Positions 1-64,000 of a stretch of 64,000 nt of DNA are shown piece after piece. Both the position numbers and the translations under genes were made by a program. Origin of the DNA: a virus. Taxonomy: Duplodnaviria; Caudoviricetes. The stretch is taken from IMG/VR virus record IMGVR_UViG_3300013936_000002, positions 10,408 through 74,407 of that record; one strand, given 5' to 3'. A model generated the notes under the pieces. That model ran no database searches and was not told the origin of the DNA. It saw only the letters and a program-made list of their open reading frames with translations. How positions within the stretch are numbered: position 1 is the first letter of the stretch; each line of letters begins with the position of its first letter.

Positions 1-1698
1 AATAAAAAGATTACAAATTTTCAAACTTGGGATTTAGATGAAATAAAAGATTTTTATAACGAACATATTAATGACATGTTTATCGGTTGGAATAACTATC
101 ATTATGATGATTTAATTTTAGAAACAATTATTAATGATAAAAATCCATATTTAACAAGTAAAAAAATTATTGATAAAAAATATGTTGAAAGAGATAAAAA
201 TTTTAAATTAATTAGTTATGATTTAACTGAAAATCAATATTTATCTTTAAAATTAACTGAATTAATATGTGGTAAAAACATTCATACAACTGATGTTAAT
301 TTCAATTTAGATAGAGAATTAACTGAAAAAGAAAAAAAATTAACTGAAAATTATAATATGGATGATTTGAATCAAACTTATTATAATTTTATGAAATTTT
401 ACAATCAATTTTCTTTAAGAATTGATATTATAAAAGAATTTAATTTAGATTTAGTCTCAAGTTTAAAATTAACTGAAGGTCAACTCGCAGCAAAAGTATT
501 AGGTGCAAAAAAAATAACAGGTATTGAATATCAAAAAATAAGCCCAGTATTATATAATACTTTAAAAATTAAAAATGAAGGTTTAAAAAACTTTTATTTA
601 AATGAATCTTTTAGAAAAGGTTATTCTTTAGAAATTAAAATATGTGGTAGTGATATTAAAATAAGTGGTGGTGGAAGCCACTCAGCTGAAAAAAAATCTT
701 ATTTTCCAAAACTTCTATATATAGATGTTGAAGGATTTTATAACTCAATAATGATTTATTATGATTTATTGCCTCGCTCAATAGATGAAAAAGGTAAAGC
801 ATTATATAAACAAATGTTTGAAGAACAATTAAAATTAAAGAAAACTAATCCACGAAAAAGAGCTGTCTATAAAAAGATATTATTAGCTGTTGGTGGTGGA
901 ATGAACAATCAATATACTGATTTCTATGATCCACAAAAATATTCGTTAATGTCAATTACAGGTCAATTATTTATATTTGACTTATTAGAGAAATTACAAG
1001 ATTCTAAAATCGATTTAACATTAGCACAAACAAACACTGATGGTTTAATGTTAGAGTTAAAAAACTGGGATAAAGATTTTATGAAAATTTGTGATATTGT
1101 TGATGAATGGAGTAAAAGAACTAAATTCTCAGTAAAAAAAGAGATTTTATATGATGTTTATCAAAAAGATGTTAACAATTATATTTGCAAGGATGAAAAT
1201 GATGAAATTGTATTTAAAGGAAAATCAGTTAAAAACTATGATGTTTCCGATAAAGCGTATGGTTCAAAAGATTTATTTGGTTGTACTGAACCACCAATCA
1301 TAGCACAAGGAATTATTAATTTTTTATTAAATGATATTGAACCACATGACTTTGTTAATCAAAATAAAGAAAACTTATTATTGTTTCAATATCCATTAAA
1401 AAAAGGAACTTTTGATTATACAATTTATGAAGTATTTAATATTCATAATTTAGAAACAAAAACAATTAAATTACATGGTATAGATAGAGGTTTTGCTTAT
1501 AACTCAGATGAAGAATATGGAAAAGTCTATAAGTGTTCAAAAAATAAAAAACAATTAATATCTGATTTACCTGCAAATATATTGATTTACAATGATGATA
1601 TAACTACAAAAGAGGCATATAACTATTTAAAAGATAAGATTGATTATAATTATTATGTAAATAGAATATGCGATAAAATAAATGAATTTATAAAATAA
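1..1698 (+). CDS. Phage family-B-like DNA polymerase, 5' truncated by the window edge
   Basis: Frame is open from base 1 (track starts at Met 76). ExoII-like GWNNYHYD, motif A YIDVEGFYNS, motif B YKKILLAVGGGM, motif C NTDGLM. Confidence 0.85.
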   Translation, partial: NKKITNFQTWDLDEIKDFYNEHINDMFIGWNNYHYDDLILETIINDKNPYLTSKKIIDKKYVERDKNFKLISYDLTENQYLSLKLTELICGKNIHTTDVNFNLDRELTEKEKKLTENYNMDDLNQTYYNFMKFYNQFSLRIDIIKEFNLDLVSSLKLTEGQLAAKVLGAKKITGIEYQKISPVLYNTLKIKNEGLKNFYLNESFRKGYSLEIKICGSDIKISGGGSHSAEKKSYFPKLLYIDVEGFYNSIMIYYDLLPRSIDEKGKALYKQMFEEQLKLKKTNPRKRAVYKKILLAVGGGMNNQYTDFYDPQKYSLMSITGQLFIFDLLEKLQDSKIDLTLAQTNTDGLMLELKNWDKDFMKICDIVDEWSKRTKFSVKKEILYDVYQKDVNNYICKDENDEIVFKGKSVKNYDVSDKAYGSKDLFGCTEPPIIAQGIINFLLNDIEPHDFVNQNKENLLLFQYPLKKGTFDYTIYEVFNIHNLETKTIKLHGIDRGFAYNSDEEYGKVYKCSKNKKQLISDLPANILIYNDDITTKEAYNYLKDKIDYNYYVNRICDKINEFIK

Positions 1699-1708
1699 GG
1701 AGAGAAAA

Positions 1709-2053
1709 ATGCAAGAATCAAGAATTTATAAATTATTTGAATTAAAAGGAAATATTGAAGAAGCTATTTCTAATTATGGTAAAGTAATTGAACAACAAAC
1801 TAACTTAGTTGATACATTAGAAAAATCTGAAAATAAAGAATATTTTAAAGATTTTATTAATGGTATTAAAGACTCTATTGAACAAGAAAAGAAAGATTTA
1901 GAAAAGACAAAAGAAAGATATAATGTATTAACATCTTTACTTGAAATCTATAATAAACAAGATGAACCATCAAAATTTGTTGATTATATTGTTACTAATA
2001 CATTCATTGCTTTAGGTATTGGTGATGAAACATCTAATAATAAAATTAGCTAA
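1709..2053 (+). CDS. Hypothetical coiled-coil protein directly upstream of terL (small terminase not demonstrable)
   Basis: GGAG RBS, tight spacing between polymerase and terL, no recognisable motif. Confidence 0.6.
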   Translation: MQESRIYKLFELKGNIEEAISNYGKVIEQQTNLVDTLEKSENKEYFKDFINGIKDSIEQEKKDLEKTKERYNVLTSLLEIYNKQDEPSKFVDYIVTNTFIALGIGDETSNNKIS

Positions 2054-2055
2054 TT

Positions 2056-4089
2056 ATGAATGAGATTCAAAGACAATTATACAGAGTTTTATATAAAAAA
2101 AGCTTTTACGAATTTGTAAAAGCTTTTTGGCATTGTGCTGATCCTGCTCCTTTTATTGATGGTATTTTAATTGAATATTATTGTGAAGTTGCACAATACA
2201 TGTGTCGAGGTTGGTTTGGTTATAAACCAGTTAAAACAATAGAATTACCAAAATCCGATAATATAATTGTTATTGATATTAGAAAAGAAAACAAAAGAAA
2301 TCTTAATTTAAACATTCCACCAAGACATTCAAAATCAATTATATTCAATATTATGCTTGGTGTATGGGTATGGATCAATCTACCTTTAAAAGTTGCTTCT
2401 ATTTCACATAGAGATGATTTAGCTAAGAAAATGAATACTGGTAGAAAAAACATTATTAACTCATCTGAATTTAAATTCTTTTTTCCTGAGATTGAGTTAA
2501 TTGCTAATACAAACTCACAATTAACTGATTCTCGTGGTGGTGAGTTATACTCAATCAATAGAAATGCTTTTACTGGTTATGGTGCTGATATTATTGTTAA
2601 TGATGATTTAACAAATGCAGAAGTAGCTAGAAAAGATAAAGAAGAAATGGATAATGCATGGGCTTATTTTGAAAACACTATGCCTTCAAGAATTAACAAT
2701 GTTGATACTGGTGTTATATTTAATATTCAACAAAGATTAGCTCCTAATGATATTACTGGTCATATTTTAGATAAACCTAAATTAAGAGATGAATATATTT
2801 TTATTACATTACCGGCGATTTTTGAAAAAGATACTTATATCGTGTTTCCTATTAGTGGTAAAATTCATAAGTTTTCTAAAGGTGATTCTCTATGGAAAGA
2901 AAGATTTGGAGATTATAAATCTTTAAGAAACCAAGTTGGTGAAACAATATTTCAAACTCAATATTTACAAAAACCTATTGCAAGTGATAGAACAATCGTT
3001 AAAGAAAACATGATTATTGAAGTTGATGGGTCAGAAGCAGATGGGTTTGACATCTCAACTGGTTTAATTGATACTTATGCAGTTGATACAATTTATGCAA
3101 GTCATGACTTTCCTGTTAAAGATAAAGAGAAATCTGATAATCTTGGTTCAATATTAGCTTATAAATATGGTGCTGTTTTATATATTGTTGATGCTTTAGA
3201 AAAGAAAATGTCTTACACAGCATCTTTAGATTATGTACAATCAATCGATAATCTTTATCCTGGTTCATTACAAGTAATTGAAGATAAAGCTAACGGAGCA
3301 CCTATTATTCAACAATTACAAGATATTGTACCTGGTATACAAGTTTATTCCCCAGGAACTAATAGTAAAACTCAAAGATTAGAATCAGCTACTAACTATA
3401 TACGGAATGTTAGATTTGTACGAACTATTTATGATAGATTTACTGATACTTGGAGATTATCAACTAATATGGAAAACTTGAGAAAACGATTAATTTCATT
3501 TCCATTTGTTGATCATGATGATTTAGATGATTCATTTTCTCAATTAATAGCTTTTGTCTTTATGGATAAAAAATACATGGTTTATGGAAAATCTTTCTCG
3601 GCTAATAATATTATTAAAGATATTCCATCTATTGATTTTTCAACTATTTTCTTTAATAAAGAAGGAGATATTTGGAAAATTGTAAAAATAGGAATACATT
3701 ATGGTGAAAAAACATCAATTGTTGTTTTACAAGAAGATGTATTTAAAGCTAGTTTATCTGAAGGCATTAGTATGATAAAAGAAAAAATACCTAATGAAAC
3801 AGTCATTATTGATTGTTCTAGTACACCTGCAATGAATGGACTATATCATTGCAATTTGACTATTGAACGATATGAGATAGAAGATTTTGAAAAAAGTGTA
3901 CAATCATTAGACATGGCATTTTATAACGAATCATTATTAATAGATAATCATTGCAAACAAACAATTAATGATATTGAAAAGTTTAAATTTGCAAAAACAA
4001 AAGACACTAACGACATCAAGTATAGAAGCGATAAAGATGGTCTATGTGCTTGTTTAAGAGTAGCATTAGCATATTATGGTATAAGTTAA
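2056..4089 (+). CDS. terL: Terminase large subunit with C-terminal extension
   Basis: Walker A NIPPRHSKS, Walker B IIVNDDL, coupling motif IQQRL..ND..G, RNase H-like nuclease SHDFPVKD / IEDKANG / DHDDLDDSFSQ. Confidence 0.93.
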   Translation: MNEIQRQLYRVLYKKSFYEFVKAFWHCADPAPFIDGILIEYYCEVAQYMCRGWFGYKPVKTIELPKSDNIIVIDIRKENKRNLNLNIPPRHSKSIIFNIMLGVWVWINLPLKVASISHRDDLAKKMNTGRKNIINSSEFKFFFPEIELIANTNSQLTDSRGGELYSINRNAFTGYGADIIVNDDLTNAEVARKDKEEMDNAWAYFENTMPSRINNVDTGVIFNIQQRLAPNDITGHILDKPKLRDEYIFITLPAIFEKDTYIVFPISGKIHKFSKGDSLWKERFGDYKSLRNQVGETIFQTQYLQKPIASDRTIVKENMIIEVDGSEADGFDISTGLIDTYAVDTIYASHDFPVKDKEKSDNLGSILAYKYGAVLYIVDALEKKMSYTASLDYVQSIDNLYPGSLQVIEDKANGAPIIQQLQDIVPGIQVYSPGTNSKTQRLESATNYIRNVRFVRTIYDRFTDTWRLSTNMENLRKRLISFPFVDHDDLDDSFSQLIAFVFMDKKYMVYGKSFSANNIIKDIPSIDFSTIFFNKEGDIWKIVKIGIHYGEKTSIVVLQEDVFKASLSEGISMIKEKIPNETVIIDCSSTPAMNGLYHCNLTIERYEIEDFEKSVQSLDMAFYNESLLIDNHCKQTINDIEKFKFAKTKDTNDIKYRSDKDGLCACLRVALAYYGIS

Positions 4090-4114
4090 AAAGAGGTTCA
4101 TAAGAGCCTCTTTT
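4089..4114. terminator. Bidirectional intrinsic terminator after terL
   Basis: aaaagaggttc-ataa-gagcctctttt hairpin with A/T tails on both sides. Confidence 0.8.
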
Positions 4115-4120
4115 AATTAA

Positions 4121-4256
4121 TAAAAAAAGATATCGTTTGCAACCGATATCTTCTCCGTAGCTACTATAAGTTCGAAATTCCATAAGTCTTTTTTAGAATA
4201 TTGAACTTGCGATTACAACATTCATTTTAAAGCATACTACTTTTTCAAACTTACTA
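4121..4256 (-). ncRNA. Candidate ~135-nt small RNA
   Basis: Bounded by a consensus promoter (4262-4295) and a terminator (4122-4152). Only a 10-codon ORF without clear RBS. The 5' segment taagtttgaa can pair with ttcgaactta. Confidence 0.5.
4122..4152 (-). terminator. Intrinsic terminator
   Basis: Minus strand aagatatcg-gttgcaaa-cgatatctt followed by a T run. Confidence 0.75.
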
Positions 4257-4261
4257 TATAA

Positions 4262-4295
4262 ATTATACTATATTTTTTTTGAATTGTAAATAGTT
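4262..4295 (-). promoter_or_regulatory. Conserved phage promoter (AACTA-TTTACA-17-TATAAT)
   Basis: Minus strand aactatttaca attcaaaaaaaatatag tataat; same motif as the right-arm promoters. Confidence 0.75.
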
Positions 4296-4296
4296 A

Positions 4297-4758
4297 TTAT
4301 TCACTTTGATAACTTTTATAAAAATCATCAAAAGACCATCTTGTTATTAAACCAGTATTATCTATTGTAATAAAAATTGGAGAATATTTTAATCTATTAA
4401 CATCAAATGTTGTTATACCCGGAAAAAAAGCCTTTAAATTCATAAAGCTTCCACCTGATAAAACTAATGAAATAATATCTTTTAAATTGGAAGACCACAT
4501 AGGAAAATTTACAAAATAATTTTCATTAAATATTTTTATAATTACAATATCTGTGGAGTTTAAGCCAAAAGTACATGTGTTTATAAAGGATCTTAAATTA
4601 TTTAAATCTTCTTCTTTTAATTGATATGTATTTTTAGTATCATCAAAAAATACACTGTTTAAACCATTATATATTTTAATATTAGCACATTCTTTTGCTT
4701 TTAAATTTTTATATGGTTGATATCTACCATTTCTTACATAATAATTTTTTAATTTCAT
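4297..4758 (-). CDS. Hypothetical protein, last gene of the structural arm
   Basis: AAGGAG RBS, contiguous with upstream gene. Confidence 0.6.
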   Translation of the reverse strand: MKLKNYYVRNGRYQPYKNLKAKECANIKIYNGLNSVFFDDTKNTYQLKEEDLNNLRSFINTCTFGLNSTDIVIIKIFNENYFVNFPMWSSNLKDIISLVLSGGSFMNLKAFFPGITTFDVNRLKYSPIFITIDNTGLITRWSFDDFYKSYQSE

Positions 4759-4774
4759 ATTTTTTTATCTCCTT

Positions 4775-5749
4775 TTAAATAGCTGTTGGTGTGTCATCAA
4801 CTTTAGTTATTAAAGTTCCATCTTTGAATTTCCAAACAGTGGTATATTCTATATAATTATTTTCACTAATTCTTATTTTAGTGCCGTTTTTTGCTTTTGT
4901 TAATGTTGTTAAATCTTGTAAACTATCAGCAACTAAATTACTTGAACTAATGTACTCTAAATAAATTTCATCATTTAAAGTAATAAAATGTCGATATAAA
5001 TCTATATTGCCATCACCATATAAAGTCATATCTCCAAATAGTGTTTTAAATTTTAATGCTTTCTTTTGATTAGATATTTCTACACCATCATGCTCAAGTA
5101 TTATCGCACCTGTTGAATCAACATTTATATCCGTTGGTGTAACTTTAACTAATTCTTCGAATGTTTTATTGTTTCCGATTGCTTTAGTAAATAATTTACC
5201 ACTTGCAGTATCAATTTTTACTTCTTCAGTGTAATCAGTATCTTTTTCACTAGCTTTTATACCACCTAATTTTGTTTCGCTTGCTTGTGGTAATGTATAT
5301 GCACCTGCTGTATGAACATAAAGTTTCCCAGTACTTGCATCAATCTTTACTTCAGTATTGTCAATTGATGTTTTTGTTTCTGCTCTTATACCACCTAAAT
5401 CTTTTGCATTTGCTTGTGTAATTTCACTACTTATTGATTTTGCAGGGTATGAAACTACCATGTATAATGGATAAGTTCTATTGACTTCTTCGTTATTTAT
5501 ATAACCTATAATTTGAATTGTAAAACCAAATAGATCAATAAATTTAGGATCAATATCACATGTATTTGTACTATCAATAGTTTTAATATAAGTATCATCT
5601 CTATCTTGTACAATTACTTTTTTAGTATCATAAGTAGACCAAATTTCATCAAAGGTAAAATTAGCAACTACATCTGCAGCTCTAGGTTTAATTTTGTTTG
5701 TATCAGTTCTTTTTAATAATTTGTCTTCTACATTAAATTGTAAATCCAT
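4775..5749 (-). CDS. Tail fibre / baseplate-upper-like protein
   Basis: BppU-like N-terminus (LQFNV..K.LKRTD..ANFTFDEIW), two LGGI[RK]A repeats, segment shared with 11789-13684. Confidence 0.65.
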   Translation of the reverse strand: MDLQFNVEDKLLKRTDTNKIKPRAADVVANFTFDEIWSTYDTKKVIVQDRDDTYIKTIDSTNTCDIDPKFIDLFGFTIQIIGYINNEEVNRTYPLYMVVSYPAKSISSEITQANAKDLGGIRAETKTSIDNTEVKIDASTGKLYVHTAGAYTLPQASETKLGGIKASEKDTDYTEEVKIDTASGKLFTKAIGNNKTFEELVKVTPTDINVDSTGAIILEHDGVEISNQKKALKFKTLFGDMTLYGDGNIDLYRHFITLNDEIYLEYISSSNLVADSLQDLTTLTKAKNGTKIRISENNYIEYTTVWKFKDGTLITKVDDTPTAI

Positions 5750-5787
5750 AATTTAAACTCCTTTCTTTAACATTATAATATAAATAT

Positions 5788-6450
5788 TTAATCAAATAAC
5801 ATTGGTAGTTTATCAAATTTCTTTAATTCATTTTGAACATACTTTTCAGTATTTTCACATCTTAATTTACTATCTTTGCAAATATCATAACTCATCCATG
5901 TTGACAAAGAAAATGAATGTGTAAATTTTAAGTTTGTTTCTATTACTTTATCTCTTACCCAACATACACGATTAATAATAGTAAAGAAAGCATTATCTTC
6001 ATAACCTTCATTCTTTTCAGCTTCTAAATTAGGTATATCAACAATTTCAAATAATTTTCTTGATATGCACATTCCACAAAATAAAGCATTTTTTTGAGAA
6101 AAGAAAGTATTAGGATGTCGATATAATTGTTTTAAAAAGTCTTGTCCTTCTTCATAACTACCTTCAACATAACCATCATCATCAAATAAAATAATATAAT
6201 CAAAATCACTTTCTAAAAATTTTTGTCTAAGTATTCTTCTAGCTTTTGCAATACCTAATTTTTTATCGAATTTATATTCTATTAAATTTGTCTCATTTAA
6301 AGTCAAATCACGATAGTTTTGTTCAATAATGATAATTTGTATGTTAAATATAGAATTGAGTTGAGATAGCAACTTTTTACAATTATTAAATCGTTTTTCT
6401 CTAAACTCATTATCAGGCAAATAACTAACTATTCCTATACAAGGATTCAT
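5788..6450 (-). CDS. Glycosyltransferase, GT-A / family 2-like
   Basis: N-terminal IGIVSY, GIAKARR, YIILFDDD (DxD), GYED motif. Confidence 0.75.
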   Translation of the reverse strand: MNPCIGIVSYLPDNEFREKRFNNCKKLLSQLNSIFNIQIIIIEQNYRDLTLNETNLIEYKFDKKLGIAKARRILRQKFLESDFDYIILFDDDGYVEGSYEEGQDFLKQLYRHPNTFFSQKNALFCGMCISRKLFEIVDIPNLEAEKNEGYEDNAFFTIINRVCWVRDKVIETNLKFTHSFSLSTWMSYDICKDSKLRCENTEKYVQNELKKFDKLPMLFD

Positions 6451-6453
6451 AAA

Positions 6454-9400
6454 TTAATCTCCTTTGCTTTTATAATACTCTAAATACTCAACGATTGCAT
6501 TATTATTAATAGAATCGTAAGGTGTAATTTTATTGTAGCCATTTTTGAGAAGTAATCTAGTTAAAGATGTTGCTTCAAAAGTTTGGTCAACTGTTTTGTA
6601 AGTAATAGTAATTGGATTTTGCTTGAAATAGTTGTTGACTTTTTCAACTGTCCAATTATTAAGTGAGTTGTCGGTGGAGTCATCTAGTTTGATATAGATA
6701 ACACCATTGTTTGTTCCTATTCCTTTTTTTGCATCGACTTGTATATCACGGCATGGAACTAGTGGTAAATCACTTGTAGTGACCATAAGTTGACTTGCAT
6801 AGTTAATAGCATAATCGGTATTTAATGAATCAACATTTGGAATATTAAGCACTTGAATTGTACCATTATCACTCATAAACAAATTATTCGTTCCATCCAG
6901 TACAATCTCATTAGTTTGTCGATAAACCCCTTCATAGGTAAGATAGTCAAACTTTCGTAAAGGTTGTTTAATTAATACTTCTTTAGTGAAAGAGTAGTAT
7001 GGTTCGTATTCTGGTATTTGATCACCTTCAACTACAATTAATGTCTCAAATAATAGGTTATATTCATATCGATAATTATTAGTTATTAACACATACATAT
7101 CTTTTTCAAGTTCTATTGTAGCACTAAAACCCTTAACAACTTCACCAACCTTTGAGCCTAAATCACCAGTCCAATTTATAACTTTTCCTATAATCATATT
7201 TTTATCACTTTTAAAAGTGTATTTTCCTTTTTTTAAATAAATTACTTTCGAAACATTACCTGCATATCTATACACAATTTGATTTGAGCCACTAAATGTT
7301 ACAAAAATTATAGGAGTATTTACATTATCAAACAAATTCTTCCCTTTAACATTCAAGAAAGCCGAGTATTTATCTTGATATGGTAAGAATGTTGTAGGTA
7401 TTTTATTTCCTTCAACAAACATAAGTTTGAAAACCAAATTTTTGAATACTTGTTTAGGGTAAATTGAAAAACCAATTTTTTTACATTCATAATTACTAAT
7501 TGTTTTAGTTGCACTTTTTTCCCCATCTGCTAATGATATAAAATTAATCTCACTTTTTTTATCATATAAAATAATTCTCATACCATTTACAAAACTAACT
7601 TCTTCAGGTATAAATGAGTTAAAAGAATATGATCCGTTTAAAGTCTTGACAAAATCAAACCACAACCATGTTTCACTAGTTATGCCTGTCGGTGTGCCAT
7701 TTAAAGCAACGACACCATTTTTTATGCTATAAGTTACCCCTGCAATTGTGCCTTTAGTATCATGTAATTCAAGCAAATTTTTCTTATCGGCAAAGCTCTC
7801 AATGTAAGGGTCAAAATATGGTTCGTATGGAATTGATACATTGTCCGTTTCGTATAAGCCAAATGTTACATTCGATAAATTTACGGTGGTGCCTGAAGGT
7901 GAGGAATCTTGAACTGAAATCTGTACACTTTCATAATCACTAGCCCATGTAAATTTAGGATTGTCATAGCTTACAAAATATTCATAAGTTCCATCAGTCT
8001 TTTTAATGGATGCTTGTAATATTAAAGATAAACTATTGCTACTACATTGTAAAACATAAGTTTTACCAACAACCATTTTATCAGTCATATCTTTACTATA
8101 AAATACAATATATTGTTGAGTAGATGTTCCACTAACAGTCATTTTTTGATTACTTGCATTATAAGTTAAGCCTAATAATGTAGTGCTTGCAATATTAGGT
8201 AAGAAAAACAAATTACTAGACTTAATCAAATTAGAAAATCCGTTAACCTTAAAATCATAACTTCTAGTAGGTTTAAAAGTTTCGGTAATAGCATTTGGTG
8301 ATGAAGTAAAATTATCATCACTTATAGTAGCGTTTGTATCTTCTTTAAAAGTCTTAAATGAAGTCGTATTAATCGTTGTTGGATTTTTAGTTTGATACAT
8401 CAATAAAGTGCCTCTAATAGCCTTTTTGAATTCTTCTAATTTGTCTGAAGTGTTATAGGCTGGGTCGTAAATGATTAAATTGCCAAATTGGTCTAAAGTA
8501 ATACCTTTTATTTTAGTAAATGTTTGGTCGGCTGTAATTGTATCATATCTAGTACATAATAAATTTGGTGCAATATTTGTTGCATTAGGATGTAAAATAT
8601 CGCTTGCTAATTGATTACTTGCCCATCTAATTATTCCACTAGTTTGAGTATTGCTATCACTCCAATTAAAACTACCCAAGTCAACAACCTTAGTGTTCTT
8701 AGTTAGCGCATAATTGCTTAACTTGTCGCTTGCTTGATTATTTATCTTGCTTATTACATTACCTTTTAAATCTATCTCTCGTGGCTCAAGTCCGTTGTAT
8801 TGCACAATTCCATTTTGCCCTAAACTTACAAAGTATGGATTTGCAAATGGTATAAATTGGCTTGGTATTACCGAGGATTTGACAAATGTTGGTTTAATAA
8901 CAATATTATTAAATGTAGTTATAGTTGGTGCTGTTTGTACTGCGATATAACAAATCGAATAAATATTTGAATCCCAAACAAAGCTATTTTTCTTAGTTAA
9001 ATATTGAGTTGTGCCATCTTTTTTTGCTAAAGAAAATTGTAAATATAAATTGTTATCGTTAGATATATCATTAAATGAATAAGTAGCACCATCTTCAAAA
9101 TTTTCAGCACCTAATGAATTATCATAAATATGTGTATAGCCACCATTAGATGTTCCATTTACAACTATCATGCCATTTTTATAATAATATGTTAAACCAT
9201 CTTTTGTCCTTTCACTTAAATCTCCTATTTCAAGCAAATTCTTAAAGTTAGGTTCAAAACTAGTCGGTGCAGTGCTACCTAAAACTAACATTGGTTTAAT
9301 TATTGCATTATCTAATTCTGTATTTGGATTTACTCTAATAGTAAATGAAATGTTTGTTTGATTTTCTAAAAAATCAATACTTCTACTTGCGTTAGCAGTT

Positions 9401-10209
9401 CCTAAAGGTATAGCATTCCAAGCCACACCATTAACACCATATAATATTTGTAAGTCATCACTGCTAGCATTATTAAAACAACTCATTGAATAATATCGCC
9501 CTGATAATCCATCAACAAGACTATAAAATGTTAGTTCAGTTGTATTACCATTACAAGTTACTACCCCATCAGCAATATCTACCTTTATGCCGTATGAACC
9601 ACTATAATATTTGGTTGGTATCGTACTACCACTTACTAATATTGGTTTGATTTCTAAGTTATCAAAAGTTGTTGCTACATTATTACTTTGAATTTTTAAA
9701 TCACATTTTGAATAAACACTTGTATTCCAAGTAAAGCTATCCTTTTTAGTTAAAAATTGAGCTGTCCCATCTATTTTAATTAAATCAATTTGCATATAAA
9801 AATAATCGTTATTTGATATATCATTAAATGAATAAGTAGCACCATCTTCTAATAAATTTTGTATATTTTGATAATGAATAATTGAATAAGTACCATCAGT
9901 TGTACCATTAATTGTTATAATACCATCTTTGATTGAGTATGTAATTCCATTAGTCGTTGTTTCTTCTTTATCAGGAATATTCAATAAATTAACGCTCTTG
10001 CCAATATAGTATGTTCCATCTTCAATCCTTATTTTGTTAGCATTTGCATCCTCAATTTTTGTTGCACCATTAAAAGAAGTAGCATATTTTATTTCACCTA
10101 CGCTATCTTCTATTACATCACCATTTACTTTTGCTACTTCGCTATTAAATGGCGTTCTATATGGCTCACTCATTATCAGTGCTTGTTTTCTCTTTAACTT
10201 TTTATTCAT
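6454..10209 (-). CDS. Large repetitive tail fibre/adhesin protein (1251 aa)
   Basis: Repeated [KN]NL[LF]...G[IL]TY..K[DN]G.....NGT modules, Asn/Thr/Ser rich, within the fibre cluster. Confidence 0.75.
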   Translation of the reverse strand: MNKKLKRKQALIMSEPYRTPFNSEVAKVNGDVIEDSVGEIKYATSFNGATKIEDANANKIRIEDGTYYIGKSVNLLNIPDKEETTTNGITYSIKDGIITINGTTDGTYSIIHYQNIQNLLEDGATYSFNDISNNDYFYMQIDLIKIDGTAQFLTKKDSFTWNTSVYSKCDLKIQSNNVATTFDNLEIKPILVSGSTIPTKYYSGSYGIKVDIADGVVTCNGNTTELTFYSLVDGLSGRYYSMSCFNNASSDDLQILYGVNGVAWNAIPLGTANASRSIDFLENQTNISFTIRVNPNTELDNAIIKPMLVLGSTAPTSFEPNFKNLLEIGDLSERTKDGLTYYYKNGMIVVNGTSNGGYTHIYDNSLGAENFEDGATYSFNDISNDNNLYLQFSLAKKDGTTQYLTKKNSFVWDSNIYSICYIAVQTAPTITTFNNIVIKPTFVKSSVIPSQFIPFANPYFVSLGQNGIVQYNGLEPREIDLKGNVISKINNQASDKLSNYALTKNTKVVDLGSFNWSDSNTQTSGIIRWASNQLASDILHPNATNIAPNLLCTRYDTITADQTFTKIKGITLDQFGNLIIYDPAYNTSDKLEEFKKAIRGTLLMYQTKNPTTINTTSFKTFKEDTNATISDDNFTSSPNAITETFKPTRSYDFKVNGFSNLIKSSNLFFLPNIASTTLLGLTYNASNQKMTVSGTSTQQYIVFYSKDMTDKMVVGKTYVLQCSSNSLSLILQASIKKTDGTYEYFVSYDNPKFTWASDYESVQISVQDSSPSGTTVNLSNVTFGLYETDNVSIPYEPYFDPYIESFADKKNLLELHDTKGTIAGVTYSIKNGVVALNGTPTGITSETWLWFDFVKTLNGSYSFNSFIPEEVSFVNGMRIILYDKKSEINFISLADGEKSATKTISNYECKKIGFSIYPKQVFKNLVFKLMFVEGNKIPTTFLPYQDKYSAFLNVKGKNLFDNVNTPIIFVTFSGSNQIVYRYAGNVSKVIYLKKGKYTFKSDKNMIIGKVINWTGDLGSKVGEVVKGFSATIELEKDMYVLITNNYRYEYNLLFETLIVVEGDQIPEYEPYYSFTKEVLIKQPLRKFDYLTYEGVYRQTNEIVLDGTNNLFMSDNGTIQVLNIPNVDSLNTDYAINYASQLMVTTSDLPLVPCRDIQVDAKKGIGTNNGVIYIKLDDSTDNSLNNWTVEKVNNYFKQNPITITYKTVDQTFEATSLTRLLLKNGYNKITPYDSINNNAIVEYLEYYKSKGD

Positions 10210-10210
10210 C

Positions 10211-10927
10211 CTAATAACCCCTTACTACTGCTTGGAATCCGCCTTTGTCCTTCCAAAAGATTATTGAATAATGCTTGTTTGTGTCAGGAACAAAAGTATG
10301 AGTATTAGAACAATCTTCTCCAGTAAATGTTATTGTACTTGTTGTTGTAAATGCTACTAATGTCGATCCTGTTGTAAATGATATTTCACTTAAGTATTCA
10401 TCACTTGCATCAGTTGGCATTATAAAGCTAAAATCACTTGTAATAGGTGATTCTAATTGATAATTGTGTAAGTCTAATAAAATATTGTCGGTTGGTAAAA
10501 CATTGCTTAAAATGGTTTTTTGCTCAAACTTTCCTTCATTAAAAGTATCTTGTTTTTCTTTGAAATGTTTTAAACCATCAAATCCAATAATAAGTTTAGA
10601 TGTATCAGTGTAAGAAAAATAAACTTGAAAATAAGATTGACTAGGTGAACTTGCTTCAGAAGAAGTATCTAAATCACCTAAAACTATATTCACATTACAA
10701 TCTTTTAATGTGATATCGAATGAATCTGAAGTAAGAGTATACTCAACATTGTTGATTATCACTTTACGATTTCCAAAAGATTGAACTCCTGAAATAGGTG
10801 AGATTAAACAATTTTCACCTAAATCTTGACCGTTAACTGCCAATACCCAATCTTGACTTGAGTCTGGATCTGGTGTGTAATATAATTCATTATTTGTAAA
10901 GCCACTAAAATTAAGTTTAAATGCCAT
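10211..10927 (-). CDS. Tail-associated protein
   Basis: In fibre cluster; C-terminal beta-rich domain (SFTTGST..F.G....FVPDTNKHYSIIFW) of a type I recognise from Firmicute phage tail proteins. Confidence 0.55.
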   Translation of the reverse strand: MAFKLNFSGFTNNELYYTPDPDSSQDWVLAVNGQDLGENCLISPISGVQSFGNRKVIINNVEYTLTSDSFDITLKDCNVNIVLGDLDTSSEASSPSQSYFQVYFSYTDTSKLIIGFDGLKHFKEKQDTFNEGKFEQKTILSNVLPTDNILLDLHNYQLESPITSDFSFIMPTDASDEYLSEISFTTGSTLVAFTTTSTITFTGEDCSNTHTFVPDTNKHYSIIFWKDKGGFQAVVRGY

Positions 10928-10942
10928 AATCTATCTCTCCTT

Positions 10943-11773
10943 TTAATTAAACATTAAATCAATCAAATCATTAGATGCTAAATTTTCACTTGTAAAATAA
11001 GTTACACCTTCTTTTTCAAGTAATACTGTTCCACTTTTTTTAGCAGGAAATTTAATAATGTAAGAAGTATTGTTTCTTTTATCTTTTTGAACGAATTTGA
11101 AAGTATAATCAAGAATATCAGGATCATAATTATATATTTGTGAAAGATAATCCTCATTTTCAAAATTAATTTTTCCCATATAGTATGTCGAAGCGATTGA
11201 TTCACCCATTAATGATATTCCACGAAAATCACCATAATATTCTGATAAATCTTTATCAAAATAACTAAATCGCAGCATTGTATCATTATATGCATAAAGA
11301 GTTTGTATTTTGCGTGGATTAAGTCGAAGAGTATCTTCGTTAACTGCGACAGTAAAGTCATTATGACCACTTTGTATTGGGTGTGGAAAATTTAAAGTCA
11401 CATCAGCAAGTTCAGTATAATGACCAAATTGAAAAGTAATATAATTAGGAAATGTCCAAACTTTTTGTTGAAATAATTTATCTTTAAAATAAGACAACAT
11501 TTGTGTTGAGACAATTTTTAATGATTCTGAAAAGTTAATCGTAATATTGATTGTATCACTTCCACTTCCACTTCCACTTGATTGACCAACGACTACTATA
11601 TTTTGATTAGCTAAATTTAATGTCACATTATTAGAATAAGTATTATTATTAATTTTAGTTCCTGCTCCAGATTCAATAGTAATCACATCACCATCTTTTA
11701 ATGTATATGGACTATCGACTAAAGATTTATTAACAAATAGATAGCAATTTGAAAAAGTTAATGTATAAGCCAT
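10943..11773 (-). CDS. Tail-associated hypothetical protein
   Basis: AGGAGAG RBS; N-terminus weakly resembles 10211-10927; ends ASNDLIDLMFN like the end of 11789-13684 (TNADIDAIF). Confidence 0.55.
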   Translation of the reverse strand: MAYTLTFSNCYLFVNKSLVDSPYTLKDGDVITIESGAGTKINNNTYSNNVTLNLANQNIVVVGQSSGSGSGSDTINITINFSESLKIVSTQMLSYFKDKLFQQKVWTFPNYITFQFGHYTELADVTLNFPHPIQSGHNDFTVAVNEDTLRLNPRKIQTLYAYNDTMLRFSYFDKDLSEYYGDFRGISLMGESIASTYYMGKINFENEDYLSQIYNYDPDILDYTFKFVQKDKRNNTSYIIKFPAKKSGTVLLEKEGVTYFTSENLASNDLIDLMFN

Positions 11774-11788
11774 GTTTATCTCTCCTTT

Positions 11789-13684
11789 CTAAAATATAGC
11801 ATCTATATCAGCATTTGTACCATAAGGTAAATTATTCTCAATTGCTGAATCTATATCATCTGTCAATGCAACTGTGCCACCATTATCATCTCTTAACTTA
11901 AAATCATAATCAGTATAAGTAATGTTACCTGAAGTGTGAGGTATTCTAATTTTAAAAGTAGAATATTGCAACATTAATATTACATTATCATTAAAATTAA
12001 TGAAATTGCTAATTTTCAGCATATTTAATTTTAATATATCATCAAGAGTAAAAGTAGAACTACCTTCTTTAGAAAAAGGTGGTAAAACAACTTGTTTCTT
12101 TTGCCCGGTTATTTCAGTACCATCATGTTCTAATATCAAATTACCATCACTATCTACATTAATATCTGTAGGCATTACTTTAGTTAAATTCTCTAAAGCA
12201 GTACTTGTAGCATTTGAGATTGGTTTATCTAAATCACTTGTGTTATCAACATTGCCTAAACCAACTTGTTCTTTTGTAACACCATGTGGATTCTCTTTAT
12301 TGGCAACATGATTATCAAAAGTTGTGACTTTATCACTTGTAATATTACTATTAATAGCTGCTAATTGTGCAGCGGTAAATGGAGTATCATTGACTTTAAA
12401 TTGTGGTTTCCATGTGCCAACTGTTTCTTCATCAGTCTTAACATAGATATATCTCCAGCCTTCATTGTTATGAGTTTCATCTTGTTCAACATAAGCATAA
12501 TCATTATTTGTTGCTTTTGTAGGATTGTCATTTTGCCATTTTAATAAATCTGCATAAGTAACAAATGAACCAATAAAATATGCAGCACTTGAGTTAATAC
12601 TTGAGTTAACAAAGTTTTTATCAGCTAATTGATTATCTTTATTCGCTTGTGCTGGAATTAATGCTTTAATATCGTTTGTTTCACTAATTGGAGTATAATT
12701 AGCTAAATCACTTGTTAAAGCGAATGTCCCACTCTTTGCAGGAAAAATATGTTGATAAAAATTATTACCTGCTTGTCTTAATATTTGGTTTACATAAAAG
12801 TTTGCATAATTATTATTTCTAATTAAAGCAATCGTTGGATTGCCAGCTTCAAAGCCTAAATGGATTTGAGTCGTATTATCATATTTCAATATAAAATCAT
12901 TCAAATTTTGTTTTAAATATCTATTATCACCAAAACCAAGATTTAAAGCATCTTTATTATTAACTGGATCGTTTGTAATGATTTTACCTTGACCATCATA
13001 AGTAACGATAGCATTAGCTAAAGCTTCACTTGATAAAGGTAAAAAACCATCAGCATTTCCGATTGTATATGCTTTCCAATTTCCACCAGTATAAGCAATT
13101 TTATCAACCTTGCCATTTAATTGTTCGACATTAACAGCATCATCATTTTCTACACCTTTTGAGATTTTGATTCTACCTTCATTGTTTCTTTGAACTAATG
13201 CACCACCAGTATTGCCAATATCAATAGGAATTAAAGTTACATCATTATCAGTTTGAGTGTATACTCCCCATTTATTTAATGGTTTAAGTTTACTTACTTT
13301 TGTATCAATTTTATTATAAATAGCACTTATATCACATTTTATCTCAGTATCATTCGATAAAACAAATACTAAGTTTTTGTTAGTATCATCTAAATAAATT
13401 TCTTTAATTAAATATTCGGTTGGTAAATCTATTGAAGATGTTTGTAAGATAGTACCATCTTTTGCTAATAATTCTAAAGTAATAACACCATTAGCTGGAT
13501 TATAATTAAACTTAATATTTGAACCATAAGATCCAGTAATAATATTACCATCACCATCTTTATTTGCTTTATCAACGGTTAAATCACCATCAATAATACC
13601 TTCAATTCCATCTTCAATATTATTTAAATGGTAAGCATCAAGTTGACTTTCTTCATCAACCCATATATATCTTTTGTAAGCCAT
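11789..13684 (-). CDS. Tail fibre protein
   Basis: N-terminal AY....W.D....LDAYHLNNIEDGI; fibre repeat HVANKENPHGVTKEQVGLGNVDNTSDLDKPIS. Confidence 0.75.
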   Translation of the reverse strand: MAYKRYIWVDEESQLDAYHLNNIEDGIEGIIDGDLTVDKANKDGDGNIITGSYGSNIKFNYNPANGVITLELLAKDGTILQTSSIDLPTEYLIKEIYLDDTNKNLVFVLSNDTEIKCDISAIYNKIDTKVSKLKPLNKWGVYTQTDNDVTLIPIDIGNTGGALVQRNNEGRIKISKGVENDDAVNVEQLNGKVDKIAYTGGNWKAYTIGNADGFLPLSSEALANAIVTYDGQGKIITNDPVNNKDALNLGFGDNRYLKQNLNDFILKYDNTTQIHLGFEAGNPTIALIRNNNYANFYVNQILRQAGNNFYQHIFPAKSGTFALTSDLANYTPISETNDIKALIPAQANKDNQLADKNFVNSSINSSAAYFIGSFVTYADLLKWQNDNPTKATNNDYAYVEQDETHNNEGWRYIYVKTDEETVGTWKPQFKVNDTPFTAAQLAAINSNITSDKVTTFDNHVANKENPHGVTKEQVGLGNVDNTSDLDKPISNATSTALENLTKVMPTDINVDSDGNLILEHDGTEITGQKKQVVLPPFSKEGSSTFTLDDILKLNMLKISNFINFNDNVILMLQYSTFKIRIPHTSGNITYTDYDFKLRDDNGGTVALTDDIDSAIENNLPYGTNADIDAIF

Positions 13685-13851
13685 TATAAATCTTTAACCT
13701 CCCTTTTTAATAAAAAAGTTGTTTCACCACAAAATAAACTAGGACTACAAATAGCAATAGTATCATAGTTTCCCCACCAGCCTTCAACTACTGTGGTAAA
13801 AAACTTATCCATATAATCTTTTGTTGTTACTTTATCTTGTAGTTTTTCCAT
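13684..13851 (-). CDS. Small hypothetical protein (55 aa), absent from the ORF track
   Basis: Read by eye: MEKLQDKVTTKDYMDKFF...; GGAG RBS; stop overlaps next start (TAATG). Confidence 0.55.
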   Translation of the reverse strand: MEKLQDKVTTKDYMDKFFTTVVEGWWGNYDTIAICSPSLFCGETTFLLKREVKDL

Positions 13852-13868
13852 ATGTTTTAATCTCCAAT

Positions 13869-14588
13869 TTAAATTATACTAAAGATAGTTTTAATTATAT
13901 CAATAGTATTATCATCACCTGATATAAAATAATATTGTTCATTTTCTTTTACAACTTTTGCATTATGTTTATTTAACATGTTAGTAAAAGTATCTTTATT
14001 TTTAATTTTAATTTTTTCAATTCTTGTCGTAGATACATCTTTAACTTTCTTACTATCTAATAATATGAAATAACCATTAGAAGATTTTTCTACATTTTTA
14101 TTTTTTTGTCTTGCTATGAAATTTAATGTATTAACTGCATCTTCCCAATCATCAGTATAATAACTTAAATCTTCAATTAATTTACCATTAACATATTCTT
14201 TGATAATATATTCATCATAATCATTTTTTCTTTTTACTAATGTTATATAATGATTTGAACGAGGAGCATCATTTAAATTAATAACTAAAGTATTGTCATC
14301 TTCCCAAGCAATGTTATCACATTTAATATTGTCTTTTTTTAATGCTGCTTTAATTTTACCCATTACTTCATCTTCAATTTTAAAATTATTTAATTTTTTA
14401 GAATCAAACAATTCTTTTTTCTTATCTAAATAATCATAAGAATATTGTTTGTTTCTATCAGTAATATAAAGTTTGCTATCTTTGACTTTGCAACTAAAAT
14501 TAAATGATTTTCCTAAATCTTCATTTTTATATTTGATAGGTTTATTTAAGCTATTTAATGCAGTTTTTAAATTATTTAATTTCATCAT
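13869..14588 (-). CDS. Hypothetical, putative head-cargo polyprotein
   Basis: Contains KVKDSK, LFDSKK, LLDSKKVKD linkers. Confidence 0.55.
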   Translation of the reverse strand: MMKLNNLKTALNSLNKPIKYKNEDLGKSFNFSCKVKDSKLYITDRNKQYSYDYLDKKKELFDSKKLNNFKIEDEVMGKIKAALKKDNIKCDNIAWEDDNTLVINLNDAPRSNHYITLVKRKNDYDEYIIKEYVNGKLIEDLSYYTDDWEDAVNTLNFIARQKNKNVEKSSNGYFILLDSKKVKDVSTTRIEKIKIKNKDTFTNMLNKHNAKVVKENEQYYFISGDDNTIDIIKTIFSII

Positions 14589-14591
14589 AAA

Positions 14592-15335
14592 TTATCTCCT
14601 ATTTTTATCTCTTCTTTTAATATCTGCCCTTAATCTTTTTTCATATTCATTTTTATCAGATAAAATTATTTGTCTAGTTTGATTAATTAAATCTTTAATT
14701 TCTTTTAATCCTTCGTTAACTATTTCATCAAATAACTTAAGAGTTTCTTCAAAAGAAAAATAATTACCAATACCATTTTGCTCAACAGTCATATATAAAG
14801 AATTTAAATGATAAATAACATCATCAAATGTTAGTTTAAAAAGTTTTTCTTTTAAATCTTCATAAGAAATAGAAGATTTAAAATTTTCTTCAAAATCATT
14901 ATCTTCATCTGAATCACTAAAAGACATAATTAAATCGGCATATCTATCCCATAAAATATTTAATAATTGTTCATATTCTTCATCAGTAATATCACCTCTA
15001 TTATGTGCAAAATCAATACGCCTTTCAACATAATCATCAGGTTCAACTGTTTCAACATGTTTTTTTAATTTTTCAAATCTTGATGAACCATCATAAATAG
15101 GACTATCAATAGGTTTATATTTTTCATCATTACAATCAATAATTAAATACTCTAAATTATCTTCTTTTTCTAAATCATTTTTAACTTTTTTAGCATTTGA
15201 TAAAGTCATTTCATGTCTTTCAACAATAGCATTATAACCATAAGTATGCCATCTTGATTCTAAGACAATTGCATAACCTTTCTTAATATCAACTACTTTT
15301 AATTCTGCATCTTCAAAATAAACTTTGTTTTTCAT
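14592..15335 (-). CDS. Hypothetical acidic multi-module protein
   Basis: AGGAG RBS, operon position next to the head-tail connector. Confidence 0.55.
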   Translation of the reverse strand: MKNKVYFEDAELKVVDIKKGYAIVLESRWHTYGYNAIVERHEMTLSNAKKVKNDLEKEDNLEYLIIDCNDEKYKPIDSPIYDGSSRFEKLKKHVETVEPDDYVERRIDFAHNRGDITDEEYEQLLNILWDRYADLIMSFSDSDEDNDFEENFKSSISYEDLKEKLFKLTFDDVIYHLNSLYMTVEQNGIGNYFSFEETLKLFDEIVNEGLKEIKDLINQTRQIILSDKNEYEKRLRADIKRRDKNRR

Positions 15336-15362
15336 TTTCTTTCTCCTTTTAATTTATTTTTT

Positions 15363-15842
15363 TTAATTTGACCCTGGTATAGGTCCAGATGTTATAACCA
15401 TTATACTTGGAACACCTTTACTTGTTAACAATGCAATTAATTCTGCACCATAAGCACTTTTGTTCCACCATACATATTCAGAACCATTAACTAAACTTTT
15501 ATCTAAATCAAACGATTTACTAAACCCACCAACTGTTGCATTAGTTAATAACCCCTTAGTAACACCACCAGCAATACTACCTAATGTAGATCCACCTGGA
15601 TTTTGTTCGCTTTGACCAATGATATATAAATAATGCGCAATACATAAACTCATAGCATATTTCCAATCACTACCAAATATTGAATAAAATATTTTATTAT
15701 TAGCGATTGGATATAAATTGTCAAAAGCTACTTTACCTTCATCAGTCTCCATGTATTTTTTATATTCTCTTCTCCAAAATAAAAAATCAGCTATTGTAAA
15801 TGGTGGATTTTCTTTATCAGTATTAATTCCAACAATTGCCAT
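15363..15842 (-). CDS. Head-tail connector (DUF4054-like)
   Basis: AMSLCIAHYL, GLLTNATVGGFSKSFD, WWNKSAYG pattern. Confidence 0.8.
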   Translation of the reverse strand: MAIVGINTDKENPPFTIADFLFWRREYKKYMETDEGKVAFDNLYPIANNKIFYSIFGSDWKYAMSLCIAHYLYIIGQSEQNPGGSTLGSIAGGVTKGLLTNATVGGFSKSFDLDKSLVNGSEYVWWNKSAYGAELIALLTSKGVPSIMVITSGPIPGSN

Positions 15843-15845
15843 AAA

Positions 15846-16652
15846 TTACTCCTTTATTTTAATTGACCAACCATAAGTTGGTGAATGTATAACTTCGGTT
15901 TGATAATCAAAATTCATAATGATAAAATCATTTGTTTTATAAGCAGATTGCATATCATCAAATCCTGCAAGTAAATTTTGCTCTGGTAAAACTTCGCTAT
16001 ACATAGGAGTATTCATGTCCATGATAGCTTGTTCAAGTTCATCCCATTGTTCATCACTTAATGAATCTTTTACTTTTGAATCACTAAAAACAACTTTACC
16101 TTTTCTTAAATTCTCAAGCAATTCAATATGATGTGCTTCTTCTTTTAAAATATGACTTAATACATAAATAGCATTTTTATCATCAGTCATAGCGATTGCA
16201 TTTTTATAATCTTGAACAGCTTTTCTTTCTTCAGTTAATAAATACTCAAAATCAATGCTTGGTTTCTTTTTAGGTTTTCTACCTCTTTTAGCATCATGAA
16301 TACAATCATTTGTATTATGACTAATAATCAAATCAACGATATGTTCAATATCTAATTTTTTCAAACCAAATGAATCTAAATAATCAGATAATTCTTCCCT
16401 AGTAAAAACTTCATTTTCATCAGTATAATAAAAATTTGAAAGTTTATCAAAATTAATTTTTTTATTATCAACTAAGAAATCAATCGCTTCATCACTAGTC
16501 ATTAAATCATCTAAAGAACTATAATTTTCTTCAGCCCATATTTTGCCTTTATCAATATAATCTCTAGCTAAATCATATTCATCTTCATATTTAGGTTCTT
16601 CAGGAACTGGGTTATCTATATAATCTTTGAGCTTTTTTATTTTGTATTGCAT
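15846..16652 (-). CDS. Multi-module protein with a ferritin/rubrerythrin-like segment
   Basis: EERKAVQDY...ILKEEAHHIELL, bounded by IHDA and DSKVKDS linkers. Confidence 0.65.
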   Translation of the reverse strand: MQYKIKKLKDYIDNPVPEEPKYEDEYDLARDYIDKGKIWAEENYSSLDDLMTSDEAIDFLVDNKKINFDKLSNFYYTDENEVFTREELSDYLDSFGLKKLDIEHIVDLIISHNTNDCIHDAKRGRKPKKKPSIDFEYLLTEERKAVQDYKNAIAMTDDKNAIYVLSHILKEEAHHIELLENLRKGKVVFSDSKVKDSLSDEQWDELEQAIMDMNTPMYSEVLPEQNLLAGFDDMQSAYKTNDFIIMNFDYQTEVIHSPTYGWSIKIKE

Positions 16653-16677
16653 ATTAAATAATATCCTCCTTTAACTC

Positions 16678-16686
16678 ATTATAACA
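16678..16686 (-). promoter_or_regulatory. Putative extended -10 promoter for 15846-16652
   Basis: TGtTATAAT between a terminator and an AAGGAGG RBS. Confidence 0.5.
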
Positions 16687-16715
16687 TATCTTTTTTTTAT
16701 AATATCATAAATAGA

Positions 16716-16745
16716 AAAAAAGATATAAAAACTTATATCTTTTTT
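16716..16745. terminator. Intrinsic terminator after tail tube gene
   Basis: aaaaaagatataa-aaac-ttatatctttttt. Confidence 0.75.
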
Positions 16746-16770
16746 CTTTTTTAAATTAACAATTTAAATT

Positions 16771-17259
16771 TTAAATTGATGGATACATAATTACTCTACC
16801 ACAAGTAAAGCGCCATTCTTGAGTTTGAGATGCTGCTTGGAATTGTTGATCTGGAATTTTAGTTATATAACAATCTTCACAAATACATATTGGCATACCA
16901 TCTTCACTTGAATTACTATTAATTGTAATTGTTAAACCTGGATAATTTCCTTGTATTGATTCAAAGATTGAACATAATTGAGTAAGTCTAATTACTAAAT
17001 CTGAGATTTGATTAATGTTAACAGAACAAATACCAGTTTTATCAAGACTTAATTCATGAACCCAAGAACCAGTAGCATCACCTGTTGTTTTCCAAGCATC
17101 GGTATTTCTTGAAACTGTGATTGTTCCAACAAAACTACCTTCACCATTTTCACCTGGTCCACCTATTGCAATACTTCTAGTAGAAATAACACTTGTTGGA
17201 ATTTCATCAGGAATAGTAAGAATTAATTGATAATCAGCTAAACTATATCTATTTGTCAT
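16771..17259 (-). CDS. Tail tube protein (DUF3277-like)
   Basis: YSLADYQL, TTGDATG....DKTG...V...Q.S, ITKIPD...EWRFTC; follows sheath. Confidence 0.8.
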   Translation of the reverse strand: MTNRYSLADYQLILTIPDEIPTSVISTRSIAIGGPGENGEGSFVGTITVSRNTDAWKTTGDATGSWVHELSLDKTGICSVNINQISDLVIRLTQLCSIFESIQGNYPGLTITINSNSSEDGMPICICEDCYITKIPDQQFQAASQTQEWRFTCGRVIMYPSI

Positions 17260-17273
17260 TGTTCTTACCTCCT

Positions 17274-18347
17274 TTAATAAACTTCACCAACTATATTAAT
17301 TAATCTAATAGCATAGCTATCAGCTATTAATAAATAAATTCTAGGTAATTGATGTTTTTTCTTTTCTTCATTGGTTAATGATGAAAAAGGCATGATAACG
17401 AATTTATAGCCCAAAGATAATAATGTATCTTTTTTAATGATAGTTGTTTGCTCAACTACCCAATCTTCTTCTTCCCATACTTTATTTGTAGATAAATAAC
17501 CATTTGTTCTATAACGATTTAATTCATCAACTATTGTATTTGAGATAATATTTAATCCTGTTTGGTTATATCTTAATTTTGATTTTAATACATTACATAA
17601 TCTTTGAGTTAATGTTTGAGTTAACATTATTTTGTAGAAATGATTTACTAAATCTTTTCCTGATGTTGTATTACCACCAATATTGACACTATCACCTGTT
17701 AATATAATATCAGCATTAAAATTGTTTGCTAATATGTTTTTAACAATGCTATCATCATCAATTAAATAATTTTCGCTATCTTTTTCAATAGTAAAATTAT
17801 AATCATTAATTGTTCCATAATAAACATTAATTTTACTTAAATATGCTGCAATGGTCATTTCATAACCTGGTAAACCATTTGCACCAAGGTATTTAACAAT
17901 TAAGTTTTCAATGTTTAATGATTCATCTAAATCACTAGCAGTATTAGAATAAGTAATAAACATTTTTTCATAAATACCAGTAAAGAATAAATCACTATTT
18001 ATATTTTCAACTAATGTTTTTGCATCGGTTAAAGTCATATTAAATAATACAACTACTATTTCTTCCATAGGTAAAGTTTTTAATGTATCTTTTTCTTTAC
18101 CTTTTTCAACATTTATATAATGAATTTCTTTGCCACCATTGTCAATGAAATATTTTATATATTTTTTTAATGTATCATCTGTATTATCAGGAATAGTTGT
18201 TGAAGATGTTATTTCAGCAGTATTTTCTCCGTTAAATTTAACACCTGAATTTCCTAATAAAACAATTGTTTCTCTTGATCCACTTAAGGTAGTAGTTTCA
18301 TGATAATTAATATTTATGTCAACAAAGTTTTTTAAACTTACACTCAT
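17274..18347 (-). CDS. Tail sheath protein (short, DUF3383-like)
   Basis: NFVDININ start; C-terminal KLRYNQTG....I...L..Y..NGY; precedes tube. Confidence 0.75.
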   Translation of the reverse strand: MSVSLKNFVDININYHETTTLSGSRETIVLLGNSGVKFNGENTAEITSSTTIPDNTDDTLKKYIKYFIDNGGKEIHYINVEKGKEKDTLKTLPMEEIVVVLFNMTLTDAKTLVENINSDLFFTGIYEKMFITYSNTASDLDESLNIENLIVKYLGANGLPGYEMTIAAYLSKINVYYGTINDYNFTIEKDSENYLIDDDSIVKNILANNFNADIILTGDSVNIGGNTTSGKDLVNHFYKIMLTQTLTQRLCNVLKSKLRYNQTGLNIISNTIVDELNRYRTNGYLSTNKVWEEEDWVVEQTTIIKKDTLLSLGYKFVIMPFSSLTNEEKKKHQLPRIYLLIADSYAIRLINIVGEVY

Positions 18348-18402
18348 ATTAATACCTCCTTATAATTAGTTTTTATTTTTTTCATTTTATCTTTTCCTTT
18401 CT

Positions 18403-18963
18403 TTAAAATGATTTAACAATAAGATTAGTTTTTAAGCCACTTTCACTACAATTAGTATTAAAGGTTTCTTCATCATCATTTAAATTGATTATGTTATGTC
18501 TTACTTGTAAATTAAATGTAATATCTTTTCTCAACCACATAGTATCATTAATAAACTCATTTACTGAACTTGGATTACTTATACCTTTTAAATAAATACC
18601 TAAATCATGTAATTGATTAACTACTTGTTCGGTTTTAAATCTTGTACAAATCTTTTGTGAGATGTAATATGAGCTATTGCCATATATTTTCATTAAGAAA
18701 GTATAATTCGCATTGTAATCAATCGTATTGTCGTTATTAACGATAGCCACATTGCTTTCATTTACATCTTCGTTTAATTCAAAGATTATAAAGCAATCAG
18801 TGGCATCGTAAGACATTTCTTCTTCGCCATTTAATATTTTAGTAAGTTCTGGTCCACGAATACTAAACGCATTTAATATTCTATCAATATCGACTTCAGC
18901 TTGTTTACTTAATATTTTTCTCAAATTCTTAATAATATCTTCATATCTAATAGCTTTAATCAT
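18403..18963 (-). CDS. Tail completion / neck protein
   Basis: Size and position before sheath; EFIND.MWLR.DITF.L pattern. Confidence 0.6.
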   Translation of the reverse strand: MIKAIRYEDIIKNLRKILSKQAEVDIDRILNAFSIRGPELTKILNGEEEMSYDATDCFIIFELNEDVNESNVAIVNNDNTIDYNANYTFLMKIYGNSSYYISQKICTRFKTEQVVNQLHDLGIYLKGISNPSSVNEFINDTMWLRKDITFNLQVRHNIINLNDDEETFNTNCSESGLKTNLIVKSF

Positions 18964-19379
18964 CTGATTTTATCTCCATTTAAATACTCAATATATTCTT
19001 TTAAGTCTTTATAATTATTAAGATTTACAAGTCTTAATCGACAACTTCTAACACCATACTCATCATAATCATTCCAATCATCAACTAACAAGCAACGATT
19101 TTTATAAATGATAAAATCGCCATTTGTAATACGATAAATGTTCTTACAAAAGAAATCATAAGTCATACTATCGGTATTTCCATCTTTACTAAATTGATGT
19201 GTTGTTTTTCCTGGTTGTAATGAACCTCTTATTGTCAATTTATCAAATTTAGTGATTCTACGACCTAATTCATCACATTTAAATCCTGTTTGTACATACC
19301 AATCATAATCGAAAGCAAACAACTCAATTGCATCGTCGAACCAAGTTGGATCAACAACATGATTTTGTAAATCATTCAT
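18960..19379 (-). CDS. Head closure / head-tail adaptor
   Basis: IRGSLQPG, GDFIIYKNR..LV....DY..YG pattern. Confidence 0.6.
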   Translation of the reverse strand: MNDLQNHVVDPTWFDDAIELFAFDYDWYVQTGFKCDELGRRITKFDKLTIRGSLQPGKTTHQFSKDGNTDSMTYDFFCKNIYRITNGDFIIYKNRCLLVDDWNDYDEYGVRSCRLRLVNLNNYKDLKEYIEYLNGDKIR

Positions 19380-19409
19380 AGAATCACCTCCTTCAATAAT
19401 TTTTATATT

Positions 19410-20822
19410 TTATAAAAACCAACCTTTTTTAAGTGTTTTTGCGTATAATTCTAATTCTTCAGCTTCTTCAGTATAACCTTTTTTTCTAGCTTTTTCAGCC
19501 ATTGCACTATAACTATCAACAACTCTTTCAAGTCTTGTAAGAGATGTTGTTTCTAATGAGTTGTCAATACCATTATTTAAATCGTTATACTTTTGGAAAG
19601 CATCTTTAACTGTTAATCTTAATTGTGAACTAAAAGGTAATTCTTTTGAATCTTTAGTTTTAACAATCTTAAATGGTTTTTTTCTACTATCTTGTACACC
19701 TGCTTGATAATGTTCGGCAAAATATTTAATAGCATCTTCAAAACTACTTGCTTTTTCTTCTATTTCTTCAGCAAATGCTCTATCAATACCTGCATCAATC
19801 ATAGCATTTCTTAAAGCTGTTGCAAAAGACCATCTTTCCCAAGTTCTATTTTGATATTTATTAGCACCTTCGCCTCTTTGATTACCAAATAAAAACTTAA
19901 CATGTTGTGTATTGTAAGCTCTTGTTGATGTCGTCCAAGCACTAGCCATAACTTGTTTACCATCTCTAGTAATTGCACTTGCCATTTCTTCAACGCCGCC
20001 CCATGTATCTTTTGTTTTTTTACTATCTGTAAGTCCAATGTTCCAAGCTTCTTTTAATGTATTAATAGCTGTTTCCATTCTATTAGCAATATCATCAGTA
20101 GCCCATTTTTTAGCTAATTCTAATACACTACTATATTCTTTAATTAATTTTTTTAAAGCAAAAGGTTCTTGAGTTTCTTTATATCTTTCAATATTTTTAT
20201 TAACATCATATTCCATATCTCTTAAATACATTCTAAATGCAGCAGCAAGAGCATCTTTATCTTGTTGCTCAATAAGTTTTTTTATAGTAGTTAAATTTGT
20301 TGCAGTATTAGTAGCGACACTAGGTGCAGGATCAGCGAGTAAAGGCATATCTTTAACTTTTTTACTATCTTGTAATTTTTCAGCCCAAGCACTTGTTAAA
20401 GTATTTAAATATTTCTTATAACTTCCTTTTTGATTTGGTGTACCATGAACTTGGATTAAATCATTAATTTCATTATAAGTTTTAAGTAAAGCAGTTAATG
20501 ATTTTTTTGTTTGAGTTTCTTTATATTCTTCAATATGTTTATCGACATCAGCTTTAATATCTTTTAATGCTAATAGAAAAAAGTCTTTAACTTCTTCATC
20601 TTCACCTTTTTTAATAGCTTTTTTAATATTAGTCAAAGAAGTCATAGCATTAGTAACAACATTTTCTCTTGGATCACCTAATAAAGGCATATCTTTAACT
20701 TTTTTACTATCTCTGACTAATGCTTTCATAGCATTATAAGCTCTTCTTCTAACTTCGTGGTATGACAATCCTTCACAATCTTTGATTTCAACTGTATACC
20801 CATTATTAAATTTAATTTTCAT
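19410..20822 (-). CDS. Putative internal head polyprotein with a duplicated module
   Basis: Directly downstream of the capsid gene; DSKKVKDMPLL twice; YQNRTWE module. Confidence 0.6.
   Translation of the reverse strand: MKIKFNNGYTVEIKDCEGLSYHEVRRRAYNAMKALVRDSKKVKDMPLLGDPRENVVTNAMTSLTNIKKAIKKGEDEEVKDFFLLALKDIKADVDKHIEEYKETQTKKSLTALLKTYNEINDLIQVHGTPNQKGSYKKYLNTLTSAWAEKLQDSKKVKDMPLLADPAPSVATNTATNLTTIKKLIEQQDKDALAAAFRMYLRDMEYDVNKNIERYKETQEPFALKKLIKEYSSVLELAKKWATDDIANRMETAINTLKEAWNIGLTDSKKTKDTWGGVEEMASAITRDGKQVMASAWTTSTRAYNTQHVKFLFGNQRGEGANKYQNRTWERWSFATALRNAMIDAGIDRAFAEEIEEKASSFEDAIKYFAEHYQAGVQDSRKKPFKIVKTKDSKELPFSSQLRLTVKDAFQKYNDLNNGIDNSLETTSLTRLERVVDSYSAMAEKARKKGYTEEAEELELYAKTLKKGWFL
20340..20712. 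repeat. 31-bp exact direct repeat (20340-20370 and 20682-20712)
   Basis: taaaggcatatctttaacttttttactatct occurs twice. Confidence 0.9.
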
Positions 20823-20851
20823 TATTCAATTTCCTTTCTTTTTATAAAAAT

Positions 20852-20906
20852 AAAAGAGCTAATAGACTGAGCTTACTTTATAAATTCAGTCTAGATCAGC
20901 CCTTTT
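20852..20906 (-). terminator. Long hairpin terminator after major capsid gene
   Basis: aaaagagct/agccctttt outer and tagactga/tcagtcta inner stems; T run on the minus strand. Confidence 0.65.
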
Positions 20907-20958
20907 AATATATATCTAACTTATTTATATTGGAGAGATAACTAAGTTGATACCTAAA

Positions 20959-22056
20959 TTATTTTGTAAAGTCCCAATATGATACAACACCTAATTCAGT
21001 ATTTGAAGTGTTATATGGTAATTGTACTTGTGATACTTGACCTACGAAAGCAGATGTATAAGACATCTTGTCAATGTTAGGTAAAGTAATGTAGTGTTGC
21101 ATTGGATAAGGCATATCAATTCTTACGAAATCTTCATCTTTTCTATAAGCAACAATTCTACCATGTCCACCAACACCCGCAGTATTTAAGTCAGGTCTTG
21201 CTTCAATAACTAATTTGAAATCTTCAGCACCTGATTGAGCTTTACCTAAGTTGTGTTCTTTAATAAAGTCAAGTAATGTATTAGTGTATAATTGTGAATA
21301 TCTACTAACAGCATCACTTTGTACGAATGTTGGAACTAAAATTCTATTTGGTAAAAGTGTAATGTTCATATTAGATTGATCTAAATATGTTTCAAAGATA
21401 CCATTGATGAAACCTACGAAAGCATCATCTGATAATCCTTCAAATCCTTTGCCAGTAGCTTCATTGTTATCAATTGTTGTAACTTTAACATTAGCATCAT
21501 TGAATAAACCAGTGCCACCATTTAAACCTAAGTAAGCTACTTTTTGTACAAAGAAATCCCAACCTGCTAAAATAGCATTTCTATAAATTTCTTCAATTGA
21601 TTTTTGTAAATCAATTTTTTTCATTTTTTCTAATTCGATAAATCTTAAATCATAAGCAACTTCATAAGTATAGACATTAACATTCTTTTGTGTTAATGAA
21701 GCATTTACTCTAGGAATGAAGTTAGCATTATTACCAACAACATTTCTCATTTCATTCATAATACCTGCCCAGTTGACAGTGTAGTATGTAACGAAATCTA
21801 CAAATCCTCCACCTGGATTAATATCAATATCTTTTTGATAAGTAAAATATACTTTTGGCTCATATAATTTTTTATGTAATTTTGCTAATGATGTTGATAA
21901 GAAAGCAAAGTTAGCATCATGAATTTTTGAATCGCCAATAAATGCTTTTGCTCTTGTACCAAACATTTCATTAACTGAGAAACATCTTCCTCTATTCTTT
22001 GCTGGAACGGAATCAACAAAGAAATTTTTTGTAACTTCTGAATCAACGAAACCCAT
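20959..22056 (-). CDS. Major capsid protein (DUF2184-like, HK97 fold)
   Basis: DANFAFLSTSLAKL...YEP, GLFNDANV, LLPNRILVP, IVAYRKDEDFVRIDMPYP, followed by a strong terminator. Confidence 0.88.
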   Translation of the reverse strand: MGFVDSEVTKNFFVDSVPAKNRGRCFSVNEMFGTRAKAFIGDSKIHDANFAFLSTSLAKLHKKLYEPKVYFTYQKDIDINPGGGFVDFVTYYTVNWAGIMNEMRNVVGNNANFIPRVNASLTQKNVNVYTYEVAYDLRFIELEKMKKIDLQKSIEEIYRNAILAGWDFFVQKVAYLGLNGGTGLFNDANVKVTTIDNNEATGKGFEGLSDDAFVGFINGIFETYLDQSNMNITLLPNRILVPTFVQSDAVSRYSQLYTNTLLDFIKEHNLGKAQSGAEDFKLVIEARPDLNTAGVGGHGRIVAYRKDEDFVRIDMPYPMQHYITLPNIDKMSYTSAFVGQVSQVQLPYNTSNTELGVVSYWDFTK

Positions 22057-22071
22057 TTCTCTTTCCTCCTA

Positions 22072-22554
22072 TTATTTCATATAAATTTCAGCAACTAATG
22101 TGTCACCGTGTTTTTCACTAACACCAGTAAATGTCCAAGTTGTTTCAAAATTTGCACCTTTAACTGTTGTACATTTTCCTGCAGCAGTTACATATACTGT
22201 TGCGCCTTCTTTAACATCAGCTTCAACTGCAGTTGCATCACAATCAACAGCAATATAGCCCCATATACATAAGTTAAAACCTTCACCTGGTTTTGTTGCA
22301 ATGTTTTCATCATTTGCAGGATAAGTTGTAGCAACTTTTACATTTGTTGCTAATACGATACCAGCAATATCTTTTGCACTTGTAAGAGCTGTGATTTTCT
22401 TGTATCCACCACTTGCACTTCCAAATGTTACTAATTCACCATTATTAACGGATTGGTCACCTTCAAGAACAGCACCTGAAACATTATATTTATCGGAAAC
22501 TGTTGGATAACCTACCATTAATGCTGGAATTTTATTCTTATAAATTAATGACAT
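22072..22554 (-). CDS. Capsid decoration / cement protein
   Basis: Immediately before MCP; IAGIVLATN, WGYIAV, GATVYV pattern. Confidence 0.7.
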   Translation of the reverse strand: MSLIYKNKIPALMVGYPTVSDKYNVSGAVLEGDQSVNNGELVTFGSASGGYKKITALTSAKDIAGIVLATNVKVATTYPANDENIATKPGEGFNLCIWGYIAVDCDATAVEADVKEGATVYVTAAGKCTTVKGANFETTWTFTGVSEKHGDTLVAEIYMK

Positions 22555-22557
22555 ATT

Positions 22558-23175
22558 TTATTTTCCTCCTTTATAGCGCATTTTCCACGCTTCAGCAATT
22601 TCATTTTGTTCATCAATCTCTTTGTCACTCAAACTATCTTTAGTTGGTTTTTCTAATGAGCCAATAGATTTTTTTGAATCACATTTTCTTTTTTTATCAA
22701 AGATGACTTCATCTGTATCATCAATTGAATCATCATTTTCAACGATTTCTTCATCTTCATCTTCGACTTCTTCAGCATCATCATCAGCATCTAAGTCATC
22801 AAAATCATCTTCTTTATCGTTATCTTCTTTGATTTCTTCTTTTTCTTCTTCAATCTCTTCGATATCGATATCATCATCTTCAGGTTCGATTTCTTCTTCC
22901 TCAATTTCTTCTTCTTTTTCTTCTTTAATTGATGTATCTTCTTTTTCTAAATCTTCAAGTTTTTCAATTAAAGTTTCTAATTTAGGAGAAAGTTTAGCAA
23001 GTTTCTTTAAACCTACGATTTCTTCTTGAGTTAATGATTCATCAGCGTCTTTTTCTTGAGTATGATGCTTCAATTGTTGTTTACCTTTTAATAATGGTCT
23101 AACAATAGCTTGTCTTTTTGGTTCTTCAACATTATATTGTTCGCCACTACGATTATCAGTAATTTTAAATCTCAT
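22558..23175 (-). CDS. Acidic capsid scaffold-like protein
   Basis: Long D/E tract, basic C-terminal helix; start moved to MRFK (GAAAGGATGA RBS). Confidence 0.6.
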   Translation of the reverse strand: MRFKITDNRSGEQYNVEEPKRQAIVRPLLKGKQQLKHHTQEKDADESLTQEEIVGLKKLAKLSPKLETLIEKLEDLEKEDTSIKEEKEEEIEEEEIEPEDDDIDIEEIEEEKEEIKEDNDKEDDFDDLDADDDAEEVEDEDEEIVENDDSIDDTDEVIFDKKRKCDSKKSIGSLEKPTKDSLSDKEIDEQNEIAEAWKMRYKGGK

Positions 23176-23239
23176 ATAAAAATCATCCTTTCTTGATTGC
23201 ATTATAACACTACTTTTTTTTGTGATATAATGAAATTAA

Positions 23240-23740
23240 TTATTTTTTTACTAATTTACAAGTAATATATTGAGATAATCTATCTAATTTATATAAATAT
23301 TGGTTTTCATCTTCTTGTTTTAATAGATTTCCTAATGTATTACTATCTAATAAAAAATTTCTTATCATTTGTTTACATTGTATTTCTATATTGTTAGATA
23401 AAAAAAATAATTTTGAATATATATCATTTTCATTTAAATCATTATTAAAAATGCTATCAACAATTAATTCTAATTCATGATGTATATAGTTATTAATTTT
23501 AAACAACATTTTTTCTAATACAAATTTACCTGGAATTGTCATTGTGCCATATTCAGTAAAGTACATAATATCTGCAATAGACATAAAAGTTGAAGTAATT
23601 GAACTATCTGTATTTAAGATATTCACTTCAACTTTTTTTTGTCCATTTTCAGAGCTAATTCCAAATTCAAAAGAATAATGATTTAATGAATCTAAAGCAG
23701 TAATTGTACTACCAAATAATTCATCAAATATATCTTCCAT
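23240..23740 (-). CDS. Virion morphogenesis / neck protein
   Basis: IADIMYFTEYGT..IPG.F.L resembles the common A...EYGT..IP.RPF motif. Confidence 0.6.
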   Translation of the reverse strand: MEDIFDELFGSTITALDSLNHYSFEFGISSENGQKKVEVNILNTDSSITSTFMSIADIMYFTEYGTMTIPGKFVLEKMLFKINNYIHHELELIVDSIFNNDLNENDIYSKLFFLSNNIEIQCKQMIRNFLLDSNTLGNLLKQEDENQYLYKLDRLSQYITCKLVKK

Positions 23741-23743
23741 AAT

Positions 23744-24205
23744 TTATTTTGTTAAATCATCTTTGATTTTTTCTTTTTGAGTATCAGTTAAAACTAAAGT
23801 TTTTTCGATAACTTCAATTATATCATCAATTTCTTTATTTTTACCTTTGAATAATCCAACAAATTTTTGTAATAAAAATCTGCCACCATAGTCACGGTAA
23901 ATAGGATAAAGAGCTTGTGAGCAGCCAAAGACAGAACAACTATATTTAAAAATTACAACAAATGAAAATTCTAAATTAAAGATTTTTACATAAGCGCAAG
24001 TAATTCCAATAGATAAAACTAAAGTAATTACTAAATATAAATAGCTCATGATTTTTGTTAACTTACTAGATTCACCAGTTTCATTTGCTTTTTTAGTTGG
24101 AATAACTTTAGTAAAGATTTTAATTAATCCTACTAAAATCATAACAATTAAGCTCATGCAAACAACAGGCAAACCATATTTAGTCATAATTTCTTCAAAA
24201 CTCAT
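23744..24205 (-). CDS. Holin-like membrane protein
   Basis: Three hydrophobic segments, charged C-terminus; start at MSFEE with AGGAGG RBS. Confidence 0.6.
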   Translation of the reverse strand: MSFEEIMTKYGLPVVCMSLIVMILVGLIKIFTKVIPTKKANETGESSKLTKIMSYLYLVITLVLSIGITCAYVKIFNLEFSFVVIFKYSCSVFGCSQALYPIYRDYGGRFLLQKFVGLFKGKNKEIDDIIEVIEKTLVLTDTQKEKIKDDLTK

Positions 24206-24288
24206 TGTTTTATTCCTCCTTTTACATACTTTTAGATATTGCACATAATATATCCAATAATTTTTTAAAAATATCAAATGCTATTAAA

Positions 24289-24657
24289 CTAAAACCCTAA
24301 AGTTTTATTAGCATCAGGTAATAAAGATTTAATAATATCTTTCTTTTCCATTAATGTTGCTTTAGCATGTTCAATCTTTTCATTACATTCAACGATTTGA
24401 TTTTCGTATGGTTGAACAACATTAACTTTCTTTGTTTTTAATTCTTCTAAAGCATTTTGAATTGAAGCAATTTGATTTTGATAATTAACAATTTGAGCTT
24501 CAATTGGTTTTTCAACATTGACAATTTGAGTTTTAATAACATTAATCTTTTCAGATTGTTCTTTAATTAAAGACAAAACTTGATTAACTTCAACTTTTAA
24601 ATCATCAATAGAAACTTCCTTAACTTCGTAATATTTTCCATCAATTAATTTATACAT
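24289..24657 (-). CDS. Coiled-coil hypothetical protein
   Basis: Heptad pattern; start at MYKL with AGGAGG RBS. Confidence 0.55.
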   Translation of the reverse strand: MYKLIDGKYYEVKEVSIDDLKVEVNQVLSLIKEQSEKINVIKTQIVNVEKPIEAQIVNYQNQIASIQNALEELKTKKVNVVQPYENQIVECNEKIEHAKATLMEKKDIIKSLLPDANKTLGF

Positions 24658-24682
24658 GTTAATTTTCCTCCTTTCATTTAGT

Positions 24683-25282
24683 TTATTGGATAATTCCATA
24701 TTTTCTTAAAAAGAACAATATGGTTAGTACAATCATTGCAACGATAAATAATGTTAATAAAAACAATATTATCTTTTTTGCAGGCTTTGTAAATTCAGCA
24801 AATCGCAAGACTACTGCATTTACACAATCCATAGTTATATTAATAATTCCTGTAATTAATCCTATAATTGTATAATATAAGATTAAGAAAGGCATTAATA
24901 TGAACATCAAACATTTTAACATTCTATTTGGTAAAGGTTTTTTTAAACCAATTAATTCAGCTATACCTTCATAAGTACCATAGTTAGCTTCTTGTAATTT
25001 CTTTTCAGATTCTTTTGATTTGATATGTTCTTCTTTTAAAGAAGTTTCAGCACTTTGCTTTAATTCTTCTTTTTTAAGATTTGTAATATCATCAACTAAG
25101 TGTTCATCTTCAACTGCTTTAGCAGTAGCAGCTAAATTAACAATATCTTTAGCTTGCTCTTTAATTGATTTTGATTTATCAAGTTCAATATGAATTGATT
25201 TATCAACATTAGTTAAAGTAGAAGAATCAACTTCAGTTTTTATTAACTCTTCTTTATTTTCTTCTTCTTCCATGTTAATCAA
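24683..25282 (-). CDS. Membrane protein (charged N-terminus, C-terminal TM segments)
   Basis: Two long hydrophobic stretches at the C-terminus. Confidence 0.6.
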
Positions 25283-26816
25283 CCTCTTTCATTTTTTCTT
25301 TGTAATCATTAATTTGATTGATAATCATTCTCTTAAATTCTTTTTTATTTTCTTCAAAATCAGGATCATCATCTTCATTGACCATGCTATCAATTTCTTC
25401 TAAAGTCTTTCTTAAAGATTTAATAGTTTCAATATAAAAATCTTTATTGTATTTATCACTATCATCTATTGAATCTCTTCTATTTCTATAAAGTTCACCA
25501 AAGGTCATAGGTGGATTGCTAACATTTGCTCTTACACCTTTAGCAGGAGAATTATAGTTAGCTGGTTTGTAAATATCACCATTATTTGGATCAACAAAAG
25601 CAAATATAGATTTGCCACCACCAAAATCAATTTGTAATATTTTAACCCATCTAGGTCCAATAGAATATGAATATGTATTACCAAATTTTTCGCTTTCATG
25701 TAAAGCATTTAATTTGTTAACCCAATCTTCAATTTGATTAATAATATCATCTTCGATAAATACATCATTAACACTATCTTTTTTAGATTTGTTTTCCCAA
25801 TAAGATAAAGCAACTGCATATCTTTGTTTAGTATCAGGGTATTCAGATTTTGTTTCTTTCATAAATCTAGCAATGAAATCTTTTTTAGATTCATTTTCTT
25901 TTGGATCTACATCATGAACTTTTAATGTACTAATTCCAATTTCTTTTAAAGCATTTTCAATTGAAGAGCCATTAATTAAAAGTTCAACAAATTTATCATA
26001 AGATTTTATTTCATTATAAGATGGACTAGTCATAAAATCTTCTGCATTAGCACCTGCTGTAAAAAACCAATCTCTTAAATTACTATTTAATAAAACATCA
26101 TTAGTATTTTTTAATTTTATCTTTCTAACACTATTTAACCAACTATTCATTTCACTAATCCAGTGATGAACAACATTATCTTCTTTATTATTGTAAATTT
26201 TATCAAAATGTTCAATAAATTTGTTTCCTAAAGAAATACATCTATCCATAGCATCAGCTCTACTTAAAGCCATATCATTAACACTATCTTTACTATCAAC
26301 AATCTTAGCAATTCCTGCTCTACCACATTCACATAATGCAACATGGTTTCCACGAATATTTATTTGTCTTGGATTATTATCATTTGTAATATCACAATCA
26401 TAGCCACATGATAATTCGGTTCTAATGCCATTTTTAATATCTTCAATAGCATCAGGGTCTGTTATGACTAAATTGCCTAACATAACATCTTCGCCATCTT
26501 CGTTTTTACCCCTACGAATATCACGAACAAAACCAACCGATAAATCTTTATAATTATCAGTGGTAACATTTTCATTAGGATGTTCAACAGTAATAGGTTT
26601 GTTTTCAAAAGATGCTAATGTTTCATTTGAGAAAACATCTTCTGGTTTTCTATCAATATCTATTTCAGTTGTATCACCTTCACAATCAGGGTAAACTTCA
26701 CATTTCATATATGTCTGTTTTCCAGTTCTTGCTAAAACTGCGTCCTTACAAATTAAATAACCTTCGCTTGTTTCAAATTTATGTGGACTTAATTTTGTAT
26801 TTGCTAAAAATTTCAT
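25275..26816 (-). CDS. Prohead protease (DUF2213-like) with C-terminal accessory modules
   Basis: TSEGYLIC...[31 protein letters not shown] in the first ~180 aa. Confidence 0.85.
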
Positions 26817-26870
26817 AAAATCACACCTCACTTTTATTATAGATTATAATTTTTTTACAATATAATTAAT

Positions 26871-27479
26871 TTACAAATTTAATTCTATTTTTGTTTCATT
26901 ACTTGTATAAATTGTGGTAACAACAAATGATAAAGAATATTTATGACCATCAACTTGACTTTCAAATTTAACAACATTCCTAACATCAGGGTGTGATGTA
27001 ATAATATCTAAAGCGATTGCATCATATATTCCTTTATTTCTTACTTTATCAATTAAAGGTAAACCATAACCTGGATTATACCAAAGCTCTTTTTTTAAAA
27101 CGCTCAATCTTTGAATTAATGAATCTTTAACTCCTTCTTGTGCTTTACTATAATTATTACTTCTATTAATTGTTTTAATAAAATTATCATATTCTTCAAT
27201 AGTATTAAAAATTTTTAAATTTTCATATTTACTAGTTAAATCGTTTTCACTTTTAAAACCATCTTTAGTCCAAAAATAATTAACATTATTTAAAATATAA
27301 CAAACATCATAATCACCTCTAGCTGGTAATTCATCAACTTCTTTTTTTATAATAGCATTTAAATAATAAGTATGTTCAACACCATAAAATAAAGCATGAC
27401 CTAATTCATCTACCCCATAGCTTGAGAACCAAACAATATTGGTTGTTTTATTATTAATTTCATTTCTTCTACAAATCAT
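26871..27479 (-). CDS. Baseplate wedge / sheath initiator (gp25/DUF2634-like)
   Basis: QRLSVLKKELWYNPGYGLP motif; follows baseplate genes. Confidence 0.7.
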   Translation of the reverse strand: MICRRNEINNKTTNIVWFSSYGVDELGHALFYGVEHTYYLNAIIKKEVDELPARGDYDVCYILNNVNYFWTKDGFKSENDLTSKYENLKIFNTIEEYDNFIKTINRSNNYSKAQEGVKDSLIQRLSVLKKELWYNPGYGLPLIDKVRNKGIYDAIALDIITSHPDVRNVVKFESQVDGHKYSLSFVVTTIYTSNETKIELNL

Positions 27480-27482
27480 AAA

Positions 27483-28307
27483 TTACCCCCATATAGCACT
27501 TTGCGAATAATAAGTTTGACTGGAATCATAAGTTGTAGCTTGTATAAAAGTTCCATCATTATTTTTAACAAAAATATTTTCTTTATTTGTATTAAAATAT
27601 CTTTCATTCATTTCATTAATTACACCAAACTCAACCTTAGAAGAACTATCATAATCATGATTATCTTCGTTAGCAAAACCAAATAAATCCCATTCACCTA
27701 TATTAACTACATTTTCTAAAAGCAAGCCATAAGTAATTCCCATGGATTCAATAGCAATCATTCTATTTAAGAATAAGTTTTGCATATTTAAAGATAATTC
27801 ATTCCAGTTATTACAATAGATTTGACACTCTGCACTAGATGTTGGAATATAAGTTAAATTAATAGGTAATAAATTATTATCTACATAAGCCTTTGCTAAA
27901 TCTTCTCTAGTTCCATTAAAATGTTGTTTGATAATTTGTGAACGAATATAAGTAATAAAATCATAATTATCTAAAACAATTGTTTTTGTAGTTGTTAAAT
28001 CTTCAACCTTTTTAGGATTATCACTCCATTTAATAGTCATTTGTCTATAACAATTAAATATTGCACCTATATTATCTAAAGTTTGATCTGCTTCACCATC
28101 AATATTTTTAGTAATATAATCGTTAATTGTTCCATCTAAAATATTGTATTTTTCTAATAATTTATTATAAAAATCGTTTAAAGATTCAAGGATTAAATAA
28201 ACAGCTCTTATTTGTTGATTAATACCATAAGAACCATTTAAAAACAAACTTAAATATCTAATATAATATTCATAAGTAATTAATTTCTCATTTTTAATAA
28301 GAGCCAT
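27483..28307 (-). CDS. Baseplate protein (DUF2612-like)
   Basis: QTLDNIGAIF, LDNYDFITYIRSQIIKQHFNGT; follows baseplate J. Confidence 0.7.
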   Translation of the reverse strand: MALIKNEKLITYEYYIRYLSLFLNGSYGINQQIRAVYLILESLNDFYNKLLEKYNILDGTINDYITKNIDGEADQTLDNIGAIFNCYRQMTIKWSDNPKKVEDLTTTKTIVLDNYDFITYIRSQIIKQHFNGTREDLAKAYVDNNLLPINLTYIPTSSAECQIYCNNWNELSLNMQNLFLNRMIAIESMGITYGLLLENVVNIGEWDLFGFANEDNHDYDSSSKVEFGVINEMNERYFNTNKENIFVKNNDGTFIQATTYDSSQTYYSQSAIWG

Positions 28308-28321
28308 AATTTATCTCCTTT

Positions 28322-29728
28322 CTAAGATTTTTTAATAGTTAAAGTTCCAACCTTTGTACTATCATCATAAGTAAAATCAAACATACTTTCATCATATTCA
28401 AAATATGTGTTATGTGCTTGATATGAGTTAGGCAAAGTTGTTTGAGTTTCTAAAGCCTCACTAATTGTTGCTAAAATTGGAATAAATACCAAAGTATTAT
28501 TAACAATAATATTAGCTTGATTTATTGCAGTAATTAATGAATATGTTGTAATTGTGTTATTAGCTAAAGTAATGTTATTTGTATAATTCAATATCTTTTC
28601 AATAATAGACTTTTCAATATCAGATCTATTTTCTTTAGTCCCTTTTGCATAGCCATCATAATAATTAAATTTAATTGTTAAGGTTGGTGTTTCAGGTTTA
28701 CAAATTTTCCAACGAATATCATAAGATAATTTAGTAGTTTTCTTAACTTCAAATGTTTCAGTTTCACCTGTTGCACCATAAATTCCAGTTGAATTAAACT
28801 CACTAGTTAAAATTCCTGGTGTCATTTTATTATAAATTAAATTACCAACAATACTTCTTAAATTATCTTTATCAACATTCTTATCGTATCTTAATGTTAC
28901 ATAAACATCATGTACCGAAACACTAGTTAAATCATCCATTGGTTGTGCTTTAGCTGTACTATTACTATAAATCCAGCAATCTTTAATGCCAGTCGTATTA
29001 AATAAAACTCCTTGTAAACCAGTTAGCACACTAACGGATTGATTTCCTAATGCTTGTATTCTTCTACTTCTTAAAGATTCATCAGTTTCTTCAAGATTTC
29101 CCACAATTGCATCCTTTTGTTGATAGACTTGCCATTGTCCAATTTCAATAGATTGATTAATCCAGCCGTTATCAGTAGTATTCCAATCAATATCTTTATT
29201 AGTTCCTAAAGCAGTTATATTTCCTAAGTTTTGGCAAACAACATTTTCAAGTATATTTACATCACCATTTTTAGACCATGAGATTGTAGGATTTCCGTTA
29301 ATATCAACAGGGTTATTCCATTGCCAATAAATACCTGCTCTATCTCTAAAGATTAATGCAGTAGGTGTTACTACACTAGTAGAATTACCAATATATTTAA
29401 CAACTAATTGTGCAACCGAATATCCTTCATTTCTTCTAAAGACATTTGAGTATGAACATAAAATGTCTAAAAAGTGTCCAGTAGCACTTGCTGGATTTAA
29501 TTGTAAATATGATGTATTAACTAATTGTAAAATATTGTTAATCAATAAAGCAATAGCATGTACATATTGTCCATCAGCACTTGCATCTGATACATCAATA
29601 TCAGTTCCGTAAATATTTTTGAAAACATTTACTAATACATTTTTAATCTCAGGATAATTAGCAACTACTACACCACCATTATTAAATTGAATTAAATTTT
29701 TAAGTTGTTCTTCTAAATATTGATCCAT
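28322..29728 (-). CDS. Baseplate J-like protein
   Basis: LNPASATG.FLD.L, G.LEETDESLRSRR, GIKDCWIYSN. Confidence 0.85.
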   Translation of the reverse strand: MDQYLEEQLKNLIQFNNGGVVVANYPEIKNVLVNVFKNIYGTDIDVSDASADGQYVHAIALLINNILQLVNTSYLQLNPASATGHFLDILCSYSNVFRRNEGYSVAQLVVKYIGNSTSVVTPTALIFRDRAGIYWQWNNPVDINGNPTISWSKNGDVNILENVVCQNLGNITALGTNKDIDWNTTDNGWINQSIEIGQWQVYQQKDAIVGNLEETDESLRSRRIQALGNQSVSVLTGLQGVLFNTTGIKDCWIYSNSTAKAQPMDDLTSVSVHDVYVTLRYDKNVDKDNLRSIVGNLIYNKMTPGILTSEFNSTGIYGATGETETFEVKKTTKLSYDIRWKICKPETPTLTIKFNYYDGYAKGTKENRSDIEKSIIEKILNYTNNITLANNTITTYSLITAINQANIIVNNTLVFIPILATISEALETQTTLPNSYQAHNTYFEYDESMFDFTYDDSTKVGTLTIKKS

Positions 29729-29739
29729 ATCTTTCTCCT

Positions 29740-30192
29740 TTATCTTGTTTTAACTACTACACCATATTTTAATAAATGATAATTTTCATCATCAGTTGTT
29801 AAACAAGTTCCATTAATAGAATTTAAACTATTAATAAAATTCTTATCACAAAATACTACTAAAATTATATCATTTACTTCTAACCCAGTATGTATGGTTA
29901 ACGATTTTTCTTGATTATTATCTTTTATTACAAATTCATGTTCAGTTCCACTATTGCTTTCTTTATCAAAATAATAAGCATAAATCGAGTATGAAGATTG
30001 ATTGCTTTCTAATGGAAAAGGTTTACACCTAATTATTCCAAAAGAATTATCATCATTAATAGGTTGTATTATCTCTTCTACATAAGCTAATGTAGCAACT
30101 TTTAAATCAGTAAATATATTGTGTTTTAAAATCAATAATACATCTAATAATGAGCTAGCATTATTAATTCGTTGTTCTTCAGTTTCTCTCAT
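29740..30192 (-). CDS. Baseplate spike (gp138/gpV-like OB domain)
   Basis: GLEVNDIILVVFCDKN pattern and position. Confidence 0.65.
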   Translation of the reverse strand: MRETEEQRINNASSLLDVLLILKHNIFTDLKVATLAYVEEIIQPINDDNSFGIIRCKPFPLESNQSSYSIYAYYFDKESNSGTEHEFVIKDNNQEKSLTIHTGLEVNDIILVVFCDKNFINSLNSINGTCLTTDDENYHLLKYGVVVKTR

Positions 30193-31199
30193 TTAACATT
30201 ACCTCCAACAATATTGTTAATGATATTTAATCCTATTGCTTGAATATTTAATTCAAATGTACTACCACGGTTTTGGAAGATAAAATTAATCTCTTTTATC
30301 ATGTAACCACCATTAGTAGATAAATAGTTGTTTTTCCAATTCTTTTGTGCACCTTCTAAAGATGTTTCAGTTCTATTAACATACGCATTATCAATATAAA
30401 TAATATCTCCTGGAATAAAATTAAAAGTTGGAAATAAACATATTTTCAAACCATCTTTACTAATGCTAGGATTTCCTTTATTAAAATTAATAGTATTAGG
30501 ATTAATAACAATTTGTCTTTTGTCATTAATTGTACTCATATTAATTACTTGGTTGTCTAAAGAAGAATCAATATTAGAGATTAAATCATTTGAATTGTTT
30601 GATAAACTTTCAACAAAACTAGCAGGAGTATCATAAGCACTAATAACTTCATGAATGTATTTTTGTTTTAATTCTTCACTTAATGTTGATGTATCAATGC
30701 CTTTTTGTAAACAAATATAATTTAAAATCCCATACATAGACATGTTAGGAATAAGATTAATATTAATTCTTGATTGAGAATATCTAGCAACAAATGTAGA
30801 AGCAAAAATGATAGTACAAGTATTATCTTTTTTCATAGTGATTTCATCACTTATATAAGCAATCTCACCTTTAAAAAATCTTTCCATACTTTGTGAACGA
30901 TAACCAGCCCATATCTCAATCTCATAAAATTGTCCTTCGATAATTCTATAAATTTCTGCATAAGTCAAGTTAGAGATTTTAACAGTTCCTTGATTTAACA
31001 TACTTGAGATTTGTTTAGTTCCATTTACTTCAATATTTAATTGATCGTTTATATATTCGTTTTTACCATTTCTAGTTCCGAAGACTAAATCATCAACATT
31101 GTAAATTTTACTTTTTAACTTGATAACCAAATCACGCATCCAACATAGCTTTTTATCAGTAATAATATTTTGTTCTTTCATATTATACAAAACCCTCAC
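30189..31199 (-). CDS. Baseplate hub protein
   Basis: GTVKISNLT, IEIWAGY....FFKGEI, YMIKEINF. Confidence 0.75.
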   Translation of the reverse strand: MRVLYNMKEQNIITDKKLCWMRDLVIKLKSKIYNVDDLVFGTRNGKNEYINDQLNIEVNGTKQISSMLNQGTVKISNLTYAEIYRIIEGQFYEIEIWAGYRSQSMERFFKGEIAYISDEITMKKDNTCTIIFASTFVARYSQSRININLIPNMSMYGILNYICLQKGIDTSTLSEELKQKYIHEVISAYDTPASFVESLSNNSNDLISNIDSSLDNQVINMSTINDKRQIVINPNTINFNKGNPSISKDGLKICLFPTFNFIPGDIIYIDNAYVNRTETSLEGAQKNWKNNYLSTNGGYMIKEINFIFQNRGSTFELNIQAIGLNIINNIVGGNVK

Positions 31200-32658
31200 T
31201 AATTATTGCTTTATTTATAGCATCTGTAATTTTTTTTACATTGTCTTGTATTCTACCTTTTGAAACCCATATTGAATAACTAGACAATTTGTTTTTAACA
31301 TTATCTATTTTTTCTTGTGTATTATTATACTCATTATTAAATGAAGCATTACACAAATAGACTTCGTATTGTTTAGTTAAATCTTTAAACCACATATTTT
31401 GGTTTCTATTAAAGTCAACCATGTTAGTAATTGGAGACCACTTATTTTGCATTTCAATTATCTTACCATCTAAAGTAGTAATATTTACATCCCAACTATT
31501 GTTATTCATATTATTTTTTTCAAACTTAATAATATAATAATTACCACCAATGTTTAAACTAACCTTATGTGGTTGGTCTTGATTTATAGTATAAATACTA
31601 AGATTAGAGTTAACTTTATTAACTTCAACTTCAATATCATCAAGCAAATTAGTTAATCTATTAAGATCAGGGTTAGCAGAACCATTAACTAATTTAAATG
31701 CTATTTTTTGTCTTTCTCTTTGTTTAATTGCTTCAATATATTTAGAAATACCAGTAATCAAAATAACTGCACCTATAATTGCAATTGCAACAATTGTTCC
31801 AACTGGTGCAACTACACTACTTGCTGCAATTGTAGCACCTGTTGAGGCTGCTGCAGTAGTCAATAAAGTTGTAGTAATAGCAGTAACTTTTAAAACAATC
31901 TTAATTAATAAAGCTGCTACAAAAGCAGTAACACCACCTGGTAAAGCAAAATCTTTAAAATACATTTGAATGTTTGCAACAAAATCATTATCAATATAAC
32001 CATTATCATTTAATGATTTAATGACACTTTCTTTTAATTGTCCTGTTTTAGCTAAAACTGTTCCTAAAGAACTTCCAATCGGTTCATCAATACTAGGCAA
32101 CCCATTGTCTCTTCTTTCAGCTTCACTTAATTGTTGAACGGTTTGAGTTTCAACCATTATCACTTCTTTAAACTCAAAAGCAAAACTCATAGAGTTTTGT
32201 TTTTCAACCCATGAACAAGATGTTAAAGCCATGTTTTTTCGAGCTTTAAATCTTGCATTTTCAGTATTGATATTATTTTCACTATCAGATTCTAAAGTTA
32301 AAACATCACATAAATAACCTTGACTTTTTATCTTTTCAAAAACATTTTGTATTCTAGTTAGTCTATCACCATTGCCTTCAAAACCATAAGAATCACTATT
32401 CCAATTTTTACCATTTAAAGAAAAGCTACCTGATATATTTAATGTATCAGGGTTTCTAAACATGTGGTCAGTCATAGTATCGCCATCTTGTAAAGGGTAT
32501 GAACAAGTAGTTGATGATGATGTGACTTTTTTATCGTTAACAATATCAAAAAGTAAATATTTAGTAGGATCTTCATTAGCTGGTAATGTTTCATTACCCC
32601 ATTGATTCATATTAACTTTAATAATAGCTTTATAACTTTTATTTGAACCATAAGCCAT
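31183..32658 (-). CDS. Distal-tail (Dit-like) protein fused to a hydrophobic hairpin and a beta domain
   Basis: SYPLQDG..MTDHMFRNPD.LNISG N-terminus directly after the tape measure; ~70-aa hydrophobic middle. Confidence 0.65.
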   Translation of the reverse strand: MAYGSNKSYKAIIKVNMNQWGNETLPANEDPTKYLLFDIVNDKKVTSSSTTCSYPLQDGDTMTDHMFRNPDTLNISGSFSLNGKNWNSDSYGFEGNGDRLTRIQNVFEKIKSQGYLCDVLTLESDSENNINTENARFKARKNMALTSCSWVEKQNSMSFAFEFKEVIMVETQTVQQLSEAERRDNGLPSIDEPIGSSLGTVLAKTGQLKESVIKSLNDNGYIDNDFVANIQMYFKDFALPGGVTAFVAALLIKIVLKVTAITTTLLTTAAASTGATIAASSVVAPVGTIVAIAIIGAVILITGISKYIEAIKQRERQKIAFKLVNGSANPDLNRLTNLLDDIEVEVNKVNSNLSIYTINQDQPHKVSLNIGGNYYIIKFEKNNMNNNSWDVNITTLDGKIIEMQNKWSPITNMVDFNRNQNMWFKDLTKQYEVYLCNASFNNEYNNTQEKIDNVKNKLSSYSIWVSKGRIQDNVKKITDAINKAIISEGFV

Positions 32659-32671
32659 ATCTCAACCCTCC

Positions 32672-33775
32672 TTAATATTTAATAGCTGTCGTTAATTGTT
32701 TAGCAATAGTTGACCATTGATTATTAATACTATCATTTATTTCATTAGCACCTTGTAAAACACCTGTAGTATTATTTGTATTATTAATATAAACTCTAGT
32801 TGAGTTTCCAACACTTGGAGCAAACAAATTTCCAATATTACTAAAAGCATTTAAAATAGACATAACAATATTGCCTATTGCTTTAACTACTTCAAAAGTT
32901 CCTTTTAAGACTGCCATGATAGTATCTTTATTCTCAGCTACCCATGATAAAAATTCCATAGCTAATTCTTGCTTTAATTCTTCAAACTCTAATTGCATTG
33001 ATTGTATAGATGATAATGTTCCTGAACTTTCCATCTTGTTATAAAATTCAGAATATCTTTCCATATATTCTAAAAGTTTACTTCTTTGTTCAGCGTTCAT
33101 CCATGGTAAATCACTTTCACTAATATTTAATAATGATGTAGCTTGAGTAAAAGCAAATGCTTGTGATGAAGATAATCCATACTTCATTCTAGTCTCTCTT
33201 GCACTAGCATTTGTGATTAATGAATCAGATGAAAAAGTTGCCATACCAGTTTTTAAATCAGTAAATTGACCAATAACATCTTTTACACCTTTACTTAAAT
33301 CTAAAAAATTAACATTTAAAACTTTTATTGATTCTCTAAAAACATTAAAACCTTTTTCTAATACTTCAAAACCTAATTTAGTAAAAAAGTTGCCTTTACT
33401 ATCACCACTAGTTAAAGCATCCTTTAATGTTTCATATCCTCTTGATAAAAGATTACCTTTGCCACCAAATGCGACATTTGACGCAGTTTCTATACCTTTT
33501 AATAGTTTTTTACCATTTGTAGTTTTTTCGTTGTCCTTAGTGGCTGTATTTAACTTTCTAATAGATTCAGTAGCTTCATCAACATTCTTTTTATATTGTT
33601 TCATATAAGCGTTAGTGTCTCTAACAGCTTTTCTATATGATTCAGGAAATAAATCTTTTAAGACTAATTTAATTGTATTTAATTGTTTAACTAATTCTTT
33701 AAATTGAGTATTAAGAAGTTTAAGTTGTTCATCACCAACTTTAATATCAATACTCTTAGTAATTCTATCAGCCAT
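32672..33775 (-). CDS. Short tape measure protein
   Basis: Between tail chaperone and Dit/hub genes; helical, low-aromatic composition. Confidence 0.7.
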   Translation of the reverse strand: MADRITKSIDIKVGDEQLKLLNTQFKELVKQLNTIKLVLKDLFPESYRKAVRDTNAYMKQYKKNVDEATESIRKLNTATKDNEKTTNGKKLLKGIETASNVAFGGKGNLLSRGYETLKDALTSGDSKGNFFTKLGFEVLEKGFNVFRESIKVLNVNFLDLSKGVKDVIGQFTDLKTGMATFSSDSLITNASARETRMKYGLSSSQAFAFTQATSLLNISESDLPWMNAEQRSKLLEYMERYSEFYNKMESSGTLSSIQSMQLEFEELKQELAMEFLSWVAENKDTIMAVLKGTFEVVKAIGNIVMSILNAFSNIGNLFAPSVGNSTRVYINNTNNTTGVLQGANEINDSINNQWSTIAKQLTTAIKY

Positions 33776-33797
33776 AACTTAAACTCCTTTCTACTTA

Positions 33798-34037
33798 TTA
33801 ATTTTCTAAAGCTATATGTTTATTGTAGATTGTTGCTAAACAAATTTCATATAAATCCACAACTTCATCAATTGAGTAAACATTTTTCAATTCATAAAGT
33901 GTAGCAAGTTTGTTTGTAATAAGTAAATAAACAATAGGATTAATTCTTTTAGGTGTTTTAAAATCTTTTTTTTCATCTCCAGTCGAAGAAATGAAATAAG
34001 TCTCATTTATTCGCTGGATTTCTGAAAAGTTTTTAAA
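33798..34037 (-). CDS. Tail assembly chaperone frameshift extension (gpT-like), no own start codon
   Basis: -1 frame open from the slippery T TTA AAA (34037-34031) to TAA at 33798; encodes LATLYELKNVYSIDEVVDLYEI. Confidence 0.8.
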   Translation of the reverse strand, partial: FKNFSEIQRINETYFISSTGDEKKDFKTPKRINPIVYLLITNKLATLYELKNVYSIDEVVDLYEICLATIYNKHIALEN

Positions 34038-34318
34038 ATTACCTCTTGCATATACTTGTTAGATAATTGAGATAAGCTAATTAAATCATTTTCAATTCCA
34101 CTTGGCATATAAATTTCACGACTTGGAACTTTAACAGCTATCCATTTCTCACCTTGCTTGACTTCAATATGTTCTAAAGCAAAGTTAATAAATTGTTTAG
34201 TTGATTCATACTTTTCAAAATCCATTTGTGAAACAATAGCAAGTAGATCTACTGGTGAGCATTTAGCAAATCTAAATGTTTCTTCTCTTGTATCAATTTT
34301 AAACTCTTCTTGTATCAT
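34007..34318 (-). CDS. Tail assembly chaperone (gpG-like)
   Basis: Upstream of tape measure; slippery heptamer just before its stop. Confidence 0.75.
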   Translation of the reverse strand: MIQEEFKIDTREETFRFAKCSPVDLLAIVSQMDFEKYESTKQFINFALEHIEVKQGEKWIAVKVPSREIYMPSGIENDLISLSQLSNKYMQEVILKTFQKSSE

Positions 34319-34343
34319 TTTATTTATCTCTCCTTTATTTTAA

Positions 34344-35438
34344 TTAAATGCTAGTAACTTCAGCTACATCATTTATAAATTGAAATTGAACAGAACACCA
34401 CATATTGAAAGATAAGTTTATATTTTCAATACTATTATTAATTGAATTCTCACTGTCAATAGTTTCTAAATAAAGGTCGACCTTTAAATCGTATTTTGTT
34501 TCTCTACCACAATCAATTTCATATTGTCTATCTTCGTGTGGATATACTGGAACTCTCTCCATAAAAAACATCATTGCAGTTATTTTAAATCTTGTCAATG
34601 CTGAAGTTGATAAAGTACCAAATGCAACATCTTGAGATTGCTGATAACCACGATTCATATAACCATTAAATGCAGTACCAGTAATATTACCCATTTTAAC
34701 TATCGATCCGACATTTATATTAAATGAAATAACTCCCATATTATCAATAACTTTTTTTACATTTGCATCTTGTGTACTAACATCTTTACGATTAAAAAAA
34801 GCCATTTGAATAATTAATTTTTTTTCTTTTCCATTACAAACATAGTATTTTTTATCATCAAACCCTGTAGCATATAACCCCATATCATCATCCGTAAATT
34901 TTAAAGAACTACTATACATTTGTATGTTTTCTTTTACTACACCAAATTGCATAAAATTAGGCATAGGAAATCTTTTATTATCATTTAAAGGACATGGAAT
35001 TCCAGTAAGCTTATTTATATTTTCTATTTTTGTAGAAATAGCATTATTCATTGTAAAGTTAGTTCCAATTAATGTACCTTCAGGTTTAGCTATATTAAAT
35101 ATTCCAAAATCACCATAGTCATAACCAGTTGAAATTGTACCTGCATCATAATCATCTGCAACTTTTAAATTAATAATTTGTTTTACATATTCTTCAAAAG
35201 CACTTTTTATATTAGCTGTTTGTGTATCAATGTTATCATTAGTTAACTCAGGACCAATGGTGAAACTACCATAATCTTTTAAGATATTAAAAAAAGTATA
35301 TGAACCAATAGTTGCATTTCTTAAAGCAAGATTCATATCTTTTGCAATAATTAATTTTCCTTTAACAAAATCACTTAAATAATCACTTGTACTCTCTAAA
35401 GGAGTATTGCCAAATAATTTAATATTATTAGTACTCAT
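34344..35438 (-). CDS. Putative structural (fibre-like) protein
   Basis: N-terminal G.LI.AKDMN.ALR pattern reminiscent of myovirus fibre anchors; operon position. Confidence 0.45.
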   Translation of the reverse strand: MSTNNIKLFGNTPLESTSDYLSDFVKGKLIIAKDMNLALRNATIGSYTFFNILKDYGSFTIGPELTNDNIDTQTANIKSAFEEYVKQIINLKVADDYDAGTISTGYDYGDFGIFNIAKPEGTLIGTNFTMNNAISTKIENINKLTGIPCPLNDNKRFPMPNFMQFGVVKENIQMYSSSLKFTDDDMGLYATGFDDKKYYVCNGKEKKLIIQMAFFNRKDVSTQDANVKKVIDNMGVISFNINVGSIVKMGNITGTAFNGYMNRGYQQSQDVAFGTLSTSALTRFKITAMMFFMERVPVYPHEDRQYEIDCGRETKYDLKVDLYLETIDSENSINNSIENINLSFNMWCSVQFQFINDVAEVTSI

Positions 35439-35461
35439 ATACTTTTTTCCTTTCTTTTAAA

Positions 35462-35851
35462 CTAAGCTTCTTCTTTTACTTCAGTTTCTTTTTTAAACAT
35501 TGGATTAATTTGTTTTTCAAGTTGTTTATTTCTTGCATCAGCATTTTTCATTTTATTGATTGCTTCATCAATTCTTTCAACTTCTTCTTTAGATGTGTTT
35601 CCACAATCATCAGTTTCAGCACCAATAGTTAAAAGTCTATCTCTTTCAAGTGATTTAACTGTTTTCCAATTTTTAATTTGTGCTGGATAATAATAAGTTC
35701 CAGCTTTAATTAAATAACGAAAAGGAACCCATCCTGGTTTAACATTGAGCTTGTCAGCCATAGGTGCAGTAGGATTTGTTAAGTTAACAGAGCCTAAATC
35801 TCTAGTAACTTCAATTGTAATTGTTGATGTAATAAGTACATATTTTTTCAT
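35462..35851 (-). CDS. Hypothetical protein
   Basis: AGGAGAG RBS, operon position. Confidence 0.6.
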   Translation of the reverse strand: MKKYVLITSTITIEVTRDLGSVNLTNPTAPMADKLNVKPGWVPFRYLIKAGTYYYPAQIKNWKTVKSLERDRLLTIGAETDDCGNTSKEEVERIDEAINKMKNADARNKQLEKQINPMFKKETEVKEEA

Positions 35852-35869
35852 ATAATTATCTCTCCTTTC

Positions 35870-36145
35870 TTATTGGTCATCAAACATATCTATCAAATAG
35901 ACTCGCATAGGTCTACCATCAAGCATTTTGGTTGTATGGTTTTTTCTTCTTAACGCATTGCAAATCTCACAACCTATAAGATTTTTATTTACTGCATTAA
36001 CTTCCATACCTCTAAATTCACAAATTTGAATAATGTTATCAAATGAGTAAAGATAAACTTCATCAGTGTGGTCGTAAAATACTATATTGTATTTTTTCTT
36101 GTAAAACTTAACGACTTGAACATCATTCTTCTTGGACTTCTTCAT
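35870..36145 (-). CDS. Hypothetical protein overlapping the portal 3' end
   Basis: Start moved to MKKSKK with AGGAGAG RBS. Confidence 0.5.
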   Translation of the reverse strand: MKKSKKNDVQVVKFYKKKYNIVFYDHTDEVYLYSFDNIIQICEFRGMEVNAVNKNLIGCEICNALRRKNHTTKMLDGRPMRVYLIDMFDDQ

Positions 36146-37778
36146 TAACACTCTCTCCTGTATTAACTTCAACATTTTCATTGATTGGTTTATTTTCTTC
36201 ATTTAATGGTTCGTTTTCTATAGGTTGTTGATTAAATCTACTTAAAGATGGAAAACTACTTCTATCGATTGAAGAACCACCTAATTTTTCAAGTTCTTTA
36301 ATACTAGACAATAAATCTTTTTGTGCTTCTAATTTAAGTTTATTAAGTTGTTCTTCAGTAAATGCAATATTAATACTTCCTTTATTCATAAAGTCTTGTA
36401 TAGATAAAGCCATTTGATATTTAGAAATTAAACCTCTATCATTAATTGAAGATAACATACTAACTAAACCATTAATAGCATTTATCTTTTCGTTGTTTTC
36501 TTCTTCTTTATTTAATGAGTTAAATGAAAAGTCGACATCACCTTTAATATCATATACAGCAAAACAAATCTTTAAAAACTTATTCATCACAGGTCTAACC
36601 AAAGAATCGCAACGACCTAAGATTGTTTTTGAGTATCGTTTGAAAGCATCACTTTCTTGAGATAACCCACCTTTTAAATCACCAAATAATATTCCTTGCA
36701 TTTCTAAAGCAGCCGAGATTAACCACATGTTTTTCTCAAGTAGATCTGATAATCCAGCCATTTGAGTGAAACCACCTGAAGTATATTCATCATCTTTATC
36801 AAGTAAGGTCAATGAGTTAAAAGTTCTAGCCCAATTAACCATTTCAAGTCTTTTCATAAGTTGTTGTTTGTTAGCTTCATCTGCGCCCATAAAAACACCA
36901 CGCATACCAGACATTTTAATAACTTCAATTAATGACTTGTTAACTAAAGATGTTATAGCTGACTTCAATTGGTCATCTCTACTTAATTCATTTAATATGT
37001 GAGACCCTTCAGCATAGCCCCAACCCATGAGTTGACCATTCTTAATTAAATTAGGAGCATTTCTATGTTCATATCTTAATACATAAGAATGATGAACCTT
37101 ACAAGTATGACCATCTGCGAATGTAACTTCATAATAAGCTGGTTTACCAAAATCTATATTCTTCATATTAGTAACTGTCTCACTAGATGGAACACAACCA
37201 TACCAACGATCCGTTACATATAAAGTCATTTTCTTTCCTTTGATTTTTTCTTTATTAATAGTACGACCTAAATCTTCATCATTTAGACCATCAAACATTA
37301 CAACTGCAATAGATCCACCAAATAAAGCACCCCATTTTAAAAGGTTAACTAAATCATTTTTAGAATCGTTGTATGCTTTGTAAACGGCAGTATAATCTTC
37401 ATCACCATTAATAGTAATACCACAAGTGATTTCATCTTGTGCAGGCTTATCAATAGCTCTTTTGAAAACCCAAGAATCATTATATAACGCTAACCATAAA
37501 GTATAATTTAAAGTATCATTAGAAAATCCATAGTTAGTAAAAGAAGAAACCTTATCATCAGTTCCAGTAGAATTTAATGAGTTTCCCCAGTGATCCTTTA
37601 AAGCAACACTCTTACTTGCAGTGTCTTTAATCTTTGACATTGTATCATCTAAATGAGTTTCTAAATCGGAATGTTTAGGTGATAAATATTGTTGCATTAA
37701 ATTAATTACTTGTTCGTTAGACATTGAATTACCACTAGTACTAACATTAATGTTTAAATCTGTTTTCTTTTCAGCCAT
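36123..37778 (-). CDS. Portal protein (DUF1073-like)
   Basis: LYNDSWVFKRAIDKPA.D, KWGALFGGS, LLDKDDEY, ILFG...GG..QESD...Y. Confidence 0.88.
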   Translation of the reverse strand: MAEKKTDLNINVSTSGNSMSNEQVINLMQQYLSPKHSDLETHLDDTMSKIKDTASKSVALKDHWGNSLNSTGTDDKVSSFTNYGFSNDTLNYTLWLALYNDSWVFKRAIDKPAQDEITCGITINGDEDYTAVYKAYNDSKNDLVNLLKWGALFGGSIAVVMFDGLNDEDLGRTINKEKIKGKKMTLYVTDRWYGCVPSSETVTNMKNIDFGKPAYYEVTFADGHTCKVHHSYVLRYEHRNAPNLIKNGQLMGWGYAEGSHILNELSRDDQLKSAITSLVNKSLIEVIKMSGMRGVFMGADEANKQQLMKRLEMVNWARTFNSLTLLDKDDEYTSGGFTQMAGLSDLLEKNMWLISAALEMQGILFGDLKGGLSQESDAFKRYSKTILGRCDSLVRPVMNKFLKICFAVYDIKGDVDFSFNSLNKEEENNEKINAINGLVSMLSSINDRGLISKYQMALSIQDFMNKGSINIAFTEEQLNKLKLEAQKDLLSSIKELEKLGGSSIDRSSFPSLSRFNQQPIENEPLNEENKPINENVEVNTGESVNEEVQEE

Positions 37779-37805
37779 AATCTTATACTCTATACCTCAA
37801 AAATT

Positions 37806-37838
37806 ATTATAAAACCATTTTCAAAAAATGTAAATAAT
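37806..37838 (-). promoter_or_regulatory. Promoter of the structural arm
   Basis: Minus strand ttatttaca-ttttttgaaaatggttt-tataat (TTTACA-17-TATAAT). Confidence 0.75.
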
Positions 37839-37870
37839 TTTTAATGAAATAAAAATTATTTATTTAATAA

Positions 37871-37904
37871 AACTATTCACATTTAACTATTATTATGATA
37901 TAAT
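37871..37904 (+). promoter_or_regulatory. Conserved phage promoter
   Basis: aacta-ttcaca-17-tataat. Confidence 0.7.
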
Positions 37905-37969
37905 AAAGGTTGAGTAATATAATTATATAAAAAAAATATGGTATTATGTAATATAGGAGTGTAGAAAAT

Positions 37970-38335
37970 ATGATAGAAGCCGATTACAAATTGAATTTTA
38001 AAAAGATGTCAAGACTAGACATGAAGAAAATTCAAAAGGAAATTAACAAAGAAATCAAAGTCAAAGGGTTAAAGATTAAATGTACTGGAGTTTATTACTC
38101 AAGCGAAAAACCAATTGACTTAGTTTCAAGTGAAGATACCGAACACGATCCACATCACATTCATACATTTACTTTTTATATTAGAGAAATATATTTTGAT
38201 ATATGTTATATGAAAAAAAAGCCAACAAGTATATCATTATATATAACTCCTAAAACGAAATTAAAAGATATAGCAACAATTCTCATTCGTGATTATTCGT
38301 GTTATTGGATTGCTGAACAATTTGTTTCCGATTAA
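37970..38335 (+). CDS. Hypothetical protein, monocistronic
   Basis: Own promoter, AGGAG RBS and terminator. Confidence 0.6.
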   Translation: MIEADYKLNFKKMSRLDMKKIQKEINKEIKVKGLKIKCTGVYYSSEKPIDLVSSEDTEHDPHHIHTFTFYIREIYFDICYMKKKPTSISLYITPKTKLKDIATILIRDYSCYWIAEQFVSD

Positions 38336-38359
38336 AAGTCTTTATCCACAAGACTTTTT
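38334..38359 (+). terminator. Intrinsic terminator
   Basis: aaaagtctt-tatccac-aagactttt plus T run. Confidence 0.7.
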
Positions 38360-38380
38360 ATTTTACTCAATTTGCTTAAA

Positions 38381-38413
38381 ACTATTAACATTTAACTTTA
38401 AATGTGATATAAT
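38381..38413 (+). promoter_or_regulatory. Conserved phage promoter
   Basis: acta-ttaaca-17-tataat with TG. Confidence 0.7.
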
Positions 38414-38438
38414 AGAATAAAAAAGGAGAGATAACGCA

Positions 38439-40010
38439 ATGAGTATTTATGAGAAATTATTTGATTGGCAAAAGGAAATTGTACAAGATTTAAAAGATAA
38501 AAACTCTTATGGATTATTTTTAGACATGGGGTTAGGTAAAACTCCAATATCTTTAGCATTAGCCGAAGTTAATGATTGTGAAAAGGTTTTAGTCGTTTCA
38601 TTAAATGCTAAAGCTCTTGAAGATAAAGATGTTAAAGGATCATTTTGTTGGTGGGGTAGTCAAAGTGCAATGAAATGGAATTGTTATTGCAAAAAGTCCA
38701 TTTTTAATACTAACAAAAAAGGCAAGTGGAATGTAAATGTTAGTACATCAACAAAAGATTTATATTGTATAAATTATGAAGGATTATATGAAAGATTAAA
38801 AACCGAAAAGCGTGGAGTTGTTTTGAACAACAATCTAATGGAATTCTTGAATAGCTGTGGTGGAAAGAAAGTTGCTTTAATATTAGATGAAAGCCATAAG
38901 GTTAAAAATCTTAACTCAATCCAAACACAAGCAATTAAGAAAATAATTCAAACATTGCATTTATATAATTGTACAATTAAAACATATTTGTTAACTGGAA
39001 CACCGTTCACTTGTGGTTATGAAGATTTATACTCGCAACTAAAGATATTAGGATACCCTGAAAACAAAACTCATTTCTTAGATAGATATTGTATTCGTGG
39101 GAACATTAGAAATCTACCTGGCTGGGCGCAACCTATAATTGGTTATAAGAATGAAGATGAGTTAATCGATATTGTTCATCAATATGCAATCACAATTAAA
39201 TCTGTAGAGAAATTAGGAGACAAATTACCAGCAATGGTATTCTCAGACCATGTATTAAAAGAGTCTTTAGATATGAGATTGTTTTCTTCTCAAAAAATAA
39301 AAGTAAAAGAATTAAATAAGATATTAGATGAAAGACAAATAAAATTAGATAGAGAACTCTGGGAATTAGATAATCCTAAAGATATTCAAGTTCCAAATCC
39401 ATTTTATAGAAACATTGATTGCTCAAGTGAAAAGTGGTTAGCAAATACTGCAGCATTAGCTTGGATGAGAGCAAGGCAACTATCAATAGGTTTTCAAGGT
39501 AATAGTGAAGAAGCAAAATGGTTTGATAGAACAAGATTGCAAGTACTTAAAGACTTTTTAGAAAACAATAGAGATAACTATGTATTGTTTTATAACTTTA
39601 CTCCAGAGCTTTTAGAGATATACGATATTTGTCAAGAGCTTGGTTATAACATTGACATTTTTTGTGGAGAGATTAAATCATTAACATTTTATGAAAGGTT
39701 TTCCAAACTGCCTAAAAATGAGAAATTAACAAATGTTGGAAATATAATAATCTCAAATTATGCAAGTGGATCGACTGGAAAAAACTGGCAAGAATACAAT
39801 AAATGTATTTTGTTTTCGATCCCTTTGTTTGCAGATTATGAGCAAGGTTTAAAAAGAATAAATAGATTAGGTCAAGAAAGCAAAATCACAATCTATCATA
39901 GATTCTACTCAAACAATTATTTAGATACTTCTATGCTTAAAGCTCTTGACCAAAAAAAGCAGTATGATTCAGATATGTTCTTGGTTGCTGAAAAAAATCA
40001 AAATATTTAA
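38439..40010 (+). CDS. SNF2-like (SF2) helicase
   Basis: LDMGLGKT, LILDESH.VKN, LLTGTP, Q..KRI.RLGQ. Confidence 0.88.
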   Translation: MSIYEKLFDWQKEIVQDLKDKNSYGLFLDMGLGKTPISLALAEVNDCEKVLVVSLNAKALEDKDVKGSFCWWGSQSAMKWNCYCKKSIFNTNKKGKWNVNVSTSTKDLYCINYEGLYERLKTEKRGVVLNNNLMEFLNSCGGKKVALILDESHKVKNLNSIQTQAIKKIIQTLHLYNCTIKTYLLTGTPFTCGYEDLYSQLKILGYPENKTHFLDRYCIRGNIRNLPGWAQPIIGYKNEDELIDIVHQYAITIKSVEKLGDKLPAMVFSDHVLKESLDMRLFSSQKIKVKELNKILDERQIKLDRELWELDNPKDIQVPNPFYRNIDCSSEKWLANTAALAWMRARQLSIGFQGNSEEAKWFDRTRLQVLKDFLENNRDNYVLFYNFTPELLEIYDICQELGYNIDIFCGEIKSLTFYERFSKLPKNEKLTNVGNIIISNYASGSTGKNWQEYNKCILFSIPLFADYEQGLKRINRLGQESKITIYHRFYSNNYLDTSMLKALDQKKQYDSDMFLVAEKNQNI

Positions 40011-40014
40011 TAAA

Positions 40015-40048
40015 AACTATTTACATTTAACTTAATATTTGCTAAACT
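40015..40048 (+). promoter_or_regulatory. Conserved phage promoter
   Basis: aacta-tttaca-17-taaact. Confidence 0.65.
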
Positions 40049-40078
40049 ATACTTGTGATTAGTAAAGGAGAAAGAAAA

Positions 40079-40513
40079 ATGGAGAACACAAAAGAAATTG
40101 AAAACTATATCGCAAGTTTAAGAAATGGAACATTCCATTGTATTAAGTTCAGAAGAACTATGAGTGAAGCGAGAGCTGCATTCAAAGGTCAAGTAGAGAA
40201 AGAAACAACACTTGTTGCAAGGATTGGTGTTAGCTACAAGAATATGAGTATTAACAAAGATAAAGATTATGTTAACCCACTTCCTTACGGAGAATGGACT
40301 TTAACAAATAAAATCATTACTCATAATGAAACAAAATTATTAAGATTAACATCTACATTTAATCATTTATTAAAACCTCAAACAAGATATTTTTATAAAG
40401 GTGTAGAAACAACTAAAGAAGAATTAATTAGAATTGGTGCTATTCCTGATAGACCTTCTAAACCAACACCAGTATTCAATATTAAAATTAGTGATATTAT
40501 TTATATTAAATAA
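40079..40513 (+). CDS. Hypothetical protein
   Basis: Start at MENTK with AAGGAG RBS. Confidence 0.6.
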   Translation: MENTKEIENYIASLRNGTFHCIKFRRTMSEARAAFKGQVEKETTLVARIGVSYKNMSINKDKDYVNPLPYGEWTLTNKIITHNETKLLRLTSTFNHLLKPQTRYFYKGVETTKEELIRIGAIPDRPSKPTPVFNIKISDIIYIK

Positions 40514-40518
40514 TATCA

Positions 40519-40552
40519 AACTATTTACATTTAGTTAAAGATTTGGTAAAAT
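40519..40552 (+). promoter_or_regulatory. Conserved phage promoter
   Basis: aacta-tttaca-17-taaaat. Confidence 0.7.
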
Positions 40553-40557
40553 AATAA

Positions 40558-40680
40558 TAGAGCGGTAAGTTGTGAAACTTCAATAAAGCAAAGTTAAAGA
40601 TTGCAAAATTTGTTTGTCATAAAACCTTTAAACATCCCCTATAAAAAATATAGCAAAATTAAAAATCTTTAATCGCTCTA
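40558..40680 (+). ncRNA. Candidate structured RNA or leader (~123 nt)
   Basis: tagagcg/cgctcta closing stem at the predicted start, ttaaagatt/aatctttaa stem, GUGA-capped hairpin. Confidence 0.5.
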
Positions 40681-40748
40681 AATTATTTAATATAAAAATG
40701 AAATTAAATATATAATATAATTAATCATAAAAGGAGGATAAAAAGATT

Positions 40749-41024
40749 ATGATTACAACAATTGAAGTTAAAAGAGAATTAGATTTTGATGATTTACAAG
40801 AAATGGTCTGGGGTCAAGCAATTGATACTCTTGACACAATCTATCAAAAAGGTAAAGAAGAAGAATTAATGCAATTTTTGGCTGAACAATTTGAAGGTGG
40901 AGAAATTCCAACTGAAACACAAGTCAACGACATCTTAGCTTATGACTGGGAATATGTATTTGAAGCTCTTGGTATAAGTGAAAATGATGAAGATGATGAT
41001 GAAGATTCTGAAGAAGAGGAATAA
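40749..41024 (+). CDS. Small acidic hypothetical protein
   Basis: AAGGAGG RBS; domain repeated in 41320-41832. Confidence 0.65.
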   Translation: MITTIEVKRELDFDDLQEMVWGQAIDTLDTIYQKGKEEELMQFLAEQFEGGEIPTETQVNDILAYDWEYVFEALGISENDEDDDEDSEEEE

Positions 41025-41029
41025 TTGTT

Positions 41030-41323
41030 ATGGCAACACTTGGAAAGAAAATGAGACAAAGTAATTATTTTAAAAGTAGCTACGAAGATTATTTACCATT
41101 AAGAGGCAAAAGCATGGAGTTTCCTAATGGTGAGACCTTAGCATTAGATGTTGATAAAGTGTCTTCAGGAGAAGCAATCTTATATTTAGGTAGACCAACA
41201 AATGTTGGTTCAATTAATATTATTGAAATGGTAGCTGATAGCGATTTGTCAGTTGATGAAAATTTAAATAATTTGTATTTAAAAGCAATTGATAAATTTC
41301 CTGAACTAGAGGAAGAATTATGA
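41030..41323 (+). CDS. Hypothetical protein
   Basis: Operon position, ATGA overlap with next gene. Confidence 0.6.
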   Translation: MATLGKKMRQSNYFKSSYEDYLPLRGKSMEFPNGETLALDVDKVSSGEAILYLGRPTNVGSINIIEMVADSDLSVDENLNNLYLKAIDKFPELEEEL

Positions 41324-41832
41324 TTATAACTGATTCAACACTTCTTAAATTAAAATTTAAGAAAGCTAAAGACTTTGAAGATTTATATGAAGATGGAGAT
41401 ATTGAAACATCTTTATATGATAAAGTAGTTGATTTAGGAAAAGAAAATGAATTAATGGATTTATTAGTTAAGAAATTTGGTAAACAAGCATTTAATGATG
41501 ATGTGTTAAAATTCTTAAATAAAAATGAAAATGAAATTATTAGACAATTAAAAAATACTAAATCTTCTAATGGTTCAAAAACAATTGAATTATATAAAAT
41601 ATATGAACCACATGAGTTCACTGATTATACTGAGTTCTTAGGTAATTCACAATTCCAAGACTTAATGGAAGAAGTAAATGAATATGATACTGAAGTTGTA
41701 AATAAAGTATTTTCAGATATATATGAAGAAAATTTTAAAGGTAGTATTCCAACTTATGATGACTTTATGGATTATGTAGTTCAAAACAAAGAAAGTATTT
41801 TAAGAAAATTAAAAGACTCAATTAATAATTAA
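41320..41832 (+). CDS. Hypothetical protein with two internal repeats
   Basis: Both halves end N....I.R.LK; similar to 40749-41024. Confidence 0.6.
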   Translation: MIITDSTLLKLKFKKAKDFEDLYEDGDIETSLYDKVVDLGKENELMDLLVKKFGKQAFNDDVLKFLNKNENEIIRQLKNTKSSNGSKTIELYKIYEPHEFTDYTEFLGNSQFQDLMEEVNEYDTEVVNKVFSDIYEENFKGSIPTYDDFMDYVVQNKESILRKLKDSINN

Positions 41833-41854
41833 ACAAAACCGAAAACAGAGTTGA

Positions 41855-42189
41855 TAGTTAGTGTCGTTTCCTTGTTAATAATTTTTATAAATAAATTTAT
41901 ATTCTAATGTTCAAATGTATAAATAATTTACACGACATTCAAAGCTAACTAGTGATTACTCAGAATATTGCTTCTCTTATTAGATTAAGTTTGGATATTC
42001 AAACCTTTACTCATTGATTAATTGTAAGGGGTCCTCATTTATTATTCATTGCCTATACAATTAATCAAATTCTTTCATTTATGGAGAATATAAAAAATAC
42101 TAGTCTTTCAAAAAAATATATTCTCCAATTCCTAATGGTATCGTATAAAAGTAATACTAAGAATGTAAGTGCAAGACTTACTACCATTA
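41855..42189. ncRNA. Candidate large structured RNA / hairpin array (~335 nt)
   Basis: Five consecutive stem-loops including 13-bp and 11-bp perfect stems; no ORF. Confidence 0.5.
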
Positions 42190-42220
42190 TCAAATAAAAG
42201 CAAAGGAGATGAAAAAATAA

Positions 42221-42658
42221 ATGGAAGTGTGGATTGCAATAATAGTGATTGTAATTCTAATTGTTGTTGCAGGATGTACACCAACAGTCACTGATACTTT
42301 AAAACATACTGCAGAGTATGGAAAGAAAGTTGAAGAATGTCGTAAAAAAGAAAATGAGACACGCTGGCAAGCGTTTCAAGAAGAATACGATAGATATGTT
42401 GAGTTGTGTAAAAAGTACAAGCAAAAACCTATTCCTGTCTTTAAGTATTTAGAGAGTTGGAATGAGAAAAATCCACAACAACGCATAGAACCAAGTTGGA
42501 GTTCTTCAGATGATGAAGAAGAAAAGAAACCAAAACTCAAAACATCAAGAGGTGGGTTCAATCGTGATGGAAAAGGTTGGACTTACAATGTTACAAAGGA
42601 TCAAGATGGAAACACAATCTATTATGAAGAACATCCTGATGACCATGTAGTTTGGTAG
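42221..42658 (+). CDS. Putative lipoprotein
   Basis: Hydrophobic signal ending in lipobox VAG-C; AAGGAG RBS. Confidence 0.6.
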   Translation: MEVWIAIIVIVILIVVAGCTPTVTDTLKHTAEYGKKVEECRKKENETRWQAFQEEYDRYVELCKKYKQKPIPVFKYLESWNEKNPQQRIEPSWSSSDDEEEKKPKLKTSRGGFNRDGKGWTYNVTKDQDGNTIYYEEHPDDHVVW

Positions 42659-42667
42659 AAACAACAA

Positions 42668-42796
42668 GATAATTCCTTAATGTAGTCAAGATTATAAAAT
42701 ATATTTATATCAATTCCTTTTACTATTTACAAACAATCAAAAAAACTATATTTGTGTTTCTCCAAAACATAATCTTGATTACATTAAGGAATTATC
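42668..42796. repeat. 28-bp inverted repeat (1 mismatch) flanking 73 bp
   Basis: gataattccttaatgtagtcaagattat (42668-42695) versus ataatcttgattacattaaggaattatc (42769-42796). Confidence 0.9.
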
Positions 42797-42802
42797 GAAA
42801 AT

Positions 42803-42829
42803 AGAGAATTGATAAAATTCTCTTTTTTT
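42803..42829 (+). terminator. Intrinsic terminator
   Basis: agagaatt-gataa-aattctct plus T run. Confidence 0.7.
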
Positions 42830-42860
42830 GTAATTAAAAAAATCGAAAGGAGGAAAAGTC

Positions 42861-43184
42861 GTGTCAAGAAGAACACCTGAAACCGATTTAAAGGATCAAG
42901 TATGTAAAAAACTAGACAAAATGCAATGTGATGGATATGCAATAATCTATTGGAGAAGGAATGCCGATGGTATAAATTTTCATCAAGGCGATCCAGATAT
43001 TTATGGTTCATTTAATGGTTATCATTTTGAGATTGAATTAAAAGCAAAAGACGGAGAGCTATCTTCGGCGCAAAAGCGTGTTATAGAGCGATTTAAACAA
43101 TTTAAGATAAATTATATATTGTTAGACAAAATCGACAACCTTGAGCCGTTTTTGTTAGAAATAGCGCATATTGAGAAAAAATAA
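42861..43184 (+). CDS. VRR-NUC domain nuclease
   Basis: GDPDIY....G....IELKA..G.LSSAQ; GTG start with GGAGG RBS. Confidence 0.85.
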   Translation: MSRRTPETDLKDQVCKKLDKMQCDGYAIIYWRRNADGINFHQGDPDIYGSFNGYHFEIELKAKDGELSSAQKRVIERFKQFKINYILLDKIDNLEPFLLEIAHIEKK

Positions 43185-43205
43185 GGAGGTGAAAAGTAGT
43201 AAAAC

Positions 43206-43364
43206 ATGTTTAATTATCGAAATAACTGGGTTAAAACACCATGTAAAGATTGTTGCAAACGACATTTAAATTGTCATTCTAATTGTGTTGATTATAAAAA
43301 CTACAAAATAGAAATGCAAAAAATTCAAAATAAAGAAATTGAACGAAAAAGAAATAGCTGGTAA
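43206..43364 (+). CDS. Small Cys/His-rich (zinc-binding-like) protein, absent from the ORF track
   Basis: PCKDCCKRHLNCHSNCVDY; AAGGAGGTG RBS; terminator hairpin overlaps the stop. Confidence 0.65.
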   Translation: MFNYRNNWVKTPCKDCCKRHLNCHSNCVDYKNYKIEMQKIQNKEIERKRNSW

Positions 43365-43569
43365 ATCTAGCTATTTTTATTTTGCATATTGTTGCTATAT
43401 TTGTTGTTAGATGTACAAGTAGATCCACTCGTATATCAACAATATCTTCAGTTTTAACTAACAACTTGATTGTTGATACAAGATTTTGACACTTAGATTT
43501 TTACATAATTTGAAGATACAAAAAATAGGTCAAATTTTGAGTCCAAAAATTAGCTCTTTTCGAAAAAAT

Positions 43570-43880
43570 CAAACCCATGTAAATATAAAAATATACCCTC
43601 CCCCCAAAATCCAAAAATAAAATATATTATATATATAATATATTTTACCTTTTTTTATTTTTCCTTATATATATTTTTTAAAAAATATCTAATAGAAGAT
43701 ATTTTATATTTATTTATTTATATAAATAAATATATAAATTATTAGGTCATATAAAATGGGGTTAAAAAATCACTAAAAATAAAAATAATTTTTTTTACTC
43801 ATTTTAAACCAAAAAATTAAAAATTAAGTTAACCCCCCCAATTTTTGAAGATTTTTTAATCCCATTTGATAAGGGTTAAT
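43570..43880. other. AT-rich palindrome-rich non-coding region, candidate origin or packaging/terminus site
   Basis: 30-bp and 22-bp perfect AT palindromes, three GGGTTAA motifs, C tracts. Confidence 0.4.
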
Positions 43881-43960
43881 AATAAAAAACTGCTCAAAAA
43901 AGTATATAAAAAAGAAATATGCAAATTTTACGATTAGAAAAAATAATCATTTTTAATAAA

Positions 43961-43994
43961 AACTATTTACATTAAATAAAATCAATGATATAAT
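43961..43994 (+). promoter_or_regulatory. Conserved phage promoter
   Basis: aacta-tttaca-17-tataat with TG. Confidence 0.75.
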
Positions 43995-44030
43995 GACAGT
44001 ACAAAAGTTGAAAGGAGAAAGAAAACAACT

Positions 44031-44168
44031 ATGGAAAGAAAGATTGAATGGTATAAGGAGTTTTGTAGAACTAATTATTTAAAGGAAGGGGATGCAAAGT
44101 CGTTAAAAATATTTTATGACTATGTAGATAAACTAGAGAAGATGATAAAAGGTGAAAAGGGCTGTTAA
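44031..44168 (+). CDS. Small hypothetical protein (45 aa)
   Basis: AAGGAG RBS, first ORF after the promoter. Confidence 0.5.
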   Translation: MERKIEWYKEFCRTNYLKEGDAKSLKIFYDYVDKLEKMIKGEKGC

Positions 44169-44406
44169 AGACAGCTCTTATCAAAAAGATATTGTTGTTA
44201 CAAGTGTAAAAACAAATATTAGTTTGCAAACAATGATTGCATATTAGAAAATTGCATTGCAAAAAGTCCAGTGGAAAATAAGATAAAAGGAGAAGAAAAA
44301 ATGGATAATAAGAAAAATAATAAAAGTAGAGATGAAGCAGTAGTGAAATGTTTTGAAAAGAAATTTAATAAATTTTTTGTAGGTTTCAATACAGGGAGAA
44401 AAGGAA

Positions 44407-44751
44407 ATGGAAAGTGTAAGAAATAATATATTGTATAATGGACTTTATTATAATGGTAGTGAAAGAAGTATTAATTGTGTAAAGAGATATATAGAAAGAG
44501 ATTTAAACAAAAAATCCATATTAAAGAATAATGGATTTGAAGTAAGATTAATGCGTGATTATAAAAATACTAAAGGTGCATATTTCTACGCTGCATTATT
44601 CAAAAATAATGAGATGATATGTAGATTAACAAATCAATCTGCTTATGGTAGTAAAGTTTGTAAAGATTTAAAGAAATATTATAACTATGGATTTTTAGAA
44701 ACACATATCAAACAAATATTAGAGAAGGAGAAAGAAAATGGCAAGCATTAG
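44407..44751 (+). CDS. Hypothetical protein
   Basis: RBS, overlap with next gene. Confidence 0.55.
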   Translation: MESVRNNILYNGLYYNGSERSINCVKRYIERDLNKKSILKNNGFEVRLMRDYKNTKGAYFYAALFKNNEMICRLTNQSAYGSKVCKDLKKYYNYGFLETHIKQILEKEKENGKH

Positions 44752-45496
44752 AAAGTCATTGATATTACATCCAGTAATAATGGTAAGTCTAAATGAGAAT
44801 GAGTTATTAGAGTTATATAAGAACTATGAGATAAAGCACATAAAGAAAGACAATCCAGGAACACATAGTAGAGATGATAGGAAAGTATTTGTAACGACTG
44901 CAATGCCTTTAAATTATAAAGGAAAAGTATATGTATGTTATGAAGGTTTAGTGATTGGAAGATTTGATTCAAACGGAACGATCGACATCTTTAGAAGTAG
45001 ATATAATGATGATGGAGAGATGACAATTTTTAGACCATTAAAAGTAGATATAAAAGAAGAGGATTGGTGCAAGCGTAGAAAAACAATAAAAGCTAATTCT
45101 ATGACTTTTCAAAAAGAGATTGAGTATTTATTTGGAATAAGTCTAAATGAGCTTAAATCAAGTCTAATAAGCGAAAATGATTGTAATCAAATAATGAGTA
45201 TTGCACATTTAGAGATGTTTGAGAGCCCACATTCAATAAGTGAGTTTTATAAATGTGCTGAGCCAATATGTTTAGATTATGTTGGTTCGGAGTGTAAAGG
45301 ATCTAACTGCAAATATTTCAATGCAATCAATGGAAAGAAACATAATGGTTGTGGTAGAGATTGTAAATATTGTATCAACACTCAATTAATTTATACACCA
45401 AAAGAAGGAAGTTATTGTTGGTGTTATGATTTAATGTACTCCAAAAATTGGAATGAAAAATATATCAATGCAAAGAAAATAAAAAAAGTTAATTAA
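44738..45496 (+). CDS. Hypothetical protein with Cys-rich C-terminus
   Basis: C..C.Y, C.G..C, CGRDCKYC clusters. Confidence 0.6.
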   Translation: MASIRKSLILHPVIMVSLNENELLELYKNYEIKHIKKDNPGTHSRDDRKVFVTTAMPLNYKGKVYVCYEGLVIGRFDSNGTIDIFRSRYNDDGEMTIFRPLKVDIKEEDWCKRRKTIKANSMTFQKEIEYLFGISLNELKSSLISENDCNQIMSIAHLEMFESPHSISEFYKCAEPICLDYVGSECKGSNCKYFNAINGKKHNGCGRDCKYCINTQLIYTPKEGSYCWCYDLMYSKNWNEKYINAKKIKKVN

Positions 45497-45530
45497 AACT
45501 ATTTACATTTAACTTTAATCATGCTATATT
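45497..45530 (+). promoter_or_regulatory. Conserved phage promoter
   Basis: aacta-tttaca-17-tatatt. Confidence 0.7.
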
Positions 45531-45562
45531 ATACTTGTCAAATGGAAAAGGAGAAAACAAAA

Positions 45563-45766
45563 ATGAAATTGAATGAATTAGTAAAAAATATGTTTGGTGT
45601 TGGCGTAAATGTTGTGAATAATGAAGATTATAAAACTATTTACAAAGGAAGCACTACAGGAATTAAAATAAATTCTAAAGAATTTGAAAAATATAATGTT
45701 AGTACTATATTTGCTAGTGTAGAGACTAGTTACGCTTTAACTATTTATGTAGAGGAGGTGAAATAA
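45563..45766 (+). CDS. Small protein, MKL[KN] paralog family
   Basis: Start at MKLNEL with AAGGAG RBS. Confidence 0.6.
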   Translation: MKLNELVKNMFGVGVNVVNNEDYKTIYKGSTTGIKINSKEFEKYNVSTIFASVETSYALTIYVEEVK

Positions 45767-45767
45767 A

Positions 45768-45986
45768 ATGAAATTAACTGAATTTACTAGTGTTATGCAC
45801 GATATTAATGTAGAAATTACTGATTTTATAAGTGAACAAACTATTTATTGTGGAAATATAAACGGGGTTAAATTTACTCTAAACACCTTTAAAGATAACA
45901 CATTTAACAAATATGATGTTGTTGCTGTATTTAGTAGTTGTGAAGAAAATTGCAACATGCAAATCTATGTAGTAGAGGAGAAATAA
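45768..45986 (+). CDS. Small protein, MKL[KN] paralog family
   Basis: Similar to neighbour; GGAGGTG RBS. Confidence 0.6.
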   Translation: MKLTEFTSVMHDINVEITDFISEQTIYCGNINGVKFTLNTFKDNTFNKYDVVAVFSSCEENCNMQIYVVEEK

Positions 45987-45988
45987 AT

Positions 45989-46168
45989 ATGACTGAAGAA
46001 AGAAAACAACAAGCTAATATTCTTTTAAATGAATTTACAAATAATATTATTAGTCAACAAAGAATAGCACTTTCTAAGAATGATAAAAAGGAATATGAGA
46101 AATTATGTAAAGCACAAGATTTAATTAATGATATTCAAAATTTATTGATAAATGGAGAGAGTAAATAA
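45989..46168 (+). CDS. Small hypothetical protein
   Basis: Start at MTEE with AGGAG RBS. Confidence 0.55.
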   Translation: MTEERKQQANILLNEFTNNIISQQRIALSKNDKKEYEKLCKAQDLINDIQNLLINGESK

Positions 46169-46171
46169 ATT

Positions 46172-46372
46172 ATGAAACTAAAAGATTTACTAAAAGTTGT
46201 TAATGAACTTATTACATTACAAATAATTCGTTGTAATGATTATAAAGTAATCTTTAAAGGTAATAGTTATTATGCTGAGAAAGAATTAAGTTCTTTATTA
46301 GAAAGTAAAGTAAAAGAGATAACAACTTTTAAAGATAAAAGTTTAGGTGTTTTTATTAAAGAGGAGAGATAA
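46172..46372 (+). CDS. Small protein, MKL[KN] paralog family
   Basis: MKLKDLLKV...V.EI pattern. Confidence 0.6.
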   Translation: MKLKDLLKVVNELITLQIIRCNDYKVIFKGNSYYAEKELSSLLESKVKEITTFKDKSLGVFIKEER

Positions 46373-46374
46373 AT

Positions 46375-46581
46375 ATGAAAAAGAATTATGGTGTATGGAT
46401 TGAAAGAACAAAAAAATTTGTTAGCGAAGTTCATTTTGAAACAAAAAAAGAAGCTAAGCAATTCATAAATAATGAAGTATTAAAATATAATGATATTGAT
46501 AAAATAGCAATAATTGAATATAAGTATAATGATAGAGATATGTTGATTGAAAGTAAAACTAATTATTATTATGAATGGTAA
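46375..46581 (+). CDS. Small hypothetical protein
   Basis: AGGAGAG RBS; F.TKKEAK motif. Confidence 0.55.
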   Translation: MKKNYGVWIERTKKFVSEVHFETKKEAKQFINNEVLKYNDIDKIAIIEYKYNDRDMLIESKTNYYYEW

Positions 46582-46593
46582 AAGAGATAAGAT

Positions 46594-46794
46594 ATGATAT
46601 TAAAAGATTTATTAAAAGTAATACACGGATATGATGATATACAAATTGTATATAAAGATAAAATGTTCTCAGGAAAGAAAAGTGAATTTAAAAATTATAA
46701 ATATAAAAATGAATTAATTAATTGTGAAGTAAAAGAAATTGAATTAGGTGATTGTTTGTTATCAATTATGTTAAAGGAGAAGAAAAATGGATAA
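46594..46794 (+). CDS. Small protein, MKL[KN] paralog family
   Basis: MILKDLLKVI...EVKEI. Confidence 0.6.
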   Translation: MILKDLLKVIHGYDDIQIVYKDKMFSGKKSEFKNYKYKNELINCEVKEIELGDCLLSIMLKEKKNG

Positions 46795-47038
46795 TAAAGA
46801 AATGTTAGAAGAATTTGTTTCAATAGTTATTGATAAAGCTAATGAAAAGATTAAAGTTGATGATGTATTATCAATACTACAAGTTGTGAGTAAATCAATA
46901 GATGATAGTGTAGATGTACAAACAGTTAATACAATTATACTTGGAATAATTACAGGATTAGCAACTATATTAGATGGTGATAAAACTGACAAAATATTAG
47001 ATGATTATATAAAAGATTTAAAGGATTCATTGGCTTAA
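46787..47038 (+). CDS. Small hypothetical protein
   Basis: AAGGAG RBS. Confidence 0.55.
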   Translation: MDNKEMLEEFVSIVIDKANEKIKVDDVLSILQVVSKSIDDSVDVQTVNTIILGIITGLATILDGDKTDKILDDYIKDLKDSLA

Positions 47039-47041
47039 TAT

Positions 47042-47344
47042 ATGACTATAAATTGTGAGCTAAAACTTGATACAAAAGATTTTGAGATAATGTTAGAAAA
47101 TAGTCTTAATGACTCTTTAAAAGAACATTATCTAAGAATTAAATTAATAAGTATAACTTATAGATTATCTCATAATGAGATATTATCAAAAATAGTCAAA
47201 GTTATAGTTGATCAAATTGAATATAATTTATACGATTGTGATGAAGATGTTGATTATGGAGTATTTGTTTACAAATGTGATAAGCAAGATTTAATAAAAG
47301 ATATTGTTGATGCAATTGTATATCAAAAATTAATGAAAGGGTAG
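47042..47344 (+). CDS. Hypothetical protein
   Basis: Operon position. Confidence 0.5.
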   Translation: MTINCELKLDTKDFEIMLENSLNDSLKEHYLRIKLISITYRLSHNEILSKIVKVIVDQIEYNLYDCDEDVDYGVFVYKCDKQDLIKDIVDAIVYQKLMKG

Positions 47345-47347
47345 AGT

Positions 47348-47566
47348 ATGAAATTAAAAGAAATTATAAAGTATTTTAGTAGATATGAAAAGATAACATT
47401 ATCATATAGAAATGAAAATGAACCAAAATTTGAGGGTATAGTGCTTGAACTATGTGATGGCACAATAATGCATGATAAATTATTAAATTCAAAAATAGTA
47501 AAAATTGGAGCTACTCTATTCAATTTATGTATTGAATTGAAAAAAGGAGAAAAAATAAGATTATGA
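47348..47566 (+). CDS. Small protein, MKL[KN] paralog family
   Basis: MKLKEIIK...IVKI. Confidence 0.55.
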   Translation: MKLKEIIKYFSRYEKITLSYRNENEPKFEGIVLELCDGTIMHDKLLNSKIVKIGATLFNLCIELKKGEKIRL

Positions 47567-48006
47567 AAATTAAATTAAAAGATTTAACAGCTAAACAATG
47601 GAACGACAACATGGGTTGCGAGTGTAACAAATATAAAGACTGTAATGGTTGTAGATTTAGATATATAGATTGCTCTACCTCAAACTTTGAAAGCTCATGG
47701 ATTAATCACAAAGAAATATTCAATGATAAATTTTTAGATCAAGAAATAGAAATTGAAATGCCTGATATTTTAAATGAACAAGAAAAAGAATATTTAAAAG
47801 CGGTTATCAAACCATTCAGAGATAGAGTTATTTCAATAAGAAAAAATTTTGATGTGTTTAAAGATGCTTACTCTATATTTATTTATATTAAGAGCACAAT
47901 GGAGATAGGTAAAGTAGAAAGTATAGGTTTACCATTTTTCAAAAATAATATGTATATGGGAATGGAACACACCACAAATTATACTTTAGAAGAATTAGGA
48001 TTATAA
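47563..48006 (+). CDS. Two-domain hypothetical protein (Cys-rich A domain + B domain)
   Basis: A resembles 48010-48258; B resembles 57624-57884. Confidence 0.6.
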   Translation: MKIKLKDLTAKQWNDNMGCECNKYKDCNGCRFRYIDCSTSNFESSWINHKEIFNDKFLDQEIEIEMPDILNEQEKEYLKAVIKPFRDRVISIRKNFDVFKDAYSIFIYIKSTMEIGKVESIGLPFFKNNMYMGMEHTTNYTLEELGL

Positions 48007-48009
48007 AAT

Positions 48010-48258
48010 ATGAAACAATCAATTAAATTGAAAAATATGGTAGAAGAACAATGGGAGCATTTTAAAATGAATGAATGTTATAATGAGATTATAGAATGTG
48101 AAAATTGTCCATTTAAGTATATTGATTGTAATGAATTTGAACTTGAAGATGCATGGGTTAACCATAAAGATTTATTTAGTGATAAATTTTTAGATCAAGA
48201 AGTTGAAATAGAAGATGAAGAGCTATTATCTGAAGAAGATAAAGAAAAGGAAATAAAA
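48010..48258 (+). CDS. Cys-rich A-domain ORF running in frame into the MTase
   Basis: Paralog of the 47563 N-terminus; no stop before the internal ATG at 48259. Confidence 0.5.
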
Positions 48259-48994
48259 ATGGAATTAAACAAAATATATTTAGGAGATGCTTACGAATTA
48301 ATCAAACAAATTCCTGATAAAAGTATTGACTTAATTGTTACTGATCCACCTTATGAAATAAATAGTTTAACAGGTGGTGGTATGTTAAAAGAAAAAAGAA
48401 TAGAAAATTTAATGGACAGTTTAGAAAATGAGAATCTACATATAGGAATTAAAGAAGATATTCTAAACGAATTTATAAGAGTTTGCAAAAAAATAAATGT
48501 TTATATATGGTGCAATAAAACCTTGATTCCTAAGCTATTAGATTTTTTTGTTATCAAGCATAAATGTACATTTGATATAATCACTTGGCACAAAACAAAT
48601 GCAATGCCTTTATGTGGTGGGAAATATTTAACCGATACAGAATATTGCTTATATTTCAAAGATGGAGTAAAACTTAATACAACTTATGATACAGCTAAAA
48701 CTCATTATGAACTACCTATTAATATTCAAGATAAAGCACTTTATTCTCATCCTACTATTAAGCCAATACAAATTATTAAGAACTTAATAACTAACTCAAG
48801 CCTTGAGGGGGGGGGTAGTGCTAGACCCATTTATAGGTTCAGGAACAACAGCTGTTGCATGTAAAGAATTAAATAGACAATTCATAGGTTTTGAATTAAA
48901 TCCAAAGTTTTATGAAATTGCAAACGATAGATTAAATGATGTAACTCAAGTTGATAAAAAGAAAGAAGAACAAGGCTATATGAAATTGTTTTAG
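48259..48994 (+). pseudogene. N4/N6 DNA methyltransferase (beta order), frameshifted at a G9 tract (putative phase-variable OFF state)
   Basis: DLIVTDPPY and HPTIKP in one frame, VLDPFIGSGTT in the +1 frame; junction at G9 48807-48815; G8 joins them. Confidence 0.85.
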
Positions 48995-49006
48995 AAAGGA
49001 AAAAAC

Positions 49007-50537
49007 ATGAAAAAAGTTGATGAAGAACAAATATCTTTATTTAGTATGATATATGATGAATTTAAGATTACAAAACCAATTAGATTAATTGAATTATTTG
49101 CAGGCTATGGAAGTCAATCATTAGCATTAAAATATTTAAATGTTAATTTTGAACATTGGAAAATTGCAGAATGGGCAGTAAAATCAATCATTGCTTATAA
49201 AGATTTACATTTTAGTGAAAATAATCAAGATTATTCCAAAAATTTAAGTTTTGAAGAAATAATTAATTATTTAAACGATTTAGGAATATCAATGGATTAT
49301 AATGAACCTATGAATTTAAAACAAATAAAATCTATGGGTGAAAATAAATGTCGTATGGTATTTAATGATATAAAAGCAAGTAATAATCTTGTTAATATAT
49401 CAAAAGTGAAGGGGGGGGGATTTAAACATTGTTGATAGTGATAAGTTTCAATATATAATGACTTATTCCTATCCATGTTGAAAATGACAAGATTTATCAT
49501 TAGCTGGAAAGCAATTAGGAATGACTAAAGGTAGTGGAACAAGAAGCGGTTTATTATGGGAAGTAGAAAGAATTTTAGATGAATTAAAACAAGATAATAT
49601 TCAAGAAATGCCGATACTCTTAATGGAAAATGTTCCAGAAGTTCATTCTAAAAATAATATTAAAGATTTTAGATTATGGATTCAAAAATTAGAATCCTTA
49701 GGTTATACAAATTTTTGTGAAGATTTAAATGCCAAAAATTATGGAATACCTCAAAATAGAGTTAGAACATTTATGATTTCTATTCCAAAAGAATGTATAT
49801 ATTATTTTCCAAAAAAGAAAAAATTAGATATTTTATTAAAAGATTTATACATTAAAAATGTAGATGAAAAATATTTTTTAAAAAACAAACAAATAAATGA
49901 TATTATCCATTGGAAAGCACAACAAGATCCAATCGAAACAATGGATAAAGTAAATAAAACAGGTATTATACCTATTATAACTACAAGAAGTGGAGACTAT
50001 ACAGCTGGTATGATATTAATACCTATTAAAAATAATACTTCTCAAGGATATGAAATGGCAACATTTGGTGATGGTATTAATATTAGTGGTAGAATGAAAT
50101 ATCAAAGAGGTAATGTGCAGCATGGATTATCTCAAACTTTAACTACTAAAAGTAATGTAGGTATTATTAATGAGTTACAATTACTTGGAAATGCAACAAA
50201 TAAAACATTTAACAATGGAAAAGATATTCATCAACAAGATAGATGTTATAATGATAATTTATTGACAACTATTAATACTCATGTATTTCCATATCATTTA
50301 GATAATTTAAGATTTAGAAGATTGATACCTAAAGAACATTTTAGGTTAATGGGAGTTAAAGATAAAGATTTTGAAAAAATTAAATTAAACCAATCTGACC
50401 AATCATTATATCATTTAGCTGGGGATAGCATTGTTGCAACTTGTTTAATGGGTTTATTTGGACAATTATTAGGAATTAATTGGCAAGATAAATTTAATAT
50501 AAAAGAATGGTTTGATTATTTACCTAAAAAAATTTAA
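49007..50537 (+). pseudogene. C5 cytosine DNA methyltransferase interrupted by a G9 frameshift and a 9-nt stop-containing insert
   Basis: Motif I ELFAGYG, IV TYSYPC/QDLS, VI LLMENV, VIII PQNRVR, IX RRLIPKE.FRLMG, X LAGDSIV; G9 at 49411-49419; TGAAAATGA at 49479-49487. Confidence 0.88.
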
Positions 50538-50565
50538 AAAAGTAAGAAGAAAAGGAGATAAAATT

Positions 50566-50811
50566 ATGTGGATTAGAACACAAGATAGAGAAGAATTAGT
50601 TAATGCTGATAGAGTAAAAAATATATTTATAAATAAATTAATTAAATTAACAAATCCTAGATGGGAAATAAAAGCTGATGAATTAACTTTAGGTGTTTAC
50701 ACTTCTGAAGATAATGCTATTGATGTTTTAGCTTATATTCAAGAATGTATTTATTTAGGCAAAGCTGAAATGAATATGCCATTAGAAAAAGATGGAGAGT
50801 TGTTAAAATAA
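50566..50811 (+). CDS. Hypothetical protein
   Basis: Start at MWIRTQD with AAGGAG RBS. Confidence 0.6.
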   Translation: MWIRTQDREELVNADRVKNIFINKLIKLTNPRWEIKADELTLGVYTSEDNAIDVLAYIQECIYLGKAEMNMPLEKDGELLK

Positions 50812-50812
50812 T

Positions 50813-51295
50813 ATGTTCGAAGAAGAAAAAGAATTTATAGATAATCAAATAAAAGGCATAAATTTATCATTAGATAATGTTAATGATTATGATACTGAAG
50901 ATTATATTGAAGATTTAAATTGTGCATTAAAAACCTTTCAAAGTATAAAAAAGATAATTCTTGATTATGAAAAAGAAAATGAAGAAACAAAAAGTTTCCC
51001 AGAATGTTCAGAACTAGCATATAATGATGAATTGCCTTTAGTAAATACAATATTACAAAGAAACAATGAAATTCTTAGTTCACTTGTACAATTAGATGAT
51101 GTATTACAAAAACTAGATAACAATACGATTGTTGCTGTTTATGATACAAGCAATAAAATATTATATGATGGATCAAAAGAAGATATCTATAAGTCAAATT
51201 TAGTAATTGATAATTTATATATTAATAATATTAAACTTTATGCTGATAAAAACATCAATCCATTTATGTTAATATTAGCAAAAAAATTAAATTAA
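50813..51295 (+). CDS. Hypothetical protein
   Basis: Operon position. Confidence 0.55.
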   Translation: MFEEEKEFIDNQIKGINLSLDNVNDYDTEDYIEDLNCALKTFQSIKKIILDYEKENEETKSFPECSELAYNDELPLVNTILQRNNEILSSLVQLDDVLQKLDNNTIVAVYDTSNKILYDGSKEDIYKSNLVIDNLYINNIKLYADKNINPFMLILAKKLN

Positions 51296-51302
51296 ATAAT
51301 TT

Positions 51303-51351
51303 AAAAAAGTTAAATGATTTTATTTACATTTAACTTTTTTTATTGTATAAT
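51303..51351 (+). promoter_or_regulatory. Fused terminator hairpin / promoter
   Basis: 14-bp stem whose loop and 3' arm carry tttaca-17-tataat. Confidence 0.7.
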
Positions 51352-51380
51352 AAAATCAATAAAAGAAAGGAATTGATAGA

Positions 51381-51926
51381 ATGAAAAAAGTAAAAGTGTT
51401 ATTATATTGTACTAAAGCAAAACCATTTTTGCTTGAGCATAAAACAGATGACAATCAAGTATTATATGTAACTACTGAATTTGGTAGTTTATACTATTGG
51501 AGAATTAATCATAAAAAAGTATTAAATGGTAAAATTGTTGCTGAATGTGAAGTTGAAACCGAAGAAATTAGATTAAGTGAATATACATATTATGATGATT
51601 GTAAGATAGCTTATTTTGATACTCCTACATTACTAAACGGTGAATTATTATACAAAAGTTGTTTAGATAATGGTGAATTAGAAAATTATCTTATAAATCA
51701 AAAAGGGTATGCTTTACATATTAGCAATTTAAGAACATTTGATGAACCAAAAGGGTTATATGAATATAATATAATAAAAGCACCACAAAATATGATGAGA
51801 GTATTTGATGATAATAGAAATAAATATATTTTAATTAGCGTTCAATCTGAATGGTTATGCAAAATCTTAAATGGTGAAAAAACTATTGGAGTTAGAAAAA
51901 AAGTTTTAAAGGAGATGCTAGAATGA
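51381..51926 (+). CDS. ASCH-like domain protein, apparently circularly permuted
   Basis: LNGKIVAE, GYALHISNL..FDEP, KAPQ; the ILISVQSEWLCKILNGEKTI.VR motif is at the C-terminus. Confidence 0.7.
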   Translation: MKKVKVLLYCTKAKPFLLEHKTDDNQVLYVTTEFGSLYYWRINHKKVLNGKIVAECEVETEEIRLSEYTYYDDCKIAYFDTPTLLNGELLYKSCLDNGELENYLINQKGYALHISNLRTFDEPKGLYEYNIIKAPQNMMRVFDDNRNKYILISVQSEWLCKILNGEKTIGVRKKVLKEMLE

Positions 51927-52192
51927 GTAAAGAAATACGAATGGTAACTCTAAATAGAATAAAATACTGCTTATTAAGAATATTTGAAGCAGAAGATGAT
52001 GATATTCCTAATCTTAAAATTATTGCAGCAAATGAAAGAGCAATTATGCATTATTTAAAAGGTTATTCTAAACATGAAAAAGATGAATTATTAAGACTTA
52101 TTCGTTGGACTAATGATGCTAATGCTTCAGAATTAGAAAAACATGGTTGGAGAGTTATAAGAGAGAAAAATAAAAATGAACGAAAAAATTAA
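51923..52192 (+). CDS. Hypothetical protein
   Basis: AAGGAG RBS, ATGA overlap. Confidence 0.55.
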   Translation: MSKEIRMVTLNRIKYCLLRIFEAEDDDIPNLKIIAANERAIMHYLKGYSKHEKDELLRLIRWTNDANASELEKHGWRVIREKNKNERKN

Positions 52193-52546
52193 ACTATACA
52201 AGCAAAGAAAAAAAGAAAAAAAGAAAAAATTAAAATATACAAACAAATAAAAGTTAAAGGAGTTAAATATAAACAAGCTATAGAAGCTGAAAAATTTATT
52301 CACCCTGATTTCACTGATTTAGCAATATTTAAAGATAAAAAGGAAAATGGAATCATTCTTGATATTAAAACTGGATTAGTTGTTGCAATAGCAAAATGGA
52401 AGAAGCAAGTGATTAAAATTTTCAATGACATTTGTGCTGATTCATATTATGAATTTATTAAAACTAAAGAATATCAAAAAATAATTAAAGAATTTAACGA
52501 GCTTGAAGAGTATCATCTAGAATTAAAGGAGATAAAAGAAAAATGA
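52176..52546 (+). pseudogene. Hypothetical gene split by an A-rich tandem repeat (-1 frame needed)
   Basis: ATG frame stops at 52250; a start-less frame runs from 52193 to TGA 52546; G(A)7 G(A)7 G(A)6 repeat between them. Confidence 0.55.
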
Positions 52547-52917
52547 GTAAAACGGATAAAAGCGACAATGAAATTTTACATAGTAGGTTCAATGTAGAAG
52601 TACATTCAAAACACTTTATAAATTATTGTGAAGTAATTGTCTTACCTAATGGAGAAGTAGAATATGCAATCCCTTCACATGAAAGAAAAGCTATTGAGAT
52701 TTTTAAAAGACAATTTAATTTAAGTAATGAAGATTTAAATAATTTATCTAAGGAACTTTCAATAGAATATATTTGTGAAAAATGCCACCTAATAATGTTA
52801 TGGTATGAGTATGCTTTTACACCTATTAAAATAACTCAAGAACAAGTAAATACTTTAAATGAATTAATATCACATAAATGTATAAGTGAAAATATTTGGA
52901 AATATATTTATAAATAA
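52543..52917 (+). CDS. Hypothetical protein
   Basis: AAGGAG RBS; FINYCE...PNG.VEYAIPSH. Confidence 0.6.
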   Translation: MSKTDKSDNEILHSRFNVEVHSKHFINYCEVIVLPNGEVEYAIPSHERKAIEIFKRQFNLSNEDLNNLSKELSIEYICEKCHLIMLWYEYAFTPIKITQEQVNTLNELISHKCISENIWKYIYK

Positions 52918-52922
52918 ATTCT

Positions 52923-53381
52923 ATGAAAGGAAAAATTAAAATAATGAAACATTTTGAATATGAAGATAGATTAACAAAAAAGAAAAACCAAAAAGAAGTA
53001 GAGAAGAAAATATGCGAATCTTTAGGCTTTGATTTAAAAGAAGCACACCTTATTAATGAAGGCAAATATCAAATAAAAGATGATGTTATGATACATAATG
53101 CAATAGATAAGTTAGGTCAATTAGAAGATATAGAGGAAAGACTAGGTATTAAATTGTTAACCTTAATCAAGGCGGTTGATAATAGAATCTATTCTAAAGA
53201 ATATAATGAAATGAGAAAGGTTGATTTAACTCGTCTTGAATTGATACCTGGTTTTCCAATTACTGAGTATGAATATCCTTCCGAAGATTTATGCCTATAT
53301 GATGATGATTTAGAAGAATGTTATTTTTTTAAAGATTATGGTAAAACATGGGCTTTAACAAAAAAGGAGATAAAAAAATGA
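52923..53381 (+). CDS. Hypothetical protein
   Basis: KLGQLEDIEE and DYGKTWALTK motifs familiar from Firmicute phage accessory genes. Confidence 0.6.
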   Translation: MKGKIKIMKHFEYEDRLTKKKNQKEVEKKICESLGFDLKEAHLINEGKYQIKDDVMIHNAIDKLGQLEDIEERLGIKLLTLIKAVDNRIYSKEYNEMRKVDLTRLELIPGFPITEYEYPSEDLCLYDDDLEECYFFKDYGKTWALTKKEIKK

Positions 53382-53608
53382 AATTAAAAGACTTATTAAC
53401 AGGAACAGACATGGAACATTGCAAAATTAGAATTATAGAGGTAAGACCTAAACCTTTGCACAATATAGATATTGCTTATTTATACGATTTTACAAAATAT
53501 CAAATAAAAAATGGAATAGTTCAAGATTATTTAGATTTTAATATTTCAAAAATTAGAACAGATGAAGAAGGTTACATGGTTTTATTTTTAAGCAATGAAG
53601 AAAAATAA
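53378..53608 (+). CDS. Small protein, MKL[KN] paralog family
   Basis: Start at MKLKDLL with AAGGAG RBS. Confidence 0.55.
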   Translation: MKLKDLLTGTDMEHCKIRIIEVRPKPLHNIDIAYLYDFTKYQIKNGIVQDYLDFNISKIRTDEEGYMVLFLSNEEK

Positions 53609-53630
53609 TTATATAAAAGGAGTAAAAATT

Positions 53631-53954
53631 ATGAAATGTAAAAATTGTAATCATCAATATTGTGATAGCTATGAAGAACAAATATATTATTGTATTTTTT
53701 TTGGAGATGAACCAGAAGAGCCATTTTATACTGAAGATGGTTGTAAACTAAAATATAAAGAAGCTAAAAAATTAGAAAGATTATTAGAAAATTGTGATGT
53801 AACTAAAGGTTGGGATGTTGAAGAAAAAGATAGAGAAAATATTTTAAATCAAGTGAATAAAGCACTTGAAGAATATAACAAATATTATAAAAAACTAGAG
53901 GGAAAATATGGAAAGAATATATCAAAAAAAACCACGAAAAATTCAAATGATTAA
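53631..53954 (+). CDS. Cys-containing hypothetical protein
   Basis: MKCKNC..QYC; AAGGAG RBS. Confidence 0.55.
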   Translation: MKCKNCNHQYCDSYEEQIYYCIFFGDEPEEPFYTEDGCKLKYKEAKKLERLLENCDVTKGWDVEEKDRENILNQVNKALEEYNKYYKKLEGKYGKNISKKTTKNSND

Positions 53955-54144
53955 AGGTAGAAGTTATGCAAAATGTGAAAATTGTGGATTAGTAAAAGAA
54001 GATGGGAATGTTATATTATTATTTAATGAAACCAATTATCATTGCAGAAAAACAAATCATATTGTTAAAAGATTATATGCTAATGAAAATAGCTTATGGC
54101 TTTGTAAAGATTGTTTAAATGAGCTAAGAAAGGCAATAAAATGA
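53908..54144 (+). CDS. Zinc-ribbon-like small protein
   Basis: CENCG and LCKDC pairs. Confidence 0.55.
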   Translation: MERIYQKKPRKIQMIKGRSYAKCENCGLVKEDGNVILLFNETNYHCRKTNHIVKRLYANENSLWLCKDCLNELRKAIK

Positions 54145-55253
54145 TATATGGTTATGCAAGAGTTTCAACTAAAGAACAAAATTTAGATAGACAACTTGAA
54201 GAATTTAAAAACTATAATATTGATAAAATCTATTGTGAAAAGAAATCAGGAAAGAATTTTAAAGATAGAGATGAATATCAAAAATTATTAAAAAAACTAA
54301 AGAAAGGTGATTTGTTAATTATCATGTCTATTGATAGATTAGGTAGAAATTATGAGGAAATTTTAAATCAATGGAGAATAATTGTTGAAGATAAAAAATG
54401 TGATATTCAAGTTTTAGACTTTCCAATGTTAAATACTAGAAATGGTGGTTATGGACTTGAAGGTAAATTCTTATCAAATATCATACTTCAAGTGTTAGCT
54501 TATGTCGCCGAAAAGGAAAGGCAAAAAATAAAAGAAAGACAAGCTCAAGGAATAGCTATTGCTAAAGCAAAAGGTATTCATATGGGTAGACCTAATTTGG
54601 TGTTTCCACCTAATGCTGATGAAGTGCTTAATAAATATGTTAATAATGAAATATCTAAAGAAGAAGCTATGACATTGTTAAAATGTGCTAATTCAACATT
54701 TTATAAAATGTTACAAATAAAATCATTAAAGAGAAAAAAGATATTAAAGAAAAAATTAAAAAAATATAAACATCCGAAAATTATAATTAAAAAATATAAA
54801 CATTCTAAAATTATAATTAAAAAATATAAGTATCCTAAAACTATAAAAAAAAGATATAAAAAACCTCGTATCGGAATACAAGCTAAAAAATACAAACATC
54901 CTAAAATTAAAGTTATAGCAAAAAAATATAGAAAACCTAAAATTAAAGTTGTAATTAAGAAAAATAAAAAACCTAAAATTATAAGAAAAAAATATAGAAA
55001 ACCTAAAATTAAATTTGAACCAATAATTGTTGTGAATCAAGTGGTTTATTTAAAATCTAAATCAGATTATAAAATAGTAGCTTATAAAAAGAATGGTGAA
55101 AAAGTTGAAGCAAAAACCTTTTTATTATTAAGTAAAAAATTATACACAAATACATCAACTATAAAAAATTATATGAAAGGTAAAAACACTTATTTAAATG
55201 ATGATATAGAAAAAATAGAAAAAGTTTATTATGAAAAGGAGACAAAGAAATGA
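54141..55253 (+). CDS. Small serine recombinase (resolvase/invertase) with Lys-rich repeat extension
   Basis: YGYARVST.EQ, GDLLII.SIDRLGR, ER..I.ERQ..GIA.AK..G...GRP. Confidence 0.9.
   Translation: MIYGYARVSTKEQNLDRQLEEFKNYNIDKIYCEKKSGKNFKDRDEYQKLLKKLKKGDLLIIMSIDRLGRNYEEILNQWRIIVEDKKCDIQVLDFPMLNTRNGGYGLEGKFLSNIILQVLAYVAEKERQKIKERQAQGIAIAKAKGIHMGRPNLVFPPNADEVLNKYVNNEISKEEAMTLLKCANSTFYKMLQIKSLKRKKILKKKLKKYKHPKIIIKKYKHSKIIIKKYKYPKTIKKRYKKPRIGIQAKKYKHPKIKVIAKKYRKPKIKVVIKKNKKPKIIRKKYRKPKIKFEPIIVVNQVVYLKSKSDYKIVAYKKNGEKVEAKTFLLLSKKLYTNTSTIKNYMKGKNTYLNDDIEKIEKVYYEKETKK
54759..55010 (+). repeat. Eight degenerate coding tandem repeats (KKY[KR]xPKI)
   Basis: 30-36-nt units such as aaaaaatataaacatccgaaaattataatt. 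Confidence 0.85.
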
Positions 55254-55414
55254 TAGAAATTGAAGTATTAAATGCTAATACGCATAAAAATGAAATTTAT
55301 CATTTTAATAATAGTAAAGATGCAAAAATGTTTTTAAAAAATAAAACATTACTATTAGTAGGAATTAGAGGGTATAGTTCACAAGAAGAATTGAACTATA
55401 TATTAGGTAATTAA
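55250..55414 (+). CDS. Small hypothetical protein (54 aa), absent from the ORF track
   Basis: AAGGAG RBS, ATGA overlap. Confidence 0.5.
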   Translation: MIEIEVLNANTHKNEIYHFNNSKDAKMFLKNKTLLLVGIRGYSSQEELNYILGN

Positions 55415-55416
55415 TT

Positions 55417-56757
55417 ATGAAGTTATATTATGAAGAAGAAAACGCATTTAAATTATATGAGGGTAAAATGCAAGATGTTTTACCAACATTAAAAGAAAAG
55501 TCAATTGATAGTATTGTATGTGATCCACCTTATGAGATTAATTTTATGCAAAATGGGTGGGATAATTCATCAGTTGCATTTCAAAAAGAAACTTGGCAAC
55601 ATTGTTTTAGAGTTTTAAAACCAGGTGGATATTTATTAGCTTTTGGTGGAACTAGAACATATCATAGAATAGCATGTGCTATTGAAGATGCAGGATTTGA
55701 GATTAGAGATTGTATTATGTATTTATATGGTAGTGGTATGCCAAAAGGTCAAAATGTAGGTTTAATGATTGATAAAAAAAGAGGTGTAGATAATAGAACA
55801 GGAAATGTTGTTGCTGGTGTTCATAACTCTGATAGTTTAGTTAACATAGCATCTTCTTGTAAACCTATATACGAAGAAAGACAAGCACAAAATGAGTATG
55901 CTGGGTATAATACAGCGTTAAAACCAGCTTATGAACCAGTTATTGTTGCAAGAAAACCAGTCGAAGGAACGGTGGTTGAAAACATCTTAAAATATGGTGT
56001 AGGAGCAATGAATATAGATGAATGTAGAGTTGGTATAACTGGTGGTGTAAAAACATTAGGTAATATTCCAAATAAAGAAAGAAACGAATCAATTACACCA
56101 ATTATGGATCGAAAGATATTAGGTCAAGTCGCTTTAGATAAAGGTAGATATCCTGCTAATGTGATAACTGATGGTTCAGATGAAGTAGCTGCTAATATGC
56201 CAATAAATGAATCACATTATAGTAAACCAAATTTTGAACCATGTAAAAATCAAAATAGTGCTGTTAAAATTACTTCAATAAATTATAAAAGTGGAGGTAT
56301 TCATTTTGAAGATAGTGGGTCAGCTTGTAGATATTTCTATACAGCTAAAACAAGTTCAAAAGATAGAGATGAAGGACTTGATATATTTGAAGATGAAAAA
56401 GTATGGACTCAAGATGGTAGATTTAATAGTTTTGATATTTATAAAGATAATGCACCACGAAAAAATATTCATCCAACGGTTAAACCAACAACATTAATGC
56501 AATATTTAGTTCGTTTAGTAACTCCTAAAGGTGGAACAGTACTTGATCCATTTATGGGGTCAGGATCAACTGGAAAAGCAACTATGTTTGAGAATAGAGA
56601 AAGAAATGCTAATTACAAATTTATAGGTGTTGAAATGACTGAAAAATATTTACCAATATGTAAAGCACGAATTGATTATGCACTTCATAAATTTGAATAT
56701 GATATAGAAAAAGAAAAATTAGAAGATGAAAAAAATGGAGTTGTTAGACTTTTCTAA
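55417..56757 (+). CDS. N4/N6 DNA methyltransferase (intact, long variable region)
   Basis: DSIVCDPPY, LKPAYEP, HPTVKP..LM.YL, VLDPFMGSGSTG. Confidence 0.92.
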   Translation: MKLYYEEENAFKLYEGKMQDVLPTLKEKSIDSIVCDPPYEINFMQNGWDNSSVAFQKETWQHCFRVLKPGGYLLAFGGTRTYHRIACAIEDAGFEIRDCIMYLYGSGMPKGQNVGLMIDKKRGVDNRTGNVVAGVHNSDSLVNIASSCKPIYEERQAQNEYAGYNTALKPAYEPVIVARKPVEGTVVENILKYGVGAMNIDECRVGITGGVKTLGNIPNKERNESITPIMDRKILGQVALDKGRYPANVITDGSDEVAANMPINESHYSKPNFEPCKNQNSAVKITSINYKSGGIHFEDSGSACRYFYTAKTSSKDRDEGLDIFEDEKVWTQDGRFNSFDIYKDNAPRKNIHPTVKPTTLMQYLVRLVTPKGGTVLDPFMGSGSTGKATMFENRERNANYKFIGVEMTEKYLPICKARIDYALHKFEYDIEKEKLEDEKNGVVRLF

Positions 56758-56783
56758 AAGATTAATTGAAAAATTAATCTTTT
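56756..56783 (+). terminator. Intrinsic terminator
   Basis: aaaagattaatt-gaaa-aattaatctttt plus T run. Confidence 0.8.
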
Positions 56784-56808
56784 TTTATTTTTTTAATTTT
56801 TTAATAAA

Positions 56809-56842
56809 AACTATTTACATTTAGCTATTAAAGATGTATAAT
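56809..56842 (+). promoter_or_regulatory. Conserved phage promoter
   Basis: aacta-tttaca-17-tataat. Confidence 0.75.
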
Positions 56843-56874
56843 TTACTTGTAAAAAGATAAAGGAGAACACAAAT

Positions 56875-57594
56875 ATGGAAATTAAAGTTTTACAAGAAAG
56901 AATTAATAAGAAAGAAGCACAAGTTCAAAAACTTGAAAATAAAATTGCTAAATGGGAAGCAAATAAAACTTCTGAAAAAGCGTTTTTAAAAGAACTTGGT
57001 GATTGGCTTGAAGCTTATCCTGATAGAGAAGAAAAGTGGAGACAAGAATGGCTTGGAAAATGCAATAATGAAATTAGATGGGCTAGTAGAGATTTGGAAG
57101 AAGTAAAAACAACATTAGAAAAATATTACAATATGTTAGAAGTTGAAAAACAAAAAGAAAATTCAATAAATGAATTACCTGAATTATTTAATGATTTACA
57201 AAAATTATTAATTGAAAAATGGGATGAGTTTGACATCAATTATAGAGATAGATTAATAAGCGAATATAAAACATTAGGTCATACTGAATTTTATAAAAAT
57301 CATTCTTATGCTTGTTATGATAAAATGTATGAAAGTGATGGACAAATCCACGAAAATAATGTTAAAGCATCAAAAGAAGTTATACTTGATTTAATTAATA
57401 GAGTTTCATTTATTACAGGTGAAATTAAAGATTATAGTCAACTTAGATTAAATAGAGATAACAATGGTTGGTTAATCTTAAATGGTAATGTAATTGGAAA
57501 TAAAGGAACTGCTAAAGTTGAAAGTATCTATGCTGGTGGTTATAATATTCAAAGATTACATATCAGAGTATTAGTCAACAAGGTTAACGCTTAA
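56875..57594 (+). CDS. Hypothetical protein (coiled-coil N-terminus)
   Basis: AAGGAG RBS; C-terminal A.VESIYAGGYNIQRLHIR. Confidence 0.65.
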   Translation: MEIKVLQERINKKEAQVQKLENKIAKWEANKTSEKAFLKELGDWLEAYPDREEKWRQEWLGKCNNEIRWASRDLEEVKTTLEKYYNMLEVEKQKENSINELPELFNDLQKLLIEKWDEFDINYRDRLISEYKTLGHTEFYKNHSYACYDKMYESDGQIHENNVKASKEVILDLINRVSFITGEIKDYSQLRLNRDNNGWLILNGNVIGNKGTAKVESIYAGGYNIQRLHIRVLVNKVNA

Positions 57595-57623
57595 CCTTAA
57601 AAAGCGTTCTTATTAAGGAGAAA

Positions 57624-57884
57624 ATGAAGATGGAAAATAATATTTTAACAAAAGAAGAAAAAGAATATTTAAGTTTTGTTATTAAACCTTTTAGAAATAG
57701 AATTAAATTTATAAAAAAGACAGATTTAATCGTAAAAAATAAAAATTATAATTATATTCAAATTGGTTTAAAAGTAAATGGTTGTACAACCGAATATATG
57801 GAATTTCCAACATTTGAAGAAAATACAATGTATAAAAACATGAAACTTTATAAAAAGTATACTTTAGATGAATTATACTTATAA
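57624..57884 (+). CDS. B-domain hypothetical protein
   Basis: EKEYL..VIKPFR ... MY..M....YTL.EL, paralog of the 47563 C-terminus. Confidence 0.6.
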   Translation: MKMENNILTKEEKEYLSFVIKPFRNRIKFIKKTDLIVKNKNYNYIQIGLKVNGCTTEYMEFPTFEENTMYKNMKLYKKYTLDELYL

Positions 57885-57901
57885 AAAAAATAAAGGAGAA
57901 A

Positions 57902-58153
57902 ATGAAAATGAAAATGAAATTGAAATATAGTTATATAATTATGCAAGGAGTCAAGACAGCTTCTGGTTGTGGTGATTGTAATATCATGGCTTATACTAGC
58001 ACTTTAAAAGAAGCAAGAAAATCATTTAACAAATTAAAAAAAGATACTAAAGGATGGATCAAGAATGGAAATAATAGTTATTTAGAAACAGAGATTGTAA
58101 ATATTAATGATGGTTGTTTTAATCTTATTGATTGCTTTAAAATTAATTTATAA
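57902..58153 (+). CDS. Small hypothetical protein (tandem paralog 1)
   Basis: YII.QG...G.GD ... A.K.FNK.K.D..GW shared with next gene. Confidence 0.6.
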   Translation: MKMKMKLKYSYIIMQGVKTASGCGDCNIMAYTSTLKEARKSFNKLKKDTKGWIKNGNNSYLETEIVNINDGCFNLIDCFKINL

Positions 58154-58164
58154 GGAGAAATAAA

Positions 58165-58407
58165 ATGAAAAAATATGAATATATAATTTTTCAAGGGTTT
58201 GTAAGTCCAATGGGTAATGGTGATATTTATCCTATACATACGGAAACAACATTTTCTAATGCTAAAAAGACTTTTAATAAAATAAAAAATGATTTTACTG
58301 GTTGGACTAATAAATCTAAAAATGGTTGTTTGATTACTTATATTGAAAGAGTTGCTGAAGAAGGCAATAATAAAATTATTGATTACCATGAAAAATATTT
58401 TAAATAA
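58165..58407 (+). CDS. Small hypothetical protein (tandem paralog 2)
   Basis: As above. Confidence 0.6.
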   Translation: MKKYEYIIFQGFVSPMGNGDIYPIHTETTFSNAKKTFNKIKNDFTGWTNKSKNGCLITYIERVAEEGNNKIIDYHEKYFK

Positions 58408-58475
58408 TTTTTATAACAATCTTATAAAACTATGTTATTATTATAAGTAGTAAAAAAGATTAAATATTTTCTAAA

Positions 58476-58509
58476 AACTATTTACATTTAACTTATAACA
58501 TGGTATATT
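58476..58509 (+). promoter_or_regulatory. Conserved phage promoter
   Basis: aacta-tttaca-17-tatatt. Confidence 0.7.
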
Positions 58510-58537
58510 AATATCATAAGAAAGGAAATGATTAAAT

Positions 58538-58789
58538 ATGTTAAAAGAATTAACTGAAAATGAAAAAGTTATAAAATTTCAAAAGCAAGAAGGAGATGTA
58601 TATGACATATATATTGGTGTAGCAAATGGAATAAGTGGTTTTATTCGTACAAATGAAAATTATGTAATGATTTGGTATGATTGGTATATAGAACATAAAG
58701 ATACTTATTCATTACAACAAATTAAAGATTTAATTTCAAAACATTTCAAAGTAGATGTTATTGAAGTTGAAGATGAAGAAGATGCTTAA
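58538..58789 (+). CDS. Hypothetical protein
   Basis: First ORF after the promoter, GAAAGG RBS. Confidence 0.55.
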   Translation: MLKELTENEKVIKFQKQEGDVYDIYIGVANGISGFIRTNENYVMIWYDWYIEHKDTYSLQQIKDLISKHFKVDVIEVEDEEDA

Positions 58790-58831
58790 TTAAAATATTA
58801 AATTATTATAAAGGAGGAAAATATTAAGATT

Positions 58832-59512
58832 ATGGCAACAAAAGAAGAAAAAAGATTAGCTTTAGCTGAACATTTAGGAATTGATGAAAGTGAATTGAAT
58901 GATGTTGATTATGATGAAAACACATTTGAATATGATGGTATGGAATATTTAGTATTAGATGATAAAGAAGCAGATGATGCAACTTTTACTGATATTGAAA
59001 ACATGATTGATGATATGGGTCTTAAAGCATTTAGTAAAGATATGCAAGATTGGATTTTAGAAAATGCAATTGATTATGACTTTGAAGAAGCATATCGTGA
59101 AATGGAAGAAACTTATGTAGAAGACATTGAAAGCGAAGGATCAAGAGAATTTGACAATCGTTTAATTGAAGAAATGTATGATGCTAATATTTTAACTGAT
59201 GATGACTTTGAAGAAGATGAAGATGGTGAAATCGACCATCAAAGATTAAAAGATGATGTAGATTTATATGATAAAAAAGAAGAATATGTTGATTATTTAT
59301 TAGATGACATTTCAGATTTTAGAGAAGAATTTATTGAAGAATTTGGTATTAATGAAGTATTAAGATTAGTTAAAGAAGGTTATGCTAGTTTAGATACATC
59401 AGCTATTGTTGATGAAGTTATTAGATGGTATGGTCGTGAACCAAGTCTTGCTAGTTATGATGGTGAAGAAAGAGAATTAGATAATGGTTTATTTGCATAT
59501 AGAGTTGGTTAA
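58832..59512 (+). CDS. Highly acidic protein (candidate DNA mimic)
   Basis: 76 of 226 residues D/E by manual count; AAGGAGG RBS. Confidence 0.65.
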   Translation: MATKEEKRLALAEHLGIDESELNDVDYDENTFEYDGMEYLVLDDKEADDATFTDIENMIDDMGLKAFSKDMQDWILENAIDYDFEEAYREMEETYVEDIESEGSREFDNRLIEEMYDANILTDDDFEEDEDGEIDHQRLKDDVDLYDKKEEYVDYLLDDISDFREEFIEEFGINEVLRLVKEGYASLDTSAIVDEVIRWYGREPSLASYDGEERELDNGLFAYRVG

Positions 59513-59544
59513 ACTCTATATGCTTATTTTTAAAGGAAAAAATA

Positions 59545-59859
59545 ATGGATAGAAAAACAAATAAAATATTAAAAAAATTTTTTAATTTAAAAGCAAAACA
59601 AATGTTGTGTAAATTATATTTAAGTAGCAAATTGTTTAAGGCTTGTAAAAATAAATCTAAAGTTGAGAAAACCTATGAAAAAATTGATATGAAATTATAT
59701 ATTTTTATTAAAGCTCATATTAACACACTTTCTCAATTTGATTTAGAAAAAGAAGCTGAAAATTATCAAATGACTATTAAAGACCAAATGCGATTTTCAA
59801 AAAGATATTTTGGTGAAAAATATGATATTAACAATTTGTTGGAGGCAATTGAAATATGA
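59545..59859 (+). CDS. Hypothetical basic protein
   Basis: ATGA overlap with metK. Confidence 0.5.
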   Translation: MDRKTNKILKKFFNLKAKQMLCKLYLSSKLFKACKNKSKVEKTYEKIDMKLYIFIKAHINTLSQFDLEKEAENYQMTIKDQMRFSKRYFGEKYDINNLLEAIEI

Positions 59860-60980
59860 TTTATGAAATTGGAAAAATAAAAAAATATAAAAATTATTCT
59901 TATACATTTACAAATGAAATAGTATTTAGAGGTCATCCTGATAAAGTATGCGACCAAATAGCAGCAGCTATTGTTGATGAATATTATAAATATGATAAAA
60001 ATGTAAGAGCAGGAATTGAAGTAGTTGGTGGTAAAAATAAACTATTCATTACTGGTGAATTAACATCAAGTGTTGAATTAGATATTGAAAAAATTGCTAA
60101 AAGAGTTTTAAGAGATTGTGGTTATAATTCTAATTTAGAGATTATAATTAATATTTCTAAACAATCTTCTAATATTAATCAAGGAGTAGATAAAGGAGAG
60201 ACATTAGGTGCTGGCGATCAAGGAATAATGTTTGGTTATGCTACTAATGAAACTTCGTTCTTATTACCTAAAGCAATGTTAATATTACAAGACTTTGCTA
60301 AAGCATATGATGAAATAAGAAAAGAAAATAGTAATGTATTTTATTCAGATGGTAAAGCACAAATAACTGGAGAATATGATGAAAATGATAATTTATTACA
60401 AATTACAACATTTAATGTTTCTTATCAAAATTGTGAAACAAAGCGACAAACAACTGATGCTTTATTATTAGATAAAATTATTTCCATATGTGATTATTAT
60501 AAAGTTCCATTATGCAATGTAATTATCAATAATACTGGCAAATTTAAAATTGGTGGTTTTGAGGCTGATAGTGGATTGACTGGTAGAAAGATAGTTGTTG
60601 ATACATATCAAGGATTTTGTAAAGTTGGTGGTGGTAATTTAAATGGTAAAGACTTTACAAAAGTTGATGTAACAGGAACTTATGCTGCTAGAGAATTAGC
60701 TACTTTAATTCTTAGAGTAAATCAAAAAAAATATCATATTGTTGAAACTCAATTGTCTTATATTATAGGAAATGAACTTCCATCATCAATTAGTATTAAA
60801 ATAAATGGTAAATATATTTCTTACAATCAAGCAAGCGAATTATTAGAAAAAGTTATTCAACAAAATAATTGCAAGTCGTTATATGAGCTTTATTCAGTTG
60901 ATAATATTATTAAACGATTAACTCAAAATGTTTGTCTTGAAGAAAATGCTAAATTTGGTCATATTTATGCTTATCATTAA
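59856..60980 (+). CDS. metK: S-adenosylmethionine synthetase
   Basis: GHPDKVCDQI, GAGDQGIMFGYA, DGKAQIT, ADSGLTGRKIVVDTY, GGG...GKD.TKVD. Confidence 0.95.
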   Translation: MIYEIGKIKKYKNYSYTFTNEIVFRGHPDKVCDQIAAAIVDEYYKYDKNVRAGIEVVGGKNKLFITGELTSSVELDIEKIAKRVLRDCGYNSNLEIIINISKQSSNINQGVDKGETLGAGDQGIMFGYATNETSFLLPKAMLILQDFAKAYDEIRKENSNVFYSDGKAQITGEYDENDNLLQITTFNVSYQNCETKRQTTDALLLDKIISICDYYKVPLCNVIINNTGKFKIGGFEADSGLTGRKIVVDTYQGFCKVGGGNLNGKDFTKVDVTGTYAARELATLILRVNQKKYHIVETQLSYIIGNELPSSISIKINGKYISYNQASELLEKVIQQNNCKSLYELYSVDNIIKRLTQNVCLEENAKFGHIYAYH

Positions 60981-60985
60981 TTTAT

Positions 60986-61009
60986 AAAAAGTTGATATTT
61001 CAACTTTTT
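60986..61009 (+). terminator. Intrinsic terminator
   Basis: aaaaagttga-tatt-tcaacttttt. Confidence 0.75.
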
Positions 61010-61029
61010 ATTTTATCAAAAATAAAATG

Positions 61030-61063
61030 AACTATTTACATTTAAGTTTAATCATGATATTAT
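61030..61063 (+). promoter_or_regulatory. Conserved phage promoter
   Basis: aacta-tttaca-17-tattat. Confidence 0.65.
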
Positions 61064-61094
61064 TTTTATATAAAAATAAAGGAGAAAAAATAAC

Positions 61095-61205
61095 ATGGCA
61101 TTTAAGATAGTATTTATAAGTGGATTAATACTAACAAGCATTGTTTGGTTAATCACATTAGTTTATGTTTTAACTTGGGGTAAAATAAAATGGAAGAAAA
61201 GATAA
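61095..61205 (+). CDS. 36-aa single-pass membrane peptide, absent from the ORF track
   Basis: MAFKIVFISGLILTSIVWLITLVYVLTWGKIKWKKR; AAGGAG RBS. Confidence 0.55.
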   Translation: MAFKIVFISGLILTSIVWLITLVYVLTWGKIKWKKR

Positions 61206-61513
61206 AACGAGTAATTTATACAATTTATTTTGACCATATTCATGTAGAAGAATCTTATAAAATAAAAAAAGAAAAAGAAATGAGATATGTTTTAAGTAAG
61301 ATTATGATAAGTGAAAACTATAAGAAATATGGTTATAGTAGATCAATGAAAAGTTATTTAGCCGAATGGAAATTTCACAACTTTTGTTATAATTTAGGTT
61401 TTGCAAAAGACCATACAGCTGAAGTTGATTTTAATAAAGAGTTTGGAAATACTTTACAAGAAAAATTAGAAAGAATTATTTATGCAATAATTAGTATATT
61501 TATAAGAAAATAA
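61190..61513 (+). CDS. Hypothetical protein
   Basis: EWKFHNFCY.LG...T..VDF motif. Confidence 0.55.
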   Translation: MEEKIKRVIYTIYFDHIHVEESYKIKKEKEMRYVLSKIMISENYKKYGYSRSMKSYLAEWKFHNFCYNLGFAKDHTAEVDFNKEFGNTLQEKLERIIYAIISIFIRK

Positions 61514-61524
61514 GGAGAGATAAA

Positions 61525-62535
61525 ATGAAATTAGATACTAAGTTGATAAAGGAAACAAAAGAGCTTAAAAACAATGTTTTTGTTGGCAGCCAATTAATAA
61601 GTTTTGATGATGATGAAACAGTTGCTATTGTAACAATTTTAAATGAAGAAATGGAAGAATTAGGTGATAGAAGTTTTGGTATTGATTTAAATACATTTAG
61701 ACTTTTAAAATCTTTAGATGAATGTGATATTGAATATGATGATTTTTCAAATCAATTAATCATTAAAATTGGTAAAAATAAAAAATATAAAACTAAAACA
61801 ATTAAACAATCTATTCCAGCTTTAATTGAAAGCGAGTTTACAGGAAATATTGTTATTGATGGTTATAAATTACAAACTGCAAAATCATTTACAGCAACAA
61901 CTGAAAGTAGACCTATTTTAACAGGTGTAGCTATTACTAATAATAAAAACATTTTTGCAAGCGATAGTTATAAAGCATATAGATATTTAGCAAGTGATGA
62001 AGAACCAATAACTACAATTGTTGTTCCATCATTATATTTAAGTTTAATTAATTGTAACAAAGATGTTGAAATAAGCTATAGCGATAAAGTGATTTGTGTT
62101 ATTGAAGAAAATAGATTTACTTATGGTAGATTATTATCAGGAGAATATCCATTAAAACCAATTAATAGTTTCTTTGATAATAATGTTTTAATTGATATAA
62201 ACAAATTAGATTTCCAATATGATGATATTTTAGAAAATATTAATTTATCAAAAAATGTTGGTGATGATAATGGAAAAATTAAACCAAGATTATTATTAGA
62301 AGGAACTTATTTTAAAGTCGAAAGTGCAAGTATTTATGAAGCAAACATTAAAGTAAGTTGGAATGAAGAAAGAAAAGGTTATCATTTATTATTTGATTTA
62401 ACATTAGCTAAAGAGTTATTCCAATTTGCAAAAAAATTAAATGGTAATATTTATATTAAAGAAATGGGAAGTGCATCTCAATTACTTATTGTAAATCAAC
62501 AAGAATCAATGCTTTATTGTTCATTAAGGGGTTAA
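61525..62535 (+). CDS. dnaN: DNA polymerase sliding clamp (beta clamp-like)
   Basis: ESRPILTGV, ASDSYK, RLLSGEYP correspond to DnaN conserved motifs; 336 aa. Confidence 0.8.
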   Translation: MKLDTKLIKETKELKNNVFVGSQLISFDDDETVAIVTILNEEMEELGDRSFGIDLNTFRLLKSLDECDIEYDDFSNQLIIKIGKNKKYKTKTIKQSIPALIESEFTGNIVIDGYKLQTAKSFTATTESRPILTGVAITNNKNIFASDSYKAYRYLASDEEPITTIVVPSLYLSLINCNKDVEISYSDKVICVIEENRFTYGRLLSGEYPLKPINSFFDNNVLIDINKLDFQYDDILENINLSKNVGDDNGKIKPRLLLEGTYFKVESASIYEANIKVSWNEERKGYHLLFDLTLAKELFQFAKKLNGNIYIKEMGSASQLLIVNQQESMLYCSLRG

Positions 62536-62536
62536 T

Positions 62537-63205
62537 ATGGATTATATAAAAGAATTAGAAAAAAAATTATCTAAAGAAGATATTGAAATAGCAAAATCTG
62601 AAAATTGTTTAGAACAATGTAATCAATTACAAAAAGATATTGAAAATGAAATTTTTAATAATCCAAAAAGTGAAATTTATCAGGATCAAGCTACTTATGA
62701 TAATTTTATAAATTATATTAATAATATAAAATTATTAAATACTAAATATCATGAAAAAGAAAAAACAACAGATTCAATATTAGATAATCTTGTTGCAAAA
62801 AAGAATGTAGATAAACCTAAAAAACAACCTAAAGTAAATATACAAAAGTTTTCTGAAACACAACAAAAATATTTAGATGTTTTTGATAAAATGATAAAAG
62901 GCTTTTATAACGAAGTTTATAATCGCTATGAAAAAGAAATTAATAATTTTAATAAAGATTTAAACGCTTATAAAGAAAAACATAAAAATGATTTATTTAG
63001 AACTTATGAAAGCAGAACTGAATTAGATAATATTTATGCAAATTATTCAAAAGATGTTTCAGATGGTTTAACACTTGAAAAAGTAAAATCATCTTTAGAA
63101 AATTATGAAAAGACTAAAAGAGAAGAATTATTAAAAATTATTAATGCTGATGAAAAAACAATTAAAGATTTTTTTAAGAAAATATATTCTTCATTTAAAT
63201 TATAA
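62537..63205 (+). CDS. Hypothetical helical protein
   Basis: Operon position. Confidence 0.55.
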   Translation: MDYIKELEKKLSKEDIEIAKSENCLEQCNQLQKDIENEIFNNPKSEIYQDQATYDNFINYINNIKLLNTKYHEKEKTTDSILDNLVAKKNVDKPKKQPKVNIQKFSETQQKYLDVFDKMIKGFYNEVYNRYEKEINNFNKDLNAYKEKHKNDLFRTYESRTELDNIYANYSKDVSDGLTLEKVKSSLENYEKTKREELLKIINADEKTIKDFFKKIYSSFKL

Positions 63206-63238
63206 ATGTTATAATTAAAGAAAGGAGATTATTAATCT

Positions 63239-63613
63239 ATGAATAAATATTTAGTAAAAAATAGATATGATTATTCTTGTTGCTTTATTACTCAAGCTAA
63301 TAATGTTGAAGATGTCATATCACAATTAAAATCAATAAATAATAAGATTAATATTAATGAATGGATTATAACACCTTTTAATTATGATGATGAAATAAAA
63401 AAATATTTAGTTTATTTTCAATTAGTTCCAAGATTTAAAATTCCAATTTTCTTAGATAATATATTAACAATCTATGAAAATGTAAATGCTACTTCTGAAA
63501 AAGAAGCTATAACAAAAATTATAGAAAAATATCAGCTTGATTATCAAATAAAAAAAATTATATTTTGTAAACAAATTCCACATCTATGGGAATTAGATAA
63601 ACCTAATATTTAA
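63239..63613 (+). CDS. Hypothetical protein with two internal repeats
   Basis: KYLV...A.[NS]..[DE][VA]I twice. Confidence 0.55.
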   Translation: MNKYLVKNRYDYSCCFITQANNVEDVISQLKSINNKININEWIITPFNYDDEIKKYLVYFQLVPRFKIPIFLDNILTIYENVNATSEKEAITKIIEKYQLDYQIKKIIFCKQIPHLWELDKPNI

Positions 63614-63619
63614 AAAATT

Positions 63620-63667
63620 AAAAAGTTAAATGATTTTATTTACATTTAACTTTTTTTATTATATAAT
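63620..63667 (+). promoter_or_regulatory. Fused terminator hairpin / promoter (copy 2)
   Basis: 41 bp identical to 51304-51344; tttaca-17-tataat. Confidence 0.7.
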
Positions 63668-63699
63668 TATTTTAAAGGAGAGATAAACTTATTTGATAT

Positions 63700-63882
63700 A
63701 TGAATGAAAAAGAGAAAACAAATTTATTAAATGAATTAATATCTAATATGATAGATATTGGAGCTTTAATTGAAACTGAAAATGTTGAAAGATATAATCA
63801 TTTAAGTTTTGGTGAAAATTTAACTCAAAACCAATTTAAATTATTAAAATTAAAAATTGAAAGATTTTTAACTGAAGAATAG
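63700..63882 (+). CDS. Small hypothetical protein
   Basis: First ORF after the promoter. Confidence 0.5.
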   Translation: MNEKEKTNLLNELISNMIDIGALIETENVERYNHLSFGENLTQNQFKLLKLKIERFLTEE

Positions 63883-63892
63883 GAGAGATAAC

Positions 63893-64000
63893 ATGAAATT
63901 AAACAAAATATATTTAGGAGATGCTTACGAATTAATCAAACAAATTCCTGATAAAAGTATTGACTTAATTGTTACTGACCCACCTTATGAGTTTGTACCT
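63893..64000 (+). CDS. N4/N6 DNA methyltransferase, 3' truncated by the window edge
   Basis: MKLNKIYLGDAYELIKQIPDKSIDLIVTDPPY; AGGAGAG RBS. Confidence 0.85.
   Translation, partial: MKLNKIYLGDAYELIKQIPDKSIDLIVTDPPYEFVP

Follow-up and report, generated by a model that had tools for sequence, protein, structure and literature searches.

The gene under study encodes a beta-class N6/N4 DNA methyltransferase (PF01555) and is located on the forward strand at 48259..48994 of the window, which is the whole 64-kb stretch of DNA analyzed here and forms part of a 74.4-kb phage genome. The gene consists of 244 codons when a run of guanines within it is read as eight (G8). As assembled, the run comprises nine (G9; 48807..48815, forward strand), and the reading frame is lost after codon 185. 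This homopolymer, a proposed slipped-strand switch, encodes a Gly-Gly loop just ahead of motif I, a position referred to as site A. The run is uninterrupted and lies inside the ORF, where a change in its length toggles between the full-length and the truncated frame. Reading from the ATG at 48259, the frame proceeds as MELNKIYLGDAYELIK...DPPY...TNSSLEGGG and then out of frame to the TAA at 48862..48864 (forward strand), which closes the ORF 48010..48864. The G9 (OFF) product ending at this TAA consists of 185 native residues followed by a 16-residue out-of-frame tail and does not contain motif I. When one G was skipped, the sequence read ...SSLEGGVVLDPFIGSGTT... and gave a 244-amino-acid protein ending at 48994.

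Catalytic motif IV is encoded upstream of the run by the D29-P-P-Y32 codons (48343..48354, forward strand), and D29, P31 and Y32 were invariant in the alignment. The SAM-binding motif I, DPFIGSGTT (48824..48850, forward strand), is readable only in the G8 frame. The order of the motifs in the G8 reading is permuted, with DPPY first (residues 29–32) and DPFIGSGTT near the C-terminus (residues 189–197). The preliminary description of this DNA had placed the G9 run between the catalytic and SAM-binding halves of a methyltransferase, and had proposed that eight guanines would give a complete enzyme. Both claims could be confirmed, as nine guanines were counted, the frame was restored on skipping one of them, and the N6_N4_Mtase profile (PF01555; 221 positions) was split at the run into two pieces abutting at position 182. 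The upstream piece covered profile positions 1–182 (35.7 bits) and the downstream piece positions 182–220 (58.8 bits), the gathering cut-off being 26.7.

An intact homologue (L002, 2998–3729) matched the Helicobacter adenine methyltransferase (PDB 5HEK/5HFJ) over residues 5–226 (E = 2e-24), and this intact relative also matched CcrM and MboIIA. The run-bearing gene encodes a small beta-class, DpnA/M1.HpyAVI-like enzyme; its probable N6-adenine specificity is suggested by the DPPY motif together with the best matches (DpnA/M1.HpyAVI, CcrM and MboIIA). In the AlphaFold2 model (pLDDT 88.8), site A formed a turn leading from helix 170–180 to strand 186–189, the first strand of the SAM-binding fold.

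The frame of the methylase gene is also open in this genome for 84 codons 5' of its ATG, starting from 48010. The Cys-rich peptide encoded by 48010–48258 has a paralogue in the N-terminus of the ORF before it (47563–48006), and a stop codon was present 12–19 codons upstream of the methylase ATG in the relatives L001 and L002. The open segment may therefore represent a fusion that is particular to the window's genome.

Methylase genes and homopolymers of the phage genome

The source record (IMGVR_UViG_3300013936_000002) is 74,407 bp long, and its ends overlap by 99 bp, so that it assembles as a circle. The window has a G+C content of 26% and is densely coding under table 11. Genes for the large terminase, portal, sheath and baseplate were present in the contig, which thus belongs to a tailed phage with contractile-tail genes; this circular genome bears out the earlier statement that the methyltransferase is phage-encoded. 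Megablast comparison of positions 47500–51500 of the window gave no match to cultured phages. The tblastn matches of the large terminase were all at or below 27% identity, and the host therefore could not be assigned.

The methylase gene is followed by a C5 cytosine methyltransferase gene (PF00145; 49007..50537, forward strand), which is broken by a second G9 run (49411..49419, forward strand) and by a 9-nt insert with two stop codons. The second run lies 604 nt from the first and is one G longer than in the relatives L001, L002 and L194, in which it is G8 and in frame. The insert, TGA AAA TGA (49479–49487), is located between the catalytic Pro-Cys codons and the QDLS of motif IV, where L001, L002 and L194 have TGACAATGA. 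Without some bypass of the insert, the C5 gene would stay broken whatever the length of the second run, which may then gate nothing. Genetic code 4/25, in which TGA is a sense codon, was considered for the C5 gene and rejected, since 5 of the 49 long ORFs end in TGA and the coding density under table 11 is high. In other phages with a run at site A, G8 or G9 runs were also found to break a C5 methylase, within its target-recognition part, as well as a second methylase-like gene with a Pro-Cys motif (about 1501–1508 of L024, contig of L008; 1501–1509 of L019, contig of L003). Judging from these gene sequences, several methylases per phage appear to be gated.

A third methyltransferase gene (PF01555, 446 amino acids; 55417..56757, forward strand) is intact and has no run. 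The fourth (313 amino acids) starts at 63893..64000 on the forward strand of the window, crosses the circle join and continues to genome positions C1 1 to about 840; its site A reads SSQENQVVLDPF, again without a run. The first 32 and last approximately 60 residues of the fourth methylase are the same as in the run-bearing gene, while the middle differs, and the 99-bp end overlap of the assembler falls inside a stretch common to the two genes. An S-adenosylmethionine synthetase gene (metK; 59856..60980, forward strand) provides the context of a cofactor supply for the methylases. The methylase set together with metK fits a methylation-centred counter-defence. A serine recombinase of 370 amino acids with a Resolvase N-terminal domain is encoded among the methylase genes (54141–55253) and could be an integrase or an invertase.

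A homopolymer census of the whole 74,407-bp genome revealed only two G runs of at least 5, namely the G9 at 48807–48815 and the G9 at 49411–49419, and the longest C run was 7. The claim that G/C runs of at least 8 are confined to this gene and the next thus extends from the window to the genome. At 13.1% G, approximately 0.0007 G9 runs would be expected per strand; two were seen, both in methylase genes. Among the glycine codons of long ORFs, GGG accounted for only 4.7%. Over-representation of the run, together with the conservation of its position described below, points to a repeat kept by selection and not by chance. The census also revealed 22 A/T runs of at least 8, of which 10 were inside intact ORFs of at least 150 amino acids. 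Intact long genes with A/T homopolymers had been noted before, and these ten runs argue against general homopolymer error.

The longest C run of the genome (C7, 43833–43839) lies in an ORF-free stretch (about 43620–44031). G7/G8 runs also occur in non-coding DNA of the relatives G001 and G002, 3' of a TTGACA...TATAAA-like promoter. The C7 was considered as the counterpart of those runs, and this was rejected as the stretches are not homologous.

Guanine runs in homologous methyltransferase genes

Homologues were gathered from IMG/VR, GTDB genomes and metagenome contigs, and each was scored by tblastn for frame continuity and for G/C runs. Among 214 full-length genes, a G run of at least 7 was present in 63 and a C run of at least 7 in none. 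The frame was broken in 29 of the 63 genes with a run compared to 5 of the 151 genes without one (Fisher p = 1e-13); the position of the break at the run was verified in the window and in L003, and was judged in the others from the frame change between tblastn pieces. After deduplication, 186 unique genes were left, and 54 of them (29%) carried runs of G7–G12, always as G on the coding strand.

The runs were concentrated at three positions, all of which are located in loops of the AlphaFold2 model. Site A, the position of the window's run (residues 181–185), was occupied in 32 unique genes, 19 in frame and 13 out of frame, with lengths of G7–G11. Site B, directly after DPPY (residues 37–40), had a run in 15 unique genes (6 in frame, 9 out; G7–G12), and site C (about residues 135–146) in 6 (3 in frame, 3 out; G8–G9). 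One further unique gene carried an in-frame G9 at about residue 95. The presence of the tract in homologues, which the preliminary description had named as a check, was therefore found at the exact site. The site-A homologues were 42–97% identical, on contigs with 25–57% GC.

A maximum-likelihood tree of the 186 proteins required 24 changes of run state, compared to 51 with shuffled labels. The root was reconstructed without a run, and none was present in the distant homologues of environmental and archaeal origin. This result implies repeated gain and repeated loss of runs among the phage-like gut and rumen members of the family. Where site A has no run, the homologues mostly have E-G-D, which implies that the building of the run altered the protein. 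A search of viral contigs for the exact flank pattern with a variable gap returned no match; the flanks of the relatives differ, and the window's own record was excluded from this search.

One homologue, L269, belongs to Enterococcus phage 156 (LR031359.1, 127832–128555), where the homologous methylase is annotated as two CDS. The break in the gene of this cultured phage falls on an A8 run within the RVMKKIN codons; it may reflect a sequencing error or an equivalent switch built on A instead of G.

Length variation of the run and state of the gene

Near-identical genes were found to differ in the length of the run. L103 (G9) had no mismatch in 670 nt to L104, L105 and L107 (all G7). L217 and L220 were 99.3% identical, the former with an out-of-frame G7 and the latter with an in-frame G8; L231 and L234 were 99.1% identical, with an in-frame G8 and an out-of-frame G9, respectively. 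The near-identical genes L201, L219 and L202 had G9, G10 and G12, respectively. Within the lineage of the window itself, G8 was in frame in L196 and L002 and G7 was in frame in L001, while the run was interrupted and the gene in frame in L195 (GAGGGGGAT) and L197 (GAGGATGGGG). Going by the codons concerned, the interruption should hold the frame steady in these two genes. The nearest relatives of the window were 93–97% identical at the protein level (tblastn), and the strictly isogenic pairs come from other clades of the family.

The same variation could be traced in cultured phages. The gene bpm of Bordetella phage BPP-1 is homologous to the window's enzyme (26% identity, E = 5e-20; beta-class, PF01555) and carries an in-frame G8 at the column of the window's run (PGGVVLDPFAGSGTT compared to LEGGVVLDPFIGSGTT). 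This G8 is the only G/C run of at least 7 in the 42.5-kb genome of BPP-1. At the same column, BIP-1 has G9 and BMP-1 has G10; both are out of frame and no gene is annotated there, and the two phages are 99.8–99.9% identical to BPP-1 over the gene region. A 2025 isolate has G8 once more at the bpm run. The tract length, which had been expected to vary, thus does so both among near-identical metagenomic genes and in the series BPP-1, BIP-1 and BMP-1 (G8, G9 and G10).

These data bear on the possibility that the ninth G is an assembly or sequencing miscount, with a real run whose population is essentially G8 and a gene that is ON. Homopolymers of 8–10 G have a raised indel error on all platforms, the G9 lengths derive from a short-read assembly consensus and carry some error, the record comes from a metagenome assembly and its ends overlap by 99 bp, and the closest relatives, L196 and L002, have G8. 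However, an out-of-frame consensus was obtained for 13 of the 32 site-A genes from other assemblies, and differences of 2–3 G between near-identical genes are unlike plus-or-minus-one read errors. The records of the cultured BPP-1, BIP-1 and BMP-1, the second G9 located 604 nt away and likewise one above its relatives, and the ten A/T runs of at least 8 in intact ORFs also speak against a miscount, which is considered unlikely. Even with a miscount, the locus would be a conserved hypermutable run.

The codons 3' of the run were compared with those of L002. Over 57 codons, nine differed, and all nine differences were synonymous with none non-synonymous, which indicates purifying selection in the G8 frame and an OFF state that is recent or transient and not a product of decay. 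Reversibility of the switch gains indirect support from this purely synonymous change. The same comparison opposes the explanation that the gene is a dead pseudogene, broken by chance at a G run and decaying. Such an explanation could draw on the out-of-frame state of the gene in this record, on the extra stops in the neighbouring C5 gene and on the two other intact methylases of the phage. Against it, the methylase gene has no further lesion, a single-step change in its uninterrupted run would turn it ON, and the relatives are ON; a pseudogene is thus extremely improbable.

It is also conceivable that G9 is not truly OFF and that the enzyme is restored by transcriptional slippage, by +1 ribosomal frameshifting or by a separate motif-I fragment. 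On long A/T homopolymers, slippage of RNA polymerase is an established phenomenon. The sequence GAGGGGGGGGG followed by the GTG at 48818 resembles a ribosome-binding site and start codon, with a GAGG-like stretch 8 nt 5' of this in-frame GTG, and the resulting 58-amino-acid fragment could complement the N-terminal fragment. However, the GTG is not conserved at site A (L003 has GTA ATA and L004 has TTA GTC), and frameshifting would have to be +1, whereas the common shift is -1. The in-frame and out-of-frame lengths within near-identical pairs also fit switching at the DNA level better than a fixed recoding length. A leaky G9 is accordingly regarded as very unlikely.

The proposed switch and comparison with known systems

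The G9 run is most likely a hypermutable simple-sequence repeat (contingency locus) whose slippage toggles a phage adenine-type methylase, caught here in the OFF state. This phase-variable reading had been put forward in the preliminary description, and the comparison of homologous sequences supports it. During replication of the phage DNA, the polymerase would slip on the G run and a G would be added or lost. With G8 or G11, the full 244-amino-acid enzyme would be made (ON), while G9 would give a truncated product and G10 an immediate TAG. The OFF products would keep DPPY and the target-recognition part, and they should be inactive because the SAM-binding motif I is missing. The assembly consensus would represent the OFF state, and a burst of progeny would be a mix of methylating and non-methylating genomes. 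Such a mix could serve as bet-hedging: methylated DNA would presumably evade ordinary restriction enzymes, which cut the unmethylated site, and unmethylated DNA would evade methylation-dependent (Type IV/IIM) restriction. The run of the neighbouring C5 methylase could bring the number of methylation states to as many as four, if the C5 gene is expressed at all. The sequences show the run with its consequence for the frame, its conserved position and varying length among homologues, and purifying selection on the part that is out of frame; the slippage rate in this phage, the activity of the enzyme, its target site and the selective trade-off are inferred.

Beyond this single locus, there is a slight preference for the broader reading that poly-G methylase switching is a widespread and repeatedly evolved trait of gut and rumen phages, with the window's phage having two constitutive and two switchable methylases in addition to a SAM synthetase. 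The broader reading is suggested by the coding-strand G runs in 29% of unique homologues, located at three surface loops and gained or lost about 24 times on the tree, and by the use of the same loop from a Bordetella podovirus to gut phages of 26% GC. If this is true, each burst would be a mixture of epigenetic types and would thereby provide a standing counter-defence to restriction of the classical as well as the methylation-dependent type. Methylation of phage DNA is favoured under restriction and is selected against by nucleases that require it, and the switch would keep both options in one lineage. It would also affect host range, surveys of phage methylomes and the interpretation of disrupted methylase genes in viromes, many of which would be switches instead of pseudogenes or errors. 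The comparison further yields a set suitable for testing, namely a single family of enzymes with three hot-spot loops, dozens of naturally occurring ON/OFF allele pairs and, as a cultured model, BPP-1 bpm with its run at the corresponding position.

The literature searched contained no account of widespread poly-G-gated methylases in gut phages, nor of the family-wide breadth seen here (three hot-spot loops, approximately 29% of genes, G only). A DNA-modification gene switched by a simple-sequence repeat is as such an already known kind, represented by BPP-1 bpm, T2 agt and the bacterial phase-variable methylases. The idea of a poly-G phage methylase is not new, since such a run has already been described for the methylase gene of BPP-1 (Liu et al. 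2004, J Bacteriol 186:1503, as relayed in 10.1101/2025.10.21.683753). The two phages share a homologous enzyme with poly-G at the same alignment column. BPP-1 is a 65% GC podovirus of a proteobacterial host with one methylase, whereas the window's phage has 26% GC, 74 kb, contractile-tail genes, four methylases with metK, and a second run in the C5 methylase. The two genes are too distant to tell if the runs share an origin.

In phage T2, reversion of the A9 run of agt is about 1000-fold faster than that of a point mutant, and the reversible frameshifts trade TgvAB against McrA/BC restriction (Gomez, Barrick and Waters, 10.1101/2025.10.21.683753). Both cases involve a homopolymer in a phage DNA-modification gene and the same proposed logic. 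The T2 case concerns an A9 run in a glucosyltransferase gene with measured rates and phenotypes, whereas the window's case concerns a G9 run in a methyltransferase gene and was studied by sequence comparison.

Phase-variable methyltransferases of bacteria include the Type III mod phasevarions as well as Type I and Type IIG enzymes, in Haemophilus, Neisseria, Helicobacter and Campylobacter (PMC5909438, PMC4889913). They resemble the window's gene in having a simple-sequence repeat in the ORF and ON/OFF control through slipped-strand mispairing. However, the bacterial enzymes are chromosomal, are usually part of a restriction-modification system and affect host gene expression, whereas the window's enzyme is small, solitary and phage-encoded, has no restriction partner nearby and likely has the phage genome as its substrate. 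The gene neighbours were a small Cys-rich ORF and the C5 methylase, with no res gene. Assignment as a Type III phasevarion was rejected, given a solitary enzyme of 244 amino acids, a marginal match to Type III Mod (6K0W, E = 4e-4) and the absence of res.

Runs of 7–11 G are also known from Fletchervirus phages of Campylobacter, where they are reported to lie in receptor-binding protein genes and to create subpopulations (Sorensen et al. 2021, Cell Rep 35:109214). The poly-G of Fletchervirus gates host recognition, whereas the run of the window would gate DNA modification.

Follow-up and report, generated by a model that had tools for sequence, protein, structure and literature searches.

The phage region described here probably combines a methyltransferase contingency gene (MT1), a second methyltransferase gene (MT2) that carries both a G tract and an endonuclease-linked insertion, an accessory S-adenosylmethionine (SAM) synthetase gene (metK), and a beta sliding clamp on which three of the methyltransferases may dock. 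We favour this as the best explanation of the whole, without holding it to be certain. The window, i.e. the entire stretch of 64,000 nucleotides that was analysed, belongs to a complete phage genome of 74,407 bp, which has terminal repeats of 99 bp and a G+C content of 25%. The genome uses the standard genetic code, in-frame TGA being absent from every long gene. The region appears to be the early DNA-metabolism arm of this ~74-kb terminally repeated phage, which is of the kind found in gut-type metagenomes. The four DNA methyltransferases it encodes appear to be orphans, and no restriction partner was seen for the two that bear tracts. Their most likely task would be self-methylation of phage DNA against host restriction, by analogy with the role established for phage orphan methyltransferases.

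Methyltransferase genes and their neighbours

All genes listed in a preliminary description of this DNA were located in the window sequence (Table 1), and profile matches bear out its picture of a multi-methyltransferase phage carrying metK. MT3 is intact, as had been stated on the basis of sequence inspection, and also matches the PADLOC type II and orphan MTase models. The count of four methyltransferase genes likewise stands, but MT4, which was thought to be truncated, is complete across the 99-bp terminal repeat, and an identical copy elsewhere (L243:15062-16000) matches PF01555 over profile positions 1-220 of 221 (108 bits). MT4 carries no G tract and differs from MT1 in its middle region. 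MT3 and MT4 are presumably always produced. The invertase-like gene contains 30-nt tandem repeats at 54747-55011, and no convincing inverted repeats were found flanking it. A protein with a SAM-lyase domain is also encoded in the genome.

Table 1. Features of the window discussed in the text
Feature	Coordinates	Strand	Remarks
MT1, beta-class N6/N4 DNA methyltransferase	48010..48994	+	PF01555; OFF here (out of frame at G9)
MT1 G9 tract	48807..48815	+	in frame if G8 or G11
MT2, C5 cytosine methyltransferase in three pieces	49007..50537	+	PF00145
MT2 G9 tract	49411..49419	+	G8 would give read-through to catalytic Pro-Cys
MT2 9-nt insertion, TGA AAA TGA	49479..49487	+	two in-frame stops
Promoter-like element, TTTACA-17-TATAAT	51323..51351	+	one of six repeated copies
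Serine recombinase/invertase-like protein	54141..55253	+	C-terminal array of basic 10-residue repeats; PF00239; phrog_125 DNA invertase
MT3, intact beta-class N6/N4 methyltransferase with large insert	55417..56757	+	PF01555, 111.7 bits
Acidic protein	58832..59512	+	composition: 34% D+E, pI 4.1
MetK, S-adenosylmethionine synthetase	59856..60980	+	PF00438, PF02772, PF02773 (all three MetK domains)
Beta sliding clamp homolog (DnaN-like, three domains)	61525..62535	+	phrog_947, 1e-9
MT4 start (MT1 paralog, 313 aa)	63893..64000	+	continues over terminal repeat into genome positions 100-933

Tract-length variation in MT1

Apart from the two G9 runs, the entire 74-kb genome contains no G/C run of 8 or more, and runs of at least G7 give 7 overlapping matches where 0.16 are expected from shuffles. 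The tracts are real, but they lie inside MT1 and MT2, not ahead of them as had been described; each throws its host gene out of frame, and in both G8 restores the frame. The MT1 reading frame is open from 48010, with the core beginning at Met 48259; the intervening stretch (48010-48258) encodes an extension rich in Cys, of which the upstream ORF 47563-48006 is a paralog. The motifs flanking the tract are DPPY (motif IV) and FxGxG (motif I), and in this genome PF01555 is matched at profile positions 1-182 of 221 (35.7 bits). In a 99.7%-identical contig (L152; 2 mismatches and 2 gaps over 5 kb) MT1 has a natural G8 allele that is ON, and the match extends over positions 1-220 of 221 (107.5 bits), so that the full domain is restored. 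MT1 is also ON with G8 in L010, and with G7 and altered flanks in L009, L138 and L153. In a homolog of 54% identity (L011) a tract occurs at the same site, where G8 is OFF and G9 is required.

Purifying selection acts on MT1 and MT2 both before and after the tract: pS is 0.14-0.52 and pN 0.005-0.09 in every segment of the two genes, with pN/pS of ~0.03-0.2 for both halves of each and ~0.03-0.1 on either side of the MT1 tract. Tract lengths are assembly consensus calls, and a homopolymer may be miscalled in any single contig. Given that homopolymers are prone to sequencing error, that neither gene is in frame in this assembly, that MT1 looks split in three more contigs of the same species (two of them mutually identical) and that MT2 has an additional lesion, the length differences could be taken as sequencing or assembly artefacts, or as neutral drift in genes that are pseudogenes in this phage. 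We consider this highly unlikely, as natural ON alleles exist, the long A/T runs of large genes are intact, coverage is 121x in one of the contigs, and the tract is kept despite synonymous divergence of 0.3-0.4 and the low G+C content, with strong purifying selection flanking it and a tract at the same site in the 54%-identical homolog. The tracts, which the preliminary description proposed to be switches, are thus neither invariant nor obviously artefactual, with MT1 differing by one G from its 99.7%-identical counterpart and MT2 occurring as G7, G8 and G9 in relatives.

We infer that the length polymorphism arises by slippage and that MT1 is a contingency gene, whose poly-G between the catalytic and SAM-binding halves would slip during replication, giving a complete enzyme at G8 and a truncated one at G9, as in this genome. 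We propose that slippage would divide the phage population into methylated and unmethylated subpopulations for the MT1 site.

Interruption of MT2

Of the three pieces of MT2, the N-terminal one carries motif I, the second runs from the tract to the Pro-Cys of motif IV, and the C-terminal one, from QDLSLAG on, includes motifs VI-X together with the target-recognition domain. TIGR00675 and NF045953 (“C5 MTase N-terminal subunit”) are both matched below their cut-offs. The tract, which probably slips at a position equivalent to that in MT1, is G9 in L152, L153 and L244, G8 in L009, L010, L138, L154, L015, L018 and L243, G7 in L014, and synonymously broken in L017 (AAAGGGGGTGAT). G7 and G8 distinguish contigs that are 99.86% identical, and G8 and G9 occur within one species.

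Further on, the gene is interrupted by the 9-nt insertion, which the preliminary description overlooked. It separates the catalytic Cys codon from the Gln codon of motif IV, where intact homologs read KVKGKDL...SFPCQDLSLAG, and is present in every examined relative of the lineage as TGACAATGA or TGAAAATGA. Because of this double stop, tract slippage alone cannot yield full-length MT2 under standard decoding, and a scheme of four methylation states is not supported.

Similar insertions recur across the family. About 10 lineages have 6-9-nt insertions in motif IV, 9 of which begin with a stop; their lengths (6, 7, 8 and 9 nt) are not restricted to multiples of three, and all lie within about 7 codons of the P|C junction. 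Frame breaks and stops within the first 260 residues of ~85 homolog loci map to the tract site and motif IV, the exceptions being L026 (one stop near the N-terminus) and L073 (a large gap). In six of 80 MAG homologs an intein of ~370 residues with a LAGLIDADG domain sits exactly between P and C (Intein_splicing, Hint_2, LAGLIDADG_3), and the MT2 insertion is located at this homing site. Most likely, therefore, the insertion would be an endonuclease-escape or endonuclease-scar allele. A plain scar fits poorly with the selection on MT2 (pN/pS well below 1 in all segments) and its C-terminal frames, open across five distinct target-recognition variants, which together argue that the gene is not simply dead; nor is a stop at the head of 9 in 10 insertions what random repair would give.

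MT2 might instead be functional and both tracts working switches, the ribosome skipping the 8-9-nt insertion or the enzyme being made in two pieces; we regard this as possible, but clearly less probable than the explanation favoured above. In a stop-hop, decoding would pass from UGU to the near-matching UGA and resume at CAA, giving the canonical PCQDLS (junction peptide SYPCQDLSLAGK). The range of insertion lengths, with the stop in the incoming frame in nine lineages of ten, is consistent with this, and in 6 of 9 lineages two or all three positions agree between the take-off codon and the triplet before the resumption codon (counted by hand; ~1.4 expected by chance). However, in the clade whose insertion separates P from C the codons match poorly, RNA structure around the insertion site is not significant (z -1.2 to +0.1), and natural in-frame stop-hops are not known (PMC5009743). 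A two-piece enzyme would consist of an N-terminal subunit ending in Pro-Cys and a C-terminal subunit. C5 enzymes made of two polypeptides are documented, as is fragment complementation (PMC3404938), the N-fragment matches the NCBIfam “C5 methyltransferase N-terminal subunit” model (1e-12), and in L018 the stop overlaps a TTG start (TTGA), as in translational coupling, but this genome has no in-frame start ahead of QDLS, and the ATG at 49521 lacks a good ribosome-binding site. Change is mostly synonymous in both halves of MT2 and in the 11 codons from the second stop to the first ATG (3 synonymous, 1 non-synonymous), and in the separate P|C clade the downstream CQD(L/M)SxAG persists through many synonymous changes and lacks a start codon. 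Against this, synonymous divergence is lower in the central patch than in the flanks, and the recombinant P0010 has its patch intact, so the selection signal could predate a recently spread insertion.

MetK, acidic protein and clamp

MetK matches phrog_1569 (1.8e-84) and TIGR01034 (255.6 bits, under the equivalog cut-off of 309), and has homologs in 135 phage records. In this phage species it would serve as an accessory source of SAM, and the switchable genes would not be tied to it as an obligate partner. The 34% D/E protein said to lie just upstream is present, but two genes upstream, with a 104-aa basic ORF between and a terminator-like hairpin at the end of its gene (59495-59523). It belongs with 72 homologous clusters that have no Pfam family. 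Its predicted model is confident (pLDDT 94.9) and has no clear match among PDB folds including solved DNA mimics, which tells against the suggested mimic; such a role, proposed from composition, is a guess.

The clamp gene, weakly matched by sequence, is a real beta-clamp homolog, as its DnaN-like annotation implied: the predicted structure (pLDDT 90.4) has full-length Foldseek matches to bacterial beta subunits (E 3e-18, TM 0.73-0.77). MT1, MT3 and MT4 all terminate in (K/R)LF-COOH (...VVRLF in MT3), and LF is otherwise found only at the end of three short, spurious-looking ORFs. The tails resemble the LF anchor of beta-clamp-binding motifs, and through them these three amino-methyltransferases may dock on a clamp. 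With a clamp homolog and such tails in one genome, fork coupling becomes a testable proposition, beyond pure speculation.

The preliminary description read the whole 16 kb as one co-evolved anti-restriction programme of constitutive and stochastic methylation, SAM supply, fork-clamp coupling and an acidic mimic. The components are all present, including (K/R)LF termini alongside a clamp gene; gene order is conserved in same-species contigs, as are metK and the 54-64 kb block; and in Erysipelothrix phage phi1605 metK has an adenine methyltransferase as a near neighbour. Two complete genomes (G001 and G002), however, have the MT1-MT2 cassette without metK, MT3, the invertase, the acidic protein or the clamp, the 54-64 kb block being absent, and this counts against co-inheritance as a coherent programme. 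In addition, the acidic protein matches neither a known mimic fold nor any family in PADLOC or Pfam, metK is frameshifted within an A-run in one same-species contig, and the SAM-lyase-domain protein conflicts with a simple supply model. The same extended promoter motif stands ahead of each unit, which may speak for integration, but the six promoter-like repeats (the other copies at 45502, 56814, 58481, 61035 and 63639; direct-repeat families D10, D11 and D17) divide the region into separate transcription units, not a single expression unit; the argument lies in the repeated extended sequence, as the consensus scan total is not above shuffles. We therefore consider a single programme unlikely and the case for an integrated system weak.

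Relation to described systems

Like MetK of Streptococcus prophages and phage phi1605 (phrog_1569), the protein found here is a three-domain SAM synthetase in an early/replication module. In phi1605 metK is two genes from an adenine methyltransferase, whereas here it is a one-species gene, with 36-38% identity, and unlinked to the tract-bearing cassette. M.AquI, M.EcoHK31I and fragment complementation (PMC3404938) show that C5 enzymes are able to act as two chains; the known natural splits fall within or close to the variable region or motif IX, unlike the MT2 split in the catalytic loop after Pro-Cys. As in T4 gene 60 bypassing and synthetic “stop-hops”, the MT2 stop directly follows the last sense codon, the gap length in the MT2 family is free of triplet constraint and canonical coding resumes. 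Here, however, the gap spans 6-9 nt as against 50, a search for stimulatory structure was negative, the codons for take-off and landing agree only in part, and any bypassing in MT2 would be a prediction from sequence. As with LAGLIDADG intein homing sites and their resistant alleles, the family intein and the mini-insertions share the P|C region, but here a 6-9-nt stop-first insertion breaks the host gene, a putative form of escape of which a literature search found no description.

MT1 is closest to phasevarions (mod genes of Haemophilus, Neisseria, Helicobacter and Moraxella; poly-G in Campylobacter), which likewise have a homopolymer inside a DNA methyltransferase coding sequence, with changes of +/-1 toggling the frame and lengths varying between near-identical genomes. 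Here the enzyme appears to be a phage-borne orphan, and the likely benefit would be hedging of phage DNA methylation, not host gene regulation. In phages, poly-G tracts in Fletchervirus receptor-binding genes (Sorensen et al. 2021), a poly-G run in a Bordetella phage methylase gene (“BBP-1” there) and contingency loci in T2/T4 are all cited in bioRxiv 10.1101/2025.10.21.683753. These are hypermutable homopolymers that create subpopulations, as the present tracts would, and a phage methylase with poly-G has thus already been noted. The present locus differs in that two adjacent methyltransferases of different classes each have a tract, that the tract is conserved in diverged homologs, and that the documentation of its natural alleles (ON, OFF and “locked”) comes from metagenomes alone.

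Methyltransferase genes and their genomic setting

The window spans positions 10408-74407 of the virus record (74,407 bp), which has a 99-bp direct terminal repeat and was judged complete. Its G+C content is about 25% and its genetic code is standard: in-frame TGA occurs in none of the long genes, and 13 ORFs of at least 100 codons terminate at TGA. In a collection of 50,697 phage records, megablast with 8.8 kb of the sequence gave zero matches, and the large terminase has at most 27% identity to any entry. Homologs of the phage's genes lie on metagenomic and MAG contigs of gut and rumen origin. Scans of metagenomic and viral sequences with a tract plus its flank returned one new relative, nearly all other matches being chance hits to unrelated DNA.

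Every gene and tract listed in the preliminary description of this region was found in the sequence (see the table of features). The methyltransferases MT1, MT3 and MT4 have the motif order and Pfam scores of beta-class N6/N4 enzymes: motif IV precedes motif I (DPPYE ... DPF(I/M)GSG(T/S)T), and PF01555 scores are 107.5 bits for the G8 allele of MT1, 111.7 for MT3 and 108 for MT4, against a cut-off of 26.7. MT1 and MT4 are paralogs that differ in their middle regions. MT4, described earlier as truncated by the window edge, is intact and continues over the terminal repeat. A repeated TTTACA-17-TATAAT element splits the region into separate units. A Cys-rich module (C.C..6..C..C.F.YIDC) and the KPFR..I module that follows it also recur, as repeat families D7 and D8. 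At its C-terminus the serine recombinase has basic decapeptides of the KKYKHPKIII type, encoded by an array of 30-nt repeats; neither an invertible segment for this recombinase nor convincing inverted repeats were found nearby.

Features of the window and of related contigs (window coordinates unless a contig or the genome is named)
Feature	Position	Remarks
C6 run	43600-43605	In ORF-free stretch of ~600 nt (43365-43990)
C7 run	43833-43839	In the same ORF-free stretch
Cys-rich/KPFR..I module	47563-48006	Separate ORF
Cys-rich/KPFR..I module	48010-48258	N-terminal extension fused to MT1
MT1 core	48259-48994	Beta-class N6/N4, PF01555
MT1 tract	48807-48815	G9
MT2	49007-50537	C5 enzyme, PF00145
MT2 tract	49411-49419	G9
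MT2 mini-insertion	49479-49487	9 nt in motif IV
Serine recombinase	54141-55253	
30-nt repeat array	54747-55011	In serine recombinase
MT3	55417-56757	Third beta-class enzyme, more distant
Cys-rich/KPFR..I module	57624-57884	Partial, in another small ORF
Acidic protein	58832-59512	34% D+E
metK	59856-60980	
Clamp	61525-62535	DnaN-like
MT4	from 63893	Beta-class N6/N4, 313 aa, intact across terminal repeat
311-aa protein	genome 5312-6244 (L253:5312-6244)	Outside window, ~5.4 kb beyond its end
C5-like gene, G9	L011:4375-4383	7.8-kb viral fragment
GIY-YIG endonuclease gene	L018:4332-5192	Directly downstream of MT2 homolog
PAPS-reductase-like gene	L009:3725-4765 (G001)	346 aa, between MT1 and MT2 homologs
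metK deletion	L249:4978-5036	1 nt in A7 run near start
Frame break in (TTAC)n run	L046 ~2440-2470	
Frame break in (TTAC)n run	L079 ~2430-2470	

Poly-G tracts in MT1 and MT2

Apart from the two G9 tracts, both of which lie inside coding sequence, the whole genome has no G/C run of at least 8. Runs of at least G7 give 7 overlapping matches where 0.16 are expected, an approximately 40-fold excess. In the window, G/C runs of at least 6 comprise these two tracts, one C6 and one C7. At G9 the upstream frame of MT1 reads ...NSSLEGGG and meets an early stop, truncating the PF01555 domain; with one G removed it continues ...LEGGVVLDPFIGSGTT, which is motif I, and the domain is full. A difference of one G separates the complete MT1 product from the truncated one. 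In MT2, removal of one G gives a frame reading ...KVKGGDLNIVDSDKFQYIMTYSYPC, which is motif IV, and extending to Pro-Cys only.

Tract lengths in the window genome and related contigs (L-numbers); ON and OFF denote an intact or broken frame at the tract. Identical contigs (L243 and L246; L014 and L016) are counted once per pair
Gene	Genome or contig	Tract	State
MT1	Window genome	G9	OFF
MT1	L152 (99.7% identical over 5 kb)	G8	ON, unbroken 327-aa gene, full domain
MT1	L010	G8	ON
MT1	L009, L138, L153	G7, flanks changed	ON
MT1 homolog	L011 (54% identical)	G8	OFF, ON requires G9
MT2	Window genome, L152, L153, L244	G9	OFF
MT2	L009, L010, L138, L154, L015, L018, L243	G8	Frame to Pro-Cys
MT2	L014	G7	OFF
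MT2	L017	No long run (AAAGGGGGTGAT, amino acids unchanged)	Frame to Pro-Cys

Comparison of assembled contigs shows that the tracts are not invariant and not obviously artefactual, as their lengths differ among near-identical contigs: for MT2, L014 (G7) and L015 (G8) are otherwise 99.86% identical, and L243 has G8 where L244 has G9. Both tracts have the unexpected length and the length polymorphism among near-identical genomes expected of simple sequence repeat (SSR) contingency loci. On both sides of both tracts, synonymous divergence between lineages is 0.14-0.52 and non-synonymous divergence 0.005-0.09. For a G8 or G9 run retained over such divergence in a genome of 25% G+C, the best explanation is that the run itself is selected for. 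MT1 is, on this comparative evidence, a convincing candidate for a phage contingency gene.

One MT1 homolog, in L011, adjoins a small C5-like methyltransferase gene (FEQSG ... FFPC ... ENP) with a G9 tract of its own in the corresponding position, between motifs I and IV. This tract is out of frame and requires G8, so frame errors are not all in one direction.

Stop-bearing insertions in motif IV of MT2

MT2 has the motifs FAGYGS, YPC, ENVP, QNRVR and GDS, but it is not a C5 gene in one frame, being broken at the tract and again by two stops after Pro-Cys. The catalytic Cys codon is followed by TGA AAA TGA, and only then by CAA GAT TTA..., encoding QDLSLAG; intact homologs read SFPCQDLSLAG without the 9 nt. 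The insertion is present in all relatives of the lineage examined, as TGACAATGA or TGAAAATGA. Due to this second lesion, standard decoding of a G8 allele stops directly after Pro-Cys, and the idea that two independent switches would yield four methylation states does not hold in that form. Reading of TGA as Trp or Gly was rejected, given the absence of in-frame TGA from long genes and its use as terminator in 13 ORFs, and no suppressor tRNAs were found within the window.

Insertions of 6-9 nt in motif IV were found in nine of the 78 viral loci with homologs, plus L018, which was found separately. They follow the Pro (TAACTT in L032, TAAACA in L036, TAGTCA in L050 and TAAGGCG in L061), the Cys (TGANAATGA in the window lineage and TGAATAGT in L018), the Gln (TGACAT in L086), or the Ser or Leu (7 nt, in L022 and L034). 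In nine of ten lineages the first triplet of the insertion is a stop in the incoming frame; the canonical codons are picked up again directly behind the insertion. None is more than about 7 codons away from the junction between the Pro and the catalytic Cys. When about 85 loci were scanned with tblastn, the frame breaks and in-frame stops of residues 1-260 fell at the tract site or in residues 146-159, with the exception of a stop near the N-terminus in L026 and a large gap in L073. Many homologs have a (TTAC)n/(CTTA)n run encoding TYLLTY ahead of SFPC. In two further loci the frame breaks inside this run, immediately before SFPC, so that the family may possess a further type of repeat switch in (TTAC)n.

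An intein at the same site

In bacterial and archaeal genomes, six of the homologs found at 80 loci carry an insertion of approximately 370 residues exactly between the Pro and the catalytic Cys. No such insertion is present in the window. The junctions are ...YSFP/CFT...VHN/C(Q/T)DLS in L180, L199, L206, L213 and L225; in L162, which begins at a contig end, the C-terminal junction alone is visible. The six inserts have the features of inteins with a homing endonuclease, namely Hint/splicing blocks (Intein_splicing PF14890, Hint_2 PF13403), a LAGLIDADG domain (LAGLIDADG_3 PF14528) and a Cys, the catalytic one, as the +1 residue.

The mini-insertions fall within the intein homing site, which explains their clustering at motif IV. 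Any insertion at this junction should destroy the endonuclease target, and we read the mini-insertions as probable escape or scar alleles. They may have spread by gene conversion, as suggested by three observations: synonymous divergence in the central patch is below that of the flanks, L018 has the tract and flanks in common despite 49% overall identity, and the recombinant P0010 has the patch intact. Deletion of an intein was rejected as the source of the insertions, the inserted bases being unlike the intein ends (TGY... / ...CAYAAY). The MT2 homolog in L018, with its 8-nt insertion, has a GIY-YIG endonuclease gene as its neighbour.

Whether such alleles still yield an enzyme is a separate matter, and we consider it doubtful that MT2 is functional. 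It could still be made if ribosomes hop a short way past the stop, which would give the junction peptide SYPCQDLSLAGK, or as separate N- and C-fragments, the catalytic loop being where such a two-piece enzyme would be divided. Purifying selection acts on both halves of MT2 and on the loop codons 3' of the stops, the C-terminal frames are open in five specificity variants, and the insertions begin with a stop and have lengths that are not multiples of three. The take-off and landing codons match, in part, at two or three of three positions in six of nine lineages, and one NCBIfam model describes an N-terminal subunit of C5 enzymes. In L018 a stop and a start overlap (TTGA), and the 8-nt length of the insertion makes readthrough impossible there. 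However, no start codon precedes QDLS in this genome, RNA structure at the mini-insertions does not exceed that of shuffled sequences, codon matching is poor in the clade with insertions between Pro and Cys, and the insertion has possibly spread recently. On balance, production by hop or split appears unlikely. It is similarly improbable, in our estimate, that the stop-first insertions arose as endonuclease escape, are maintained as functional elements, and are tolerated since an enzyme is still produced in one of these ways. If this were true, the upstream poly-G tract of this phage would gate the N-terminal piece of MT2.

metK, the clamp and other accessory genes

The region had been proposed to encode an integrated anti-restriction programme. 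This proposal is poorly supported: in two complete relatives, G001 and G002, the MT1-MT2 cassette occurs without metK, MT3, the serine recombinase, the acidic protein or the clamp (with G000 as positive control for the search), and what was described is for the most part a set of neighbouring accessory genes. The whole gene order is kept in contigs of the same species, and metK is, on this distribution, an accessory gene of one phage species. In one such contig, L249, metK has a 1-nt deletion, so that the gene caller recovers the last 250 residues only. The product matches all three MetK Pfam domains above their cut-offs, whereas its TIGR01034 score of 255.6 bits does not reach the equivalog cut-off (309.4). 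Homologs of metK occur in 135 phage records, chiefly Streptococcus prophages. One annotated phage at least, Erysipelothrix phage phi1605, has metK beside a methyltransferase, two genes from an adenine methyltransferase gene. G001 has a PAPS-reductase-like gene (PF01507) within its cassette, and such a gene also lies upstream of the MT2 homolog in L017.

A 311-aa protein encoded beyond the window matches PF23780 (S-AdoMet_lyase) with 36.5 bits against a cut-off of 28, over profile positions 2-84 of 133; searches of PDB sequences gave no match, and PHROG matches were uninformative. It would be unusual for one phage to encode a SAM synthetase together with a possible SAM lyase.

The clamp gene has a weak sequence match, with a Pfam score below cut-off, and no match among PDB sequences. 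Its predicted model (pLDDT 90.4) superposes over its full length on bacterial DnaN of Streptococcus, Eubacterium and E. coli (Foldseek E 3e-18, TM 0.73-0.77, approximately 390 columns), which bears out the suggestion of a dnaN-like gene and indicates a beta-clamp fold of the half-ring, three-domain type. Peptides that bind the clamp pocket have the consensus QL[SD]LF and are often C-terminal. MT1 and MT4 end in YMKLF and MT3 in VVRLF, which resembles the LF anchor of such peptides, with the leading Q missing in that register; of 145 mechanically called ORFs, no others end in LF except three that are short and look spurious. Coupling of MT1, MT3 and MT4 to the clamp via these tails is a tentative possibility. 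The acidic protein is present near metK as described, but lies two genes before it and not immediately upstream. Its model is confident, with a pLDDT of 95; no family was found in Pfam, PHROGs or PADLOC and no match in PDB, and the best structural scores were E 1.9 with Foldseek and Z 6.1, to a kinase, with VIA. A role as a DNA mimic of the Ocr or ArdA type is conjectural.

Relation to known systems

The observations of the preliminary description therefore stand, while its interpretation is supported in part, for tract variation and not for the integrated programme. MT2 proved both more complex and of greater interest than the proposal implied, and the motif IV insertions may outweigh the tract result in importance. 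An intein homing site gathers tiny stop-bearing insertions in many phage lineages, in a gene still under purifying selection, a pattern that would represent either a new route of escape from homing endonucleases or an undescribed recoding or split-enzyme arrangement. A hop, if real, would be the first natural stop-hop known to us. No report of stop codons, stop-bearing mini-insertions or bypass in motif IV of C5 methyltransferases was found in the literature, and according to a review no natural in-frame stop-hop is known (PMC5009743).

As for the tracts, it is in bacteria that phase-variable methyltransferases are a textbook strategy. Evidence that phages phase-vary their own anti-restriction enzymes is thin, consisting of one old remark on a Bordetella phage and recent work on receptor-binding and other genes. 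A recent preprint cites poly-G switching of receptor-binding genes in Campylobacter phages, the poly-G run remarked on in a Bordetella phage methylase, and contingency loci recently claimed for T2 and T4 (bioRxiv 10.1101/2025.10.21.683753). Because public metagenomes contain naturally occurring alleles of a phage methyltransferase in the ON, OFF and locked states, the same idea is directly testable.

Follow-up and report, generated by a model that had tools for sequence, protein, structure and literature searches.

The run of nine G inside the C5 DNA methyltransferase gene of this uncultured phage is probably a contingency (phase-variable) tract, OFF in the genome recorded here; we put the chance of this at roughly 70%. 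The phage is represented by a circularly permuted contig of 74,407 bp with a GC content of 26%, and the window, the whole stretch of DNA analysed, covers 64 kb of it. The tract lies in the second of two adjacent methyltransferase genes, the features of which are as follows.

48259-48806, plus strand: N6/N4 (beta-class) DNA methyltransferase upstream of its tract, with the DPPY catalytic half (PF01555)
48807-48815, plus strand: first G9 tract, at L-E-G-G immediately ahead of motif I (VVLDPFIGSGTT); in frame at G8
48816-48994, plus strand: 3' part of the N6/N4 methyltransferase with the SAM-binding motif I, read only at G8 (PF01555)
49007-49410, plus strand: 5' coding part of the C5 DNA methyltransferase with motif I (FAGYG), from the open reading frame list; dN/dS of 0.03-0.15 against relatives
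49411-49419, plus strand: G9 homopolymer tract at K-G-G-D-L (motif III G-x-D-L); in frame at G8, shifted by +1 at G9
49420-49478, plus strand: segment read in the G8 frame only, (D)LNIVDSDKFQYIMTYSYPC, up to the codon of the motif IV catalytic Cys
49433-49435, plus strand: TGA stop closing the 142-residue product of the G9 state (...KVKGGGFKHC), a product found in identical form on 9 public contigs
49479-49487, plus strand: nine-base insert TGA AAA TGA, which separates the Cys codon from the Gln codon in motif IV (PC/QDLS)
49488-50537, plus strand: 3' part of the C5 methyltransferase, from QDLS (motif IV) to the stop codon (PF00145, 95.9 bits, profile positions 85-318)

Two G9 Tracts Interrupt Adjacent Methyltransferase Genes

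The run at 49411-49419 is exactly nine G, laid over the codons AAG-GGG-GGG-GAT. The open reading frame from 49007 to 49435 translates to ...NISKVKGGGFKHC and then stops; G9 shifts the gene by +1 (frame 2 to frame 0), and the product ends five codons on, upstream of motif IV. The first-pass annotation of this DNA had placed the departure from frame at NISKVK-GGG, and we confirmed both the positions and the frame. When the sequence is read from position 49419, the equivalent of G8, it gives DLNIVDSDKFQYIMTYSYPC, the last residue of which is the catalytic Cys of motif IV. The further claim that the G8 reading reaches catalytic motif IV is therefore correct, but the reading does not pass the motif, since TGA AAA TGA comes next. 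Tract length thus sets the product, which has 142 residues at G9 and 157 at G8, the latter reaching the catalytic Cys before the two stops.

Motifs I, IV, VI, VIII, IX and X place the gene in PF00145. The 3' part holds ENV (VI), QNRVR (VIII), a variable target-recognition region, RRLIPKE (IX) and GDSI (X), the last being the norm at this motif (33 of 43 intact relatives), and it stays open for 349 codons after the insert. The 5' part of a G8-form homologue aligns to PF00145 profile positions 2-52, below threshold. The reading frame through the catalytic motif is broken by the +1 shift at G9 and by TGA AAA TGA in motif IV.

The G9 at 48807-48815, with the codon layout GAG-GGG-GGG-GTA, also shifts the N6/N4 gene by +1 (frame 1 to frame 2), so that the two tracts, which are 604 bp apart, share a register, as had been claimed. 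The 3' part of this gene aligns to PF01555 profile positions 182-220 (E = 1e-15), and the Pfam assignments (PF00145 for the C5 gene, PF01555 for the N6/N4 gene) bear out the earlier description of two neighbouring methyltransferases of different classes, each with a G9 at Gly-Gly. In three relatives, L001 (73.8 kb) and L002 (75.7 kb) from IMG/VR and L012 from a metagenome collection, the intact N6/N4 gene encodes 244 residues; its tract is G8 in L002 and G7, in an altered, in-frame context, in L001 and L012.

Some differences in local gene arrangement were also seen. A Cys-rich ORF of about 80 residues (48010-48258) starts upstream at 48010 and, in the window, runs in frame into the N6/N4 methyltransferase, forming a fusion; relatives have it as a separate gene (P0150, P0155). 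The gene preceding the fused ORF (47563-48006) opens with a paralogous Cys-rich domain. A PAPS-reductase-like (PP-loop) gene lies between both methyltransferases in L001 (2464-3477) and L012 and is absent in the window and L002. The more distant locus L081 has a gene (1338-2479) with a similar PP-loop-like motif that bears two G tracts, G9 and G8, and has no Pfam match because the gene is broken.

The Tracts Exceed Chance Expectation

The two G9 tracts are the only G runs of at least 5 in the whole 74,407-bp genome; under a first-order Markov model, about 0.004 runs of at least G8 would be expected. GGG is the rarest Gly codon (4.7% of Gly codons), and GGG-GGG pairs encode 2 of the 66 Gly-Gly dipeptides, exactly the two tracts. 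Taken together, these figures indicate that the tracts are not due to chance. Both share the codon pattern NAG-GGG-GGG-G, composed of the rare AAG/GAG and GGG codons. The second Gly of K-G-x-D-L varies among homologues (G, C, S, V, K and E); since this residue is free to vary, the C5 tract represents synonymous choices at a permissive site. The C5 G9 is accordingly a coding homopolymer that exceeds the length of about 7 bases expected of a contingency locus and is over-represented relative to composition.

Tract Length Differs between Near-Identical Strains

Relatives were sought by DNA pattern scans, agnostic to tract length, of IMG/VR, a metagenome collection and a genome collection. The IMG/VR scan returned only L001 and L002, and the metagenome scan yielded L012 as the single new relative, plus chance matches; the genome-collection scan gave no relative and chance matches only. 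L012 is identical to L001 across the C5 gene. In all three (3/3) the C5 tract is G8 and in frame through ...YSYPC. The C5 variable region differs in size, with 349 codons after the insert in the window (49488-50537) versus 275-277 in L001 and L002 (4001-4801), and the enzymes of the window and of L001/L002 probably recognise different targets.

The N-terminal product falls into one cluster at 90% identity with 37 members, and the following counts are from the 15 listed members.

G8 type, 157 residues: 10 distinct sequences (plus one 155-residue variant), about 32 contigs, among the 15 listed members
G9 type, 142/143 residues ending GGGFKHC: 4 distinct sequences, 16 contigs, among the 15 listed members

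Over its first 136 residues, the G9 product of the window (9 contigs) matches the G8 product P0125 (5 contigs) exactly. The same holds on a second background, where the G9 product P0131 is identical over that stretch to two G8 products. Because both states are found on two identical backgrounds, the G8/G9 difference has at least two origins and distinguishes strains that are nearly identical. A length difference between near-identical genomes, as expected of a contingency locus, is thus present. The C-terminal product of the window differs from P0137 by one residue; the longest contigs of P0137 and P0125 are of the same size, and P0137 was taken to belong to the likely G8 twin strain.

L002 has G8 at both tracts, and the window has G9 at both. 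In a contig of 77 kb the N6 gene is apparently in frame and the C5 gene at G9, a pairing drawn only from matching contig sizes. From these combinations the two tracts appear not to be locked together.

A homopolymer miscall would offer a simpler account: the true phage would be G8 at both tracts, and the G9s would be sequencing or assembly errors in the record. Both tracts are off by the same +1 in one record, as a systematic overcall of G runs would give, there is a G8 product whose N-terminal sequence is identical, and the 9 contigs with the G9 product of the window may be re-assemblies of one sample. However, the assembly shows no gene broken at an A8 or T8 run (17 of 22 lie inside open frames of at least 60 codons, and the other 5 are spanned by no such frame). 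What is more, three sources with 9 contigs in all record the exact G9 product, products of the G9 type are seen on four different sequence backgrounds, and tract lengths repeat across independent samples (L001 = L012 and, in the wider family, L076 = L077). We therefore consider a miscall unlikely. Even with an erroneous record, the tract and its variation among relatives would stand.

G Tracts Recur across the Methyltransferase Family

A profile of the C5 N-terminal part retrieved 80 IMG/VR loci (L016-L095, 411 kb), which were oriented on the methyltransferase strand. The sense strand of these loci contains 55 G runs of at least 7 and no C runs of at least 7, and nearly all of the G runs fall where the sequence is homologous to C5 or N6/N4 methyltransferases. 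Two divergent lineages have a tract at K/R-G-G-D-L (G9 in L081 and G7 in L095), and in L044 a G9 immediately precedes VILDPF of the N6/N4 gene, where the N6/N4 tract of the window also lies. Several genes are multi-tract (L076/L077, L081, L086, L087, L092 and L095); their repeated target-recognition modules bear 3-6 tracts per gene, at the GGG loop. This census suggests that phase variation of anti-restriction functions on the phage side is common, and that it is concentrated in the methyltransferase genes of gut-type phages.

Over about 2.3 kb, the only small indels that distinguish the trio L086/L087/L095 are tract-length changes, one 8-nt insert at motif IV and one 3-nt indel. The tract lengths in L086/L087/L095 are 7/11/7, 9/8/8, 9/8/6, 7/9/- and -/10/8. 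When we attempted to assign one frame to each segment, three inter-tract segments of the trio had stops in all frames, so that these multi-tract genes are broken beyond their runs of G7 or longer.

The frame breaks at 39 of the 55 family tracts, with an offset of +1 in 17 and +2 in 22. That so many tracts are out of frame in genes still under purifying selection would be expected from programmed slippage by RNA polymerase or by the ribosome at the G run, whereby the G8 and G9 alleles both give some in-frame product and the tract acts as an expression attenuator and not as a genetic switch. On long homopolymers, slippage during transcription is an established phenomenon of bacteria and IS elements. 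One G7, moreover, is out of frame in L086, L087 and L095 (3/3), with a downstream dN/dS of 0-0.18, and such a tract, out of frame in three diverged phages and followed by constrained sequence, is not easily reconciled with a pure DNA-level ON/OFF switch. On the other hand, the in-frame G8 is the commoner state in the clade of the window (about 32 versus 16 contigs among the listed members). Since the offsets in the family run in both directions, no single directional shift fits them, and random slippage fits better than a directional programmed shift. We judge programmed slippage to be quite unlikely here and prefer a contingency tract that changes length in the DNA.

The C5 Gene Is Maintained despite Stops at Motif IV

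In comparisons between lineages (dS of about 0.15-0.35), dN/dS was 0.03-0.15 in the part before the tract and 0.15-0.29 in the part after the insert. Fisher tests supported purifying selection in both C5 parts, with p values from 2e-4 to 7e-12 (about 1e-8 for the 3' part), and the 20 codons between the tract and the insert are amino-acid identical in all relatives. No stops or indels were found in the C5 gene beyond the tract and the insert.

The insert at 49479-49487, TGA AAA TGA, places two in-frame stops right after the Cys codon, and the sequence then continues with QDLSLAGK.... Under standard decoding the G8 allele therefore ends at 157 residues. The insert is kept as TGA CAA TGA in L001, L002 and L012, while most family members are without it and read PCQDLS. 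Inserts of differing sequence are present at motif IV, near 2950-2975, in five further loci.

L020: TAG TCA, at motif IV
L040: TAA CTT, at motif IV
L027: TGA CAT, at motif IV
L041: TAAATTCA, at motif IV
L095: TAAGACCT, at motif IV, 8 nt

Six lineages (the clade of the window and these five) thus have inserts at motif IV that begin with an in-frame stop and measure 6, 8 or 9 nt. The 8-nt insert of L095 has no equivalent in its close relatives L086 and L087, and four other loci (L031, L054, L064 and L085) have an intein at the same motif IV Cys. From this distribution motif IV appears to be a hot spot for insertion in this family of phage C5 methyltransferases.

A gene with two independent lesions, a frameshift and two in-frame stops in its catalytic motif, could be a dead pseudogene, killed by the motif IV stops and decaying further through the G9 frameshift. 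This is highly improbable, because purifying selection is seen on both sides of the tract. In addition, all of the C5 motifs are intact, the 9-nt insert is kept with both stops in three lineages, and the insert-bearing C5 genes of the five other lineages are otherwise open for 156-510 codons. Decay elsewhere in the gene was the observation that the first-pass annotation had named as counting against a switch; it was looked for, and the selection, the motifs and the lack of any further lesion all point the other way.

An active C5 enzyme would, even at G8, need a putative bypass of the two stops. A stop follows the take-off codon in 7/7 inserts, and the landing triplet matches 2/3 bases in four and 1/3 in three. 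The insert, though not the tract, resembles the bypass of T4 gene 60 in that a stop directly follows a sense codon and coding resumes in a conserved motif after a gap. It differs in that the gap is 50 nt in gene 60 and 9 nt in the window, and in that the take-off and landing triplets of the window (TGT and TGA) match at 2/3 bases.

These results bear on the proposal, made from the window, that the tracts are independent ON/OFF switches. The tract varies heritably in length and so moves the gene in and out of frame, and the two tracts are not locked together, both of which agree with it; an active "ON" C5 enzyme by standard decoding does not follow. The corollary of "up to four methylation states" is unsupported as stated, because it assumes that G8 gives an active C5 enzyme, whereas every member of the clade has two stops after the catalytic Cys that would have to be bypassed.

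Proposed Mechanism and Known Counterparts

In our model the G9 run would be a hypermutable homopolymer in the C5 gene, at the Gly-x-Asp-Leu of motif III, and slipped-strand mispairing during phage DNA replication would add or remove one G. The sequence shows that the G8 allele is in frame and that G9 is a null allele whose protein ends before the catalytic Cys. Because G7 and G10 would also end at once, such a switch would have two states. The N6/N4 tract, of the same design and likewise at G9 (OFF), would switch independently of the C5 tract. The C5 tract would gate only the access to a second obstacle, the conserved 9-nt insert with its two stops, at which bypass would be required. We infer that the purpose may be bet-hedging: the population would always hold DNA-methylating and non-methylating variants, and would thereby be prepared both for hosts whose restriction targets unmethylated DNA and for hosts whose restriction targets methylated DNA. 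The selective value of C5 switching would depend on a putative bypass of the two stops.

A more speculative and rather unlikely extension is that phages of gut and rumen type carry a two-layer control of methyltransferases. The first layer would consist of poly-G tracts on conserved or permissive Gly codons, namely in motif III, at the Gly-Gly before motif I and in the GGG loop of each target-recognition module of multi-module enzymes, switching whole enzymes or single specificities at the DNA level. The second would be ribosome hopping at the stop-first inserts of 6, 8 or 9 nt in motif IV, and the C5 gene of the window would have both layers.

Contingency tracts in phage modification genes are already known, and the basic idea is not new. 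A poly-G tract in bpm, the adenine methyltransferase gene of Bordetella phage BPP-1, was reportedly described by Liu and colleagues in 2004. We found a single G/C run of at least 7 in the BPP-1 record AY029185, namely a G8 on the sense strand of bpm that encodes PGG-VVLDPFAGSGTT. Like the genes studied here, bpm is an orphan phage DNA methyltransferase with a sense-strand G run at Gly-Gly, and its tract has the same position as that of the N6/N4 gene of the window, LEGG-VVLDPFIGSGTT. A G run at the Gly-Gly before motif I (VVLDPFxGSGTT), the BPP-1 arrangement, is found at 48807-48815 and not at the C5 tract, which is in a C5 enzyme at motif III, whereas the BPP-1 tract is in an N6/N4 enzyme. 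The window also differs in having two tracts, in adjacent enzymes of different classes, and in its GC content (26% versus 65% in BPP-1).

Phasevarions are built on simple repeats in Type III mod and Type I hsd genes, and poly-G methyltransferase genes are known in Campylobacter and Helicobacter. In these systems, too, repeat slippage turns a DNA methyltransferase ON or OFF, but they are chromosomal restriction-modification genes that reprogram host expression, and those of the window are orphan phage enzymes. In Campylobacter Fletchervirus, tracts of G7-G11 are said, after work by Sorensen and colleagues in 2021, to create ON/OFF subpopulations and to alter host recognition. Those are likewise ON/OFF poly-G tracts of phages, but they lie in receptor-binding genes and concern host recognition, not DNA modification.

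The A9 repeat of the T2 gene agt has been shown experimentally to be a contingency locus with reversible frameshifts, and its switching trades off TgvAB, which cuts modified DNA, against McrA/BC, which cuts unmodified DNA (bioRxiv 10.1101/2025.10.21.683753). The same preprint also cites the poly-G tract in the BPP-1 methylase bpm and poly-G tracts in the receptor-binding protein genes of Campylobacter Fletchervirus (bioRxiv 10.1101/2025.10.21.683753). As in the model proposed here, a homopolymer lies inside a phage DNA-modification gene and the hedging logic is the same. The T2 case concerns an A9 in a glucosyltransferase of a cultured coliphage and is experimental, whereas ours concerns G9s in methyltransferases of an uncultured phage and was read from DNA sequence.

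The present phage would be a well-supported case of an uncultured phage that varies its own DNA methylation by repeat slippage; the two adjacent enzymes belong to different classes, and each state is documented among near-identical strains. The experimental demonstration of phase variation of anti-restriction functions on the phage side is only recent (T2 agt). The findings bear on host-range prediction, on the interpretation of "broken" methyltransferase genes in viromes and on the design of phage therapy.

Genome and Gene Neighbourhood

Under translation table 11 the gene map of the phage is compact; the minus strand carries the structural genes, and the plus strand those for early functions or DNA metabolism. 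TGA terminates 12 of the 80 long ORFs and no tRNA genes were found in the phage genome, so that TGA is a genuine stop. Readthrough of the stops by recoding of TGA under code 4 is ruled out by the same three observations. A search of GenBank phages found no close relative and only distant methyltransferase matches.

The genes beside the C5 methyltransferase are the second methyltransferase and small phage ORFs, and the sole helicase-like gene, SNF2/ResIII (38439-40010), is 9 kb from the methyltransferase pair. No partner nuclease gene (res or hsdR/hsdS) was found adjoining either methyltransferase, and the pair does not have the make-up of a phasevarion restriction-modification system. Both are orphan phage enzymes, with a likely role in protection of phage DNA. 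A serine recombinase (54141-55253), a third N6/N4 methyltransferase (55417-56757) and a SAM synthetase (59856-60980) are encoded nearby, none with a G tract.

The start of the contig (at least 50 and fewer than 100 nt; genome 1-100) duplicates the 5' end of the N6/N4 methyltransferase (window 48268-48350). The repeated stretch sits near the start of a fourth methyltransferase-like gene, which spans the contig junction, and the repeat suggests paralogues that may be able to recombine. The only other G/C runs in the window are a C6 at 43600 and a C7 at 43833. Both fall within an ORF-free, extremely AT-rich spacer of 0.5 kb (window 43490-43990), which may be a regulatory or replication region.

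Follow-up and report, generated by a model that had tools for sequence, protein, structure and literature searches.

A possible nine-base translational hop at the catalytic cysteine codon of a phase-variable phage C5 DNA methyltransferase gene

Introduction

How might a phage make an enzyme from a gene in which two stop codons directly follow the codon for the catalytic residue? This question is raised by a C5 cytosine DNA methyltransferase gene in a phage genome from IMG/VR. Here, the triplet that encodes the catalytic cysteine is followed by TGA AAA TGA, after which the codons for the rest of the catalytic loop resume in the same frame.

The stretch of DNA that was analysed, called the window below, covers 64 kb of this 74.4-kb genome, which has direct terminal repeats, a G+C content of 25.9%, and a high density of coding sequence under the standard code (table 11). 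No close relative of the phage was found among GenBank phages, and so there is no cultured phage to name. Nor do the open reading frames that flank the methyltransferase gene have an informative Pfam or PHROG match.

A first-pass annotation of the window had noticed the insert, and had offered three explanations for it. The insert might be the scar of a lost intron, intein or homing element, a recent inactivating insertion, or a gap that the ribosome crosses by leaving the UGU codon at the stop, landing on the second UGA, and resuming at CAA. Of these, the last emerges as the best supported, through comparison of the gene with its relatives.

Results

The interrupted gene and its two breaks

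The features of the gene are collected in Table 1. Re-reading the sequence showed the string first reported for the site, CCA TGT TGA AAA TGA CAA GAT TTA TCA at 49473-49496, to be base-exact. Alignment with full-length homologues confirms that the insert stands exactly after the catalytic Cys codon, where it separates the invariant C from the invariant Q in the motif YS[FY]PC-QDLSLAG. Its removal does restore the canonical PCQDLS; a gapless PCQ is present in all 151 homologues whose motif IV is uninterrupted (75 loci from viruses or assemblies, 76 from bacterial genomes).

Table 1. Features of the interrupted methyltransferase gene in the window, with the inserts found at the same motif in relatives
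Feature	Position	Strand	Basis or remark
C5 cytosine DNA methyltransferase gene	49007-50537	+	motif I to stop at 50537
5' gene part, read in the ATG frame: start codon, motif I (ELFAGYGSQ)	49007-49410	+	ORF 49007-49435
G9 homopolymer, phase-variable tract	49411-49419	+	at G8 the ATG and motif IV frames are continuous; at G9 the gene is OFF
DLNIVDSDKFQYIMTYSYPC, coded in the downstream frame, as far as and including the catalytic Pro-Cys	49420-49478	+	translation, alignment
TGT, catalytic Cys codon, proposed take-off codon	49476-49478	+	sequence, alignment
Nine-base insert TGAAAATGA (TGA AAA TGA), proposed untranslated gap	49479-49487	+	sequence, alignment
Second TGA, proposed near-cognate landing triplet for peptidyl-tRNA-Cys	49485-49487	+	inference; two of three bases as in UGU
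3' gene part: Gln codon, QDLS, motifs VI and VIII, target-recognition region, motifs IX and X, stop	49488-50537	+	PF00145
First in-frame ATG past the insert, the gene callers' start for a 338-aa fragment	49521-49523	+	Met is M172, invariant in intact homologues
G9 run within the neighbouring N4/N6 methyltransferase gene (48010-48994)	48807-48815	+	also out of frame in the window copy
Inserts between Pro and Cys in relatives: TAACTT, TAACTA, TAGTCA, TAAACA, TAGACTT, TAAGGCG, TAAATTCA, TAAACGCCT			
Insert between Cys and Gln in other relatives: TGAATAGT			
Inserts between Gln and Asp in relatives: TGACAA, TGACAT			
Inserts between Leu and Ala of QDLSL-AG in relatives: CGGTCTA, CCGCACTA, CGGTA			

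The part upstream of the insert has no Pfam match when taken alone, yet alignment shows it to be nearly identical, over its first ~130 residues, to the N-terminus of P0002, an intact homologue that does carry PF00145. The part downstream matches PF00145 with 107 bits (curated cut-off 22; E 1.6e-30) over profile positions 72-318 of 324, and position 72, where the match begins, is the residue directly after the catalytic Cys. A single tblastn segment spans residues 135-513 of P0002; the only stops inside it are the two TGAs. The motifs of a C5 methyltransferase can be read as ELFAGYGSQ, LMENVPEV (VI), PQNRVRTF (VIII), RRLIPKEHFRLMG (IX) and AGDSIV (X), with everything from ENV to AGDS in one frame. 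Motif reading and the profile match thus agree with the earlier claim that motifs VI, VIII, IX and X are intact and in frame downstream of the insert.

The window copy carries two breaks, the nine-base insert and a G9 tract that is out of register. It has no contiguous P-C-Q within one open reading frame, because TGA AAA TGA intervenes and because the G9 offsets the frame of the start codon. A contiguous P-C-Q is reached solely by skipping the nine bases and having a G8 tract.

Two in-frame stops and a frame offset are, of course, what one would see in a null allele. Here, the insert would kill the methylase. It would persist because there are hosts in which the gene is not needed or does damage (methylation-dependent restriction being one example), or because, as a selfish allele, it shields the site from a homing nuclease of competing phages and spreads by gene conversion. 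The triplets at its ends would be the remains of a target-site duplication. We judge such a null allele to be unlikely, though far from negligible; evidence on both of its sides appears in several of the comparisons below.

TGA as a stop codon in this phage

An alternative code, in which TGA is read as Trp or Gly, was considered and ruled out. Apart from the dense coding under table 11, TGA terminates 12 of the 83 open reading frames of at least 100 aa, and the in-frame codons for Trp are TGG (218 of them), as they are throughout the methylase gene itself. When TGA is read as sense, what is gained is mainly spurious antisense frames. A suppressor tRNA was also sought; ARAGORN finds no tRNA gene of any kind in the window or in the 74.4-kb genome. 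With a standard code, TGG for Trp, open reading frames that end in TGA, and a genome that has no tRNA genes, TGA must be taken as a real stop.

UGA is the leakiest of the stop codons, and an insert of nine nucleotides keeps the frame. Both facts favour a double read-through, where each UGA is misread (as Trp or Cys) to give PC-x-K-x-QDLS at a very low level. Such a product would, however, hold three additional residues within the invariant PCQ catalytic loop, and it would have to be made under a standard code with no suppressor tRNA. Further, relatives have inserts of 7 and 8 nt at the same junctions, where misreading could not restore the frame. Double read-through at the window insert is accordingly the explanation to which we give the least credence, and that very little.

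Distribution of the insert and of the poly-G tract

By the terms of the first-pass annotation, an insert private to the window would have told against the hop. It is not private. An insert that differs from it by one change, TGACAATGA, is present in five other phage genomes: two from IMG metagenome 3300045988 (L002, L003), two from two ENA assemblies (L007, L008), and one that is a 72.8-kb metagenome contig (L284). Thus six genomes, from at least four assemblies, carry the insert when the window is included. Both TGAs are kept in all six; the middle triplet alone varies, being AAA or CAA. A scan of metagenomes for patterns of the 9-nt variants contributed one of these genomes, the remaining matches being chance, and scans of IMG/VR for TGA following the Cys codon or the Gln codon returned matches nearly all of which are chance. 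When 80 copies from assembled genomes of gut Bacillota were read, none had an insert of this kind (0/80), a count that speaks for a null allele.

The G tract, which sits 57 nt upstream of the insert, has nine Gs in the window and L007, and eight in L002, L003, L008 and L284. Its length is therefore polymorphic among close relatives, with one length, G8, in frame, just as is expected of a homopolymer contingency tract. That a run of eight or nine Gs is kept in so AT-rich a genome counts against the gene being null.

An intact allele also exists. In it (P0002, from locus L009), AAAGGAAAAGAC stands in place of the tract, and there is neither a poly-G run nor an insert. Its flanks are ~95% identical to those of the insert-bearing genes, and the divergence is strong in a block of ~130 nt that covers both the position of the poly-G and that of the insert. 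This is what would be seen after conversion of a patch, and it supports the null allele.

The existence of a close insert-free allele could also mean that the nine bases are removed before translation, either by being absent from part of the DNA population (through reversible insertion and loss) or by being cut from the mRNA. Short repeats flank some inserts (CAA TGA CAA in L104; TGACAA twice in L002), and these could aid slippage. In contrast, a clean excision would not leave the intact allele different over an entire block, and the insert is present in every one of the six genomes. Further, we know of no bacterial mechanism that excises RNA segments of 5-9 nt. We hold removal before translation to be quite improbable.

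Selection on both sides of the insert

The gene can be asked whether it has been evolving as one that has a function. In five aligned copies that carry the insert, omega lies at 0.03-0.24 for each half, with 157 codons before the insert, 140 after it, and dS up to 0.31. For the gene as a whole, pN/pS between insert-bearing pairs falls in the range 0.09-0.16, which departs from neutrality with binomial p of 1e-9 to 1e-19; these values come from five of the six copies, the sequence of L284 having been read and not scored. Judged by these ratios, both sides of the gap are under purifying selection in the copies that bear it, which was one of the checks that the first-pass annotation had proposed.

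In a 148-nt block that takes in tract and insert, divergence is 0.034 between L007 and L008 and 0.020 between L002 and L007, compared with 0.028 in the flanks. Because the block is as diverged as its flanks, the insert predates both splits. The low pN/pS holds also for the pairs in which the block is this old, which argues against a null allele, as does the finding that, apart from G8/G9, not one further stop or frameshift is present in six copies of 1.3-1.5 kb. A recent, private inactivating insertion is disfavoured, given the presence of the insert in six genomes and the selection on both halves; inactivation as such keeps the low probability given above.

Part of the selection signal could, however, derive from intact alleles through recombination. 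This follows from the mosaic structure of the methylase genes, from a mild clustering of the differences between copies, and from a drop in diversity, to about one third of the flank level, over the 150 nt that surround the insert. The low diversity could reflect a patch that spread recently, and it lends support to the null allele.

Purifying selection on both halves would also be expected if the halves were two separate products, namely a 157-aa N fragment ending in PC and a C fragment started from the first in-frame ATG past the insert. Both would be selected, whether they assemble non-covalently into a split enzyme or serve other purposes (such as SAM binding or DNA binding). In many assemblies the two fragments are indeed both called as genes (P0122, 37 members; P0003; P0013), and fragments of a C5 methylase are reported to complement one another (PMC3404938). 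The C fragment would, however, miss QDLSLAGKQLG of the catalytic loop. The codons for QDLS.AG, lying between the insert and the next Met, are conserved in every interrupted gene, with synonymous changes among them. Nor does that Met point to a start, being equally invariant in homologues that are not interrupted; the point at which the frame resumes has no start codon. To our knowledge, natural split C5 methylases are split in the variable region, and none at the catalytic Cys. We consider two products improbable.

Reinitiation at an AUG within or just after the insert was tried and rejected. The AUG of AAAAUGA is out of frame, and opens just 14 codons.

Short inserts at the same motif across the family

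Collecting homologues at the site, as the first-pass annotation had suggested, found more than the shared nine-base insert. The survey took in 80 relatives from IMG/VR, additional assemblies, and the results of pattern scans. Across this family, different inserts of 5-9 nt, often of a length that is not a multiple of three, interrupt the same motif between Pro and Cys, Cys and Gln, Gln and Asp, and Leu and Ala (Table 1). Several are 7 or 8 nt long, and the frames that flank them are nonetheless open for 280-460 codons. Since inserts of these lengths lie between two open frames, read-through is excluded as a general answer.

The inserts have a common layout: a slow codon in the A site, a short gap, and a landing triplet that looks like the codon before the gap. 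A stop codon opens 100% of the inserts found at the Pro-Cys, Cys-Gln and Gln-Asp junctions, even in a scan that did not require one. The Leu-Ala inserts open instead with CGG or CCG, codons that are used 0.1 and 0.5 times per 1000 in the window phage.

At the other end, the last triplet of an insert resembles the codon that precedes it, the pairs being CAA/CAA, CCT/CCT, CTC/CTA (twice), TGT/TGA, TGT/AGT, CAA/CAT and CCG/GCG. Between proposed take-off and landing, 27 of 48 bases match, where 11.2 would be expected from composition and 14.6 from permuted partners (P<1e-5); after similar inserts are collapsed, there are 22 matches against 11.2 expected (P=2e-5). The match is exact in L104 and L181, and joins synonymous Leu codons in L294 and L295. 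In the window, UGA shares two of three bases with UGU and is thus near-cognate. The remaining cases with CCG, which make up the majority at the Pro-Cys junction, have only one matching base. Seven of the eight genes interrupted at that junction use CCG as the Pro codon before the gap, compared with 26 of the 151 intact genes.

A leading stop paired with a matching end triplet would not be predicted of a random scar, and this tells against the null allele. Alternatively, the look-alike triplets could be a target-site duplication left by the insertion event. An origin from a quasi-palindrome (TGACA is the reverse complement of TGTCA) was considered as well. It could yield the Cys-Gln and Gln-Asp inserts, and would leave those at Pro-Cys and Leu-Ala unexplained.

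On a quick maximum-likelihood gene tree, the Pro-Cys inserts are scattered, with 7 changes needed to account for 8 rows, and intact genes stand close to them as sisters. This scatter is a point for the null allele. Together with the mosaic structure of the genes, it indicates that the inserts have often been gained and lost.

Protein clusters report the same sites. The family has 821 short N-terminal fragments on record. Among the best 120 short homologues of the N part, ~18 clusters end exactly at ...YSFP, 3 at ...FPC, 11 at ...FPCQ, ~18 just past QDLSL, and ~21 at a site before motif VIII. For the site before motif VIII, the single example that was read in DNA (P0239/L109) has a ~1-kb HNH_3 gene inserted.

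Inserts are also seen in motif I of two relatives, of 4 nt in L039 and 8 nt in L004. Neither of them begins with a stop or ends in a triplet like the codon before it, and both may simply be lesions.

Homing elements and nucleases

A homing nuclease acting in cis was sought by profile searches; the 74.4-kb genome has no match to HNH, HNH_3 or GIY-YIG (PF01844, PF13392, PF01541). Nuclease genes are not absent from the family, however. Some related genes have an HNH_3 gene next to or within them (L107, L055, and the L109 type, with its HNH open reading frame before motif VIII), and these lend weight to a null allele protected from a nuclease. Conversely, that reading is weakened both by the lack of such genes in the phage itself and by the absence of any HNH enrichment. 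By a local profile, HNH-like open reading frames stand beside 3 of 18 insert-bearing genes, or 4 of 18 if the HNH domain inside L055 is counted, compared with 16 of 92 overall, and so are not enriched.

No large insertion was found at the Pro, Cys, Gln or Asp junctions in 171 loci. The homing-element scar proposed at first sight may still account for where the insert came from; against it stand the lack of any larger element at this site in relatives and of any HNH or GIY-YIG gene in the genome.

A proposed route across the gap

We come now to the hop itself. In copies with G8, the ribosome would decode as far as ...YSYPC, bringing peptidyl-tRNA-Cys to UGU in the P site with the stop codon UGA in the A site, where termination would be slow. 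The tRNA would then unpair, the mRNA would slip by 9 nt, and re-pairing would occur on the second UGA, through its U and G. Decoding would restart at CAA, giving the canonical PCQDLS enzyme in a minor share of passes, with YSYPCQDLSLAGK as the junction peptide predicted for the hop product. A single 9-nt hop would fit both forms of the insert. The TGACAATGA form would also permit two hops, from UGU to UGA (+3) and then from CAA to CAA (+6), with an identical product. Above this, the G8/G9 tract would add a heritable ON/OFF switch, set to OFF in the window copy. The outcome would be a C5 DNA methyltransferase gene that works and is tightly throttled.

What is seen at the site agrees with this route in part. 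A stop stands right after the proposed take-off codon (UGU, then UGA), and the same is true of every related insert at the Pro-Cys, Cys-Gln and Gln-Asp junctions. The first-pass annotation saw no stimulatory hairpin, and folding bears this out, with no significant structure at the window insert (z of -1.36 over 47 nt and -1.83 over 101 nt) or at the TGACAATGA form (z of -0.37). A clean, perfect 6-bp hairpin around the take-off codon is present in L104 only. No element resembling a Shine-Dalgarno sequence was seen at the insert. Against the hop stand the landing triplet, which is near-cognate only, the two stops in the gap, and the G9 frameshift of the window copy. The lack of a homing nuclease in the genome and of HNH enrichment near the inserts, the scatter of the Pro-Cys inserts on the tree, the reduced diversity around the insert, the 0/80 count in bacterial assemblies, and the chance that the look-alike triplets stem from a target-site duplication weigh on the same side.

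Weighing these, we tentatively prefer to read the nine bases as the site of a short translational hop, one that would yield PCQDLS inefficiently and act on top of a G8/G9 switch, set to OFF in the window copy; from the sequences, its chances seem to us a little short of even. Held somewhat more loosely is the wider proposal that the C5 methyltransferases of gut phages have a natural family of hop sites, 5-9 nt long, at Pro-Cys-Gln and nearby codons. In the window, UGU would be carried over UGA-NAA onto UGA, and, with the poly-G switch, this would amount to a two-layer control of an enzyme that is costly or risky to make.

Discussion

The signals known to promote bypassing are a stop or "hungry" codon after the take-off codon, matched codons, and latitude in pairing at the P site (PMC5009743; bioRxiv 10.1101/2022.08.31.505936). 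Such re-pairing tolerates mismatches (bioRxiv 10.1101/2022.08.31.505936). By analogy with these systems, a slow A-site codon, a short gap, a like landing triplet, and open frames under selection are, when found together, the signature expected of translational bypassing.

The closest comparison is with the cassette of T4 gene 60 and MobA (Huang 1988; Bonocora 2011). There, too, a stop directly follows the take-off codon, a phage enzyme is interrupted at invariant residues, landing and take-off triplets are alike, and relatives have gaps that shift the frame. In contrast, the gap here is 9 nt rather than 50, landing is near-cognate only, and the site shows no recognizable take-off stem-loop, nascent-peptide signal or Shine-Dalgarno element. 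The gene is another one, the hosts are of another group (the phages being those of gut Bacillota), the genome has no linked nuclease, and the case is known from its sequence. The gene 60 cassette itself has a scattered and apparently young distribution, and in some phages the gap has outlasted the nuclease (Manning and Atkins, bioRxiv 10.1101/2022.08.31.505936). The scattered, young-looking distribution of the methyltransferase inserts resembles that pattern.

Stop-hops have, of course, been made in the laboratory. The synthetic ones of E. coli (Weiss et al. 1987, as summarized in PMC5009743) have the same layout as relative L104, which reads UGU CAA UGA CAA GAC; the window form differs from the constructs, as that summary gives them, by its two stops and its imperfect match. 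According to the 2016 review by Atkins and colleagues, no natural in-frame stop-hop was known (PMC5009743). A phage gene described in 2013, and outlined in PMC5009743 and PMC10732093, also has a short gap that opens with a codon slow to decode. In those outlines, the codon is a rare sense codon, UUA, in a different gene, and that case is likewise unproven.

Many short inserts corrected in translation are also a feature of the byp elements in the mitochondrion of Magnusiomyces capitatus (Lang et al. 2014, as relayed in PMC5009743), where take-off and landing often share two of three bases. As described there, byp elements differ from the inserts discussed here in being 27-55 nt long and G+C-rich, and in belonging to a mitochondrion with relaxed decoding.

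The second layer of the proposed control has well-known counterparts. In the phasevarions of Haemophilus, Neisseria and Helicobacter, methyltransferase genes are phase-variable through homopolymer tracts. The G8/G9 polymorphism is like these in that it falls inside a methylase coding sequence, which one of the two lengths keeps in register. It is unlike them in being in a phage, in occurring in two adjacent methylase genes, and in being paired with a gap that bears stops.

If these genes are not hopped, what the family displays is a striking, site-specific and recurrent breakage of methylase genes at their catalytic codons, and this would need an explanation of its own. If they are hopped, the implications are broader. 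Very few cases of natural translational bypassing are known, and short hops would become a recurrent mode of phage gene expression. Gene callers would be splitting working methylases into two "fragments" across metagenomes, with dozens of protein clusters affected here. And phage methylation, which is decisive for escape from host restriction, would gain a translational throttle above phase variation.

Insertions and nonsense changes within the methylase family

Related methylase genes in other genomes are interrupted in several ways (see table). Two of them, at loci L039 and L004, carry short inserts in motif I; neither insert has a leading stop or a matching triplet, and both genes are open outside it.

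At a third locus, L109 (protein cluster P0239), about 1 kb with an HNH_3 gene splits the methylase gene just upstream of motif VIII (QNRxR). An intron is one possibility for this insertion, a free-standing homing element another. About 21 protein clusters, P0239 included, end in ...DLNGAL, and the other 20 or so probably share a split of this type. HNH domains also lie within the methylase gene of L055 (IMGVR_UViG_3300026549_000164, locus 4100-4700), apparently in frame with its 510-codon 3' part. The CAA-TGACAT-GAC gap occurs in this gene as well.

Other copies have simply acquired stops. In L154, a plain nonsense substitution turns the Gln codon of PCQ from CAA into TAA, and in L028 another places a stop in motif X. 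Thus, the family also includes ordinary dead copies.

Features of the window and of related methylase loci
Feature	Position	Context
4-nt insert	L039:2578-2581	motif I, between Ala and Gly (F-A-/-G-Y-G)
8-nt insert	L004:1058-1065	motif I, between Ala and Gly (F-A-/-G-Y-G)
HNH_3 insertion	L109:4220-5181	
Nonsense substitution	L154:626-631	
Nonsense substitution	L028, about 4099	
G9 tract	48807-48815	N4/N6 methylase gene 48010-48994
G9 tract	49411-49419	C5 methylase gene
Diverged block	49405-49535	
C7 run	43833-43839	
Serine recombinase	54141-55253	Resolvase N-terminal domain, E 2e-28
G9 tract and 8-nt Cys/Gln gap	L152:690-700	adjacent N4/N6 and C5 methylase genes
G8 tract	L104:4598-4605	target-recognition region

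A diverged block around the tract and the insert

Comparison of the window gene with its close intact allele, L009, shows far more divergence within one block, about 130 nt long, than in the flanks. This block spans both the poly-G position and the insert, and in its sequence looks like a converted patch. Downstream of the methylase genes, at a distance of about 3.6 kb, the phage genome encodes a serine recombinase; this genome has terminal repeats.

Poly-G tracts

In the L152 phage, an N4/N6 methylase gene with a G9 tract adjoins a C5 methylase gene having an 8-nt gap between its Cys and Gln codons, the same pairing of gapped C5 methylase and G9-bearing neighbor that is found in the window. 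Related methylase genes at L104 and L033 (the latter near ...TKGGGE) have G8 tracts within their target-recognition regions, and the frame is broken there. Within the window, whose genome is 25.9% G+C, the C7 run is the sole further G/C homopolymer of at least 7 nt.

The window's two G9 tracts are about 600 nt apart. In relatives, the N4/N6 methylase tract is G7 or G8, and the C5 methylase tract is G8 or G9. Because tract lengths differ among relatives at both sites, both methylase genes look, by this comparison of sequences, to be phase-variable.
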